Shown piece after piece: positions 1-64,000 of a stretch of DNA of 64,000 bases. Within the stretch, counting starts at the first letter, position 1; every line of letters begins with the position of its first letter. Made by a program: the position numbers and the translations under genes. The stretch comes from Heterodontus francisci (Eukaryota), in contig NC_090387.1 in NCBI RefSeq assembly GCF_036365525.1, positions 70,953,535 to 71,017,534 of the forward strand. The letters run 5' to 3'. Under the pieces are notes generated by a model, which worked only from the letters and a program-made list of their open reading frames with translations, was not told where the DNA came from and made no database searches.

Positions 1-362
1 GGGTTTGATGGATGTGCAGGGTAATCCTGGGTGGGGGTGGAGGTGGGGGAGGGGAGGGGCACAATTTAGGTTAGAATCTGGAGCACCAGTCAATCAGTTT
101 TATTAGAGAGGTTTACACATGCTTATAAAGTGATTGACAAAAAGTTAAACCCCTCTCTGTCATTCCTTACTCTCTGGCAATGAGCACAAGGTTTACCGCC
201 ATTATATTATAAAAGCAAAATACTGCAGATGCTTGAAATCTTTGCTGAGGAACTTTTGGATTGTATTTTGGGTGTTCTCATGTTATTCTGGGATTTCTTC
301 CCAGCTCACCCCCAATAGATCCAGGCATAATTCATCATCGGCTGCGTTTGCTGACAACAGTA

Positions 363-462
363 CCACTAGGTGGCGCTGCAGTGGCACATGTACAAATGCA
401 GCACGTGCCACTAAAACGTCACAGTCTGCGACTTCAGGCAGCTGCCAGGACTAAAGATGGCG
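363..462 (+). promoter_or_regulatory. CTCF-like motif (363-376) and YY1-like motif (454-462) inside a dispersed repeat
   Basis: CCACTAGGTGGCGC and AAGATGGCG. Related copies at 5948-6022 and 51561-51635. Motif match only. Confidence 0.4.
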
Positions 463-623
463 CTGCTCAAATAATCACACGAAGGCAACCTAACCTAAAC
501 ACCCGGCCATTTAAATGATCTGCTGCGTTTAATATTGCAGCGGCTATGTGAAGCTCGGCCCCTTCACATGTGGGCCGCCATTGTTTCCAGCCGTTGCCGA
601 TCACGGTGTCGGCAACATAAATT

Positions 624-3600
624 TCAGCCCATAGTCTCCCTCAGCATGATCCCTCCACCATCCAGACTAACACAACCTGACCTCCATTCGGGATTCTGAC
701 TGAGTGGGAGAGTGTGTGGATACCAGGGGTCCCCTATCTGCACCCATCCATTTTTCTTTGTCCTCATAAACCACACTTTATTGTTTACTCTCATCATCTT
801 TTTGGATGGATTACAAATGATGCACATCCCTTTCCCTTCTCGAACTTCACAAACTGTTTTTGCGTTGTTGAACGCGCAGTTTATTTGGTAATTTCCCGTG
901 AGCACCCCGGTGTATTCTTCCTTCTCATGCCCCACCAATTTACCCCACTCCACGCTTGAATTCCCAATGTATATACCTCCGCCTCAACCCTAGGGGTTTC
1001 AGTGGGATAGATGCGATAAATGACTGGCTCTGCATTATCATTATTATTTTAATTATTTTGAAGTGCTAACATCTTGTCTGGACATAGGTTGCCAGTCACG
1101 AATCCCAGGATCGTCACCCTTAGCGTCATCTTCATAATTCTGTAAGATAAAAGAAAAAACAAAACAAAACCCTGATCTGTGAGAAAATTTGCCACAGGCA
1201 TATTATAATGATATACAATCGAACTTTAATGGTACGTGAAATTAGGGTCAATCTGGGTCTCCTGACCCTGTTACTCCTTCTCAGGGGCTGCGATGGTGTT
1301 CTTTGTCGTGACGATGGTGTTCTCTCAGACAACTCAATTTTAGTATCTCCAGCTGCCATCTGGAAAAAGTGTTCTAACGTTCAGGTGTTACCATCTGTGG
1401 TGTCACCTACGGGAGTGTCACCACCTACGGGAGTGTCACCATCTACAGGACTGTCATCTATGATACCCCCCTGATGTGGGATAGGGGTTTTGTCACAATC
1501 TCACATGATTGGATCACAGGGTTGCAGAGAGGCAATTCCGCCAGAACTATTAGGCTTCGGTCCTGCATTTGGCGGCTGGTGAATCTTCATCTGATTAATG
1601 TGAAACCACTTGACCCACTTGGGCACCTGGACAGCAAACACCGTAGTGCACTACAGAGTAGGGGCCTTTGTAGAGTGGTTCAAACACTCCCACTCTGGTG
1701 TAATTTCGGACCATGATCTGATCTCCCACAACTCACTCCTGAGGTTTCAGTTGCTCCAAGTTCAATCGGTTACGCTGGTGACTGTGACCTATAGTTATGG
1801 CATTGAGATATAGGGAACGCAATGTCTGCCACAACTCAGCCATAAATTTGCCCTTGGTCACTTCCCTGGCCTGTGCCTCGGTAAGGGTGGGCACCAGTAT
1901 ATGCTGTGGTGTTCTCATCTGATGCCTGGTGATCAGTTCATGAGGGGACCTCATCCCACTTATAGCATTTTTGAGGGTACGGTCCATGTGTTCCATGACA
2001 TCTGAAGACTGGGGATTGTATGCAATGTGCCATTTACCTTCAATCCCTCAGAGCTTTACAGTAGCCTGCATTACCTGTCCTATGAAGTGGCTGCCCTGAT
2101 CTGACCTCATCATCTGCAATAGCCCCCATCGAGAAAATACTTCCCTAGCTGGGGTCTTGGCAGCCCACAATGCAGTGGCTGATTTACGGGGAAAAGCTTC
2201 CACCCACTTGGTGAACAAGACAGAACTTGTTACCTTTCCTTGTCGTAGGTAGGGAACCAATAAAATCAATCAGAACACACTGCCAGGGTCCCTCTATGTG
2301 CCTAGTATGACCCATGGAAACCTTGTAATGAGGATCAGGATTGTTTGCTGCACAGGCCAAACAGGTTTCCCAATGACTGACAACATCCTGGTGGATGCTG
2401 GGCCACCAAGTCACAGGCCTGATGCGTTCACAGGTAGCCTCAAAGCCGGGGTGACACACTCCTGGACCCCCTATACTAATTAGCATTACTATACTAATAA
2501 GCTCTTAATGATATCCCTCGGGGACAACCTACCTATCATCTTTAAACAACATTCCTTCCCTTAACTGGACATCCAGGGCTCCAAAAGGTCCTTCCACTGG
2601 GGAATTATCTAGTTTGGCCTGGATGGCTGCCCTCAGAACTACATCTTTCACTTGTACCTCTTTCAAGTCGTCTGGGAGCTGGATCTCAACAGGTGTATTG
2701 GGAGTAACTGCCGTTACTACACCCGACTGATTGGGGTCCCAAGGCATTTCTTCTACAGCCCCATTTTTGGCTAATTCGTCCACCTTCTTATTCCCTTCCC
2801 ACCTAGGCTCAGTTTTAGAATGAGCCTTAACCTTGTGGATGTAAACCTGGCCATCCGCTTTCCTGCCCAGCTGGAGAATAGCCTTCAACAAAGAGATGCT
2901 TTTGCCGGTAAACATTGAGTCCCAGCAGATCATATAGGGAGTAGGAAATTCCTGAGGGCGGGTAACTACATAAGTGACAGCAGCCAGCTCGGCCGGTTGG
3001 GCGTTGATGTGGGATGGTCATTTTATAGTCAGCTCAATGCTTCGGAGGGGGTCATGGATTCCACAACCCATCTTCCGTTCTCCTTGTTCTACAAAATTAG
3101 ACCCATCCACATAAATGTCTCACCCTTTGGGATGTATTCCTGCCCGGAACACCACATCAGTCACCCAGACCCCCTCCACGGTGCACTTATGGGGTTCCCC
3201 CTTCCCCCTGGATAGCTGAGGTTAGCTGCCAGCTGACGCTCCAGCAGTGATTTGATCTTTAGGGTGGTGTTCTGCAAAAAAAAGGTTCCACCGAGCCACT
3301 CCTGCACTGGACACCGTCCCCTCTTTGATGTGCCCCTCTAGTAATATTCGGGTAGGGGTGTGATGGGTGGTCAGCATCACCACCTGACTGCCAGTATACA
3401 GGGTGAAATATTTCACTGACCAGAAGGTGACCAGTAGATGGCGCTCACACACCAAATATCCCTTCTGTCCCTCAATGAGGACCCTCGACACGATGCTACC
3501 GGCTGGTGGAGGCCGTCTACCTCCTGCAGAAGGAATCCACTTAGGTTGGTGTTGCTTGCAGCAACTTCCAGAGTGAATTCTCTGGTTGGGTCCACCATAA

Positions 3601-4870
3601 CCAGTGCCGGAGCCGACTGTAAATCTCCCTTCAATTGGACAAAAGCCTCCTCGCACTGCTGTGTCCACTCCCAGTCTACTCCCTTCTTAAGCAGGGCTAA
3701 CAGTGGTGCTGACTTCCCACCATAATCCTCAATGAACTCCCTGCAATACCCGGTAAGGCCCAAAAATGATCGGTGGGCTGGCACTGATCCCAGGCAGTTA
3801 AGCACCTCTATGATTTCCCACCTCCCCTGATCTATGGCCAATTCCCCTGGTCTGATCGTCAAGCCTAGAAATTGGACTTCCTTCTGTTTCATCTGCACCT
3901 TCTTGGGTGCAACCCCATCTTCTCCTACTACCCCTCCCCACAAGTAATTAGTCCCCATATCAACTGTCACCTGGTGGCAGAGCATCCAGCCTGCTCCCAA
4001 AACTCCTACTCCTGTGTCTGACCACTTGCCTCTCGTAATAAAGCCAGGAATTCTGCCAAGATTCCTTATGGTCCCATTTACTCTCGGAGAAGAGGAGAAG
4101 TCAGCCACATATTGGTTGAGGTGGCCGGGTCAACTAAATCCTTTCAGGGCATCAGCCATACACTGGTGGAAGATGGAAGGGCTGTTATGAAAGCCCTGGG
4201 GCAAACATGTCCAGGTATACTGCTGATCCTTAAATGTGAAAATGAATTTGTACTGGTCCTCCTTCCTTACCAGGATGGGCCAAAACCCATTCGATATATC
4301 TAAAACAGTAAATATCTGGGTGCCGACTGGGATAGCAGCTATCAAGTCTGTCACAGCAGCAACCATGGGGGCACAAGCTAGGATGTTCTTATTGAAGACC
4401 TGGTAGTCCACTGTCATCCTCCATGACCTGTCTGGTTTCTTCACTGGCCAAATGGGGGAATTGACATGGGTAGCTATCAGTCAGAGAACTCCCTGTCCCA
4501 CTAGGGATTTCATTGCTTTCTCTAAGTCATCCTCTGCCTCTCTTGGGAAGGTGTATTGTTTCTGGGGTCACACGGTAGCTTCCCCATCTATTTGTCCCTC
4601 CATCCCGGCCACCCTTCCACAATGAGGCCCTCTGTTCCTCAATTAAATCTTTATATTCGGATCGGCTATTCTGTATCAGGGCATCAGTGTCATACGATCT
4701 CAATGAAATGATCGGCTGCCTTTTCTGGTTCTCCCAGGGAAGACCACAACCCCATCTTCTCCTAATACCCCTCCCCACAAGTAATTAGTCCCCATATCTA
4801 CTGTCACCTGGTGGCAGAGCATCCAGTCTGCTCCCAAAACTCCTACTCCTGTGTCTGACCACTTGGCCAG
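624..4870 (-). mobile_element. Decayed retrovirus-type LTR element: protease C-terminus, RT, tether, RNase H, integrase, then an env-like remnant
   Basis: VLGADW (protease C-term); PIWPVKKPDRSWRMTVDY, LDISNGFW, LPQGFHNSP, YVAD (degenerate YxDD); KVKAHSK..GNKKVDELAK (RNase H); HPG..CLAC, IDFIG, SDQGSHF (integrase). Many stops and frameshifts. Confidence 0.92.
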
Positions 4871-6099
4871 AATTCTGGCACAGCCGGAAGCAGCAGCCTT
4901 CCATCCTGGATTGGGACTTGCAGCACCTTATGGGGAATTCTGGAGCACAGACCAACCTGCTTCAGAAACGGTGTTAGTCTGTGCCATTGGTGCTGTGAGA
5001 TTCTGGTGTGTCACCAGAAACTGGAGCAGAGGCCTGTGCAGCTAGCGTAGCAGCCCCTAGAGCATCTTAAAGATGCACTAATTCCATCTCCAATGAGTTT
5101 GTTTCTTCTTTGAAGTGCAAACTCACTTTTGTATTCAGCACCAAGCCCCCATCAGCCCCTCTATTCTACCACTGTCCCTCCTCAATCCCCCACTGCCACA
5201 TTGTGAGAATCTTAGCAATTCTAGGTACATTTTTAATGAAGACTGAAGCAGCCATTTAGAGACATTTGTTTGGGAATTTGCCTTCCCCATCCCAAAGCTA
5301 TCAGTCACATTTCATAGCCAAGGTGATACCATAGACATTCCTTTAGGGAATCTACCAACTCTTCTCAAGATGACAGGTGACGAGAGAGTGGATCAGGAGC
5401 AGCAGAGGGAGGCTGCAGATGAATGAGAACAAGAAGCACAACAGGTGGAATTGTCACCAGCCCTTAAGCAGCAAGACAAAAGTGAATCCATATCCACTTC
5501 ACTTCATCACTGTCTATTGCAGGACCATTTCTGGATCAAGTTCCCCCGGCAAAAGGTGGTGAGGGGCCTACTTGCCGACAATGAAACAATAAATGATTCC
5601 TGGCAAAGGAAGTGTAAAAGTAAGAAAACATTCCAGAGGGGTTTGCAGCTGTTGAATTTGAAAGGGAATGTGTGTGTTATGGACATGGCCTGACAAAACA
5701 GCACAAACAGAGTAAGGAGGGGACTGACATACTGTGGTAAACCTCTTCACATGGAAGGTTGGAAGTTCAGAAATTGCCCTCACCCATTCCATTATGTCCA
5801 GCTATGCAGCCCTGACCATGTTTCGTTGAAGACCGAGCCCTTCATTCCCAAAATGGCACCTCTCAGTGCCTGTATCTCCTTCACAGTGGCTCTCTCAGAA
5901 AAAACAAGTTTGCCTTTCACCAAAGGCTGCGTTTGCTGACAATGCTGCCACTAGGTGACGCTGCGGTGCCACTAAAACGTCACAGTCTGCAACTTCAGGC
6001 AGCTGCCAGGACTAAAGATGGCGCTGCTCAAATAATCACATGAAGGCAACATAACCTAAACACATGACAGCACATAATGGCGGGAGAGAGAGAGCAAAC

Positions 6100-6840
6100 G
6101 AGCGAACGAGCGGGGCCGGCGCTGGGGGGGGCGGAGTGGGGCCGGAGCTGGGGGGGGCGGAGTGGGGCCGGAGCTGGTGGGGGCGGAGTGGGGCCGGAGC
6201 TGGGGGGGGGGGCGGAGCGGGGCTGGAGAGCAGCCGGAGATGGGGGGCGGGGCGGAGCAGGGGGCGGAGCTGGGACGGAGCTGGGGGGGGCGGAGCGGGG
6301 CCGGAGCTGGGGGGTGGGGCCAGAGCTGGGGGCGGGGCGGGCCGTAGCTGGGGGAGCGGAGCGGAACCAGAGATGGGGGTGGCGGGGCCGGAGCTGGGGG
6401 GGCAGGATGGGGCCGGAGCTGGGGGCGGGGCGGTGCCGGGCCGGAGCTGGGGGGCAGGGCGGGGCCGTTGCTGGGGGGGGCGGAGCGGGGCCGGAGCTGG
6501 GGGAGCAGGGCGGGGCCGGAGTTGGGGGGGTGGAGTGGGAGAGGGCGGGGCGGGGGGCGGTGCAGGGGGACGGGGTGGCGGTGGAGGGGAGGGGAACGGG
6601 GGCTGGGGGACGGCGGTGGAGGCGGATGTGGGGAGGGGGACGGGGTGGGGGCGGGGAACGGGGGGAGGAAGGGGACAGGGGAGGGGGGGAGGGGGATGGG
6701 TGGGGGTGGAGGGGTTCGGAGGGGGATGGGAGGGGAGCGGAGTGGGCTGGGGGGGAGGGGAGCGAAGCGGAGTGGGCTGGGGACGGGGGAGAGTGGAGCG
6801 GCCGGAGAGAGCAGCGAGGGGGGTGGGGGGGGGGGGTGCG
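6100..6840. repeat. GC-rich, G-skewed minisatellite (unit approx. GGGGCGGAGCGGGGCCGGAGCTGGG)
   Basis: Tandem imperfect units with G runs. Source of the spurious Pro/Gly-rich ORFs. Confidence 0.9.
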
Positions 6841-7409
6841 GAGCTTGACGTATGGGTGAATTCCCGTTAGCGTTGCATTGCTGTACGCATAAAGCGCATG
6901 CGCAGAGGCCAACCAGGCGCGTTGCCCGAAGATACACACGTCACGCGATGGTGCCATCTGCGCATGCACTAACCAGTCCTGGCAAGTTGGAACGCAGTGC
7001 ACACGCAGAGAACAGGAGACCATCTGCGCATGTGCGCACTTTGGCGCAGCCTGATGACGTCAGTGGGCGGCTACGTTGTCAGGAATCACTTTGTTCTCCA
7101 AACGCACCCCTCTTAAGCCCCACAGGAAGTGTCAGTGTAACTTTAAAGTTATACTCACGTCAGAAATTACCCACTCTGCCCCAGCTCTGTGAACTGGGTA
7201 TATGTGAAATTTGGAACTCTCTTCTGCAAATAGCAATAGATGTTAAATCAATTGTAAATTTTTAATTTGAGATTGATAGACTTCTGTTTGCCAGAGGTAT
7301 TAAGGGATATGGGGCAAAAGCAGGTATATGGAGTTCGGTGGCAAATCAGCCATGATGTCATTGAATGGGCAAACAGACTTGATGGGCTCAATGGCTTCCT
7401 CCTGTTCCT

Positions 7410-10400
7410 ATGGGATGTCTGGCTGGACGCCTGGTTCCAGTGAAGATGGGGAGGGGACACAGGCCACAGCACTCCAGCTCCTTCCAGAAATCTGACGGTG
7501 ATATTTACAGAATCTCACAATCTGCGCTGCTCAAGTGCCTCTGCCAGGTCACTGATACCATGTTAACCAGGGTTGGTACTTACATCCACTTCGCAACTGA
7601 TGAGGCCAGTCGGAATGAGTGGTCTTTCAGGTTTGCTGTTCAGGCTGAATTCCCACAGGTACAAGGAGTCATAGATTGCACACATATGAAAATCGAGGTG
7701 CCCTCAGATCACCCAGCAGTATTCATTAACTGAAAGGGATTGCACTTCATTAATGTTCAGTTGGTCTGCAACCACTGAAATATCATCAAGCCTGTCTGTA
7801 CAAGACACCCAGGCAGCTGCCATGATTTCTTCATCCTGCACCAGTCAAGTTTCCCACAGATATTCCACACCCCCAACCAGTCAGCAGATGGCTCCTTGGA
7901 GACAAGGGAAACCTTCTAAAGACATGGCTGATGACACCTGTAGGGCGCCCTAGCACTGACTCCCAGGAAAGGTACAACCAACGACACATGAGTGCAAGTG
8001 GTCATTGAGCAAGCAATCAAAATGCTGAAGGGAGCCTGCACAGATGTGGAATGTCTTTCAGTATGTACCAGCAAGTGTTTCGAGAACGAGAGTAGTGTTT
8101 TGTTCCTTGCACATATTCGAGCAGCAGAGAGAATTGATGCTGCAGGGAGAAGGAAGCTGATGAGCACATTGCAACTTTGGAGGAGGAGGGAGAGGAGCTA
8201 GAGGAGGAGTCTGATTGGCCAAGGGATATAGCCACCTCAAGTAGTTGCCAGGGATTCTGGGATGACCTGACGAAAGCAAGCTTCAGCCAATCTGAAAAGG
8301 TGCAGCCATCTGTCAGATCAATTCTGAACCCTCTGTGCCCACCCAATCCCCCAGCACAAAGAAGCCCACAATAAACAATCCATCGCTCTCACTGACACCC
8401 ATTGCTTGTCTTTACCTCCGCTCCTACCATTCTTCATTGGGTAGAAGGTCACTTGGCAGACATCAGGCAAAATGGGGCAATGGAGTTTTGAAACAAAGTT
8501 TATGGCTGATAAACTTAAAACAGAAATGTGACAATGTAAAACCGTGTTAAACCCTCAAGCGAATACCGTTGTGTAAATAATTTCTCTTCCTTTTTCTTGC
8601 AACCCCTGCGACTTCAGCAGAGGCAGAGGCAAGCTGTTCGTTTCCTGCTCAGATGCTCTTGGCTGATGTCCTCTGGGTTTCGCAGCCCATGAGGGCTCTG
8701 GCGAAGACTCACTCATCTGTACCTGTGTGGTGGAAGACCCGGCCATCAGAACAGAAGGCAGCATGTGCGGATCTGACTGACAGAGGGGCGACAAGGGGTG
8801 AGGAGAGGAAGCACCTTAAGCAGAGGCCCACGTCTATCTGCCCTTTCTCCATCTTCCCTCTCATGACCCAGCCCAATTTCCTGCTAGTCAAGAGCTGGAG
8901 AGCAATTTACTGCGGTTCAGTGAGGCACTGAACAGTCAAGGTGAAACTTTCCTCCATCCTGTTTAAGGTGCCTGACTGAGTACACAGGCCATTGGTGAGG
9001 GCCAACATGCACTTGGTTACATGCTGGCTCTGATGCTCTATGTAGGTGGTCACTCTTCCTATGGATGTAGATATTAATAGAAAGACCTGAGACGTCATGG
9101 CACTCATGTTAGAATCGGACTCCTCCAACCTCTTTCCAATCACATGCAGTGCCACTGGAAAGGCTGACAGAACCTCACATACTTACTGTTGCTGCTCCAG
9201 AATAGTCCTATTTGTCAACGGTCCTGCATCCTCCAATGGTGACTCTCCACTGCTGTCCCTGTCTCCACCACCTGCTCCTGCTCACTTGTAATGTAGGCTT
9301 TACCATGTGACAACCCAACTACCTGTCTTGGCGGCCCAACCAGGTGTGTGTGTCTCCCCTATTGAGGGATGCACATGAGTCCTGTGAGGATGTTTCTTCA
9401 CAGTGAGTGACCTCCTCTGAGGAGTCTTCATCGTCCTCCAGCAGCACCTCCTGAGGGACACTTGTAGGACTTGTGAGAAATGAAAGGCATGCATTAAAAC
9501 TGATAGGGTGGGAGGGTTCTAAGCCATCATTGTGCAGATCATCATTTCTCAGTGGTTACTAACATGGTCGACATGAGTAAGTGTTGTATGCCGTGTGGTT
9601 GTGTGATATTTCATTTTGTCACCAGGTAGCTAGGAGACGCCCATCATTCCATTTCCAATGGTTAAGCATGTCAAGACCCATCTTACCTCCAGTGCTTCTC
9701 CACAGCTGTCCATATGGAGATGACTGGAGGACCACCTCTGGTTCTCTGCCTCCCCCTAGTGGTCTGCACTCTCTTTTCCTGCAAGGAGAGAAAGAAGAGA
9801 CCTATGAGTGTGAGATGTGGAATGCTTTGAGATGGTGGAAAGCCAAGATTTGTGGAGGGTCATTGTGAGGGACAGGTGTGACATGACGAGATAATGTTGA
9901 GTGTCAGATGTGACTTGTCAGATGGGGATGTGAGGAGGTGCCTTGAGGGAGAGGGATGGGTGCACCTGTAAGGGTGTTGATCTAAGGAGTGATGTGCAGC
10001 AGAAGGTTGGGAAAGCAAAATGAGGGGAGTTGCCTTTGAATGTGCCATGCTACTCACTTTTACTGCCCATATTGGGTAATTGAAACTCTTGCAGCACTGT
10101 ATCCAGGAGCAAAGCACCACACTCCTGCTGCTAACCTCCTTTGCCACACCCAGCCAATCCTGCTTGATTTCTGAGACTGTCCTCTTACTCCTGTCCAGGG
10201 GAACAGAATCTCCCTGCACGCCCTCACAGCCCACTGCATGATGTCCAGGTACGTATGTGAGAGGCGTGGTGCTGCCTTTCTACATTGACAGTCCATCTGT
10301 GAAGCTCCTAGCTCTGTTTTGACACTTCTTGAATGCTCCCATTCTGACCTTGGTAGGGTCCCTTTAAATAGTGGAGCTGAAGCAGACAGCTGCGGGTCGT

Positions 10401-10480
10401 CATAACGCCCGCCTGCTCGTTCACTGTAATAGGTTGAGAAAACCAGAAGCCAGGTACAAATGCCGTGGGTCAGTTAAAAA
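7410..10480. mobile_element. PIF/Harbinger remnant: HARBI1-type DDE transposase (+, ~7410-8300) convergent with a Myb/SANT-like gene (-, ~8550-10296)
   Basis: [35 protein letters not shown] on +. RKAAPR(L/F)S..EILFP..W..VAKEVS..WIQCCKSFN on -. Disrupted by stops. Confidence 0.88.
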
Positions 10481-12579
10481 GCCACCAATAAGCGCACTGC
10501 TGAAACTTCTGAGTTCCCAAAGTGCTGCTGGCCTTTCCCACAGCAAGTAGGTCTGATGGTGTCGAGCTTCTTGAGTGTTGTTGGAGCTGCACCCATCCAG
10601 GTAAGTGGAGAATATTCTATCACACTCCTGACTTGTGCCTTGTAGATGGTGGATTGGCTGAAGTCTGGCATCTGTGATACTGGGGACTTCAGGAGAAGGC
10701 CGAGATGGATCATCAACTCGGCACTTCTGGCTGAAGATTGTTGCAAATGCTTCAGCCTTATCTTTTGCACTGATGTGCTGGGCTCCCCAATCATTGAGGA
10801 TGGGGATATTTATACATCCATTGGGACCTTTAAAGACTGTTGTGGTCTGGCACTCTCATTCATTAGTAGTGATTGTGACATTGCCAGCTTTATAGCTTTT
10901 GCACTGCGTACCTTTAGAAATACAAAGATATTGGGTGTTTTTCTCTCTCTCTCTTTTTCTCAAATGATAGTTGGATCGTGCAAAGTAAGTGAGGAGATCA
11001 CTAAATAATGCAGCACTTTCACCATGTATGGGAAGAAACTCCATGGGTCACCCAACATCTTCCCCATTTTAACTTAAGATCTGAAATTAGGCTGGGACCC
11101 ACCTTACAGGAGGCATTGTGTGAGATGAAGGTTCAGTCCCTAGTCCCAAGACCAGCAGTGGAAGATAGACAGGGACAACTAATGCTTGGAGTTGCCAGAT
11201 CACCAGCTCGGAGTGGGATTATCAGTCCCTTGTGCGGAGGCCACAGCAAGTCTGCATCTGGTGGGAATGGGCCCCAGCTAGGCGTCCAGGCTGGAATCAT
11301 GATGGGGGCCTGGCTTTTGCACTTGTGGCAAGCAGGACAGAGCTACATTTCCTGCCCTGACCTCAAACACTCTGGTGGCGACAAATGCTAAGGCTTCCAG
11401 CAGCCTAGCCTGGGATCCACAGCCCGTGGATATTTGAGTCAATGATCTCATGGGCAGAGATTCTGTCAGATTAGATGGTGATTTAGTTTTTAGCCTTTCT
11501 TCAGTATATTCTACCTCTGGATTTGGTTGCTGAATTAATAATTTGTTTAGTGACTGATCTGTGTACACTTCTTAATGAAATAATGAGATAAATTGAGCAG
11601 ACATGTTACTTACACTTGCTCATCAATTTTCTATGAGGTTTTGCATGGCAAGTTGCTGTTCGGCAAACATCTACATGGCTCAATGCCTTCTACAGAGTGT
11701 CTGGCACCTGCGTGAACAGGGGAAGCAACTGTATGTTTCCTTAACCAGTCAGATAAAAGAATCATTATTGAACAGTGCAGAGTCTGAAACAGGAAGTGGC
11801 AATTAGAATATTAGATTCAAAGTTGAATCAGTACAGAAAGCAAAATAAAGGGGGCAAGAAAGACTGGACTAAGAGAGAGGTAAGAGACAGAAAGAATCAT
11901 TTAAAAGGATTTTTACTTTAATTTTTTTCAATCTCCAACAATAATTAGAAGCTGAAGAAATGAGACTCCATAACTTTAAAATTCATTTAAAGTACCAGGA
12001 AGATTGTTTGGCAATAATAAAGACTTACTATAGTGTTAAAAGGCTACTGAAACTGGAATGGACAAGACTTGCTATTTTGGGTGAATTTAGTCCATATCAA
12101 TGATGTTAGGAGTTTTCTGCCATTCAATTTTTTGGAATGATGTCATGCTCAGAAGGAGCCATGAGAAAATAAACAATGAATTGGAGCAATTATGAAAATA
12201 TGAAAACCTGCTAAACTGAACCACAAGAACATGGACACTTGTGTCACAGACAAAATGGAGTAGTGGTCACATGACCAAGGGTTGGCAACATGTCCTTACA
12301 TGGACACCAGTGTCCATGGTAAACAATTTTGGGGTCTGTGATTGGTAATTTCAAAGATGAGAAATTTCCCATTGTCTTCTTCAGACTGGCTTTTAAAACA
12401 ATTGCAAGTGTTAGTTTCACAGCTGACAGGTGCTGAAGCAAAACAGTGCTTCCGAACTTTGGACAGATTTGTGGTTTTCTGGCGGGCTCTGATTTTTCTT
12501 TAAAAGTTTGCTGGAAAACCTCGAATTTGTGCGAAGATCAAATGTGCTGCTGCCACTTTCAGCAGCAGTCAGAGAGAAA

Positions 12580-12912
12580 GCGGCACAGTGGTGCAGTGGT
12601 TAGCACTGCAGCCTCACAGCTCCAGGGACCCGGGTTCGATTCTGGGTACTGTCTGTGTGGAGTTTGCAAGTTCTCCCTGTGTCTGTGTGGGTTTTCTCCG
12701 GGTGCTCCGGTTTCCTCCCACAGTCCAAAAGACTTGCAGGTTGATAGGTAAATTGGCCATTATAAATTGTTACTAGTTTAAGTAGGTGATAGGGACAGGT
12801 GGGGATGTTTGGTAGGAATATGGGATTAGTGTAGGATTAGTATAAATGGGTGGTTGATGGTCGGCACAGACTCGGTGGGCCGAAGGGCCTGTTTCAGTGC
12901 TGTATCTCTAAT
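12580..12912 (+). mobile_element. tRNA-derived SINE (HE1/V-SINE-like of sharks)
   Basis: A box TGGTGCAGTGG, B box GGTTCGATTC, core TGTGGAGTTTGCAAGTTCTCCC and a LINE-like tail. Confidence 0.88.
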
Positions 12913-13665
12913 CGAAAGAAGGGGAGAGTGGGTGGGGTGGGGAGTGCATAGTGATAGAAAGTATGGGAGAGAGACACAATGGGGGACAGAGAGCGGAGAG
13001 AGAAAGAGTGGGAGAGAGTGTGGGAGAGGAAGACAGTGAGGGGTACAGAGAGAGAGAGTGAGGGTACAGAGAGAGTGGAGGAGAGAGAGTGGGAGAGAGG
13101 GGACAGAGAGAGAGAGACTGGGAAAAGGGCAGACAGAGAGAGAGTGGGGGAAGAGAGAGTGAGGGAAAGAGAGATAGGGGACAGAGAGAGAGAGGGGGGG
13201 GGATAGAGAGAGAGAGAGGTAGGAGGACAGAGAGAGAAAGAGAGGTGGAGAGACAGAGAGAGAAAAGAAGGAACAGAGAGGGCAGGTCTGACACGGTGGT
13301 GGTGGTGGGGAAACAACACAGAGAGGGAACGGACAACACAGGAGGGGGAGACAAAAGGGGGAAGGACAGCATGGGGGGGCACAGAGAGGGGGTGATCAGA
13401 GAGGGAGGCAGAGAGAGAGGGAGGAATAGAGAGGGTGGATCCGACATGGCAGGGGGATTAACATGGGAGAGAAGCAACACAGAGAGAGGATGGAGCAACA
13501 GGGGAGGGTGGGTCAACACAGGGGGCAGACAGCACGGAGAGGGAACAATATGGGGGGACAACATAGAGTGGGGAACAGCACAAAGGGGGAGGGACACAGA
13601 GAGGGGGGCACAGTGTGGGACAGGGAGGGAGAGACACACAGACAGACAGAGGAGGGAGAGAGAGC
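12913..13665. repeat. GA-rich polypurine low-complexity tract
   Basis: (GA)n and GGGG runs giving spurious Glu/Arg/Gly and Leu/Ser/Pro ORFs. Confidence 0.9.
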
Positions 13666-15006
13666 CATCAAGATCACTCCTGATGGATGGAAATATATCT
13701 GGAATACTCCCCATCACCTACACAAGAGTGCAGCCAGGCATTGACTACTTGTGGAAGCAAAGAAATGCCAGGTATGTCACTAAATCAGTGTCCAACATAG
13801 TAACAGGAAGGTAAGTCAATAAATTAGTCTTCTAATTTAAAGCTTCTTCACAATAATACACATTTGTTGTTTTGATTAATAGTAAGATAAATTTTAATGC
13901 CTTTATCTTTCCAAAATTATCTCACCGGTCCCCTATGTAAGACAAAAATGACAATGTGCCCCCCCCCCCCCCACCCCCACCCCCACCATGCAAAAAGGCT
14001 GGACACCCCTGTTCCAAGCCTTGAACCATGTGTTTTAACATAACTTAGCAGCTAAGTTATTTTAAAAGTCAAGTTTAAAGGCCTGTGTTGTGTAAACGCA
14101 TTTTAAAATGGCTAAAGTCACTTAGGGAATGTCTCGATTTCTCTGCTCTGGCACGCATTACTTTCACTTGGGACACAAGCTCAGTAAGATGTTGAAAGTT
14201 ACTGGACTTTACTTCGATATAAATATCATAATTCTGCTGCTATCCATTGGGAATCATATTGTTCCAGAATCTCCAGAAGTCAGCACTGTACGTTCCTTGT
14301 GAATACAAGACTATGGTGTATTGGGGCTGAGTCATATTGGCGAAAACATGATGCTGCTGATCCAAATACAATAGTTAGGAAATCACAGATAGTTTTAATA
14401 AGCTTTAATCTATGATGAACTGTCTATGATTCCTTAACAAAATCCATGCTGCAAAAATTTGCAGTTTTAAAAACTGTCAGAGAAGACATAGTAAAAAGTT
14501 ATTATGTTTCAATGACCATATTAGAAACAGTCATTAACTGCTTTTTTGCTGTGAATTGTATTACAGGACAAGTGTTGCAAGTATGTCAAAGATCAGTAAC
14601 TTCAATGTGCATCATTTACTATCCAGTTTGATGGCAGATAACCTGAGAGGCCAATGTCATTTGAAAGTTGTCTGTATCATATAATTACATTACATTATAA
14701 GTGCACCTTTGCTAATAGGTAAGAGATTTGGCTTGGACATAAATTGGTTAGTCTGGAGTACAATCTTACAGATGGTGACTAAACATTTTGCAATTGAATA
14801 ATACATGCAGTAACAACCGCCCAACCTTTTGCAGAAAAGCTTTTTGTTAGTAACTATCTTGTCAGAGCTGAGTCAGAATCAACAGTGATAGATTACGATA
14901 TAGACATAAATGAATTTAAGAGAATTGCTTCATTAGAGGAACTGAAGGGCGCTCTTTCTTTGTAATTGTGTTTATCTAATTTTGTCACTAGCTTTGGTGA
15001 GCAAAT

Positions 15007-15374
15007 TATAAGGCTGACTACCTTACACGACCCCAATGGGACCCGACGACATGTGTCGGATTTGGGTCGCACTTCCAGGCCCGGCATTCAGGCTCGGCTC
15101 AGGTTGGGCCGGGTCAGATATGCTCTATCACAACCTCAGGTAAGTGGCTCCAATGTTCATTTACTTTTTGGGCTTGAAAGGTGGTTTTGTTACAGTTAAT
15201 TTAAGCTTGTGCAGATAAGCAACAAAGTGAAAAATGGAAGGTAGGTTAACTGATGGTCGGGTCGGGTTGGGCGCGGGAAAAAATGAAAGGACTCGGGCTG
15301 GGTCGGGCTCGGAGCCAGATGTGGTTCTGTCAGGCTTGGGTTGGGTTTCATTTGCAGACCCAAGCCAGCCTTTA
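15007..15374. mobile_element. hAT-like non-autonomous element (MITE)
   Basis: Flanking direct repeat GAGCAAAT (14999-15006 and 15375-15382), imperfect TIRs (..AAGGCTG / CAGCCTT..) and repeated CGGGTCGGG subterminal motifs. Confidence 0.7.
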
Positions 15375-16289
15375 GAGCAAATTACATTTTGTCCATGAGA
15401 GATTTTGTTGTTTCTGTATTTTAGAATCCAGGATCTATTTAACAGCTTGTCAAGATGAATAAACTAGCCTTGGTTACCTACTGTTAATCTTTCAGTCCCT
15501 TCCTGTCCCACTCTGTTTTTCTATTTTACATGACTCTTCTGAAGTACTATCTCCTCCATCCCATAAAATTCTCCTGAGTTGGAATTCACTGCCCTTTTGT
15601 TGGCTGCCCTGTCTTCAGACACATACTACAGCAGGTGGCAAAGCTGCCCAAACATTGGCCATGGGTTAAATTGTCTTGTGACAACAGCATTGTAAGAAAT
15701 AGTCCGTCTTCCTATTGCTGATTTTTCTACTGCCTCACCTCAATAACCACAATAACGATCCTCTCCTTGAGTTTTATGATTTATTGGTTGAATTTGCACA
15801 ACTGACACAGTGTGAATCCACAGAGGTCATCCGATAAGGTCCATCTGCCATGCCGTGACATGGTGTAGATAGCTCTATTCTGTCAACAAAAAGAATTCAC
15901 ATTGGCATTGCATACTATTTTGATTGTTAACTAGCTAATACAGTTGTGCTGCTCTCCATTGATGTTTGTATGCTTAGCTACTTTATTTATCGGGAGAAAT
16001 GTGTTTTAAACAGGACTTTGTTTTGATGGCATTAGGTTGGCTAGACACTTTATATACAGAGTAATTGCTCCCATGTCCGTGGCTGTCAATAATTTTGTCA
16101 AAGATCCGTGGTGCAACATGTCAGTGCCTATCCTTGTACGTGATTCCTCTTGTACTGGTAATACACACCTCTGTTGAGGATGAACCTTATTCACCTCATC
16201 TGAAATAGCTTTGATGAGACCCAATTGAAATTGAAAGGCACACCATTGCATCCTATCTACAAGAATGAACTAACAAAAGGTTTTGGAGA

Positions 16290-17056
16290 AAAACAAGAAA
16301 TGCTGGAAATACTCAGCAGAACTGGCAGCATCTTTGGAGAGAGAAGCAGAGTTAATGTTTCGGGTCAGTGACCCTTCTTCAGAACTGACAAATATTAGAA
16401 ATGTCAAAGGTTATAAGCAAGCAAAGCGGGGGTGGGGCAAGAGATAACAAAGGAGAAGGTGTACATTGGACAAGGCCACAGATTAGCTGACCAGAAGGTC
16501 ATGGAGCAAAGGCAAACAATATGTTAATGGTGTGTTGAAAGACAAAGCATTAGTACAGATAGGGTGTTAACGGACTGCAGATTGAACAGCTGCAAGTACT
16601 AATATGAAAAAACAGTGGGTAAGCAAACTGAACAAACTAAGATGAAATAAAATAAACATGCAAAAAAAATGATAAAAATGTAAAAAAGAAAAATTATCAA
16701 AAAATAAAAGTAAAATGGGGGCCCCGTCATGCTCTGAAATTATTGAACTCAATGTTCACTCCAGCAGGCTGTAATGTGCCGAATTGGTAAATGAGATGCT
16801 GTTCCTCGAGCTTGCGTTGATGTTCACTAGAACACTGCAGCAAGCCCACGATAGAGATGTGAGCATGAGAGCAGGGTGTTGAAATGGCAAGCAACCGGAA
16901 GCTCAGGGTCCTGCTTGCGGACTGAGCGGAGGTGTTCTGCAAAGCGGTCACCCAGTCTGCCTTTGGTCTCCCCAATGTAGAGGAGACCACTTTGTGAGCA
17001 GTGAATACAGTATACTACATTGAAAGAAGTACAAGTAAATCGCTGCTTCACCTGAA
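16290..17056 (-). mobile_element. Penelope-like element 3' part: GIY-YIG endonuclease remnant and terminal repeat
   Basis: FTCTSFNVVYCIHCSQSGLLYIGETKGRLGDRFAEH..PVACHFN, with a hammerhead core at 16351-16385. Confidence 0.9.
16351..16385 (-). ncRNA. Minimal hammerhead ribozyme motif in the Penelope terminus
   Basis: Minus strand reads CTGAAGA-AGGGTCACTGACCC-GAAA, i.e. CUGANGA / stem II / GAAA. Also at 63370-63404 and 41170-41204. Confidence 0.7.
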
Positions 17057-18457
17057 AGCTTTTGGAGACAGACTGACTCACAGCCCAAATCAAAATGAAT
17101 AGGAATAGAGTAGCACCATTATAACAGAATGGTCTCCATTCAGACATCAATAGATAGCCATGGTTTCCATATCCTGATCCATTGTGTGCTCACACCAGGG
17201 GAGAGGGCCATGTTCACCTAACAGAAATGCAAATGTGATGGATTTTGACCTTAAAAGGTAACCCTCTGAAGCGAGAGCGATAGAGAGAGAGATCAAGCCA
17301 AGACCACAGAAAGCCAGTTTTCAGCCAGAGGCTGAGAGACACCTAACTAAACAGAAGAACCCTGCTGAACAAGAACTGAACAACCACTACAGCAGAGAAA
17401 TTATAAAGTGACTTTGAGACTCTCCATCTGTAAAGATAAACCAAATTAACACTGCCAACTTTGGTCTGAGTTTTAACCATTAGAACTCTACAACACCTCA
17501 GCAAGTTCAAGACTGCAAAATCCAGGCATGCATCGTTCAAAAAGACTTTTCTTCTGCCAAGATTCAACAGTATTTTTGTAAATAATGAACTCTTAGATTG
17601 CCTTGGACTTTAATTGCATTCTCCCCATTCTCTTGCATCTGTGTGTAAATGTGTGAGTGAGTGAAGGTTTCCTTTTCGGGACCATTTCGGGATTGGAGCG
17701 CAGGGGTTTCATGTCTTATTCCATGTTCTGGTTTAATGGCCAGTTCCCCAAATAAGGACGACAGTTCTTCACTGTTCGGGATTTGGGAATTGTCACATTT
17801 CGGGATCGGAGCCCAGGAGTTTGGTGGGTAGCAGGACGGAGGGATGGCTTCAGTTTCTGGAGCTGGTTGGGATTTTGCTGGAGCTAGTCATGGAGCTGGC
17901 TGGAGGGGGACAGGTTACAGACACAGGGAGTCTCTGGGACCTGTCCCTTTTGCCTGTTACATTCAGGAGGAAAGCTCCGGGGAAACTCCCTGGCGTTACT
18001 CAGCCGCGGTGTTCAATCAGAGGGAGACCTGGGGACATCTCCCTGCTGGGGAGGTGACCGGCTCCCAGGACCGGGACATTAGAACACGGGGTGGGATCCG
18101 GCACAGTCAAGCGTCATGGAAAGTAGCCGTTTCCCTCTGATTAGCAGGTATTAACAAGTGGGCTGTGTTAGACACGGCGGGTGGGCAGGTTTGGGGTTGT
18201 GGGGGGTGTGGGGGGGGGCGGGGAGGTGGGGGAGGGGTAGCTGGTGACTGAACCTCTGATAATATTTCCGCTTTTATCTTTCAGGGAGATGTAGCAGTTT
18301 GTCAGCTCACTCTGTGTATGTGTAGCCGATGCTCCATCTGCAGTGCAGGCAGCCAGTGAGAGAAGCCAGTGTACAAACCGCAAGTTGAAGTGAGCTTTAC
18401 TCCGGGGCTCTCTCGTCCCTAGTAGCAGCTGCAGCAGTCTAACTGCCACCTCTCAAC

Positions 18458-18503
18458 ATGTCCAGCTGTATTCCCCTGCTCATCCTGGTAATCGTCTCTA
18501 CTG
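18458..18503 (+). CDS. Exon 1, signal peptide (MSSCIPLLILVIVST)
   Basis: ATG in context caacATG, hydrophobic core, strong donor G|GTGAGT in phase 1. Joins the V exon to give ...VIVSTVTGA-ST, a plausible cleavage site. Confidence 0.85.
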
Positions 18504-21500
18504 GTGAGTCAAGCCGTTTCACCAGAATAGAACCCTTATTCTTTACATAAAGAGCTTTTACGGAAGAATTTTACCCTCATTTGCTTCGCCTCTACTTCTG
18601 TATATTTCCTCTTCTCTGTTTGAAAGATTCCTCCGTTCTCCTGGAGATTTCATTCTCTCTTCATGCTGTCCTGATCATTTAGATGGTCGGAAGGGCGCGA
18701 TGTAAATTTTCGACAATATCAATAATATAAAGACCTGAAATGTTAACTCTGCTTCTCTCTCCACAGATGCTGCCAGACCTGCTGAGTATTTCCAGCATTT
18801 CTTGTTTTTGTTTCAGATTTCCAGCATCTGCAGTATTTTACCTTTTTATATATATATATAAATCTTTAACCTTTGCAGTTCTGATAAAAGATCAATAGCC
18901 TGAAATGTTACTGTTGTTACTGTCAATGCTCTCATTCTCCCTGAGTATTTACAGTTTTTCTGTTGTTTTCGATATAAATGGAATTCTTTCTTTTCTCCAC
19001 AGTTACCGGGGCTTCCACGTTTAAGGTGGGTCAGTACCCGCCTGAACTGAACGAGAGGACGGGTGCCAATGCGACCTTCTACTGCTCCTTCGCGTTTCCG
19101 AAGGATATATCCACTGTCCGAGTGCACTGGTGGAAGGACGCTGAGAAAACCTTCCTCAATGCGAAAAAGGACAGCAGGTATCAGTTTGAAATTCGGAATA
19201 AAGCTAGCGCTGTCTTTCGCCTCCTGAATGTGGATGTCTCGGACTCCGGCACGTATTACTGTAGAGTGGAGATAGCGGGGAAAGCGGGGAAAGGCGCCGG
19301 CACAAGGCTCCAGGTAACCGGTAAGAAATCACATTGAATTTAAAACCCCCCGCTGGAAAGATCCCATGCAGTGGGAGAGATCTGGAAATGTCGCCGCAGC
19401 TCTTCCCGCCATTGGATGCTTGTTATCCTTCTCAATTCTTAGCCATATTACAAGTTAGTGAGAAGGTGATAGATTTAAAGATTTACACTGAAATCACAGA
19501 GCCAGTGCTGACACCAGGCATAGTGGCTCTCATAGGAGGGAATTCAGACTGATAGAGCCGGGATCCGGAGCGGAGATCCACTGGTTTCTGTTATTGAGAC
19601 CAGGATCATTTCACTCCCGGAGTATCGCTGTAAGGAGAAAGAGGGGGAGGGAGTTACAAACGGTGTTACTGCGTTAAATAGACATCTCCTGGGCTAGAAA
19701 ACTCTACAAAAATCGATTACCCGTTGGAGATGGGCTGGTGTCTCTCTACAGTAAAAGAAACCCTGGATTTTATGAAATGTTTGTATAGGGTCCGAGCTCC
19801 GGTTGCCGCTCCTCGGGTCAGTGTGTATTCAATCCCCAGGCCGGTACCTGCAGCTCCCACTGAGCGTTTTAGCCACAGCGGAGAGGACACTTTCTCTGTT
19901 TTAGGGTGAAAGCTGGCCCGGCTGAACTATCCCGTGCAATGTCCACAGTTTTTTCCCCTTCAATTCTTACCCGCTTTCGCTATTAATTCACCTATTTTCA
20001 AATATTGCCAGTCAGTTTGTAATTATTTGTACCCGAGCATCAACGGATTCTCCCGCCCCTTCCCACACACTCCCCATTCCCTGATTTATATTTAATATTT
20101 AGACACCCAGTGTGTTTGCTCTCCTCCCCAGCTGATCACCAAACATTCAGGCAAAATGCACAAACTAAATCAAAATCAATTTTCAAAATCTCGAACGAAA
20201 AACTCAATCAACAAAAGTGAATAAATCTGCGAGCGTCTGTTAGGATTTTTTAAAAATAACTGCAGTTTGAAAATGATATTATGGTATATATTAAAATTCC
20301 TCTATCGATTATTTAACGGATGAATTAACTCATGTGTTTTATGTTATAATATCCCAATAATTAATAGTTTTAATAAGTGCACCCGTTTGTAATATTCCAC
20401 CAACACTTGGCGCCGTTTATATTCAATTCCTCTCGGTCATGTTACCGGAGTTAGCAACTTGTTTTCTGATACAGCGAATGAAGTTTGAGCCCCGCTTTTC
20501 CCTCCATTAATCTGTCAAGAGCGTTGCTCCTAATTTTGATAAAAGCAAAATACTGCGGATGCTGGAAATCTGAAATAAAAACAAGAAATGCTGGAAATAC
20601 TCAGCAGGTCTGGCAGCGTCTGTGGAAAGAGAAGCAGAGTTAACGTTTCTTCGGAACTGCCGAAGAAGGGTCACTGACCTGAAACGTTAACTCTGCTTCT
20701 CTTTCCACAGACGCTGCCAGACCTGCTGGGTGGTTCCAGCATTTCTTGCTCCTAATTTTGAACTGGATTTAATGTCAATGCAATCGGAAACATTCCCAGA
20801 ATATTAAATGAAATTAATTGTCTCAGCAAGTACAGGAAGAAATAATTCGCGTCTCATTGGATGGAAAGATCCAACTCTTTTCTGCAAGCAGTTAGTCTCA
20901 TTCGCAGTTCCAGGTGTTGAAATCTGGTGTTGAGCATTAGTTAGTATTCGCGCCGCCTCTGCGAGGGAAGACAATTAATCTTCAAATACTTTTAACATGA
21001 TCACTGGCATAAGGGAATGAGGATCTGAATCCATCTTTCATGTGGCAATGTGTGTCTGTATATTTGGACATTTGAGCTGCATTTTTCATCCCCCGGATTA
21101 CTACCTATGCACAGCTCACACAAGGAGTTGCGCGTTTACTGCCTCCGTTTCTCTCGGAATTTCTTGCCTCACTTTGGAAATACATCCGACCAACCCTGCT
21201 TTGTTTAGTAGAGAATAAAAGGTATTTTCGCTATCTGGCTATTAAACTACGAAAAAAGCAGGGTATATTACTGGCTGGACTGTGCTTTACCCTTTCCCCA
21301 AAGAGCAGAAAATCGTCAGTTTTATAATACTTTGAAATTATTCATGACGTTTTTGAGTTTTGATGTAAGATTTAATCAGCAACTAGAGTCTGGGCGTGCT
21401 CCTTACTGCTACTGAGGGCTTGAAATCTAACAGTGTAGCTTGAATAAGCAATGGGGTTTATTACTAAAAACAGAGAGCAGACTGGTGAATGATTTAAACT

Positions 21501-24500
21501 GTTACATTACTGGCACGAACCCACTTGTAAAATGTATTCAACCTGTTAATTGTATCCCATATCCCACACGCGTTAGACCAGTCCAGACTTTGAAATCATT
21601 GTGGGATTATTGAGAATTTCTCAAATTCCTTCTGCTATTTTAGTAACAGAACTTGCATTTCTGTAGCGCTCGCTGCATGTAAAGAAAAGTTTCAAGACTC
21701 TTTGCGGAGCACCGGTCAAAGAGAGGGAATGAGAAAACCAAAGATAGAGGAGGCATTTGAAGGCGAGGATGAATTGATAAAATGTTGTAGGTGCCGGAGA
21801 GAGAGGTCCGGGGGGATGAAAGGGTGATCACTGATGAGGCATCGACCAACAGGGAGCAGGTTACAGGGAGCAGGTTAGAGTTTGACCAGTTGTGTCTGTG
21901 TGTGAGGAGGGTGCATCAGCGAAATGGGATGGGGGAGGCAACTAAGGAATTTGAAGGCAAGGATGAGGATCTTAAACTCAATGAGTTTAGTAAGGGGAGT
22001 CAGGAGAGCTGGACAGGGGTTGAGTGCTGGATACGAGGGTGGGGAAGCAGGTTGACATGTTGTGGACAGTGCATTGGGGAAACTGTGCCTCGAGGCGGTG
22101 ATGTTAACCAGGCTTTGGCAAGAGAGGGGGAGAAACTGGGACAAGAAGCGTGGAGAGTTTGAGCTGTAATAATGGTCATTCGGATGTTGGGTACAAGACT
22201 GAGTCTGGATTTGAGCAGTACACCAAGAATCCACATTTCGAGACTTGATCCGAGGCCGCTGGACAGTTTGATGATATGTAGGGGTTTATAAAAAGTGAAG
22301 ATAGCTTCTTCAGTTTTAGTGGCATTTAGTTGGAGGTAACTTTGACAGATCCATATCTAAAGATCAGAAAGCCATCTGCAGAAACGGTGACACCTTTGAT
22401 GACAAGAGAAGCGATAGAGAGATAGAGCAGAGCATCATCGGTGTCCATGTTGATGTAACAAAAGGATTCCATATGAATGAAGGTAAAGATACCAAGCATG
22501 TAGCATAGGGATATACAGCAGTGACTGCGCCGACATGCGAATAGACGCGACTGGTGACAATATAATCTGAATGAAGTAACAAGTAGGATTGGAATCCTGT
22601 GAGAACAATGTTATAGATATAGACACTGTTAGGGAGTGGTGCAGTTAATAGTGTTGAAGACAATGGGGAGGTTGCGGGACAGCAACTCCGACCAGTATGG
22701 TTTATGTTGTCGAAGCCTGGATGCAGGGTCTCTGGCTGGGAATGATGGAAGAGATGGCAGTGGAAATGGCAATGATGCGTCTCAGAGAGAAAAGACAAGT
22801 TGGTGATGGGGGAAGTTAGAGAAAATGACAGGGTCAAGAAAGGCACAAATAAATCTAGTTGCTTCTAAGCAATGGAAAACCTGCCAAAATAGTAAAGGAA
22901 GGTAGTTCAGAAGAAGATGCCAAGAATTCATTCACTGGAATCCCACAGTCGGTTTGGAGATTGGTTAACTGTTTAAGCGCCGTTTCGGGGAATGGAGGGA
23001 CGGGGGTCCTCGTTACCGGTGCCACATCTGTCCCTCGGGATCCTTCTCTGCCTCAACAACCGATCACATCAGAGTAAAATAGGAAATTAATTACAACAAT
23101 TTGAGTTAGCATTCATTTATTACACACACCGCATTGGAGCTGATTTTAAAGCAAACCATACAATGTGTGCCCACAAACAGGAAGAACCTAATACCAGTGT
23201 TCAATAACACCCAACAGGGACTTGCATATGAAATAAATACACAGTGTAAATACATATAAAAACATGAAGCCCACTAAACCCATTCTTTCCACAGGTTAGT
23301 ACCCCAGTGAGCGCTTCTCTGTCCTAAACCTCGTCACTGTTTCAGCATGAACTCCCTTCTCATGTATAGAAACCTGTCACTGATCCTGCTCAGAAGGGGA
23401 TAAAGGGGAGTTTATATAGAAACAGCAAAATTAATATACTGGGTATGAACTCCCATATTATTCAGAGTTAAATATCATTCTCGTCCCTTCACGTTCAGCA
23501 GTTCTGATGGATCGGGAGGTAAATTGACTGAGTCCAACAGTTCAACAATAACACAAAGCGTTTGTTCAAGAACAGGAAAGGATGGGGTGGGTGAGGACAG
23601 GATGAGGTGTTGCTCCCCATCTCCACTGGAACCGGGTGTCCAGCCAGCCATCCCATAGGAACAGGAGGAGGACATTTAGCCCATGGACTCTGTTCCGCCA
23701 TTCAATGAGATCATGGCTGAACTGCCACCTAACACCATATACCCACCTTTGCCCCATATCCTTTAATACCTCTGGCTAACAGAAGTCTATCAATCTCAGA
23801 TTTAAAATTTACAGTTGATCTCACATCTATTGCTATTTGCGGAAGAGAGTTCCAAATTTCTACCACCCTTTGTGTGTAGAAGTGTTTCCTAATTTCACTC
23901 CTGAAAGTTCTTGCTCTAAATTTTAGACTATGCCCCCTAGATCTAGAATTCCCAACCAGCGGGAATAGTTTCTCTCGAGCTCCCCTATCTGTTCCCATTA
24001 ATATCTTGAAAACTTTGATCATCCGGGAACAGGCTATTTTCGATCTAGTAATGTGTAATGAGGTAGGATTAATAAGAGATATCGTAGTTAAGGATCCTCT
24101 TGGGGGTAGCAATCACAACATGCTAGAATTTCAAATTCAGTTTGAGGGTGAGCAACTCGGGTCTTAAACCAGTGTCCTCAACTTAAACAAGGGCAATTAC
24201 AGAGGTATGAAGAAAGAGTTGTCCTAAGCGGTCTGGGAAAATATACTAAGGAGAAGGTCAGTGAATGAGCAGTGGAAGACATTTAAGCAGATATTTCATA
24301 ACGCTCAGCAAAAATTTATCCAGGTCAAAAAGAAGGACTCAATGAGAAGGATGAACCACCCATGAGTAACAAAGGCAGTCGAGGAGAGTATCCAATCAAA
24401 AGCTAAAGTATACAAAGTGGCGTAAACTGGTGGTAGGCCAGAGGATTGGGAATTTTTTAGGAACCAGCAGCGGATGACTAAAAAGCTAAGAAAGAGGGAG

Positions 24501-27500
24501 AAAATTGATTATGAAAATAAATTGGCAAGAAATATAAAAAAGTAAACAGTAAGAGCTTCTATGGGTATTTAAAAAGAGAGACAGTAGCTAAAGTAAATGT
24601 GGGACCCTTGGAGGATGTGACTGGAGAATTGATAACGGGGAAATGGGAAATGGCAGATCATTTAAACCAATATTTTGCATCGGTCTTCACGGTGGAGGAC
24701 AGTCTCTATCATGAGGGACAAAGTATTTGATAAACTAATGGGACTAAAGGCAGACAAATCACCAGGACCTGATGGCCTACATCCAAGGATTTGAAAGGAA
24801 GTAGCTGCAGAGATAGTGGAGGCATTGGTCGAAATATTCCAGAACTCACTGGATTCCAGGAGGGTCCCAGCGGATTGGAAAACCGGTAATGTGACGCCCA
24901 TGTTCAAGAAGGGAGGGAGACTAAAAGCAGGAACCTATAGGTCAGTCAGCCTAACATAGGTCGTTGGGAAAATGCTAGAGTCCATTATTAAGGAATAAAT
25001 AACAGGACATTTAGAAAAGCTAAACAAAATATAACAGAGTCAACATGGTTTTGTGAAAGGCAAATCATATTTGACAAATTTGCTAGAGTTTGTTGAGGAT
25101 ATAACTAGCAGAGTTGATAAAGGGGAACTGGTAGATGTAGTGTATTTGGATTTCCAGAAGGCATTCGATAAGGTGCCACATAAAGGATTATTGCACAAGA
25201 TAGGAGCTCATGGCATTGGGGGTAATGTATTATTATGGATTGAGGATTGGTTAACTCACAGAACACAGAGAGTCGGGATTAATGGGTCTTTTTCAGGTTG
25301 GAAAGATATAACTAGTGGAGTGCCACAAGGATCAGTCCTAGGGCCTCAATTATTTACTATCTATATTAATGACTTGAAGGAGGGGACAGAGTGTAATATA
25401 TCCACATTTGCTGATGATACAAAAATAGGTGGGAGGGCATGTTGTGATGAGGACATAAGGAATCTGCAAGGGGATATAGATAGGTTGAGTGAGTGAGTGG
25501 GCAAAAACCTGGCAGATGGAGTTTAATGTAGGAAAATGTGAGGTCATGCACTTTGGTACGAAGAATCAAAAGACAGACTACTATTTAAATGGATAGAAAC
25601 TCCAAAAAAAGTGCAGCACAGAGGGATCTGGGCGTTCTTGTGCATGAAACACAAAAAGTTAGCATGTAGGTGCAGCAAGTCATTAAGAAGGCAAATGGAA
25701 TTTTGGCCTTTATTGCTAGGGGATTGGAGTTTAAAAATAAGGAAGTCTTGTTACAACTGTACAGGGTGTTGGTGAGGCCGCACTGGAGTACTGTGTACAG
25801 TTTTGGTACCCAAATTTAAGAAAGGATACAATGGCATTGGAGGCAGTTCAAAAGAGAGTCTCTAAGCTGATTCCTGGGATTAAGGGGATGACTTATCAAG
25901 AATAGTTAAATATGTTAGGCCTTTATTCATTCGAGTTTAGAAGAATAAGGGGTGATCTTATTGAAACGTACAAGATTCTGAGGGGGCTTGAGAGAGTAGA
26001 TGTTGAGAAGATGTTTCTACTAGTGGGGGAATCTCAAACTAGGGGACATAGTTACAGAATAAAGGGACACTCATTTAAAACTAAGATGCGAAGGAATTTC
26101 TTCTCTCAGAGGGCAGTGAATGTTTGAAATTCTCTACCCCAGAGAGTTGTGGAGGCTAAATCACTGAAAGTATTTCAAAGAGGAGGTAGATTTTTGAAAT
26201 ATTGGGGCATTGAGGGCTATGAGGAGCTGGCACGAAAGAGGAGTTGAGTTCTGGGGCAGATTAGCCATGATCTTATTGAATGGCGGGGCAGGCTTGAGGG
26301 GCTGAATGGCCTACTCCTCCTCCTATTTTGTATGTTCTTATGTTGTTTAACCTTCTAAACTCAAGGGGATACAATCCTAGTTTGTGTAATCACTCCTTGT
26401 AATTTAATATTTGGAGTGCCGGTATCATTCTAGTAAACCTATGTCACACTCCCTCCAAGGACAATAAATCCTTCCAAAGGTGTGGTGCCCAGAACTGCTC
26501 ACAATACTCCCGATCTGGTCTAACCAGGGCTTTGTATAGCTGAAGCTTGATGTCTACCCCTTTGTATTCTCGTCCTCTAGATATATAAGTTCCACTTATA
26601 TCGATACATAAGATATATTATGTTCTTATGTTCTAAGGCCAGGATTCCATTAGCCTTTTTGATTATTTTCTGTACCTGTTCATGACATTTTAATGATCTA
26701 TGTACCTGACCTCCCAAATCTCCTTTGACCTCCACTGTTTCTAGCTTTTCACTATTTAGAAAGTACCCTGTTCCATTCTTTTAGCCAAAGTGGATGATCT
26801 CACAGTTGCCTCCACTGAAATCCATTTGCCATAGTTTTGCCCATTCACAATTTATTAATATCTCTTTATAATTTTATACTTTACACTGCTTACAATGCTG
26901 TCTATTTTGTACCATGGACAAATTTGGATGTGTGGCTTTCTATCTCATCATCTAAGTCCTTAATAAATACAGTGAATAGTTGAGGCACCAACAGAAATCT
27001 TTGGGGACACCACGAGTCCCAGCCTGCCAATTAAAGTACCTGTTTATTATTCTTGTTCTTTGTCTCCTGCTCCTCAGCTAATTTCCTCACCAGGTCAATC
27101 ATTTGCCTTCACTTCCATGAGTTTCAACTTTAGCTAACAGTCTCTTCACCATTCAAGAGCTGGCTATCCATTAACATTTTTCCCGATATTATTCAGTTGA
27201 ATTATAACCAAGTCTGGACACAAGGTGTGTGGTTAATGTAAGATTTAGATTAGTGAAATTAACCAGAGTAATTCTCAATGGATCTGCACTTCTTCATTGT
27301 GTGTCTGTGTGTATATATATATATATGTATATACGCGTGTAGTTTATCTTCACCAAAATCATCGTCACCAAAATCATCATCCCCACAAGTGTCTTTTTCA
27401 ACATTTCACCGGCGGTAAACGTAACAAATTCGGTAAAAATTTACGCATTGAAATAAATATTGACAACCGCGCGTCAGAATGAAAGCTGCACAAATCTTGA

Positions 27501-30500
27501 TTTTTATCCTGGATCAGTGCTGGGATTCTCAGGGTTGTAAAAACAACAAATGATTCCAGCTGAACCAGGAAACTTCCTTTGTCCCAGTTTCCAAACAGGA
27601 ATTTCAGAGCGATTCCCCCGTCGTAACTTCGGCGGAAAGCCGGCAGAAACGGCTCTGACTTAGACGTTTCGGGTCAGTGACCCTTCTTCGGAAGGGTCAC
27701 TGACCCGAAACGTTAACTCTGCTTCTCTTTCCACAGATGCTGCCAGACCTGCTGAGTGAATCCAGCATTTCTTGTTTTTGTTTCAGATTTCCAGCATCCG
27801 CAGTATTTTGCTTTTATATGACTTAGACGTCCCGTGCAAACCCTTCACAAGTAAACACAATATTCCAAATGTAAACTAGGGTCGGGAGAAAATACAATTA
27901 AATAGGATCGAGAAATAGTTGAATTCGAAAAGGATAGATTGAATGAATATTGCAGTGTAAAATAGTTTCGATAAAATGACTAGATCTAGAACTGAATACA
28001 ATCGGATTCATTTCCATTGGAAACTGGCATCAGAATAATATGAGATTTCTCTCGTCTGTCCCACAGCTCACCCCGATTCTCCGCTGATTGTTCCCACTCT
28101 GTTTCGAAAAGACTCGGCGGTTTTCCTCAAACTTGCCTGTAACATTGGCGGCGTTCACTCCAAGGATCTGAGTGTGAACTGGTTTGTGAACGGCATCGAG
28201 ACAGTAACTGGAATCCGCAAAGATCTTCAGCCACGGTCAGGCGGCCTCTTCCAGATCTCCAGCTATTTGGAGGAATCGCAGCCTGCTCAGAATGGGACAG
28301 TTTATACCTGTCGGGTCTCCTACCCAGACAGACAAGTTCAAACCCTTTACACCTACATTTCTGGTGCTGAAGGTACGGTCATTTTAACAGATTCTTAAAG
28401 GTTGCTCGAGACTTGTAGATTTAGTCTGATGTGCACAAGATCTATGGCATTGAATTGATGTCCCTGGATGACAATTTAAGACACGCTGGGTGGGAATAGC
28501 TGATGGTTTACTGCTGTTTTGTTCGTGGTAACGGAGGCGAGACGTTCAGATCCAGTCTTGGTATTTAAATAATGCAATAATAAAGTGAAACCATAGCGGA
28601 TCTTTTGGGTCACTCCCGCCTTAGTAACAATGGACGCGACTGACACGAGTTTTCAACTGGCCTCCAGTTTCGAGGTGGTGAGAATCATGGAGGGGAGCGA
28701 TGCCTTCCACCTGGAATACAATGCCTGGAAACCCCGGTAGTGAAATAATAACTTTCAAAAGGGAACTAGGTATAAATTTGAAAAGGAAACCTATCCAGGG
28801 CTTACAGGGAAAGAGCAGGGGAATGGGACTAACCGAATAACCATCTCAAAGGAACGATGGGCCGAATAGCTTCCTCCTGTGCTGTTTGATTTTATAATAT
28901 CCCCTTATCAATGGCGTTTCTCTCCGAGTGGAAGCAGCTAATGGCAAACTTCTGGGATAATGACTTTGAGCATAGAGAATTGGGAGAGGTAGATAGCACT
29001 AGAGTAGGAATTAGTAAAGTATTAGGTTGGGTCAGAGTAAGAGGGAAAGTGATAAAGTCTAAATGACGGTTACTGTGCACACATGTGAGTACACAGTGTG
29101 TGGTAAATAAGGTTGCTGAGTTACAGGCGCAGATATCCACATGGAAGTATGATGGTGCGGGAATAATGGAGACCTGACTCAAAGAAGGACAGGACTGGCT
29201 ACTAAATATTTCCGGATACAAGGTGTTCAGGAAAGATAGGAAAGGGAGAGGGGTGGCAGTATTGATTAAGGAGAGCATTGCAGTGCTAGAGAGAGAGGAT
29301 ATCCCAGAAAGGTTGAGGACAGAATCCATTTGGCTGGAGCTGAGGAACTAAAAAGGTGCAATTACATTGCTCGGTGTAGTCTGTAGGCCACCAACTAGTG
29401 GGAAAGATGTAGAGGAACAAATTTGCAAAAAAATTAAAGAGAGGTGCAAGAATTATAGAGTAGTTATAATGAAGGACTTTAATCATCCGAATATAAACTG
29501 GGATAGCAGTAGTGTTTTTTTTTATATTCATTCATGGGATGTGGACATCACTGGCTAGGCCAGCATTTATTGCCCATCCCTAATTGCCCTTGAGAATGTG
29601 GTGGTGAGCTTCCTTCTTGAACCGCTGCAGTCCATGTGGGGTAGGTACACCTACAGTGCTGTTAGGAAGGGAGTTCCAGGATTTTGACCCAATGACAGTG
29701 AAGGAACAGCGATATAATTCCAAGTCAGGATGGTGTGCGGCTTGGAGAAGAGCTTTCAGGGCAGAGAGAAGCGAGAGTTCCTAGAGGGTGTTCAGGAGAA
29801 TTTTCTACAGCAGTTTTTTTTTTTCCTTTCCAGTCCAAAGAGAAAGAAGGCACTGCTAGACCTGGTCCTTGGGAATGAGGTGGGCCATGTGGATCAAGTG
29901 TCAGTAGGGGAACATTTAGGGGACAGTGATCGTTGTATCATAAGGTTTAGGTTGGCTATGGAAAAGGACAAGCAACAATCCAGAGTAAGAATAATTAACT
30001 GGGGGAAAGATAACTTCAATGGGGTAAGAATGGATCTGACCCAGATAAATTCGAACCAAAGTTTGGCAAGCAAAATGGGAACTGAACAATGGGCTGCCTT
30101 TAAAGAAGAGATAGTTCAGGCATAATCAAGGTATATTCTCAAGAAGGGGAAAGGTCGGGCAAACAACTCCAGAGCTCCCTGGATGACAGAAGAGATAGAG
30201 ATTAGGATGAAGAAAATGTGTGCATAAGACAGGTGGCACAGTGGCGGCACAGTGGCGCAGTGGTTAGCACCGCAGACTCACAGCTCCAGTGACCCAGGTT
30301 CAATTCTGGGTACTGCCTGAGTGGAGTTTGCAAGTTCTCCCTGTGTCTGCGTGGGTTTCCTCCGGGTGCTCTGGTTTCCTCCCACATGCCAAAAGACTTG
30401 CAGGTTGATAGGTAAATTGGCCATTATAAATTGCCCCTAGTATAGGTAGGTGGTAGGGAAATATAGGGACAGGTGGAGATGTGGTAGGAATATGGAATTA

Positions 30501-33500
30501 GTGTAGGATTAGCAAAGAAATATTTTATCAAATGCCTGCTCACAAAGTTAAGGTAGCAATATTTTTTAATTTCAGAAAATTCCTGTCAGTGTAATGCAGA
30601 AATTAAAGTAGAATCTGTTCAATTTTAAATGTCGTTGACAACTTGTAGCAGGAGCTGAGCAGCAACAGTGAGATTGAGTGCAGGTCTGTAACAGAGAAGT
30701 GCTGGCAGTAACAGTGAGATTCTCCAGTCCAGGTCTGTCACAGAGAAGGATCAACAGCAAAGGTGAGATCCTCCAGTCCATCAATAAGAGGGAGTGTGGG
30801 TCTGTCAAAGAGAAGGGTAGGTTTTTGCAGTGAATGAGGGCATGGCTAGAATAGGAGAGAATAGAGAAGGTAAATTGAAACATTTCTCCTCTACACATTG
30901 CCCCATTATTTCTCTGGCTTAATTTTACAAAAATGCATGTATATTTCTAACCAGCATTATTTGCAACCACTATGTTTACTAACCAGGATGTGGTATTGTC
31001 AGATTAAATCACATTGTTACTGTGTATATCAGTGTTTAAATTTAAGTGTTGAAAGGTGCATGTGTTGTATTGTTCACACATTTCCTGTGCTGTGATATAA
31101 CAATTACATTGAGACATGTATTTGCATTTGAGATGTTGCAGAGCAAGAATCAGATCTTCTACCCTGGTGGATCTATATCTGTATTGGGAGTGGAGCTTTC
31201 CTCCTGCTGCTCCTGGTTACATCAATACTTTGTAAATTCTGTGTATGCAGAGGTAAGCATGCCATATTTTGTTAAACAGTTTAAATTTAGAATGTTCAAT
31301 ATACTTTATATAAACACAAGTTACAATGAACTGAAGTGATATTGTAAGTGAATTATATTTGTCTGAAGTAACTTTACTCATGGATTTAAAGAATAAGTTC
31401 AGTGAACACTGAGAAGAGCTTCGTAACAATGGGGAAGTTGATACTCTTCTGTGGTGAATAATATAGTATTTATCGTACATCACCATACAAACTCTTCAGT
31501 TACTTGTTTGATATGTGAATGGAGTAAATCTTGAAGAATCTCAGTTTTTGCAAGAGAGGAAAAATATTGGATCACCGCCACAAATATTTACACCGTGTAT
31601 TGCATCAACTATCCTATTATTACATATTCCACAGTGGAGCCTAGCTCTGTCCCATTTCTGGTAGATATGATAGAAAAGAGTGGTATGTATAAATAATGCA
31701 AGCAAAGTTATGTTGTGCTGGCTGGGAGTTCTGGCGTTTCCTTGCGAGTCTACATATAAGATTGTGGTAACTCTCCATAATTTCAAGTGTTTATGTCATA
31801 TTAGATTTTCTAAAGGGTAGTTTAAAACCGTATAGGCTGGACTTTATCAATAGCAAAGACTTAAAAGTAACCTTATTATTTATCCAAGCTATAGCTTTCC
31901 CCCTGGCTAAAGGTTGACCAGCCCCACAACATCTAAAGCCCATAAACTATATTAGCTCATAACCTCGATAAGGGATACTATATTCCTAGATATTGGGGAT
32001 CACTCTAACCACCTGCACAATCTAGATATTAGGGATCTCACTTACCTACCCTCACAATCTAGCTATTGGGGATCACTCTTGTCCACCAATACAATCTAGA
32101 TATTGGGGATCACTCTTGTCCACCATCATAATCTAGATGTTGGGGATCACTCTCACCTACCCTCACGATCTAGATATTGGGGATCACTCTCATCTACCCT
32201 TATGATCTAGATATTGGGATCATTCTCATCCACACTCACCATCTAGATTTGGTGGAATCACTCTCACCTATCCTCATGGTCTAGATATTGGGAATCAATC
32301 TCGTCCACATTCACGATCTAGATATTGGGGGTCACCCTCACCTCCCTCACGATCTAGATATTGGGGATCACCCTCACCTCCCTCACGATCTAGATATTGG
32401 GGATCACCCTCACCTACCCTCACGATCCAGATATTAGGGATCAGTCTCATCTACCCTCCTGATCTACATTTTGGGGTTCACTCTCATCTACCCTCCTGAT
32501 CTAGATATTAGGGATCACTCTCGTCTACCCTCTTGATCTAGATACTGGGAATCACTCTCGTCCACACACAATCTAGACGTTGGGGATCACTCTCATCTAC
32601 CCTCATGATCTAGATATTAGGGATCACGCTCGTCCACTCTCTTGGTCTAGATATTGGGGATCACTCTCACCTACCCTCACAATCTAGATATTGGGGATCA
32701 TGCTCGTCTACCCTCATGATCTAGATTAAAAATCAACTAGTTATGTCGAAGCTAATTTGAAAGGTAAACAAGCAAGGCAAGTTAGTAAGTAACTAAATCT
32801 AGTTACATTAATTCATAACTGAGACCATTTTCTTTCACCAATTTCTGCAACTGACTACTGAAGACTCATTTAATTGGCAACTGATATTAGTCAGATTGTT
32901 CTGAACTGACGTGTAGATTTGATTTCTGGTGAGCAGGCAATGATTGACAGTGAAAAATTCTGGTTATATTTAATAGGCGTCCTGCTTGAAAATTGAAATA
33001 TTTGATTTGCTCAAGCATTCGGATCTATGAAATGATATGAAGTATATGGCAGTGTCATTTACATTCATAATGGGGTTCTATTAGATTATGCAATTGAGAT
33101 ATTTCCATTAATTGGTTTAGCTCAAACACAATGGTACATTGAAAGGCAATCTGCTGCTCGACCCATCCCTATCTTCAAGAGAATTTGTTTAAGGTCATAT
33201 TATTTACTATAAATTTATTCTCTGCTAGGCAAACGGAGAAGAGCAGAGAAGATAAATGTTCAAGAACAACAGGTAACTTGTTTATAATCCTTTTTATCAG
33301 CTGCTGTGAAATTTCTTTAAAATATGTTTTATGAAGACTGAAATGTCCTAACTACGGACAACAGTGAAAAGAGAATTAAGGCTATGCAGCAAAGGTTTTC
33401 CACAGCAATTTTCTTTGGACATTCCACCCTGGATCATAGACAAAATTAGAATACTTAGAAATTGTTGTGTTCCCTCTGTTATCTTGAAGGATTGTCTAAT

Positions 33501-34253
33501 GACTTTTATATATATATTTATATTTATTCCTTCTCCTGGAAGTACTAACTCATGCTGGAATACAGTGCTGTAGACTGGGTTCCCTGTGGTACCTCGTTGA
33601 AGTGACACTAACATGTACAAACCTGAACAGTATGCCTCCAATTATAAGCAGCGGGTGCTGGAATCATTGTGCACAAACACCAAAGCAGGCGACGCACTCG
33701 ACAACAATGGAGCTGTCGAGGCCCAGTCAAATTTAACGTGCGGGCCTCATTTCATCAAATTTCATTGGAGTCTCGCCCTAACACAGCCAGATCTGCTACC
33801 TGGCTGGTGGACAGGAGCAGTAAGTAGGAGGGGGCAGGAGATGCAATTGGGTACTCGTGGAAAATTGCACTGGTAGTCAGGTAAATAGTGGGGAGAGTGA
33901 ATGCCTGGGGCAAGCAAGGTGGGGCACAGAGGGATTTTGATGCTGTCAAAAGTCAATATCTTGTCAATCTCTTTTGTACTATTGTCTTGCAGCATATGCA
34001 GCAACCAGCTAATTACAAGATGGCATATACTGCTGTGGATTTCAGCAACCTTGAAAAAGACACAAAGCACCAGCACATGAATAAGAGACCAGCATGCTCC
34101 CACATGCCACCAAGAAACCAGCAGAGACATGACAAGGTTATTTATGCAACACCGCAACTCAAACAGCACCAGGGCAGAAAGATGGGCCCGCTGTCCACTG
34201 AACCCAAGAACAACAAATCAGTTACGAGCAAGAAGTTTGTTCTCCAATCTTAG
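18458..34253 (+). CDS. Spliced IgSF type I membrane receptor: leader + germline-joined VJ domain (NKp30/NCR3-like) + C1-like domain + TM + ITIM-like tail. join(18458..18503,19003..19320,28067..28372,31142..31252,[31635..31682 optional],33229..33272,33993..34253)
   Basis: All introns are GT-AG with compatible phases (1,1,1,1,[1],0). The joined frame is open: 1086 nt = 361 aa + stop (377 aa with the optional exon). One domain per exon, as is typical of IgSF genes. Confidence 0.88.
18730..18960 (+). mobile_element. Penelope-terminus remnants in intron 1
   Basis: CTGAAATGTTAACTCTGC...CCAGCATCTGCAGTATTTT, followed by a more decayed second copy. Confidence 0.75.
19003..19320 (+). CDS. Exon 2, Ig V domain with an in-exon J-like segment
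   Basis: Acceptor ttcttttctccacAG and donor G|GTAAGA. Motifs: VGQYPP, ATFYCSF (B-strand Cys), VHWWK (C-strand Trp), DSGTYYC (F strand), GAGTRLQV (J-type G strand). Confidence 0.95.
20540..20745. mobile_element. Short Penelope-terminus insertion in inverted arrangement, with target-site duplication
   Basis: TTGCTCCTAATTTTGA at 20524-20539 and 20746-20761 flanks a ~65-bp inverted repeat. Confidence 0.85.
21648..22850 (-). mobile_element. Old L2-type LINE 3' remnant
   Basis: Minus-strand tail resembling ..GCGCTACAGAAATGCAAGTT, and an IEFKILILAFK motif. Confidence 0.6.
24023..26343 (+). mobile_element. CR1 LINE ORF2 (endonuclease end and RT) with 3' tail, nested in an older minus-strand CR1 (~23660-27150)
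   Basis: YLDFQKAFDKVPH, SGVPQGSVLGPQLF, FADDTK, RGDLIETYKI. Minus-strand CR1 pieces lie on both sides. Confidence 0.92.
27668..27818 (+). mobile_element. Short Penelope-terminus insertion with a 5' fold-back and target-site duplication
   Basis: TGACTTAGACGT at 27656-27667 and 27819-27830, with a perfect 23-bp hairpin at 27664-27713. Confidence 0.85.
28067..28372 (+). CDS. Exon 3, Ig C1-like domain
   Basis: Acceptor ctgtcccacAG and donor G|GTACGG. Translation AHPDSPLIVP...LKLACNIGGVHSKDLSVNWFVNG...GGLFQISSYLEE...GTVYTCRVSYP... has C1-set Cys-Trp-Cys spacing. Confidence 0.9.
28960..30225 (+). mobile_element. CR1 LINE endonuclease-region remnant
   Basis: GVVCRPP, DFNHPNINW, LLDLVLGNE, HLGDSD. 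A different LINE 3' end interrupts it at ~29515-29750. Confidence 0.85.
30244..30512 (+). mobile_element. tRNA-derived SINE, 3'-truncated
   Basis: Same head and core as 12580-12912. Confidence 0.85.
31142..31252 (+). CDS. Exon 4, connecting peptide and transmembrane segment (EQESDLLPWWIYICIGSGAFLLLLLVTSILCKFCVCR)
   Basis: Acceptor ttgcAG and donor G|GTAAGC, phase 1-1, about 22 hydrophobic residues with no charge. This reading frame is not in the ORF track. Confidence 0.88.
31635..31682 (+). CDS. Candidate optional cytoplasmic mini-exon (VEPSSVPFLVDMIEKS)
   Basis: Acceptor attccacAG and donor G|GTATGT. 48 nt, symmetric phase 1-1, and only the required frame is open. Confidence 0.5.
31985..32725. 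repeat. Intronic ~36-37-bp minisatellite, about 20 units
   Basis: Repeating TCTAGATATTGGGGATCACTCTCACCTACCCTCACGA. Confidence 0.92.
33229..33272 (+). CDS. Cytoplasmic exon (GKRRRAEKINVQEQQ)
   Basis: Acceptor ttctctgctAG and donor CAG|GTAACT, phase 1 to 0. Polybasic stretch typical of a juxtamembrane region. Confidence 0.82.
33993..34253 (+). CDS. Terminal cytoplasmic exon with tyrosine motifs MAYTAV and VIYATP
   Basis: Acceptor ttgtcttgcAG, phase 0, open to the TAG ending at 34253 (3' part of ORF 33888..34253). Confidence 0.85.
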   Translation, partial: HMQQPANYKMAYTAVDFSNLEKDTKHQHMNKRPACSHMPPRNQQRHDKVIYATPQLKQHQGRKMGPLSTEPKNNKSVTSKKFVLQS

Positions 34254-36064
34254 CTGGTCCTGAATTAACAGTTCAAAATATATACTGACAGCACTTTTTA
34301 AAGGGTTTATTCAAGCCATAATATCTTCAGTATATATTTTCTTACTCAGTCCTCTCATGCATGTTATGAGTATCAGCCTTTGTTTTATAAATATGACAAA
34401 TAATATGATGACAACTGATGTTAATGACAATAGCTTGATTAGTGTTAGGCAGTAATCATCTGATCGCAGCATTCTGTAAACTTCTTAATACTGTAAAGGA
34501 ACTGTGGAGCCTACATAAATGAAAAGTCCTGGAATCTGAAATAGGATTCACATTAAATTGCAAGAAAAATGTTCAACCTCCCCCTTACCCCACCCACCCC
34601 CACCAATGCTAAGATCCTCCCCTTGGAGAGCACACAGTACATCAGAAAACAAAATGTGCTCTGCACACTCACATGATCATTTGACTATTTTGCGCTTCTC
34701 AGTTGTGTGGGCCTGTGTACAGAACTGGTAGCAAATGTTACTGAGGGGTTAAAATCCTCAGGCTGGAAAATAAGTTGGGAGGACACAGTTGTTGTGAGTT
34801 TTCAAACAGTCAAAAGAAACAACTATTATGGGCAGAGAGAGGCATTTTGTGCAGAGCCAGCAGACAAGATTATAAAGTAAATAATGTCATCAGCTAAATT
34901 TAATGAGCAACTTCTTCACACAGAGGGCATGCAATGAGAAAATGCCGTTTGGATCAATCCTTCCCTAAATCATATACAGTTTGCACCACGATGTATTTCA
35001 TCTCCTGGTACAAATGAACAGCTACAGCTGAGCCCAGAATGTAATCTAGCAAAACATCAGATCAACTGAGCACTTTTGTTTATACTATTCCACTCTGGCT
35101 GCATTCCACTGACACCCCTATTCCCATTACCTCAAGACATAGGAATCTGTATTCCATGTAGTGCTTGATATCTGTCTGTAGTTAACCAGATATTTATTTG
35201 GTTCTTCATTGAATCATACAACACTGAAGGAGGACCTTTGAAACAGCTATTGAATGTGTCCCAGTCCTTTAAGTCTTTTTTTAAAATAAAGCAACTAATT
35301 GTCGTGTTAATTGCTTCTGATAGGAATCTGTACCAGAGATCAAGTTCTTTGTGTGCAAAAAATTAGAATATTTTAACCTGTGATTTTATTGTGCAGAACT
35401 CAATTAGTCTCTGCCCCAGAGTATTCTCTATTCGTTACTCTCTCCTGCTTTCTGCTAATAAGCCACTTTCCAATACAGCTGACACAATTGCCATTACTTT
35501 TAAGAGCATTTGTTGTCCTTGAAAGTCTCAAATGGAACTGGGTAAAATTACTAGTTACCAGCTCTTGAATTGATGTACACCTCAAATTGTTAGACAGCTG
35601 CCACTGATATACAGGCTCCATCAGCTAATTGCATGTACTGCAATTGTAGATGATATTCAGTGCTGAGGGGGAGATAGTAGTCTTGCTTGATGCTTCAACC
35701 ACAATCTACATGCATTGATGGGGCACCATGACTGCAAGCAAAAAAGTGGAGCCTGTGATACACGTATGATGACAGTATGGTCATGGCACTGGTTTAGTGT
35801 TTTAATGCTTTAAAAATGAAATTAGTTTATACTACAGCAATCCCCAGCCAGCTGAGGCAGAAATTACAACAGTGCAAATAAATAAAAAAAATGAACCCAA
35901 TATTTTGGTCTTAGCATTGAGATTATGGAAGTTTAACAGATCAAAGCTGATAGATCAAAGTCAGTGGTTTTGCTGATGGTTCAGTATGTCCTGTGCAATT
36001 TGAAAACGCCATTGGTTGATTTTATATGATGTATATCTCTGCTCTGTAAGCTCTTTATCAGTAT

Positions 36065-36070
36065 AATAAA
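36065..36070 (+). terminator. Candidate polyadenylation signal of the receptor gene
   Basis: AATAAA followed by T-rich sequence at the end of a ~1.8-kb AT-rich, repeat-poor stretch after the stop. Alternative AATAAA hexamers lie near 35285 and 35880. Confidence 0.35.
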
Positions 36071-37019
36071 GATTTTTATTTCTGTAGCTGGAGTCACAGG
36101 ACGCAGTATTACTTCAGTTTAAGCCACATGGTAGACTCGATAAGCCCTCATGTATGAGATTCATTCATTTGCTTTTACACCGGTCTTAAAACTGAAACTG
36201 TTCTGGTCTTCAGAAGATGCCTTAAATCAGTCAAGCTCATCAAGTATTCACAGTTAACTCCCGTCTTATATGGTTCTCATTAAAAAATCAGTGGACGAGC
36301 CTCTAACTGCAGACAGAGCTTTACACACTGGGAGCGGTGGTAGGTACACAAAAAGGAGACGGCCCCGCTTGTGACGTGAGCATCTGTACTGTCGCAATTA
36401 TGCGGCGGGCGGCGATTTTACATAATGGCGCCAGTCATCCCCCCCCCCCACCCTTGTAGTGGGGGGGGGCAGCAATGGAGATGCCAGCCGGAATTTTACG
36501 GTAATTGGATGGGAGCCGGACTCTGACGTGAAAGTCGGTGGTGAACCCCCTTCCGCCTAGCCCGGGGATCCGTCCCGTATTTTATAGGTCCCCAGGCTTT
36601 AATTGTCCCGAGGCCGGATTTCCACCCACTTGATTGCCAGCCAATCAGCGGGCCGGCAGCTCTTAGTCCAAGCAGCGCCCCCGAGAGCCGTGGCCACTGT
36701 TGGGACTGCAGACCAGCCAACACCATGGATCGAGGAGGAAAGGTAAGTAGCGGCATGTCTCACCAGTGGGATCGGTCCTTCCCTGGTGAGGATGGAGTGG
36801 TCGTTTGGGGGGTGGTCTTGGGTCCCGGGGGTGGGTTGGGAGGTGGGGGCTGCCCTCAATTGGACACCCTGTGCCCAACTGCCATGCCCCTCCCCGGGGC
36901 GCGGAAAGGCTGGCAGCTATCGCAGGGCAGCCTTTCACGTCCCCAGCACACTACTTACCAGAGGTAAAATACCCGTGGAGGCTGGCGAGAGCCCTTAAGT
37001 GGCCGTTAAGTGGCCAGGT

Positions 37020-37600
37020 CTTTCCTAGGACATGGTGCAGTTTCGTAAAACATGCCATACTCACTGTCATGGATGTAGCTTCTTGGTTCACAGAGGCCAT
37101 TCCCTTGAGAACAAGTTCTGCTAAGATAGTGGGAGCGAAGTTAACCCAGTTCTTCACTCGATATGGATTACCGATTGAGATTTAGGCCGGATCAAGGTTC
37201 CAATTTTATGTGTAAAGTTATGGGTAATTTGGATGTAAAACAGTTAAATTCTTCAGCATACCACCCACAGACACAAAGAACTTTAGAAAGGTACCATTAG
37301 ACCCTCAAAACAATGATCAGGGCAAACTGTCATGAATATCCTCATGATTGGGATAAAGGGCCAGAATGTCTTTTGTTTACCTCAAGGGATTCACCTAATG
37401 AATCTACCAATTTTAGTCCTTTTGAATTAGTTTACGGACATGAGATAAGAGGTCCTCGAAAACAAAAATTAAAGAAAGGTTTTTAGAACAGAAGGATGAA
37501 TCTTCCGTGTTAGATTATGTATCCGTGTTCCGGGAATGGCTCACGAGAGCTTGCAAAGTGGCTCAGCCTTAAAGCTTCCCAAACAACTGAGAAGAAATAG
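37020..37600 (+). mobile_element. Gypsy (Gmr1-like) integrase fragment
   Basis: LTVMDVASWFTEAIPLR..FFTRYGLP, DQGSNF, SAYHPQT..LERYH, SPFELVYG, with stops. Confidence 0.8.
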
Positions 37601-38097
37601 GCAGACAATTTTCAGGAGTGAAATTAGGAAATACTTCTGCACGCAAAGGTTGGTAGAAGTTTGGAACTCTCTTCCAGCAAAGGCAATTTATGCTCAATCA
37701 ATTCTTAATTTTAAATCTGAGATCTATAGATTTTTATTATCTAAAGATATTAAGGGATATGGGGAAACACAGGAATGTGGAGGGAAGCCAGAGAAGCCAC
37801 GATCTCATTGAATGGCAGAACAGGCTCGAGGGGTAAATGGCCTACATCTGTTCCTATGTACCTAAGTTCCTACCCCTATAGAGTTAAAATCAGGATTTTG
37901 GTCTTTTTCTATTGTAACAATGCATATTATGAGGTGATATAATACAATTGTTTAAAATTCTAAAAAAATAGTTCAGGGTACACGGAAGCAGACTGTTGCC
38001 AGTTGTTGAGAGGTTTAGTATGAGGGACTGTAGATGCAAGATTAAATAGTGATAGAGTCAATGAGCTGGATTTACAATCACCTGTGGGGATGAGATT

Positions 38098-38335
38098 GGG
38101 TGCAGGGTGTGGGGGCAGTGGGGGGCGGTAGGGGCGGTGGGGGGTGGTGGGGGCGGTGGATGGGGGTGGTGGGGGCGGTGGGGGGCAGTGGGGGGGGGGT
38201 GGAGGTGGTGGGGGCGGTGGGGGGCGGTGGGGGTGGTGGGGGCGGTGGGTGATGGTGGGGGGCAGTGGGGTCGGTGGGGGTGGTGGGAGCGATGGGGGTG
38301 GTGGATGGGGGTGGTGGGGGCGGTGGGTGGTGGTA
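38098..38335. repeat. (GGGGCGGT/GGT)n G-rich simple repeat
   Basis: Tandem G-rich units; source of the poly-Pro and poly-Gly ORFs. Confidence 0.9.
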
Positions 38336-40151
38336 GCCGGTAACCCGTACACCTCTAATTCACTTGCTGGGATCTCATTGATGAGTTTGTTGTCAGACTG
38401 ATGAGGGACAGAATCAAATTTTCAATGATATTAACAGAAAGAGCGAACTGTCTGAGACACAATAATGCACAGCTGTCTGGAGGACATTGGGGAACCATTA
38501 CTAATTGTGACTGCTGATGAAAAATTTTGTATATAAACAGAATAGTCAAACTGAGATGCTCGTGCAGTGACACAAAGTTACCATCGCTTGAGCAGAGCAG
38601 ATTGAGTACTCGAGGAGTAAGTGCCTGAGCACTTGTGTGGATCATGAGGTTGTTGGCCCTCTGTTCTCCTGCCTGCTCCATTCTTTCAGGCAATAGCAAG
38701 CCCAGTAATAGCTGCCATTTGCCTTTTAAAAGTGCCCTCCAGAACTAGTTCCCGCCTCTTCCCTGCGCCCATCACCCCTAATTGGTCACTGAACTCACCT
38801 ACAGGCCAATTAGGACCTTTCCCTTTAAAGTTGTGTTGCATCGTTGACGCCGTACAGGGTCAGGACCCAGAAATGATCTGGCCTTCGGATTCCCGACCCC
38901 AGAATGAGAGTCCAGAGTCAGAGAGTCATTATGGTACAGAAGGAGGCTATTTGGCCCATCGGGTCCATGCCAGCTCTCCATGGAGCAATCCAGTAAAGTC
39001 CCACTCCCTCACTCTATTCCTGTAGCCCTGCAAATTTATTTCCTTCAAGCGCCCATTCAATTTCCTTTTGAATTCATCATCTCCACTTCCACCATCCTCA
39101 TAGGCAGCGAGTTCCAAAAAGATTCTTCCTCACATCCCTCCTGCATTTCCTGCCCCCTCGTCCTTGTACTATTAGCTAATGGGATCAGCTTTTCTTTGTC
39201 CCCCCCGCCGCACGGCGGCAGCACCCCAATTAGAATATGTTAAACGGTATTTACCTCTGCAGATTACGCAGCCTGCCACCTCTCCAAGGACAATTCCAGA
39301 TCTTACTTTGAATGGGCGGCCGTCACGTGCCGTCCCGCTCACAATTAGAAAAACTGGCAGGTCATCGGAGGCAGAAGGTTTCGCGACAGAAGGTAAGTTC
39401 CTTTTTCAGGGGTCCCACTCTGCATATAGGAAGGGAGGAGGAAAGGGAAGATACTCAGGAGTCCCACTCTGCATACTGGAAGGGAGATACTGTGTACCCT
39501 CCATCCGTAAACAGTGTACCCTCTGCATTTGTTTGTGTTTGTGCAGGAGAAACGGCACTTTAGTCACCTAGTGCTTGGGGAGGGTGCCAGAAAGGGTCAG
39601 AGCATTAAGGTTATAAGGATGGTGGAGGTAATCGATGCAGCTGGTAGGATCTTGATGTGGTCATGCTCTCTCAGTGTTGGCCAAGATGGGCAATGCTATG
39701 CTATGCCACATAGTTAGTTGATCCATGTTAGCACCTGATGTACCCATCAACACCAATCCCTGCCCTGTTAGGAACCTTTGCATTAATGAAGGATACAACT
39801 TCATTTATCACATGGAAATGAGTCTGGCTCATCCTACATTGTGTGATCCACTTCCCCTGAGAATCCGTATGCACCAGAGGCAAGATCAACAGGCAGGTGC
39901 AGTCCACGTACAGGCCCCCGGTCATGAGCAGCAGCCCCCAAGATCCCAATATTGCAAAACTGCTGTTTGGAGGGCTACAGACAACTTTGACCTTCATACC
40001 CTTGGAGCTGAATTTGTGCTTCGAATTCACATGGTTTATTCCTTATGTGCATTAGTGTTGAGATCTCTAATTGGGTTAACAGTCGCCACTCTTCCAGTGA
40101 GGGTTAATAGGGGTTTTTCAGTTTTTAATAAATCACATTATTCTCATACTT

Positions 40152-41038
40152 TGTCAGGCAAGGCCCCCCCACCCCGCCCCATTGTTTTGCCACATGAACA
40201 TTAAACTTAAAATTGTAAGCCCCTGACTGGAAAGACATTTGCAAAGTAACAGACAGTGTTGGAACAAGGGACAAAGAACCATGCCTTGACACATTCAACC
40301 AACAATGGACTTTTGAAAGTGAGGGAACTAACATTCCAAGTTGACTGCTAAGATAGCAGAATCCACAAACACAGAAGAAGTGGTCAGACCAGAGTTTAGT
40401 CACATGATTGACTGGCTGTTGCAGAGTTTTGAACTGGGAGTTTTAAATTGGAGAAAACAGTGTTTGAACTCAGAAGGCTGTTAGCTCCTGGACAGAAAGC
40501 ACTTTTCTCCTGGACTGAGAACACCTCTCTCCTGTCTGCTCTCGTCTCACTCTCACCAGCTACGGAAACCATTGAAGACACATGAAACCCAAGAGAGAAA
40601 AAACTCCGACAGTGAACAAGGTTTAAGAAGAATACTGGGCGCCAATGAAAAGTAAAAGCTGTCTACAATCAAGGACTCTGCAGCGAGCTGGAACCACAGA
40701 AACAGTAACAAGAAACCGCCTTTTAGAGACTGCCGCAAACCTCTCCATGTTTATTTTTTCTTCTGCTCTTTTCTGTCCCAATTTGTATGCGTGTATCGCG
40801 TGCACATGCTAGCGTGGGCATGTCATATATCTGTAGGTGTTAACCATATTCGAGTTTAGATTTAAGGTTTAATAAGTTTCACTTTCCTTCTTTAAACCTG
40901 AGAAAGCCTGTTTATGCTCATTTCTTTGTCTTATAATTGGAAAGCTGTGAACACAGACTTAAAAATAAAGCCTGTACCAATAAGACCAGGTAAAGGCTGA
41001 AAAGACCCCCTAGACACCTTTCTCTCCTGGCCGTAACA
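40152..41038 (+). mobile_element. Solo LTR
   Basis: TGTCAGG...GTAACA ends, 4-bp target duplication ACTT, and AATAAA near 40964. Confidence 0.85.
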
Positions 41039-41119
41039 ACTTCAACATTCCTTTTCTATTCATATCAGTTATGTTAATCATTCCTGTATGATTATCTGAA
41101 CTTGGATTATTTATAATAA

Positions 41120-41315
41120 TGTTGGAAATACTCAGCAGGTCTGGCAGCATCTGTGGAGAGAGAAGCAGAGTTAACGTTTCAGATCAGTGACCCTTCTTCA
41201 GAACTTTCAGTTAAGTCCTCTTCTCTCTCCACAGATGCTGTCAGACCTGCTGAGTATTTCCAGCATTTCGTTTTTATTTCAGATTTCCAGCATCCACAGT
41301 ATTTTGCTTTTATTA
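41120..41315. mobile_element. Inverted pair of Penelope termini
   Basis: Same terminal sequence as 20540-20745, present in both orientations. Confidence 0.8.
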
Positions 41316-41949
41316 TATCGGATTAATAATATCTCTTTTTGCACTCAGTATTTGTTTTCATCCTTTCTTTTTCTCATCTTTAAGTTGTTATCAATTTTAG
41401 TGTCATTTCTAGGCGAATGCCCCCACCCCACTCCCCATTCTTGGTTTAAAGTTCATTCTATGGCCCTATTTATACTTTCAGCCTGGACCTTGCTTTCAGC
41501 CTAGTTCAGGTGATTAATACTGTCTTAATACTGATGCTGGTGTTTCATGAAATGGAACCTCTCTTTCCAACAACAGTCTTTCAGCCACACATTCACTTCT
41601 CCTGATCTGCTGTCCTTATGCTAATAAGCATGTGGCTCGGGTAATAATCCTGAGATTACTCCTAAGGTCCTGCTTTTTAGCTTAGTTCCAAGTTCCTGAT
41701 ACTCTCTCAGCAGGACCACCTCCCTGTTTTTTCCCTGTACTGTTAATCCTGACATCAATCACAGCAACTAGTTCTTCATCCTCCCTTTCCAGATTCCTTT
41801 CCAGCTGCTTTAGCCTGGCACCAGGCAGGCAACACACTCTTTGTAACTCTTGATTGGGGATGCTGTATATCCCTCTAATTATTGAATACCTAATAACTGC
41901 AACCTTTTTGTTCGATCCCTCCCCTCTACCACCACAACCAGTGGTGTGC

Positions 41950-44900
41950 AGCTCAGCACTGAAAATGGTGTTGAATGGCTGCATGCCTCAGCAGAGGGGC
42001 CGAGGGGGCCCAAACCTCTCCAATGCCATGCTGGAGGGCTTGGTGCAGGAGGTGCACAGGAGGAGAAAGATCCTCTTCCCTCAGGAGGCCAAGAGGCCCT
42101 TCAGGCAGATAATGAAAAGGCAGTGGGAGCAGGTAGCTGTTGCGATCAATGCCAGCATTCTAGCCATGTGTGCAGTGCTGATAGAAGTTGAATGACCTGA
42201 CACGAATGGCCAAGGTCAGTGAATGCATCTTCAAATGCCATATCCTACCAATTGCACCATTAGCCTTGCACACAGCTCCATTCAGCACCACCCCCTTCAC
42301 TCACCTACCAACAATCTCCATCAATTACTACTCATACCTAACATACATAGCTTCACCTCACCCTCATGTACCTAGCACTGCTGAAAGCTTCACACCCACA
42401 TCTCACAGCTTGTACACAATGTCAGCTATTTAACAGTAGTAAGCACATCACCCAAACACATTGCACACTCACTAATGCAGTTCCTTTTCTCCTGCAGGAC
42501 AAGGTGGCCCATAATCGGAGGCAGCAACACCTACACGCTGAGGGACAGGTACAGCTACATGTCCTCACCCTGGTGGAAGAGATGGTGGTGGAAATCATTG
42601 GTGCAGCTGTGACTGAGACTGTGGCCAGTGCTGAAGGCATTGAAGATGATGGTATGTTCCTACCTAATCCACCTCCCCCTCATCCTGCAATCTCTTTTGA
42701 TTTATAAGCTGCAGATGGTGTAAGCGTGCACCTCTTCCTTTCTGCCCCCTCCCTCACTCCAACCTTACCCTTGGGCCACCCAACATCTGAATGCTGCATT
42801 TGAAGTTCAGATTGAGGTCATGAAATCTCTGCATGTTGCCTTGCAGGCTCAGACTGCTGCCATCGCGGATGCCAGTGCTCAAAGGGGCTTTCAGGGTTTC
42901 ACAACAGCCCAGCAACCTGTCCTTCAACAGATTACTCGGAATGCTGAAACACCGCCCTGGGGGAGTGACAGTGACTCTATGCAACATGAATCTGCTATCC
43001 TCTATCAGGATGACAACATTCGTTCTCGCATCACTGCCACTCTGACAGTGCCCTTGCTGTTGCCTGTTAGCCAATCCAAACTACTGCTGCCCATGCTGAG
43101 ACAATGCAGAGAAAAGCCGGGCCTTCTAGGCTCAGAGGTGCTGGAAGTTGTCCTCCAGGGCCATCTGCAACACCACACCCCCCGCCCCCCGACTCAATGT
43201 TATCAGTCTTCCACCAGCCATGCTGCAGCCACTGGGGCAGCACTGCAAAGGAGCACTGGGACAGGCAAAGGCACCCACATGTCAGAATCACAGAATTGTT
43301 ACAGTGTAAAAGGAGGCCATTTGGCCCATCATGTCCACACTGGCTCTCTGAAAGAGCAACTCCCTCAGTTCCATTCCCCTGCCTTCTCTCATAACCAGCA
43401 CATTCTTCCTTTTCATATCACTGTCTAATTCCTTTTTGAATACTTCAATTGAACCTGCCTCCACCACATTCTCAGGCAGTGCATTCCAGACCTTAACCAC
43501 TTGCTGCGTGTAAAAGTTTCTCCACATGTCACATTTGCTTCTCTTACCAAATACTTGAAATCTGTGCCCTCTTGTTCTCGATCCTTTCACAAGTGGAAAG
43601 AGTTTCTCTCTATCTACTCTGTCCAGATCCCTCATGACTTTGAATGCTTCTATTAAATCACCGCTCAGCCTTCTCTTCTCCAAGGAAAACAGTCCTAGCT
43701 TCTCCAATCTATCTTCATTCCTGAAATTCCTCATCCCTGGAACCATTTTTGTGAATCTTTTCTGTACTCTCTCCAATGCCCTCATGACTTTCCTCAAGTG
43801 CAGTCTCCAGAATTGGACACAATACTCTGGCACTAAAAGAATGCACAAGGGTGAACAATTACGTTTTGTATGAAATATTGGATGTTTTGTTAGATAAAGT
43901 TGGTATAACTGAGGGATGGTAAGGTGTGGGACCCAGGATTGAATGATGTGCTCACAGAAAGCCCGTCTGGAACATGGATGTGTCGGCTGCTTCCTCACTT
44001 GTTCCTCCTCCTTCTCCTCCTCTGCTGCTCCTGTGGTGTTTGCCGAATCTCTGGTCAAATGGGCTGTGCCCTCAGGATGTCCAGGTTATGGAAAATACAT
44101 CAGACCACCACAGATCAGAAGACCCGCTCTGGCGAGTACTGGTGGGCTCTTCCACAGCCATCGAGGCAGCAGAACCATTGCTTCAACACCACCATCATCT
44201 ACTGGACGATGTTTCTCTTGGCAGCATAGCTGTCATTATATAAATGCTGGCCACGTGTGGTTGCCTTACAAAGGGGAGTCATCAGCCCGGTGTAATGTGG
44301 ATAGCCCTCGTCACTCAACAGCCACCTTCTGGTTTGATGTGGTGGTTGAAAGATTGATGGAGTTGCAGACTGGTGTAGATTGAATGCATTATCACTGCTG
44401 CCATGTTAGTGGGTATTCACCAGCATGATGTGCTGAACATGGTTGCACACCAACTGTATATTCAGGAAAGGGAACACTTCTCTGCGTTTGGTACATCTCT
44501 GCACTGAGATAATTCACCCACAAAGTCTCATGTGTGCAGTCAATGGCATCCTACACCATGGGCAAACCCGCTATCCTGGCAAAGCCATGTGTGCACTCCA
44601 TCATCTTCTCTGCTCAGAGAGAACACAATGAAGTCCCCTCTTCTGGCACACAGAGCCTCTGTCATCTGTCTGATACAGCAATGGTCAGTGAACAGGGAAA
44701 CGTTATCTATGTCATCTGTTCCAGCCTGGAAGGTTCCAGCCACAAAGAAATTCAGGGCCCCTGCTCTTAGGCTGCAGGTCAGGTTCATGTGATGGGAGAG
44801 TTCTGTGAGCACCTCCTTTGTGAATCATAAAAGCTGAACACACTGCCCCTGGCTTTGGTGAAGGGGAGGAAAAGTGCTTCCTGAAAGTCCGAGGTGGATA

Positions 44901-45490
44901 AGGCCTCTTGTTAAGAGCCTTGCTCCGTCTCCTCCTCCTCCATCTAGGAGCAGCTTGTCCTCTTATTTGCTGCCTCTGCACCATCTCCCCCTCATGCTGC
45001 AGCCCAGGGGGGTCTGTTACTATAGTCCCCATGACTGGGAGCAGGTGGTGTGCTCAGAACCCTTGCAGTAACGCCCTCCCCACATGCAGTGCCACTCCCT
45101 GCAGACTTCACCAACTGTAAGCAACTCCTCAAAACACCCAACACTCCCACAAGGTCAAACAGAGCCACTAGAAAGTAAGCAGCAACTAACCTGCAAGCTG
45201 TTGACAATCACTTTAAATAGCACTGGTGGAGCATCCTTCCTGCTGCTGAATGCATGGGTGTGTTTAAGACAGGGCATTAACTAGAGCATGAGGGTTAAAA
45301 TGGCAGCACTGATGTCACATCATCAGATTCTGACTGACGTCATGCTCTGTTTACTCTGCATACTTGTGATGCCCTCATCAAGATGGCATTCGGCAAAGGT
45401 GACACCGGAAGTGAGTGGAAGTGACCAGGTCACCATTTTGATACGAAAATGGCATCCGTAGTATTGAAATTGCGGGTGTTATGGAGCCAA
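41950..45490. mobile_element. Second, distinct Harbinger remnant: Myb/SANT-like gene (+, from ~41984) and transposase (-, ~43900-45030), interrupted by a CR1 fragment
   Basis: PNLSNAMLEGLVQEVHRRRKILFP..WEQVAVAINA on +. RPYPPRTFRKHF and ALNFFVAGTFQ on -. Confidence 0.8.
43285..43830 (-). mobile_element. CR1 LINE 3' fragment
   Basis: EYCVQFW..LERVQKRFTKMVPG..LGLFSLEKRRLSGDLIE. Confidence 0.9.
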
Positions 45491-45634
45491 ATTTTGTGGC
45501 GATTGTGTCTTCTGCACAAGCACTGCCATTGGTTAGCTGATCAGTTGTTGATGTGGCTTTCAGCTGTTTGATCACACTATGTCTGTTACTGAAAGCATTG
45601 TGTGAAAAATTCAATGGCATAGTACAGACAAGCA

Positions 45635-46392
45635 TACATAAAAACATACGAATTAGGAGCAGGAGTAGGCCACTCGACCCCTCGAGCCTGCTCCACCATT
45701 TAATAAGATCACAGCTGGTCTGATTCTAACTTCAACTCCACATTCCCGCCTACCCCTGATAACCTTTCACCCCCTTGCTTATTAAGAATCTATCTACCTC
45801 TGCTTAAAAATATTTAAAGACTCTGCTTCCACCGCCTTGTAAGGAACAGAATTCCAAAGACTCACGACTCTCTGAGAGAAAAAATGTTTCCTCATCTCTG
45901 TCTTAAATGGGTGACCCCTTATTTTTCAACAGTGACCCCTAGTTCTAGCTTCTCCCACAAGGGGAAACATCCTTTCCACATCCACCCTGTCAAAACCCCT
46001 CAGGATCTTCTATGTTTCATTTAAGTCACCTCTTACTCTTCTAAACTCCAGCAGATACAAGCCTAGCCTGTCCAACCTTTCCACATAAGACAACATGCCC
46101 ATTCCTGGTCTGAGTCTAGTAAACCTTCTCTCAACTGCTTCAAATGCATTTACTTTCTTCCTTAAATAAGGAGACCAATGCCCTGTATAACTGAAGCATA
46201 ACCTCCCTACTTTTGTGTTCAATTCCCCTCGCAATAAACAATAACATTCTATTAGGTTTCCTAATTACTTGCTGAATCTGCATACTAACCAATTGTGATT
46301 CATACACTAGGACACCCAGATCCCTCTGCATCTCAGAGCTCTGTAATCTCTCAGCATTTAGATGATAATATGCTTCTTTTTTATTCTTCCTG
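45635..46392 (-). mobile_element. CR1 LINE 3' fragment
   Basis: QRDLGVLV, RRFTRLRPGM..RRVRGDL and a CR1-type tail. Confidence 0.85.
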
Positions 46393-47464
46393 CTTCTAGT
46401 GGCACTACGCAGGCTTGCCTCCATTCTTCGGGGCTAGGCAGCACTGTGAGCTGCTGCCTGCATGGCCTGTGTGGCATACATCATTGATATGGGTGCATGC
46501 ATGTGAAAACAGCACTATCCTGATGCCACACAACCCAGTCAGTTGATTTAATGCCATGATTCCAAATGCTCCTGGGAGCAGGAGCAGCCGGAGAGTTTCT
46601 GCACCCAGGACTCATTTCAATGACAGCAACCTTTCGGTGGGAAGCGGCAACCAATTATGTGACCTGGAGTCAATCTGCCGATAGCAGGTAAATGGACTGA
46701 CTGACTGACTGCAGGGCCATTCTGCAGGGATCCTGTGGTCAGGGAACTCCTGTTCCTTCTGGCCCCAAAAGCAAAGTTTATCTTTTAAATCAAAATTGTT
46801 ATGTTTGGATCTTTTTTCTTACCTGATCTTCTTTGGCATTGAATTAACCTTGCTGGAAACTCACTCACCCTGCGCAAACAGCTGATTTAAAATTGCAGTC
46901 GGATGTCAATGATGTTGCCAGGACTCAACATGCAGATGTGATAAAGGACCACATTGATTTTGGGTGGGTGTCTTTGCTGCCTATTCAGGAGATCAGGTGA
47001 AAATGCAAACCGGCAGCTCTTGACATCTCAGAATGAACAGTTGATTGGATGGAAACAATGACAAATTAATAATTGTAAATTAGGTAGTATTTTATTTGCA
47101 TCCAAACAACTGTTAGTCTGCTGATCCCACATAATTTTGTGGCATGAGCTTCATTTACCTAATGTGGGAAAATTTCCAGCCCATATTAGGCCTGGCATTG
47201 GGAGCTTGCCAGAGGGGGATGGGAAGCCTTAGATGGCTACTTAAAATTGGTGATGGGTAAAGTTCAAGGAATGTAGCCGCACAGACTTAAGTGACCAAAT
47301 GTGGTGATCTAAATGTTTCAACAATTAAAAGTTACTGTTTTTAATATAAATTTCAGCCTTTGCACAGTTTCTTTGGCCAAAAACCCAGTGGCTAGTATGG
47401 GAAGATGGGTTCACAGAACTCGTGTAACTTATTGTTTGTGACACCAGTGCATGATGAATTGAAG

Positions 47465-48955
47465 CTTTTTGCTGAACATTTCACATTTCTCCTTTAGCTC
47501 CAATCACTTCCTTCAAATAAAAGGTGTTACTAAGGGTACACGCATGGTCTTAGCTATGCTTGCATTGTTGGGGGATGTATGGAATATTCCTCATTCCAGC
47601 CCTACTTGGGCCCCCTTCCTTACCTCTTTTTCCATTGATTACATTGATTGCTGTATGTCATTTCCCGGGCTCTTGCTCTGAAGTGGGAAATTTCATCAAC
47701 TGTGCTTTCAATTTCCACCCTTCTCTCACTTTTAAATGGTCCATCCCCAACTCTTTCCCTCCTTTTCTTCACTTCTCTGTCTCCATTTCTAGGGGTAGAC
47801 TATCAATGAATATTCATTATAAGCCCACCGACTCCCACAGCTACCTCGACTACACTTCCTCACACCCTGCTTCCTGTATGGAGACTTAATTCCATTCTCC
47901 CAGATTCTCCACCTCAGTCGCATCTGTTCCAATGATGTAACCTTCGCTTCTGATATGTCTCCCTTTTTCCTCAACCGAAGACTCCCTGCCCAGCCCACAG
48001 TGGTTGACAGGGCCCTCGACCATGTCCCCCCCCATTTCCCGCACTTCTCCATCCCAGAACAAACATAGCATTCCCCTTGATTTCACCTTCCAGCCCACCA
48101 GCCTCAGGATTCAATAGATCATTGTTACGAACAGATGGGTAAGGTATCTAGGGGTCTGTTACTATCTTCACCTGGTCTTATTGTAACAGGGTTTAATTTT
48201 AAACACACTGTGTTCTGAGCTCCCCCCTTTGTGAATCCTTGTTCACAACTTTCCAATTATAAGGCAATGAGCACAAACAGGCTTTCTTTGGTTTAAAGAA
48301 GAAAGATGAAATTTATTAAACCTTAAACACGATACACACATGCAAATAGGGACAGAAAAGAGCAGAAGAAACGATAAGCAGAACAGTTTCAGGCAATATC
48401 TTGTTCCTGTTTCTCGACCTCGCTGTAGTCCTTGATTGAAGATATTAGGGCCCAGTATTCTTCATAAACCTTGTTCACGTAGGAGATTTTTCTCCCTCTG
48501 AGTTTACGTGACTTCACAAGATTCAGTTCTGTGGGGAAGAGGTGGAAGCAGGCAAACAGCAGAGGAGGTACTTCTTGCTTCAGTTCCAGGATAGATTGTC
48601 ACTCCATGATCACACGGCTTTGTCTGAGTTCAAATCCTTTGTTGGAAGTTCAAATTCTCTGCAACAACCAGTTAGTCATGTGACACTGGTCGGGCCACTT
48701 TTTCTGTGTATTGGGGAAGCAACAACTGGGTCCCCATTGTTCCAACACTGCTAGTGCTATACAAATATCCTTCCAGTCAGGGGCTTGCAATTTTAAGTTT
48801 TAATGTTCATGAGCGAAATAATGAGTGCCTCAGTTTTGGCAGGTGGGGGGAGGGGTGGCGGGGGGGTTCTGCCTGACATCATCCTCTGCCATTTCTACCA
48901 CCTCCAACAAGATGCCACCACAAAACACACCTTCTCCCCCCCTCTTTCAGCATTC
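47465..48955 (+). mobile_element. Penelope-like RT remnant split by a solo LTR and truncated at the duplication junction
   Basis: HFLQIKGVTKGTRM, NFHPSLTF, YKPTDSHSYLDYTSSHP. It resumes after the LTR at 48879-48955. Confidence 0.8.
48123..48878 (-). mobile_element. Solo LTR
   Basis: TG...CA ends with a 4-bp target duplication TCAT on both sides. Reverse-complement homolog of 40152-41038. Confidence 0.85.
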
Positions 48956-50483
48956 CAGCTGAGGCTCCAGCAGTGATTTGATCTTTAGGGTGGTGTTCTG
49001 CAAAAAAAAGGTTCCACCGAGCCACTCCTGCACTGGACACCGTCCCCTCTTTGATGTGCCCCTCTAGTAATATTCGGGTAGGGGTGTGATGGGTGGTCAG
49101 CATCACCACCTGACTGCAGGGTGAAATATTTCACTGACCAGAAGGTGACCAGTAGATGGCGCTCACACACCAAATATCCCTTCTGTCCCTCAATGAGGAC
49201 CCTCGACACGATGCTACCGGCTGGTGGAGGCCGTCTACCTCCTGCAGAAGGAATCCACTTAGGTTGGTGTCGCTTGCAGCAACTTTCAGAGTGAATTCTC
49301 TGGTTGGGTCCACCATAACCAGTGCCGGAGCCGACTGTAAATCTCCCTTCAATTGGACAAAAGCCTCCTCGCACTGCTGTGTCCACTCCCAGTCTACTCC
49401 CTTCTTAAGCAGGGCTAACAGTGGTGCTGACTTCCCACCATAATCCTCAATGAACTCCCTGCAATACCCGGTAAGGCCCAAAAATGATCGGTGGGCTGGC
49501 ACTGATCCCAGGCAGTTAAGCACCTCTATGATTTCCCACCTCCCCTGATCTATGCCAATTCCCCTGATCTGATCGTCAAGCCTAGAAATTGGACTTCCTT
49601 CTGTTTCATCTGCACCTTCTTGGGGTTTACTTTAAAACCTGCCTCTCGTAATAAAGCCAGGAATTCTGCCAAGATTCCTTATCGTCCCATTTACTCTCGG
49701 AGAAGAGGAGAAGTCAGCCACATATTGGTTGAGGTGGCCGGGTCAACTAAATCCTTTCAGGGCATCAGCCATACACTGGTGGAAGATGGAAGGGCTGTTA
49801 TGAAAGCCCTGGGGCAAACATGTCCAGGTATACTGCTGATCCTTAAATGTGAAAATGAATTTGTACTGGTCCTCCTTCCTTACCAGGATGGGCCAAAACC
49901 CATTCGATATATCTAAAACAGTAAATATCTGGGTGCCGACTGGGATAGCAGCTTTCAAGTCTGTCACAGCAGCAACCATGGGGGCACAAGCTAGGATGTT
50001 CTTATTGAAGACCTGGTAGTCCACTGTCATCTTCCATGACCTGTCTGGTTTCTTCACTGGCCAAATGGGGGAATTGACATGGGTAGCTATCAGTCAGAGA
50101 ACTCCCTGTCCCACTAGGGATCTCATTGCTTTCTCTAAGTCATCCTCTGCCTCTCTTGGGAAGGTTTATTGTTTCTGGGGTCACACGGTAGCTTCCCCAT
50201 CTATTTGTCCCTCCATCCCAGCCACCCTTCCACAATGAGGCCCTCTGTTCCTCAATTAAATCTTTATATTCGGATCGGCTATTCTGTATCAGGGCATCAG
50301 TGTCATACGATCTCAATGAAATGATCGGCTGCCTTTTCTGGTTCTCCCAGGGAAGACCACAACCCCATCTTCTCCTAATACCCCTCCCCACAAGTAACTA
50401 GTCCCCATATCTACTGTCACCTGGTGGCAGAGCATCCAGTCTGCTCCCAAAACTCCTACTCCTGTGTCTGACCACTTGGCCAG
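48955..50483 (-). mobile_element. Duplicate of the retroviral pol remnant (protease-RT-tether only), cut off at the duplication junction
   Basis: ORFs 49743..50057 and 49131..49523 are nearly identical to their copy-1 counterparts. RNase H and integrase are absent. Confidence 0.92.
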
Positions 50484-51709
50484 AATTCTGGCACAGCCGG
50501 AAGCAGCAGCCTTCCATCCTGGATTGGGACTTGCAGCACCTTATGGGGAATTCTGGAGCACAGACCAACCTGCTTCAGAAACGGTGTTACTCTGTGCCAT
50601 TGGTGCTGTGAGATTCTGGTGTGTCACCAGAAACTGGAGCAGAGGCCTGTGCAGCTAGCGTAGCAGCCCCTAGAGCATCTTAAAGATGCACTAATTCCAT
50701 CTCCAATGAGTTTGTTTCTTCTTTGAAGTGCAAACTCACTTTTGTATTCAGCACCAAGCCCCCATCAGCCCCTCTATTCGACCACCGTTCCCCCTCAATC
50801 CCCCACTGCCACATTGTGAGAATCTTAGCAATTCTAGGTACATTTTTAATGAAGACTGAAGCAGCCATTTAGAGACATTTGTTTGGGAATTTGCCTTCCC
50901 CATCCCAAAGCTATCAGTCACATTTCATAGCCAAGGTGATACCATAGACATTCCTTTAGGGAATCTACCAACTCTTCTCAAGATGACAGGTGACGAGAGA
51001 GTGGATCAGGAGCAGCAGAGGGAGGCTGCAGATGAATGAGAACAAGAAGCACAACAGGTGGAATTGTCACCAGCCCTTAAGCAGCAAGACAAAAGTGAAT
51101 CCATATCCACTTCACTTCATCACTGTCTATTGCAGGACCATTTCTGGATCAAGTTCCCCCGGCAAAAGGTGGTGAGGGGCCTACTTGCCGACAATGAAAC
51201 AATAAATGATTCCTGGCAAAGGAAGTGTAAAAGTAAGAAAACATTCCAGAGGGGTTTGCAGCTGTTGAATTTGAAAGGGAATGTGTGTGTTATAGACATG
51301 GCCTGACAAAACAGCACAAACAGAGTAAGGAGGGGACTGACATACTGTGGTAAACCTCTTCACATGGAAGGTTGGAAGTTCAGAAATTGCCCTCACCCAT
51401 TCCATTATGTCCAGCTATGCAGCCCTGACTATGTTTCGTTGAGGACCGAGCCCTTCATTCCCAAAATGGCACCTCTCAGTGCCTGTATCTCCTTCACAGT
51501 GGCTCTCTCAGAAAAAACAAGTTTGCCTTTCACCAAAGGCTGCGTTTGCTGACAATGCTACCACTAGGTGACGCTGCGGTGCCACTAAAACGTCACAGTC
51601 TGCAACTTCAGGCAGCTGCCAGGACTAAAGATGGCGCTGCTCAAATAATCACATGAAGGCAACATAACCTAAACACATGGCAGCACACAATGGCAGGAGA
51701 GAGAGAGCG

Positions 51710-52710
51710 AATGAGCGGACTGGGGTTCGAGCGGGGCCGGGGACAGGGATGGGGGTGGGGACCGTGGTGGGGACGGGGGTGGGGCTGAGGCTGAGGCTGA
51801 GGCTGAGCGGGACGGGACGGGGCCGGGGGTGAGCGGAGCAGGCCGGGGTGGGGGGGCAGTGCAGAGCGGGCCGGGGTGGTGGGGAGGAGCAGAACAGGCC
51901 GGGGTGGGGAGGCAATGCAGAGCGGGCCAGGGTGGGGGGGAAGAGCAGAGCGGGCCGGGGTGGGGGGGCAGTGCAGAGCAGGCCGGGGTGGGGGGGCAGT
52001 GCAGAGCGGGCCGGGGTGGGGGGGCAACGCAGAGCGGGCCGGGGTGGGGGGGCAACGCAGAGCAGGCCGGGTTGGGGGGCAGTGCAGTGTGGGCCGGGGT
52101 GGGGGAGCAGAGCAGAGCGGGCCGGGGAGGGGGGGAAGAGCAGAGCGGGCTGGGGTGGGGGGGCAGTGCAGAGCGGGCCGGCGTGGGGGGGCAGAGCAGA
52201 GCGGGCCGGGGTGGGGGGGGCAGTGCAGAGCAGGCCGGAGTGGGGGGGGCAGTGCAGTGTGGGCCGGGGTGGGGGAGAAGAGCAGAGCGGGCCGGGGTGG
52301 GTGGGAAGAGCAGAGCGGGCCGGGGACAGGACGGGAGCAAGCGAGCGAACGGGCCGGGGACGGGGGAGAGAGGAGCGGCCAGAGACAGCAGCGAGGGGGG
52401 GAGCGGAGCAGGCCAGGGCCGGTCGGGGGCAGTGCAGAGCGGGCCAGGGTGGGGGGGGAAGAGCGGAGCAAGCCGGGGACGGGACAGGAGTGGGCCGGGG
52501 AGGGAGCGAGCGAGCGAACGGGCCGGGGACGGGGGAGAGCGGAGCGGCAGGAGACAGCAGCGAGGGGGGGAGCGGAGAGAGCAGCGAGGAGGCGAGCGGA
52601 GAGAGCAGTGAGGGGGGGAGCGGCTGAAAAAGCGGAGCCACTGGAGAGAGCAGCGAGGGGGGGCAGGGGTGCGACCAGAGAGAGCAGCGAGGGGGGTGGG
52701 GGGTGCGGAG
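51710..52710. repeat. GC-rich minisatellite (unit approx. GGGGCAGTGCAGAGCGGGCCGGGGTGGG)
   Basis: Tandem ~30-bp units at the position equivalent to 6100-6840. Confidence 0.9.
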
Positions 52711-54054
52711 CTTGACGTATGGGTGAATACCCGTTAGCGTTGCATTGCTGTACGCATAAAGCGCATGCGCAGAGGCCAACCAGGCGCGTTGCCCGAAGAT
52801 GCACACGTCACGCGATGATGCCATCTGCGCATGCACTAACCAGTCCTGGCAATTCGGAACGCAGTGCACACGCAGAGAACAGGAGACCATCTGCGCATGT
52901 GCACACCTTGGCGCAGCCTGATGACGTCAGTGGGCGGCTACGTTGTCAGGAATCACTTTGTTCTCCAAACGCACCCCTCTTAAGCCCCACAGGAAGTGTC
53001 AGTGTAACTTTAAAGTTATACTCACGTCAGAAATTACCCACTCTGCCCCAGCTCTGTGAACTGGGTAAATGTGCTGACGATGCAGCACCTATATGCTAGT
53101 AAGGGGACGGTCCAAATTCTGGCATCTCCTCAGTGTGCCAGCCATGCCAAATGCCCCTGTGCCAGCAAGTCACCAGGGCCATAATTCCAGGTCCTGAATG
53201 ATATGCCAATAATGTCTGTCTCAGAGTTAAGGTGCACTTGGCCAAATCTCACTCCTATTTACAACTTCCATCAGTTTTACCAGAGCGGAAAAGCATCACC
53301 CAGATTGGGGCCGAGGCAGAGACAATTACATTTAGTAATATTTCACCTTTCAGTTTTATGTTGTCGTATTTGGAACTAGAACCAATATCAAACCAAGCCT
53401 CACCACATATCCTTCCTTATAAAATAATCCACATATAAAACAATCTCCCAAATATCCCTCCAAAACAGTCAAAAAATTGGGACCATTGTTTAAGTTGAGA
53501 GTTGACAAAGCATGAATACACAAAAATGTTCCTCTTCAAACACATTTCTCTCAGCTCTATCTCATTCCAACCAGCATTTCTCCACCAGCTGTTGTTTCAC
53601 TCTTCCTGCACCATAATAAATAAATATATATACATCTGCCAGCTGCATTCTGTCCTGGTTCCCAATTCCCATTTGAAAGTTGCACATCTGGCTCTCCTCT
53701 CTATTTTATCACAATTACTTGGAGCAGAGGCTGACTAGCACATGGGCCTACAGAACCCAGACAAGTATGTCCCCCCCACCCCCCCCCACCCAACACCCGT
53801 GCCTTTTCAGGAGTGAAATTAGGAAACATTTCTACACACAAAGGGTGACTGAAATGTGGAACTCTCTTCTGCAAATAGCAATAGATGTTAGATCAATTGT
53901 AAATTTTTAATTTGAGATTGATAGACTTCTGTTAGCCAGAGGTATTAAGGGATATGGGGCAAAAGCAGGTATATGGAGTTCGGTGGCAAATCAGCCACGA
54001 TGTGATTGAATGGGCAAACAGACTCGATGGGCTCAATGGCCTCCTCCTGTTCCT

Positions 54055-57000
54055 CTGGGATGTCTGGCTGGACGCCTGGTTCCAGTGAAGATGGGGTGGG
54101 GACACAGGCCACAGCACTCCAGCTCCTTCCAGAAATCTGCCGGTGATATTTACAGAATCTCACAATCTGCCCTGCTCAAGTGCCTCTGCCAGGTCACTGA
54201 TACCATGTTAACCAGGGTTGGTACTTACATCCACTTCGCTACTGATGAGGCCAGTCGGAATGAGTGGTCTTTCAGGTTTGCTGTTCAGACTGAATTCCCA
54301 CAGGTACAGGGAGTCATAGATTGCACACATATGAAAATCGAGGTGCCCTCAGATCACCCAGCAGTATTCATTAACTGAAAGGGATTGCACTTCATTAATG
54401 TTCAGTTGGTCTGCAACCACTGAAATATCATCAAGCCTGTCTGTACAAGACACCCAGGCAGCTGCCATGATTTCTTCATCCTGCACCAGTCAAGTTTCCC
54501 ACAGATATTCCACACCCCCAACCAGTCAGCAGATGGCTCCTTGGAGCCAAGGGAAACCTTCTAAAGACATGGCTGATGACACCTGTAGGGCGCCCTAGCA
54601 CTGACTCCCAGGAAAGGTACAACCAACGACACATGAGTGCAAGTGGTCATTGAGCAAGCAAACAAAATGCTGAAGGGAGCCTGCACAGATGTGGAATGTC
54701 TTTCAGTATGTACCAGCAAGGGTTTCGAGAACGAGAGTAGTGTTTTGTTCCTTGCACATATTCGAGCAGCAGAGAGAATTGATGCTGCAGGGCTGATGAG
54801 CACATTGCAACTTTGGAGGAGGAGGGAGAGGAGCTAGAGGAGGAGTCTGATTGGCCAAGGGATATAGACACCTCAAGTAGTTGCCAGGGATGCTGGGATG
54901 ACCTGACTAAGGCAAGCTTCAGCCAATCTGAAAAGGTGCAGCCATCTGTCAGATCAATTCTGAACCCTCTGTGCCCTCCCGATCCCCCAGCACAAAGAAG
55001 CCCACAATAAACAATCCATCGCTCTCACTGACACCCATTGCTTGTCTTTACCTCTGCTCCTACCATTCTTCACTGGGTAGAAGGTCACTTGGCAGACATC
55101 AGGCAAAATGGGGAGGATGGGGCAATGGAGTTTTGAAACAAAGTTTATGGCTGATAAACTTAAAACAGAAATGTGACAATGTAAAACAGTGTTAAACCCT
55201 CAAGCGAATACCGTTGTGTAAATAATTTCTCTTCCTTTCTCTTGCAACCCCTGCGACTTCAGCAGAGGCAGAGGCAAGCTGTTCGTTTCCTGCTCAGATG
55301 CTCTCGGCTGATGTCCTCTGGGTTTCGGAGCCCATGAGGGCCCTGGCGAAGACTCACTCATCTGTACCTGTGTGGTGGAAGACCCGGCCATCAGAACAGA
55401 AGGCAGCATGTGCGGATCTGACTGACAGAGGGGCGACAAGGGGTGAGGAGAGGAAGCACCTTAAGCAGAGGCCCACTTCTATCTGCCCTTTCTCCATCTT
55501 CCCTCTCATGACCCAGCCCAATTTCCTGCTAGTCAAGAGCTGGAGAGCAATTTGCTGCTGTTCAGTGAGGCACTGAACGGTCAAGGTGAAACTTTCCTCC
55601 ATCCTGTTTAAGGTGCCTGACTGAGTACACAGGCCATTGGTGAGGGCCAACATGCACTTGGTTACATACTGGCTCTGATGCTCTATGTAGGTGGTCACTC
55701 TTCCTATGGATGTAGATATTAATAGAAAGACCTGAGACGTCATGGCACTCATGTTAGAATCGGACTCCTCCAACCTCTTTCCAATCACTTGCAGTGCCAC
55801 TGGAAAGGCTGACAGAACCTCACATACTTACTGTTGCTGCTCCAGAATAGTCCTATTTGTCAACGATCCTGCATCCTCCAATGGCAACTCTCCACTGCTG
55901 TCCCTGTCTCCACCACCTGCTCCTGCTCACTTGTAATGTAGGCTTTACCATGTGACAACCCAACTACCTGTCTTGGCGGCCCAACCAGGTGTGTGTGTCT
56001 CCCTTATTGAGGGATGCACATGAGTCCTGTGAGGATGTTTCTTCACAGCGAGTGACCTCCTCTGAGGAGTCTTCATCGTCCTCCAGCAGCACCTCCTGAG
56101 GGACACTTGTAGGACTTGTGAGAAATGAAAGGCATGCATTAAAACTGATAGGGTGGGAGGGTTCTAAGCCATCATTGTGCAGATCATCATTTCTCAGTGG
56201 TTACTAACATGGTCGACATGAGTAAGTGTTGTATGCCGTGCGGTTGTGTGATATTTCATTTTGTCACCAGGTAGCTAGGAGACGCCCATCATTCAATTTC
56301 CAATGGTTAAGCATGTCAAGACCCATCTTACCTCCAGTGCTTCTCCACAGCTGTCCATATGGAGATGACTGGAGGACCACCTCTGGTTCTCTGCCTCCCC
56401 CTAGTGCTCTGCGCTCTCTTTTCCTGCAAGGAGAGAAAGAAGAGACCTATGAGTGTGAATTGTGGAATGCTTTGAGATGGTGGAAAGCCAAGATTTGTGG
56501 AGGGTCATTATGAGGAACAGGTGTGACATGACGAGATAATGTTGAGTGTCAGATGTGACTTGTCAGATGGGGATGTGAGGAGGTGCCTTGAGGGAGAGGG
56601 ATGGGTGCACCTGTAAGGTTGTTGATCTGAGGAGTGATGTGCAGCAGAAGATTGGGAAGGCAAAATGAGCGGAGCTGCCTATGAATGTGCCATGCTACTC
56701 ACTTTTCCTGCCCATATTGGGTAATTGAAACTCTTGCAGCACTGTATCCAGGAGCAAAGCACCACACTCCTGCTGCTAACCTCCTTTGCCACACCCAGCC
56801 AATCCTGCTTGATTTCTGAGACTGTCCTCTTACTCATGTCCACGGGGAACAGAATCTCCCTGCGGGCCCTCACAGCCCACCGCATGATGTCCAGGTACGT
56901 ATTTGAGAAGCGTGGTGCTGCCTTTCTACATTGACAGTCCATCTGTGAAGCTCCTAGCTCTGTTTTGACACTTCTTGAATGCTCCCATTCTGACCTTGGC

Positions 57001-57125
57001 AGGGTCCCTTTAAATAGTGGAGCTGAAGCAGACAGCTGCGGGTCGTCATAACGCCCGCCTGCCCGCCCACTGTAATAGGTTGAGAAAACCAGAAGTCAGG
57101 TACAAATGCCGTGGGTCAGTTAAAA
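54055..57125. mobile_element. PIF/Harbinger remnant, duplicate copy
   Basis: ORFs 54010..54378 and 56679..56942 match copy 1. Confidence 0.88.
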
Positions 57126-57199
57126 AGCCACCAATAAGCGCACTGCTGAAACTTCTGGGTTCCCAATGTGTTGCTGGCCTTTCCCACAGCAAGTAGGTC

Positions 57200-58500
57200 T
57201 GATGGTGTCGAGCTTCTTGAGTGTTGTTGGAGCTGCACCCATCCAGGTAAGTGGAGAATATTCTATCACACTCCTGACTTGTGCCTTGTAGATGGTGGAC
57301 AGGCTTTGGGGAGTCAGGAGGTGAGTTACTCACTGTAGGATTCCTAACGTCTGACCTGCTCTTGTAGCCACGGTATTTATATGGCTACTGCTGTTCAGTT
57401 TCTGGTCAATGGTAACCCCCCAGGATGTTGATAGTGGGGGATTCAGCGACCGTAATGCTATTGAATGTCAAGGGGAGTTGGTTCGATTCTCTCTTGTTTG
57501 AGATAGTCATTGCCTGGCACTTGTGTGGCGCGAATGTTACTTGCTACTTATCAGCCCAAGCCTGGATATTCTACATGGACTGCTTCAGTATCTGAGGAGT
57601 CATGAATGGTGCTAAACATTGTGCAATCATCAGCGAACAACCCCACTTCTGACCTTATGACTGAAGGAAGGTCATTGATGAAGCAGCTGAAGATGGTTGG
57701 GCCTAGGACACTACCCTAAGGAACTCCTGCAGTGATGTCCTGGAGCTCAGATGATTGACCTCCAACGACCACAACCATCTTCCTCCGCACTAGGTATGAC
57801 TCCAGCCAGAGGAGAGTTGTCCCCCTGGTTCCCATTGACACCAGTTTTGCTCGGGCTCCTTGATGTCATACTCGGTCAAATGTTGCCTTGATGTCAAGGG
57901 CAGTCACTCTCACCTCACCTCTTGAGTTCAGTTCTTTGGCCCATGTTTGAGCCAAGGCAGTAATGAGGTCAGGAGCTGAGTGGCCCTGGCAAATTGAGCA
58001 TCACTAAGCAGGTTGTTGCTAAGCAAGTGCCACTTGAACGCACTGTCGACGACACCTTCCATCACTTTACTGATGATTGAGAGTAGACTGATGGGGTGGT
58101 AATTGGTCGGGTTGGATTTGTCCTGCTTTTTGTCTACAGGACATACAATTTGCCACATTGTCGGCTAGATGCCAGTGTTGTAGCTGTACTGGAACAGCTT
58201 GGCTGGTGGGGTGGGGGGAGGGTGGGTGCTAGTTCTGGAGGACAGGTCTTCAGTACTATTGCCAGAATATTGACAGGACCCATAGCCTTTGCAGTATCCA
58301 GTGCCTTCAGTCGTTTCTTGCTATTACGCGGAGTGAATCGGATTGGCTGAAGTCTGGCATCTGTGATACTGGGGACTTCAGGAGAAGGCCCAGATGGCTC
58401 ATCAACTCGGCACTTCTGGCTGAAGATTGTTGCAAATGCTTCAGCCTTATCTTTTGCACTGATGTGCTGGGCTCCCCAATCATTGAGGATGGGGATATTT
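57200..58500 (-). mobile_element. LINE RT fragment (CR1/L2 group); mostly missing from copy 1 (10550-10810)
   Basis: KKQDKSNPTNYHPISLLSIISKVMEGVV, plus an LDIKATFDRV-like and a GVP-GSVLGP-like motif. Confidence 0.85.
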
Positions 58501-60280
58501 ATACATCCATTGGGACCTTTAAAGACTGTTGTGGTCTGGCACTCTCATTCATTAGTAGTGATTGTGACATTGCCAGCTTTGTAGATTTTGCACTGTGTAC
58601 CTTTAGAAATACAAAGATATTGGGTGTTTTTCTCTCTCTCTCTTTTTCTCAAATGATAGTTGGGTCGTGCAAAGTAAGTGAGGAGATCACTAAATAATGC
58701 AGCACTTTCACCATGTATGGGAAGAAACTCCATGGGTCACCCAACATCTTCCCCATTTTAACTTCAATAGGCGTGTGCCAGAAAGATCTGAAATTAGGCT
58801 GGGACTCACCTTACAGGAGGCATTGTGTGAGATGAAGGTTCAGTCCCTAGTCCCAAGACCAGCAGTGGAAGAAAGACGGGGACAACTAATGCTTGGAGTT
58901 GCCAGATCACCAGCTCGGAGTGGGATTATCAGTCCCTTGTGCGGAGGCCACAGCAAGTCTGCATCTGGTGGGAATGGGCCCCAGCTAGGCGTCCAGGCTG
59001 GAATCATGATGGGGGTCTGGCTTTTGCACTTGTGGCAAGCAGGACAGAGCTACATTTCCTGCCCTGACCTCAAACACTCTGGTGGGGACAAATGCTAAGG
59101 CTTCCAGCAGCCTAGCCTGGGATCCACAGCCTGTGGATATTTGAGTCAATGATCTCATGGGCAGAGATTCTGTCAGATTAGATGGTGATTTAGTTTTTAG
59201 CCTTTCTTCAGTATTTTCTACCTCTGGATTTGGTTGCTGAATTAATAATTTGTTTAGTGACTGATCTGTGTACACTTCTTAATGAAATAATGAGATAAAT
59301 TGAGCAGACATGTTACTTACACTTGCTCATCAATTTTCTATGAGGTTTTGCATGGCAAGTTGCTGTTCGGCAAACATCTACATGGCTCAATGCCTTCTAC
59401 AGAGTGTCTGGCACCTGCGTGAACAGGGGAAGCAACTGTATGTTTCCTTAACCAGTCAGATAAAAGAATCATTATTGAACAGTGCAGAGTCTGAAACAGG
59501 AAGTGGCAATTAGAATATTAGATTCAATGTTGAATCAGTACAGAAAGCAAAATAAAGGGGGGAAGAAAGACTGGACTAAGAGAGAGAGACGTAAGAGACA
59601 GAAAGAATCATTTAAAAGGATTTTTACTTTAATTTTGTTCAATCTCCAACAATAATTAGAAGCTGAAGAAATGAGACTCCATAACTTTAAAATTCATTTA
59701 AAGTACCAGGAAGATTGTTTGGCAATAATAAAGACTTACTATAGTGTTAAAAGGCTACTGAAACTGGAATGGACAGGACTTGCTATTTTGGGTGAATTTA
59801 GTCCATATCAATGATGTTAGGAGTTTTCTGCCATCCAATTTTTTGGAATGATGTCATGCTCAGAAGGAGCCATGAGAAAATAAACAATGAATTGGAGCAA
59901 TTATTAAAATATGAAAACCTGCTAAACTGAACCACAAGAACATGGACACTTGTGTCACAGACAAAATGGAGTAGTGGTCACATGACCAAGGGTTGGCAAC
60001 ATGTCCTTACATGGACACCAGTGTCCATGGTAAACAATTTTGGGGTCTGTGATTGGTAATTTCAAAGATGAGAAATTTCCCATTGTCTTCTTCAGACTGG
60101 CTTTTAAAACAATTGCAAGTGTTAGTTTCACAGCTGAAGCAAAACAGTGCTTCCGAACTTTGGACAGATTTGTGGTTTTCTGGCAGGCTCTGATTTTTCT
60201 TTAAAAGTTTGCTGGAAAACCTTGAATTTGTGCGAAGATCAAATGTGCTGCTGCCACTTTCAGCAGCAGTCAGAGAGAAA

Positions 60281-60612
60281 GCGGCACAGTGGTGCAGTGG
60301 TTAGCACTGCAGCCTCACAGCTCCAGGGACCCGGGTTCGATTCTGGGTACTGTCTGTGTGGAGTTTGCAAGTTCTCCCTGTGTCTGCGTGGGTTTTCTCC
60401 GGGTGCTCCGGTTTCCTCCCACAGTCCAAAAGACTTGCAGGTTGATAGGTAAATTGGCCATTATAAATTGTTACTAGTTTAAGTAGGTGATAGGGACAGG
60501 TGGGGATGTTTGGTAGGAATATGGGATTAGTGTAGGATTAATATAAATGGGTGGTTGATGGTCGGCACAGACTCGGTGGGCCGAAGGGCCTGTTTCAGTG
60601 CTGTATCTCTAA
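60281..60612 (+). mobile_element. tRNA-derived SINE, duplicate copy
   Basis: Nearly identical to 12580-12912. Confidence 0.88.
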
Positions 60613-61548
60613 TCGAAAGAAGGGGAGAGTGGGTGGGGAGTGCATAGTGATAGAAAGTATGGGAGAGAGACACAATGGGGGACAGAGAGCGGAGAGAGAA
60701 AGAGTGGGAGAGAGTGTGGGAGAGGAAGACAGTGAGGGGTACAGAGAGAGAGAGTGAGGGTACAGAGAGAGTGGAGGAGAGAGAGTGGGAGAGAGGGGAC
60801 AGAGAGAGAGAGACTGGGAAAAGGGCGGACAGAGAGAGAGTGGGGGAAGAGAGAGTGGGGGAAGAGAGAGTGGGGGAAGAGAGAGTGGGGGAAGAGAGAG
60901 TGGGGGAAGAGAGAGTGGGGGACAGAGAGAGAGAGGTGGGGGGATAGAGAGAGAGAGAGGTGGGGGGATAGAGAGAGAGAGAGAGAGGTGGGGGGATAGA
61001 GAGAGAGAGAGGTGGGGGGATAGAGAGAGAGAGAGGTGGGGGGATAGAGAGAGAGAGAGGTGGGAGGACAGAGAGAGAAAGAGAGGTGGGGGGACCGAGA
61101 GAGAGAGGAGAGACAGAGAGAGAAAAGAAGGAACAGAGAGGGCAGGTCTGACACGGTGGTGGTGCTGGTGGGGAAACAACACAAGAGGGAAGCAACACAG
61201 AGAGGGAACGGACAACACAGGAGGGGGAGACAAAAGGGGGAAGGACAGCATGGGGGGGCACAGAGAGGGGGTGATCAGAGAGGGAGGCAGAGAGAGAGGG
61301 AGGAATAGAGAGGGTGGATCCGACATGGCAGGGGGATTAACATGGGAGAGAAGCAACACAGAGAGAGGATGGAGCAACACGGGAGGGGGGGTCAACACAG
61401 GGGGCAGACAGCACGGAGAGGGAACAATATGGGGGGACAACATAGAGTGGGGAACAGCACAAAGGGGGAGGGACACAGAGAGGGGGGCACAGTGTGGGAC
61501 AGGGAGGGAGAGACACACAGACAGACAAACAGAGGAGGGAGAGAGAGC
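60613..61548. repeat. GA-rich polypurine tract, expanded duplicate
   Basis: Contains extra tandem GAGAGAGTGGGGGAA and GAGAGGTGGGGGGATA units relative to copy 1. Confidence 0.9.
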
Positions 61549-63307
61549 AATCAAGATCACTCCTGATGGATGGATGGAAGTATATCTGGAATACTCCCCA
61601 TCACCTACACAAGAGTGCAGCCAGGCATTGACTACTTGTGCAAGCAAAAAAATGCCAGGTATGTCACTAAATCAGTGTCCAACATAGTAACAGGAAGGTA
61701 AGTCAATAAATTAGTCTTCTAATTTAAAGCTTCTTCACAATAATACACATTTGTTGTTTTGATTAATAGTAAGATAAATTTTAATGCCTTTATCTTTCCA
61801 AAATTATCTCACCGGTCCCCTATGTAAGACAAAAATGACAATGTGCCCCCCCCCACCCCCACCCCCACCCCCACCCCCACCCCCACCCCCACCATGCAAA
61901 AAGGCTGGACACCCCTGTTCCAAGCCTTGAACCATGTGTTTTAACATAACTTAGCAGCTAAGTTATTTTAAAAGTCAAGTTTAAAGGCCTGTGTTGTGTA
62001 AACTCATTTTAAAATGGCTAAAGTCACTTAGGGAATGTCTCGATTTCTCTGCTCTGGCACGCATTACTTTCACTTGGGACACAAGCTCAGTAAGATGTTG
62101 AAAGTTACTGGACTTTACTTCGATATAAATATCATAATTCTGCTGCTATCCATTGGGAATCATATTGTTCCAGAACTTGTATTAAGGGGGAAACAGGCAA
62201 GAAAATCCAAAGAATCTCCAGAAGTCAGCACTGTACGTTCTTTGTGAATACAAGACTATGGTGTATTGGGGCTGAGTCATATTGGCGAAAACATGATGCT
62301 GCTGATCCAAATACAATAGTTAGGAAATCACAGATAGTTTTAATAAGCTTTAATCTATGATGAACTGTCTATGATTCCTTAACAAAATCCATGCTGCAAA
62401 AATTTGCAGTTTTAAAAACTGTCAGAGAAGACGTAGTAAAAAGTTATTATGTTTCAATGACCATATTAGAAACAGTCATTAACTGCTTTTTTGCTGTGAA
62501 TTGTATTACAGGACAAGTGTTGCAAGTATGTCAAAGATCAGTAACTTCAATGTGCATCATTTACTATCCAGTTTGATGGCAGATAACCTGAGAGGCCAAT
62601 GTCATTTGAAGGTTGTCTGTATCATATAATTACATTACATTATAAGTGCACCTTTGCTAATAGGTAAGAGATTTGGCTTGGACATAAATTGGTTAGTCTG
62701 GAGTACAATCTTACAGATGGTGACTAAACATTTTGCAATTGAATAATACATGCAGTAACAACCGCCCAACCTTTTGCAGAAAAGCTTTTTGTTAGTAACT
62801 ATCTTGTCAGAGCTGAGTCAGAATCAACAGTGATAGATTACGATATAGACATAAATGAATTTAAGAGAATTGCTTCATTAGAGGAACTGAAGGGCGCTCT
62901 TTCTTTGTAATTGTGTTTATCTAATTTTGTCACTATTTTGATTGTTAACTAGCTAAAACAGTTGTGCTGCTCTCCATTGATGTTTGTATGCTTAGCTACT
63001 TTATTTATAGGGAGAAATGTGTTTTAAACAGGACTTTGATTTTATGGCATTAGGTTGGCTGGACACTTTATATACAGAGTAATTGCTCCCATGTCCGTGG
63101 CTGTCAATAATTTTGTCAAAGGTCCGTGGTGCAACATGTCAGTGCCTATCCCTGTACGTGATTCCTCCTGTACTGGTAATACACACCTCTGTTGAGGATG
63201 AACCTTGTTCACCTTATCTCAAATAGCTCTGAGGAGAAGCAATTGAAATTGAAAGGCACACCATTGCATCCTATCTACAAGAATGAACTAACAAAAGGTT
63301 TTGGAGT

Positions 63308-64000
63308 AAAAACAAGAAATGCTGGAAATACTCAGCAGGTCTGGCAGCATCTTTGGAGAGAGAAGCAGAGTTAATGTTTCGGGTCAGTGACCCTTCTTCA
63401 GAACTGACAAATATTAGAAATGTCAAAGGTTATAAGCAAGTAAAGCGGGGGTGGGGCAAGAGATAACAAAGGAGAAGGTGTACATTGGACAAGGCCACAG
63501 ATTAGCTGACCAGAAGGTCATGGAGCAAAGGCAAACAATATGTTAATGGTGTGTTGAAAGACAAAGCATTAGTACAGATAGGGTGTTAATAGACTGAAGA
63601 TTGAACAGCTGCAACTACTAATATGAAAAAACAGTGGGTAAGCAAACATGCAAAAAAAATGTTAAAAATGTAAAAAAGAAAAAATATCTAAAAATAAAAG
63701 TAGAATGGGGTCCAGTCATGCTCTGAACTTATTGAACTCAGTGTTCAGTCCAGCAGGCTGTAGTGTGCCTAATTGGTAAATGAGATGCTGTTCCTCGAGC
63801 TTGCAGCAAGCCCACGATAGAGATGTGAGCATGAGAACAGGGGGGAGTTTTGAAATGGCAAGCAACCGGAAGCTCAGGATCCTGCTTGCGGACTGAGCGG
63901 AGGTGTTCTGCAAAGCAGTCACCCAGTCTGCCTTTGGTCTCCCCAATGTAGAGGAGACCACATTGTGAGCAGTGAATACAGTATACTACATTGAAAGAAG
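63308..64000 (-). mobile_element. Penelope-like element, duplicate copy
   Basis: Matches 16290-17020. Confidence 0.9.

What the first reader, a model, noticed from the sequence alone, without database searches (positions are those of the whole stretch)
3228..64000. Recent ~46-47 kb tandem duplication predicts a paralogous receptor just beyond the window
Seen: about 14 kb upstream of the receptor gene (3228-17020) recurs in direct orientation at 48955-64000 with only scattered substitutions and indels. Copy 1 is visible to within ~1.4 kb of the ATG. Inference: if collinearity continues, a second leader exon starts near position 65,450. The locus would then be an expanding receptor cluster like KIR/LILR/NITR/CHIR, possibly with paired activating and inhibitory members and copy-number variation.
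Basis: partly seen in the sequence, partly recalled or inferred. Interest (0 to 1): 0.75.

Follow-up and report, generated by a model that had tools for sequence, protein, structure and literature searches.

The report
Duplicated shark antibody-like receptor gene
This horn shark DNA holds a head-to-tail repeat about 46 kb long that likely carries a second, 98%-identical copy of a non-rearranging, antibody-light-chain-like membrane receptor gene; the two copies have the same membrane and tail sequence, so they are not an on/off pair, but they belong to a larger shark, ray and chimaera family whose other members look like paired inhibitory and activating immune receptors.

Summary
The duplication is real in the sequence: 3229-17029 recurs at 48955-64000, with 1.6% substitutions and three kb-scale indels. 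The junction cuts two unrelated retroelements and shows no long shared homology.

The gene at 18458-34253 is a horn shark (Heterodontus francisci) RefSeq gene with six coding exons: leader, germline-joined VJ, C1, TM and two tail exons. A second RefSeq gene, with consecutive accessions on a contig of the same length, differs at 6 of 364 residues. It is most likely the predicted paralog, but its position was not shown. A false haplotype join is unlikely but not excluded.

The pair has identical uncharged TMs and near-identical tails without a canonical ITIM, so it is not an activating/inhibitory pair. There is no sign of positive selection.

The cluster idea holds at family level. Horn shark has at least 10 related VJ-C1 units, one annotated as a V/C chimera. 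Catshark has ITIM members and TM-arginine members with 95-98% identical ectodomains. Strong named relatives were cartilaginous fish only.

The duplication is ordinary birth-and-death evolution; the family is the interesting part. Ten open-access searches found no description of it, but key closed papers were not seen.

The parts
3229..17029 (+). Copy 1 of the repeated stretch (upstream flank of the receptor gene), as far as the window lets it be compared
48955..64000 (+). Copy 2, direct orientation, runs off the window; second ATG predicted near 65,429
48954..48955 (.). Breakpoint: left side is a retroelement frame cut in mid-course, right side starts inside the pol region of a different element; no homology between the two left flanks
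18458..18503 (+). Exon 1, leader (MSSCIPLLILVIVST); the leader is completed in the V exon (split leader, cleavage site inferred)
19003..19320 (+). Exon 2, single-exon germline-joined VJ domain with GxGTxLxV G strand; no CACAGTG/CACTGTG heptamer between 18401 and 23239
28067..28372 (+). Exon 3, C1-set domain
31133..31252 (+). Exon 4, uncharged TM with juxtamembrane cysteines; two acceptors, 31133 and 31142, match the RefSeq isoforms
33229..33272 (+). Exon 5, basic juxtamembrane tail
33993..34253 (+). Exon 6, tail to the stop codon, with MAYTAV and VIYATP; no canonical ITIM
14987..15913 (.). 927 bases present in copy 1 only, with a 4-base flanking repeat
53072..53849 (.). 778 bases present in copy 2 only; likely deleted from copy 1, since it holds the start of a LINE fragment that copy 1 lacks
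57297..58339 (.). 1043 bases present in copy 2 only, with a 3-base flanking repeat; likely deleted from copy 1
1736..4480 (-). Broken LTR-retroelement/ERV-like pol pieces (RT, RNase H-like, RNase H, integrase zinc domain); they continue left of 3229 in copy 1 and are cut off at 48955 in copy 2
47450..48954 (+). Decayed retroelement fragment (Penelope-like by recalled motifs; no Pfam hit) with a roughly 750-base insertion; it ends at the breakpoint

Best explanation
The window holds a direct repeat with a period of about 46-47 kb, likely a true tandem duplication of a whole unit (about 3229-48954) that carries a VJ-C1-TM receptor gene, so the 98%-identical second RefSeq gene is likely the copy that would start near 65.4 kb. 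Shown: the repeat, its breakpoint, the gene structure and the existence of a second annotated gene. Inferred mechanism: the unit was duplicated by non-homologous or microhomology joining, not by crossing-over between shared repeats, because the junction cuts two unrelated retroelements. Each copy then lost kb-sized pieces between 2-4 base repeats, and patchy conversion or recombination left divergence uneven. Both genes encode the same kind of type I membrane protein under purifying selection, so the near-term effect is likely dosage plus a slightly altered binding face (2 changes in the BC loop, 1 at the end of strand F). The protein likely binds a ligand through V and signals through a conserved YA(T/S)P tyrosine to an SH2 adaptor rather than through an ITIM. 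It is the conserved, mostly single-copy 'A' subtype of a cartilaginous-fish VJ-C1 family whose other subtypes likely work as paired inhibitory (ITIM) and activating (TM arginine, short tail) immune receptors.
For: Repeat and indels. The window's spliced exons equal XP_067905726.1; XP_067905728/9 differ at 6 of 364 residues (1.6%), the same order as the flank divergence, on a contig of the same length. Flank divergence is about 8 times the mean diversity reported for epaulette shark (0.002; PMC10587355 passages). There is no shared repeat at the junction through which an assembler could slip and no N in the window. In contigs of one public sample, all 5 listed differences from copy 2 within 48955-51600 are copy-1 letters, other contigs carry copy-2 letters, and one contig shows a third form at 50780-50792. 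Depth is the same in low-repeat bins either side of the junction (12-17 vs 13-14), as expected if the whole unit is doubled. Six replacements against 13 expected at the flank rate (p=0.02). YA(T/S)P is in 12 of 13 A-type proteins including skate. Family. Catshark ITIM versus Arg/short-tail members are 95-98% identical in the ectodomain.
Against: The second gene's coordinates were never seen; consecutive accessions and equal contig length are indirect. No listed contig bridges the junction (87,583 pieces not shown), no single-copy depth baseline was measured, and the two RAD runs gave no usable cover. Equal depth either side of the junction also fits a single-copy locus with two alleles. Immune loci can hold very divergent alleles, and horn shark heterozygosity was not available. 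The sample may be the one the window was assembled from, so it is not independent. Ligand, expression and signalling are untested, and the adaptor preference of YxxP is recalled.
Confidence: 0.8

Rival explanations
1. False duplication: the two copies are the two alleles of one locus, joined in tandem by the assembler, and the second RefSeq gene is the other allele.
For: The junction was not shown bridged, and depth either side of it is equal with no baseline. Near-identical neighbours are a known assembly artefact (own knowledge). The epaulette shark has a similar near-identical pair (100% ectodomain identity) that could itself be such an artefact.
Against: 1.6% divergence plus three kb-scale indels in 14 kb against shark diversity of 0.002. 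The junction is clean and gap-free, between unrelated elements, with no shared repeat. A third sequence form exists at 50780, which one diploid single-copy locus cannot give if that sample is the assembled one.
Confidence: 0.12
2. Only the upstream flank was duplicated: homology stops before the leader, and the second gene lies elsewhere on the chromosome.
For: The window ends 1.4 kb short of the predicted ATG, and no coordinates were seen for XP_067905728.
Against: Identity is undiminished up to base 64000. A gene with matching divergence and the next accession numbers exists. The stretch 42000-48954 also shows second forms in the contigs.
Confidence: 0.06
3. The duplicate is the activating partner of an inhibitory receptor, as in KIR, LILR or CHIR pairs.
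For: Such pairs exist in other subtypes of the family. The epaulette shark duplicate has a TM Y-to-D change and a model that ends after 17 tail residues.
Against: The horn shark pair has identical TMs and one R/K change in the tail, and neither tail has a canonical ITIM.
Confidence: 0.02

Closest known systems
PRARP / amphibian VJC1 genes (non-rearranging VJ-C1 genes)
   Same: Joined VJ exon plus C1, TM and tyrosine-bearing tail. PRARP is listed among joined-VJ genes in PMC10751288 and PMC11599192 (passages); its V-C1 layout and tail motifs are recalled.
   Different: No named bony-vertebrate protein came close in three homology searches (best E 2e-25, multi-Ig squamate proteins). Orthology was not tested because no PRARP sequence was in hand. 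This family is multigene, with TM-arginine members.
SIRP family (SIRPa/b/g)
   Same: J-like V followed by C1; paired ITIM and charged-TM members; many RefSeq auto-names are SIRP-like; SIRPa is rank 4 of the PDB hits for the family profile.
   Different: One C1 instead of two. The activating-type members carry Arg near the outer end of the TM (FcRg-type, recalled) rather than a mid-TM Lys. SIRP is not among the top 60 hits for the V exon alone.
UrIg / UrIg2 (shark non-rearranging Ig-like genes)
   Same: Single-exon VJ, split leader and C1-set domains, in elasmobranchs (PMC12227049 section 7). UrIg2 is rank 2 of the PDB hits for the family profile, helped by its several domains.
   Different: UrIg2 has nine or more C domains and liver/gill expression. 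This gene has one C1 and a 107-residue tyrosine tail, and belongs to a multigene family.
NCR3 / NKp30
   Same: Single-exon VJ; weak V hit (E 6e-4); TM arginine in some family members.
   Different: NKp30 has no C1 (recalled), and the window's gene has an uncharged TM. The V is no closer to NKp30 than to TCRa, light chains or amphioxus IgVJ-C2.
Germline-joined shark Ig light chains
   Same: The VJ-C1 ectodomain folds like a light chain; the top Foldseek hits are Fab chains, mostly light chains.
   Different: Only 14-22% identity, and it has TM and tail exons.
KIR / LILR / CHIR / NITR clusters
   Same: Birth-and-death duplication, near-identical ectodomains with opposite signalling parts, domain shuffling.
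   Different: Different domain type (C2-set in KIR, LILR and CHIR; V-I in NITR; recalled). An analogy only, and it does not apply to this particular pair.

Membership tests
Non-rearranging VJ-C1 genes | V and J joined in one germline exon, no RSS | tested here: met
   19003-19320 is one open exon through GxGTxLxV; no canonical heptamer before 23240
Non-rearranging VJ-C1 genes | C1-set domain in its own exon | tested here: met
   PF07654 above cut-off
Non-rearranging VJ-C1 genes | Split leader | tested here: met
   Exon 1 ends at residue 15 and VTG lies in the V exon; cleavage site inferred
PRARP | Orthology by tree and synteny | not testable with these tools
   No PRARP sequence was retrieved; paper not held; no genome held
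SIRP | V-C1-C1 ectodomain | tested here: not met
   One C1 only
SIRP | Synteny with the SIRP locus | not testable with these tools
   No genome held
UrIg/UrIg2 | Several C1 domains after VJ | tested here: not met
NCR3/NKp30 | Single V, charged TM, no C1 | tested here: not met
   C1 present, TM uncharged
Ig light chain | No TM or tail | tested here: not met
   TM and 107-residue tail
Paired receptor family (whole family) | Near-identical ectodomains with ITIM tail versus charged TM and short tail | tested here: met
   Catshark pairs 95-98% identical; sequence features only
Paired receptor family (this duplicate pair) | Opposite signalling parts in the two copies | tested here: not met
   Identical TM, one R/K change in the tail
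Inhibitory ITIM receptor (window gene) | Canonical (I/L/V/S/T)xYxx(I/L/V) in the tail | tested here: not met
   0 matches; MAYTAV is a near miss
Paired receptor family | Leukocyte expression, adaptor and phosphatase binding | not testable with these tools
   No RNA or binding data were examined
True tandem duplication | Junction spanned by reads and full depth on both copies | tested here: inconclusive

The most novel reading that the evidence does not exclude
Cartilaginous fish have an undescribed family of germline-joined VJ-C1 membrane receptors, shaped like a light chain with a signalling tail. It has paired ITIM and TM-arginine members and diversifies without RAG, by tandem duplication (this window) and by swapping leader+V exons onto other members' C1-TM-tail bodies (XP_067905821/2). 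It would be a living innate counterpart of the antigen-receptor precursor and a candidate shark NK/myeloid receptor system.
Probability: 0.35. Interest if true: 0.75.

Novelty: new variant of a known kind. Interest (0 to 1): 0.5.

Why it matters
The duplication alone is ordinary, and both genes are already in RefSeq as 'uncharacterized'. The family behind it matters more. Intact single-exon VJ genes are actively sought as relics of the gene that the RAG transposon split (PMC12227049, PMC10751288), and polymorphic paired innate receptors of sharks are poorly known (own knowledge). A multigene VJ-C1-TM family, present from chimaera to rays and hidden under inconsistent automatic names (SIRP-like, B7-H6-like, tapasin-like, light-chain-like, TCRb-like), gives concrete genes to test for synteny, expression and signalling. 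This window shows a duplication breakpoint in that family at base resolution.

Tried and rejected
No whole genome is held, so the next window and synteny could not be read.

Read test (one call, 42000-51600, 4 of 8 listed runs): no listed piece bridges the junction, the two RAD runs fell almost only on repeats, and no single-copy baseline lay in the stretch.

Positive selection on V loops is not supported. There are 3 V changes against 3.8 expected. All three lie in or beside the BC and FG loops (post hoc chance 0.005-0.02), but those columns are no more variable among 11 orthologues than 40 of 101 V columns. dS could not be computed because the paralog's DNA was not in hand.

Dating: the epaulette pedigree rate gives 5.6-11 million generations. 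It is another species' rate with a wide interval, so it was not adopted.

My early idea of concerted V evolution between subtypes was dropped in favour of a single V/C chimera. The grouping of that V with the horn shark A genes is weak (80/62).

A 48-base AG..GT candidate exon at 31635-31682 is not used by the RefSeq models and was left out.

The composite-transposon reading was rejected: the repeat contains unrelated elements and low-depth sequence.

The Atlas gave only generic V/C1 and SIRP-like clusters. Earlier scan findings: none.

Literature searches found no description of this family; one search was for the mutation rate. Fu 2019 (PRARP) and Flajnik 2023 (UrIg) were not held, Ohta 2019 was seen only as a reference, and no supplements were read. 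Any of these may already list these genes.
Full report
OBSERVATION. Self-BLAST shows collinear direct blocks from 3229/48955 to 17029/64000. A global alignment, with the GC-rich and AG tracts and gap edges masked, gives 173 substitutions in 11,117 columns (1.56%). Divergence is uneven along the unit (p=4e-7), and there are 42 gaps, three of them 778, 1043 and 927 bases long. Those three are flanked by 2-4 base repeats, and two look like deletions from copy 1. Collinearity predicts a second ATG near 65,429.

BREAKPOINT. In copy 1 the sequence left of 3229 continues a broken LTR/ERV-like pol region on the minus strand (RT, RNase H-like, RNase H, integrase zinc domain). In copy 2 this region is cut at 48955. 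To its left lies a different decayed retroelement whose reading frame runs up to the junction and stops (the label 'Penelope-like' is recalled, and Pfam gave no hit). The two left flanks share nothing. One point cutting two unrelated elements is the signature of a non-homologous or microhomology joint (inference). It also leaves no long repeat through which an assembler would slip.

THE GENE. Six exons (18458-18503, 19003-19320, 28067-28372, 31142-31252, 33229-33272, 33993-34253) splice to a protein identical to XP_067905726.1 of Heterodontus francisci; an upstream acceptor at 31133 gives the 364-residue form. It has a split leader, a single-exon VJ, a C1-set domain, an uncharged TM, and a 107-residue tail without a canonical ITIM. 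The model is confident over V, C1 and TM and disordered over the tail. Its best fold matches are Fab chains at 14-22% identity. The V alone is only weakly and about equally like amphioxus IgVJ-C2, TCRa, light chains, TIM-3, NKp30 and VNAR.

THE PARALOG. The 90% cluster has 5 members: three isoforms of the window's gene (XP_067905725-7) and two of a second gene (XP_067905728-9), all on a 99,651,266-base contig. The second gene differs at 6 of 364 residues: A46P, P48A, E105G, P124L, V130I, R267K. That fits the flank divergence. Six replacements are fewer than the 13 expected at the flank rate (p=0.02), and the V exon has 3 against 3.8. This points to purifying selection overall and gives no evidence of positive selection. 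The TM is identical, so this is not an activating partner. Its coordinates were not seen.

REAL OR ARTEFACT. For a real duplication: divergence about 8 times the 0.002 diversity reported for epaulette shark (PMC10587355, passages), kb-scale indels, and a clean gap-free junction. In contigs of one public sample (2 of its 4 runs), all 5 listed differences from copy 2 within 48955-51600 are copy-1 letters, with 13 rows of that table not shown. One 399-base piece is pure copy 2. One 1108-base piece carries the copy-1 letter at 50780 beside copy-2 letters at 50786-50792, a third form. If that sample is the assembled animal, three forms need more than one locus. If it is another animal, it carries both types. 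Against or open: no listed piece bridges the junction, depth is equal on both sides with no single-copy baseline, contigs drop variants, and the RAD runs were uninformative. I put a false join at about 12%.

THE FAMILY. A profile search returned 36 proteins among 7,999 candidates. The best 30 (E at most 5e-42) are cartilaginous fish wherever the organism shows (28 of 30); the other six are weak reptile and teleost Ig proteins. A 45-sequence profile returned 21 proteins, of which 20 are from sharks, rays and a skate and one is a weak swan pIgR. These searches are word-limited, so distant orthologues are not excluded. The exhaustive search found 81 unnamed representatives at E at most 1e-30, some of them giant multi-Ig proteins. 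Horn shark has at least 10 distinct V domains on contigs of that same length; physical clustering is inferred. Seven of 11 horn shark models have ITIM/ITSM-type motifs, none of the 10 with a TM has a charge there, and XP_067906052 has the short tail of the arginine type but no TM in its model. Sevengill shark and catshark have members with arginine in or at the edge of the TM and short tails. Catshark ITIM and arginine members are 95-98% identical outside the cell. The window's subtype was found in 11 other species and keeps YA(T/S)P in 12 of 13 proteins. In the clusters read it is doubled only in horn shark and epaulette shark (2 of 12 species). The epaulette second copy has an identical ectodomain, a TM Y-to-D change and a truncated model, and may be an artefact.

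V/C SHUFFLING. XP_067905821/2 has the leader and V of the window's subtype (75% identity; 45% to the other subtype) on a C1-TM-ITIM body of the other subtype (85%; 33% to the window's). AU tests reject grouping its V with the second subtype (p=0.011) and its C1 with the first (p=0.019). The groups were named after seeing the trees. The RefSeq model merges neighbouring units, so a real transcript needs confirming.

MECHANISM. Shown: repeat, breakpoint, gene anatomy, second annotated gene, family motifs. Inferred: microhomology or non-homologous tandem duplication, later deletions and patchy conversion; a surface receptor binding through V; signalling through YATP to an SH2 adaptor in this subtype (the motif's preference is recalled), through SHP phosphatases in the ITIM members, and through an FcRg-type adaptor in the arginine members (established for other families, untested here).

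COMPARISON AND NOVELTY. The family works like SIRP/LILR-type paired receptors and is built like PRARP/VJC1. The window's gene fails the defining tests for SIRP (one C1), UrIg (one C1), NKp30 (C1 present, no charge) and light chains (TM present). PRARP orthology is untested. Papers seen: PMC10751288 (passages), PMC12227049 (passages and section 7), PMC11599192 (passages), PMC10587355 (passages). None of the passages read mentions this family. Searches found no description, but the library lacks most subscription papers. The PRARP, UrIg and 'primordial immune complex' papers and all supplements were not seen.

VERDICT. The duplication is ordinary and the family is possibly undescribed. Interest 0.5.

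Noticed in passing
window 1736-4480 (-) and 48955-50093 (-): Broken LTR-retroelement/ERV-like pol with both an RNase H-like tether and a second RNase H. It has low contig depth (27-57 against about 13 for unique sequence), so it is low-copy. Not classified.
   Followed up: partly
P0002/P0009 (XP_067905821/2): Horn shark model with the window subtype's leader+V on another subtype's C1-TM-ITIM body; the V and C trees disagree.
   Followed up: yes
P0049/P0050 (XP_060693775/6): Epaulette shark has a second near-identical copy of the same subtype with a TM Y-to-D change and a short tail; independent duplication or artefact.
   Followed up: partly
P0022, P0024, P0025/P0058, P0071, P0078: One subtype has no tail tyrosine motif but a conserved tail CxxC (CVRC/CSRC), suggestive of a metal-clasp or kinase-binding site; untested.
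   Followed up: no
P0021 and P0046 (XP_067906077, 6078-9): A second, older duplicate pair in horn shark (88.5% ectodomain identity) with changes concentrated in V.
   Followed up: no
P0026 (XP_067906052): Has the short tail of the TM-arginine type but no TM in the model: secreted form, lost exon or mis-model.
   Followed up: partly
window 31635-31682: In-frame 48-base AG..GT candidate exon between the TM and tail exons, not used by RefSeq models.
   Followed up: no
window 31986-32726: 37-base tandem array, about 20 copies, in intron 4.
   Followed up: no
window 6108-6800 and 51730-52660; 12990-13440 and 60680-61320: GC-rich and AG minisatellites that have changed unit and length between the two copies.
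   Followed up: no
window 331-502, 5916-6063, 51529-51676: A roughly 150-170 base repeat (79% identity) on both sides of the pol region; high contig depth; not checked as an LTR remnant.
   Followed up: no
window 40180-41039 and 48122-48823: Two inverted-orientation copies of a roughly 750-850 base element, one of them inserted into the retroelement left of the junction.
   Followed up: no

Follow-up and report, generated by a model that had tools for sequence, protein, structure and literature searches.

Chicken PRARP, reported by Fu et al. in 2019, is said to be a VJ-joined IgSF membrane protein that does not rearrange and carries a tyrosine motif in its tail; unlike the horn shark gene described here, it reportedly consists of one V domain and lacks C1. 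In sharks, Kinlein et al. reportedly described NCR3-family genes in 2021, including eight nurse shark NCR3 subtypes. Mammalian NKp30 has a single V domain with no C1 domain, a short tail and a transmembrane (TM) arginine for CD3-zeta or FcR-gamma. Genes labelled NCR3 are linked to MHC class III in the white shark and the catshark (PMC10751288), and PMC12227049 cites nurse shark NCR3 genes as MT914154-61. Among the non-rearranging VJ-C1 proteins of elasmobranchs, UrIg is secreted and contains several C domains, the number in UrIg2 is 9-11, and both form disulfide-linked homodimers. The SIRPs have a V-C1-C1 ectodomain and are thought to be tetrapod-specific.

We analyzed a window of 64,000 nucleotides of the horn shark, Heterodontus francisci (the whole stretch of DNA under study, on contig NC_090387.1), and found a gene on its plus strand which shares features with each of these systems. 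The gene probably encodes a tandem-copied, germline-encoded VJ-C1 type I membrane glycoprotein, belonging to a conservative elasmobranch orthogroup within a chondrichthyan family of NCR3/NKp30-like and SIRP-like members.

Gene structure and RefSeq identity

The gene occupies positions 18458-34253 (+) and consists of six exons with AG/GT at every exon border. The coding sum of the six exons is 1083 nt, or 361 aa, in the order leader-VJ-C1-TM-tail. The initial annotation had proposed six, or possibly seven, phase-compatible exons giving an open 361-aa type I membrane protein; six exons were sufficient and a seventh was not needed. Their product was identical, letter for letter, to RefSeq XP_067905726.1 (P0168, isoform X2, an "uncharacterized protein" of H. 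francisci), in which the exon peptides are contiguous at the residues given below.

Exon 1, 18458..18503, plus strand: ATG, first 15 codons and 1 nt of the split leader (MSSCIPLLILVIVST); donor CTG/gtgagt; residues 1-15 of XP_067905726.1
Exon 2, 19003..19320, plus strand: end of the leader and germline-joined VJ-type V domain; phase 1 in and out; residues 17-121
Exon 3, 28067..28372, plus strand: single C1-set Ig domain (LACN...WFVNG...YTCRVSY, with an NGT site); residues 123-223
Exon 4, 31142..31252, plus strand: short stalk, uncharged TM helix (LLPWWIYICIGSGAFLLLLLVTSIL) and juxtamembrane Cys cluster CKFCVCR; residues 225-260
Exon 5, 33229..33272, plus strand: 44-nt cytoplasmic exon (GKRRRAEKINVQEQQ) that restores phase 0; residues 262-275
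Exon 6, 33993..34253, plus strand: remaining tail with NYKMAYTAVDF, SHMPPR and KVIYATPQL, stop TAG; residues 276-361

Exons 1 to 4 each end in phase 1 and exon 5 returns the frame to phase 0, while the leader is divided between the 46 nt of exon 1 and three codons of exon 2. For exon 5, two candidates with an open frame and good splice signals shared the donor at 33272. We chose the shorter one, the only candidate that leaves phase 0, and its peptide matched the orthologue segment GKGRKAEERRVQENQ. RefSeq holds three isoforms of the gene (XP_067905725 to 727) that differ only at 9-nt tandem acceptors: isoform X1 uses the acceptor at 31133 instead of 31142, which adds DVA, and isoform X3 uses 34002 instead of 33993, which drops QHM. 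Under NCBI pipeline practice, isoform differences of this sort imply transcript support, an indirect sign of expression. The six-exon VJ-C1 gene was confirmed to be real, far beyond chance.

The V and C1 domains

Exon 2 matched Pfam V-set with 38.8 bits. Cys27, Cys86 and a single NAT glycosylation site are present in its peptide, as is the G strand GKGAGTRLQV, and the splice donor directly follows the J-like GAGTRLQV, so the J-like strand lies within the V exon, as first proposed; the F/W residue that precedes GxG is absent from this strand. The V domain is short, has no C'' strand and was modelled by AF2 with a pLDDT of 93. A search of 18900-19700 detected no CAC[AT]GTG heptamer, nonamer or 12/23 pattern, in agreement with the original observation that no RSS occurs in or right after the V exon. 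The exon therefore has the makeup of a germline-joined VJ-type V gene, with V and J-like G strand together, a split leader and no RSS in that interval, and it does not show the RSS-flanked V with separate J and C of a rearranging antigen receptor of the IgL or TCR kind.

The domain encoded by exon 3 belongs to the C1-set. The exon alone scored 40 bits against Pfam C1-set (PF07654) and the whole protein 46.8 bits, relative to a curated cut-off of 21 bits, and the exon had no match to Pfam C2-set or I-set, the other classes against which the second domain was to be weighed. The C domains of the orthologues matched C1-set in 13 of 13 cases, with a weak C2-set_2 match in 1 of the 13. In the AF2 model, strands were found at residues 128-136, 139-151, 157-162, 171-178, 182-190, 200-206 and 213-219, in addition to a 3-residue bridge, which gives the seven-strand A-B-E-D / C-F-G topology, with a D strand, of a C1 domain. 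For the F-strand motif YxCxVxH, several orthologues have YTCRVSH and the horn shark has YTCRVSY. The best PDB matches to this domain were IgG CH2/CH3. We searched the window for a further Ig exon by tblastn and found none; the RefSeq model likewise has one C1.

The ectodomain as a whole was modelled with a pLDDT of ~90, and its best Foldseek matches over both domains were Ig light chains. A profile of the orthogroup across V and C1 matched IgL (8e-14), SIRP-alpha (4.5e-12), SIRP-gamma (4e-11) and TCR-beta (3e-10). The proposal of a cartilaginous-fish receptor with a TCR/light-chain-like ectodomain held, the likeness extending to SIRP. The gene resembles an Ig light chain or TCR in its two-domain V-C1 ectodomain and in these best matches, but it differs in having no RSS, no separate J or C cluster, no C'' strand in V and a long cytoplasmic tail of its own. 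AF2 placed a helix at residues 232-274; the TM segment (LLPWWIYICIGSGAFLLLLLVTSIL) carries a PWWIY motif and no charged residue. A stalk cysteine for an interchain bond is absent from the horn shark protein.

The cytoplasmic tail

The tail of ~100 aa had been described as inhibitory-type, a claim that our analysis did not sustain. A regex scan of 22 tails of the orthogroup from 13 species detected no canonical ITIM, (S/I/V/L)xYxx(I/V/L), or ITSM, TxYxx(V/I), and neither motif was present in the tails of two ray orthologues read by eye. In the same scan, paralogous subfamilies yielded LTYAAL, VTYAAL, TEYAEI and similar ITIM-type motifs. What is conserved among the orthologue tails is [VI]YA[TSA]PQ and PxxPxR, together with MAYTAV in sharks only, the latter being lost in the skate and rays; MAYTAV departs from an ITIM by Met at -2, VIYATP by Pro at +3. 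With a canonical ITIM, ITSM and ITAM all missing, any direction assigned to the signal is conjectural. As judged from these motifs, signalling would proceed through the invariant tyrosine of [VI]YA[TSA]PQ, through PxxPxR and, in sharks, through MAYTAV, which is of the Csk type Y[TAS]x[MIV]. The tail may engage kinases or SH2/SH3 adaptors instead of operating a classical ITIM-SHP switch, and the signal could have either polarity. At the cell surface, the tip of V would bind a cell-surface ligand and the C1 domain would act as a stalk.

Orthologues and family

We recovered an elasmobranch-wide orthogroup (orthogroup A) with annotated orthologues in the 15 species found, comprising sharks, a skate and rays. 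The orthologues include species of Heptranchias, Cetorhinus, Carcharodon, Scyliorhinus (two), Rhincodon, Stegostoma, Hemiscyllium, Chiloscyllium (two), Leucoraja, Mobula and Hypanus. They form a clade with an SH-aLRT of 100, in which the branching nearly follows the species tree. Orthogroup A is nested in a large chondrichthyan VJ-C1 family whose members bear the NCBI names SIRP-alpha-like, NCR3-like and Ig-lambda-like; some of them have canonical ITIMs, others combine a short tail with an acidic residue or a histidine in the TM. The initial annotation had considered an undescribed receptor family possible. This idea did not survive, given the RefSeq model, the annotated orthologues and the published shark NCR3-family and VJ-C1 genes (PMC10751288, PMC12227049). 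The horn shark gene is not a new kind of gene; it was already annotated, its family was already known, and the current picture is unchanged. On the other hand, one-to-one orthology with a characterized gene such as a SIRP was not found either, the gene appearing to be neither a SIRP nor NCR3 proper.

Orthogroup A evolves conservatively across elasmobranchs. By contrast, the paralogues with ITIMs or a charged TM that share the chromosome of the horn shark gene are fast-evolving. This difference in rate points to a ligand that is fixed and probably self.

Relation to NCR3, UrIg and SIRP

We considered whether the gene could be a true shark orthologue of NCR3 (NKp30), located in MHC class III and binding B7-H6, in which C1 and a long tail are primordial and were lost in mammals. 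The likeness of the V domain to NKp30, noted at the outset, is real. Among the structural neighbours of the V model NKp30 had the highest TM-score (0.81) and identity (27-29%), and Foldseek ranked it second after CD79b (E 3.8e-9, 28% identity). However, the likeness does not single out NKp30, with which CD79b, IgNAR V, PD-1 and TCR V are tied; NKp30 reached a Z of 13.5 in VIA-align among many ties, relative to 14.7 for the top match, IgNAR V. By phmmer, NKp30 (E about 6e-4) did not outscore TCR-alpha or IgL as a match to the V domain, and it was not among the nearest named Atlas clusters. Some family members do carry the name NCR3-like, and several shark genes labelled NCR3 lie between AIF1 and DDAH2 (PMC10751288 supplement). 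The horn shark gene also shares with the shark NCR3 family a non-rearranging VJ-type V, membership of a chondrichthyan multigene family and a gene span of 11-21 kb. But the white shark and catshark orthologues (LOC121279610 and LOC119970979) belong to chromosomes 193.5 and 198.8 Mb long, and neither gene ID lies within the ranges found for the MHC chromosomes NC_054485.1 and NC_052158.1; judged from gene IDs and chromosome sizes, the orthologues appear to lie on a non-MHC chromosome. The horn shark window itself contains no flanking gene. The protein itself lacks the TM arginine and departs from the NKp30 layout in its C1 domain, uncharged TM and 100-aa tail. We therefore find orthology with NCR3 unlikely, and favour a conservative orthogroup within the wider NCR3/NKp30-like and SIRP-like family.

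Could the gene instead represent a separate surviving pre-RAG antigen-receptor lineage comparable to UrIg and UrIg2, with a VJ-C1 unit that dimerizes like TCR or Ig? Its split leader, followed by VJ in one exon and then C1, is the arrangement of UrIg and UrIg2 (PMC12227049), and it shares with them C1-type constant domains and the lack of an RSS. IgL and TCR-beta can each be aligned over the whole V-C1 unit without a break, and the conservative evolution across elasmobranchs is also seen in UrIg. Against this, the gene has a single C1 rather than three or more, as well as a TM, which UrIg lacks, and a predicted signalling tail. The missing stalk cysteine does not fit a disulfide-linked homodimer, homodimer prediction gave support neither way, and the closest relatives of the gene are ordinary members of a paired-receptor-type family. 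We consider this origin very unlikely.

Least probable of all, and only remotely so, is a cartilaginous-fish orthologue of SIRP-alpha (PTPNS1), inhibitory, with a CD47-like ligand and SHP-1/2 signalling: many family members are named PTPNS1-like or SIRP-gamma-like, the profile matched SIRP-alpha over domains 1-2, the nearest named Atlas clusters include SIRP-alpha at 0.96, chimaera paralogues have SIRP-like tails (VTYAALDL...TEYAEIQ), and the gene shares with SIRP a V with J-like G strand followed by C1-set, a type I membrane topology, a tyrosine-bearing tail and a family with paired forms, ITIM-bearing or with charged TM, but it has one C1 exon and not two, its orthogroup is without ITIM or ITSM, IgL outscored SIRP in the profile comparison, and a 2026 survey assigned the SIRP family a tetrapod origin (PMC13262535).

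As a conserved, single-C1, membrane-bound member of a chondrichthyan VJ-C1 family, with its own tail, the horn shark gene gives one more case to set alongside UrIg, UrIg2, NCR3 and SIRP; the identity of the gene invaded by the RAG transposon is a question for which present-day genes of the non-rearranging VJ-C1 kind supply the material. A bolder proposal, which we regard as doubtful, is that orthogroup A is a distinct ancient VJ-C1 lineage that is not MHC-linked and is not NCR3 proper, SIRP or UrIg, retained by each elasmobranch genome as a single conservative gene over >250 million years and signalling by non-ITIM means (YxxP, PxxPxR and a shark Csk-type YTAV), with the horn shark V exon copied onto the ITIM-bearing paralogue P0192. 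If true, the V-exon copy on P0192 would make a receptor pair with the same ligand and different signalling.

Tandem duplication

Self-megablast of the window indicated that the upstream flank of the gene (3229..17029) is repeated at 48955-64000, with 91-99.6% identity and an offset of 45.6-47.9 kb. The repeated flank corresponds to one tandem-duplication unit, and the second copy of the gene should lie just past the end of the window. A second, near-identical RefSeq gene (P0169/P0171) is present on the same H. francisci chromosome, and the horn shark gene is one of two tandem copies.

Gene structure and isoforms

We read the window exon by exon and identified six open segments that sum to 361 codons.

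Exons of the gene (canonical AG/GT at all junctions)
18458-18503, + strand, exon 1, leader
19003-19320, + strand, exon 2, V (VJ)
28067-28372, + strand, exon 3, C
31142-31252, + strand, exon 4, TM
33229-33272, + strand, exon 5 (44 nt)
33993-34253, + strand, exon 6, last exon

The leader through TM exons all ended in phase 1, as is usual in IgSF genes, and phase 0 was reached via exon 5. The exons were searched singly, and the search with the V exon led to database proteins that included P0168 (RefSeq XP_067905726.1 of Heterodontus francisci, labelled 'uncharacterized protein isoform X2', 361 aa). The six exon peptides follow one another in this protein without a single mismatch, so the window comes from the horn shark and the six-exon gene proposed in the initial annotation is the existing RefSeq model. 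Two tandem acceptor pairs (31133/31142 and 33993/34002), each 9 nt apart, account for in-frame 3-aa differences among the isoforms. Isoform X1 (364 aa) uses the acceptor at 31133, upstream of exon 4, and gains DVA in the stalk, while isoform X3 uses the acceptor at 34002, inside exon 6, and loses QHM from the tail. Extra stalk residues (AFA) were present in the orectolobiform orthologues, and none were present in the lamniform and carcharhiniform orthologues. NCBI normally requires transcript support before it issues isoforms of this kind, and the existence of X1 to X3 would imply such support here. Among the sequencing runs listed, all from one sample, none was recorded as RNA; 0.59 of the words were shared by one run and 0.12-0.16 by three others. 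Neither an Ig octamer nor a TATA box was found in the 750 bp upstream of the gene. A weak tblastn match at 40996-41172 was considered as a second V exon and rejected, as it was a SINE-like repeat and not an Ig exon.

Domain class of the ectodomain

The V exon matched the Pfam V-set model at 38.8 bits and the whole protein matched C1-set at 46.8 bits. The class of the second domain was checked with the C exon alone, which scored 40 bits against C1-set (cut-off 21) and gave no match to the Pfam C2-set and I-set models. The C1-set match was seen in 13 of 13 orthologues, and the top PDB matches of the C exon were IgG CH2 and CH3. A J-type G strand (GKGAGTRLQV) lies inside the V exon with the donor site directly after it, and a search in and around this exon for an RSS heptamer, nonamer or 12/23 pattern found none. 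The VJ-C1-TM layout and the lack of an RSS were therefore as originally described.

The AF2 model of the ectodomain had a pLDDT of about 90, and Foldseek returned antibody light chains as its top matches, spanning both domains. Likewise, a profile of the orthogroup (the elasmobranch orthologues of the gene) aligned in a single piece over V and C1 with IgL (8e-14) and SIRP-alpha (4.5e-12), and also with SIRP-gamma and TCR-beta. The V-only model (pLDDT 93) lacked the C'/C'' strands. Its closest solved structures by Foldseek were CD79b, NKp30 (TM 0.81, 28% identity), shark IgNAR V, TCR V and PD-1. VIA-align separated the same five by no more than about one Z unit; NKp30 scored Z 13.5 there, at 29% identity. 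Since they were nearly equal, 'NKp30-like', the label first given to the V domain, appears fair on these models as a statement of likeness but does not specify NKp30.

Transmembrane segment and cytoplasmic tail

Unlike that of NKp30, the TM segment (LLPWWIYICIGSGAFLLLLLVTSIL) is free of charged residues; after it comes CKFCVCR, a likely palmitoylation cluster. The tail had been described as inhibitory in type. We scanned the tails of 22 orthogroup rows (13 species) for canonical ITIM and ITSM patterns and found none, nor was either motif seen when the tails of two ray orthologues were read by eye; the same scan found LTYAAL, VTYAAL, TEYAEI and similar motifs in paralogous subfamilies. What the orthogroup conserves is a YxxP-type tyrosine near the C terminus ([VI]YA[TSA]PQ), which is invariant, and a PxxPxR-type proline motif, which reads CPHVPPR in most species and SHMPPR in the horn shark. 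A further tyrosine motif, KMAYTA[VIM]D, has a Met two residues before the tyrosine (-2) and matches the Csk-type pattern Y[TAS]x[MIV]; it occurred only in the sharks and was lost in the skate and rays. As ITIM and ITSM are absent and these other motifs are conserved, an inhibitory-type tail is unsupported. The sequences suggest instead a tyrosine and proline signalling tail, to which we assign no polarity. A Pfam match of the TM segment and tail to the SIT adaptor was rejected as compositional; it scored 21.5 bits, below the cut-off of 27.6, and occurred in only 3 of 13 orthologues.

Orthogroup and chondrichthyan family

We searched the V exon against 1.84 billion representatives and followed up with the V region and the orthogroup profile. 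These searches recovered a large family of V-C1-TM proteins, of which every member looked up was chondrichthyan; the V-region and profile searches returned chondrichthyan relatives only. The NCBI names within the family are inconsistent and include PTPNS1 (SIRP-alpha)-like, SIRP-gamma or SIRP-beta-like, NCR3-like, NCR3 ligand 1-like, Ig lambda-like, TCR-beta-like and tapasin-related-like. Within the family, the horn shark gene and its orthologues form a tight orthogroup, to which each listed species contributes a single gene.

Orthologues of the horn shark gene
Sharks: Heptranchias, Cetorhinus, Carcharodon, Scyliorhinus canicula, S. torazame, Rhincodon, Stegostoma, Hemiscyllium, Chiloscyllium plagiosum, C. 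punctatum
Skate: Leucoraja
Rays: Mobula, Hypanus

Compared with the horn shark over the whole protein, the other sharks were 58-68% identical, the skate about 50% and the rays about 40%. The orthogroup formed a clade with an SH-aLRT of 100 and a branching order near the species tree, and the TM segment and tail were as conserved among orthologues as the ectodomain. A second elasmobranch group is its sister; this group shares the PWWIY TM and has a lysine-rich tail that lacks tyrosine. Canonical ITIMs occur in some other subfamilies, and in others a short tail is combined with Asp, Glu or His in the TM segment. This combination is classical for paired-receptor families, and the short-tailed members would be the activating-type partners. 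In each species with location data, the orthologue and its paralogues share one chromosome. A TM helix that contains Asp, Glu or His, together with a very short tail, is seen in the family proteins P0078, P0046, P0050, P0097 and P0167.

Comparison with NCR3, SIRP and UrIg

Eight nurse shark NCR3 genes (MT914154-61, cited in PMC12227049) were reportedly described by Kinlein et al. in 2021. Genes labelled NCR3 and linked to MHC class III are also listed in PMC10751288: one in the catshark, and five in the white shark, where they lie between AIF1 and DDAH2. In the white shark and the catshark, the orthologues of our gene (LOC121279610 and LOC119970979) sit on chromosomes 193.5 and 198.8 Mb long, and their gene IDs do not fall in the ranges found for the MHC chromosomes. 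Going by these gene IDs and chromosomes, the orthogroup is probably distinct from MHC-linked NCR3. Orthology with a characterized SIRP was also checked. The gene is not a SIRP since it has a single C1 domain where SIRPs have two, its orthogroup lacks an ITIM, and SIRPs are considered exclusive to tetrapods (PMC13262535). Nor is it UrIg or UrIg2, which have several to eleven C1 domains and form disulfide-linked dimers, UrIg being secreted (PMC12227049), whereas the horn shark gene has one C1 and a TM segment.

The gene is a new, or at least uncharacterized, member of a known family type. The suggestion of an undescribed family did not hold, as shark NCR3 genes are published (PMC10751288, PMC12227049) and relatives are in RefSeq across elasmobranchs. 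Overall, the observation made in the initial annotation was confirmed, and its interpretation was partly supported: the VJ-C1-TM layout, the lack of an RSS and the uncharged TM segment stood, and support was not found for a canonical inhibitory tail, a specific NKp30 affinity or an undescribed family.

A possible mosaic paralogue

P0192, an H. francisci RefSeq XP protein named 'NCR3 ligand 1-like isoform X2', is encoded outside the window on the same 99.65-Mb chromosome. In its leader and V domain it is of the same type as the studied gene (76% identity); the V tree grouped it with both horn shark copies (SH-aLRT 97). Its C1, TM and tail belong to a different subfamily with canonical ITIMs (LTYAAL, AVYAEV), with a support of 98 in the C1 tree. 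P0192 therefore looks, from its sequence, like a mosaic paralogue. Either a V-exon transfer gave rise to a receptor pair with a common V, or the gene model is chimeric.

Tandem duplication and surroundings

Self-BLAST of the window (30360-30396 masked) showed that the upstream flank at 3229-17029 is repeated at 48955-64000 in direct orientation, with 91-99.6% identity and an offset of 45.6-47.9 kb. A second RefSeq gene (P0169/P0171) on the same chromosome differs from the studied gene at six residues: three in the BC and FG loops of V, two early in the C1 exon (A-strand region), and one in the tail. Given the repeated flank and this second gene, the studied gene forms one copy in a tandem duplication of about 46-48 kb; copy 2 is expected to begin some 1.4 kb past the end of the window.

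The introns are rich in retroelement debris, such as a reverse-transcriptase ORF at 25053-25496. Intron 4 also contains a tandem array at 31986-32726 that repeats about every 36 nt; its copies are about 80% identical, and it gives a repetitive ORF (HLPHDLDIGDHP). In the duplicated flanks, long, low-complexity, GC-skewed pseudo-ORFs occur on both strands at 6028-7023 / 51641-52890 and 12894-13814 / 60527-61687. These are Pro/Ser/Leu-rich or Gly/Arg-rich, and were rejected as genes because they are simple-sequence arrays. Both flank copies also carry retroviral or LTR-retrotransposon pol fragments (2184-4444 and 48985-50057), with integrase, RNase H and RT-like ORFs on the - strand.
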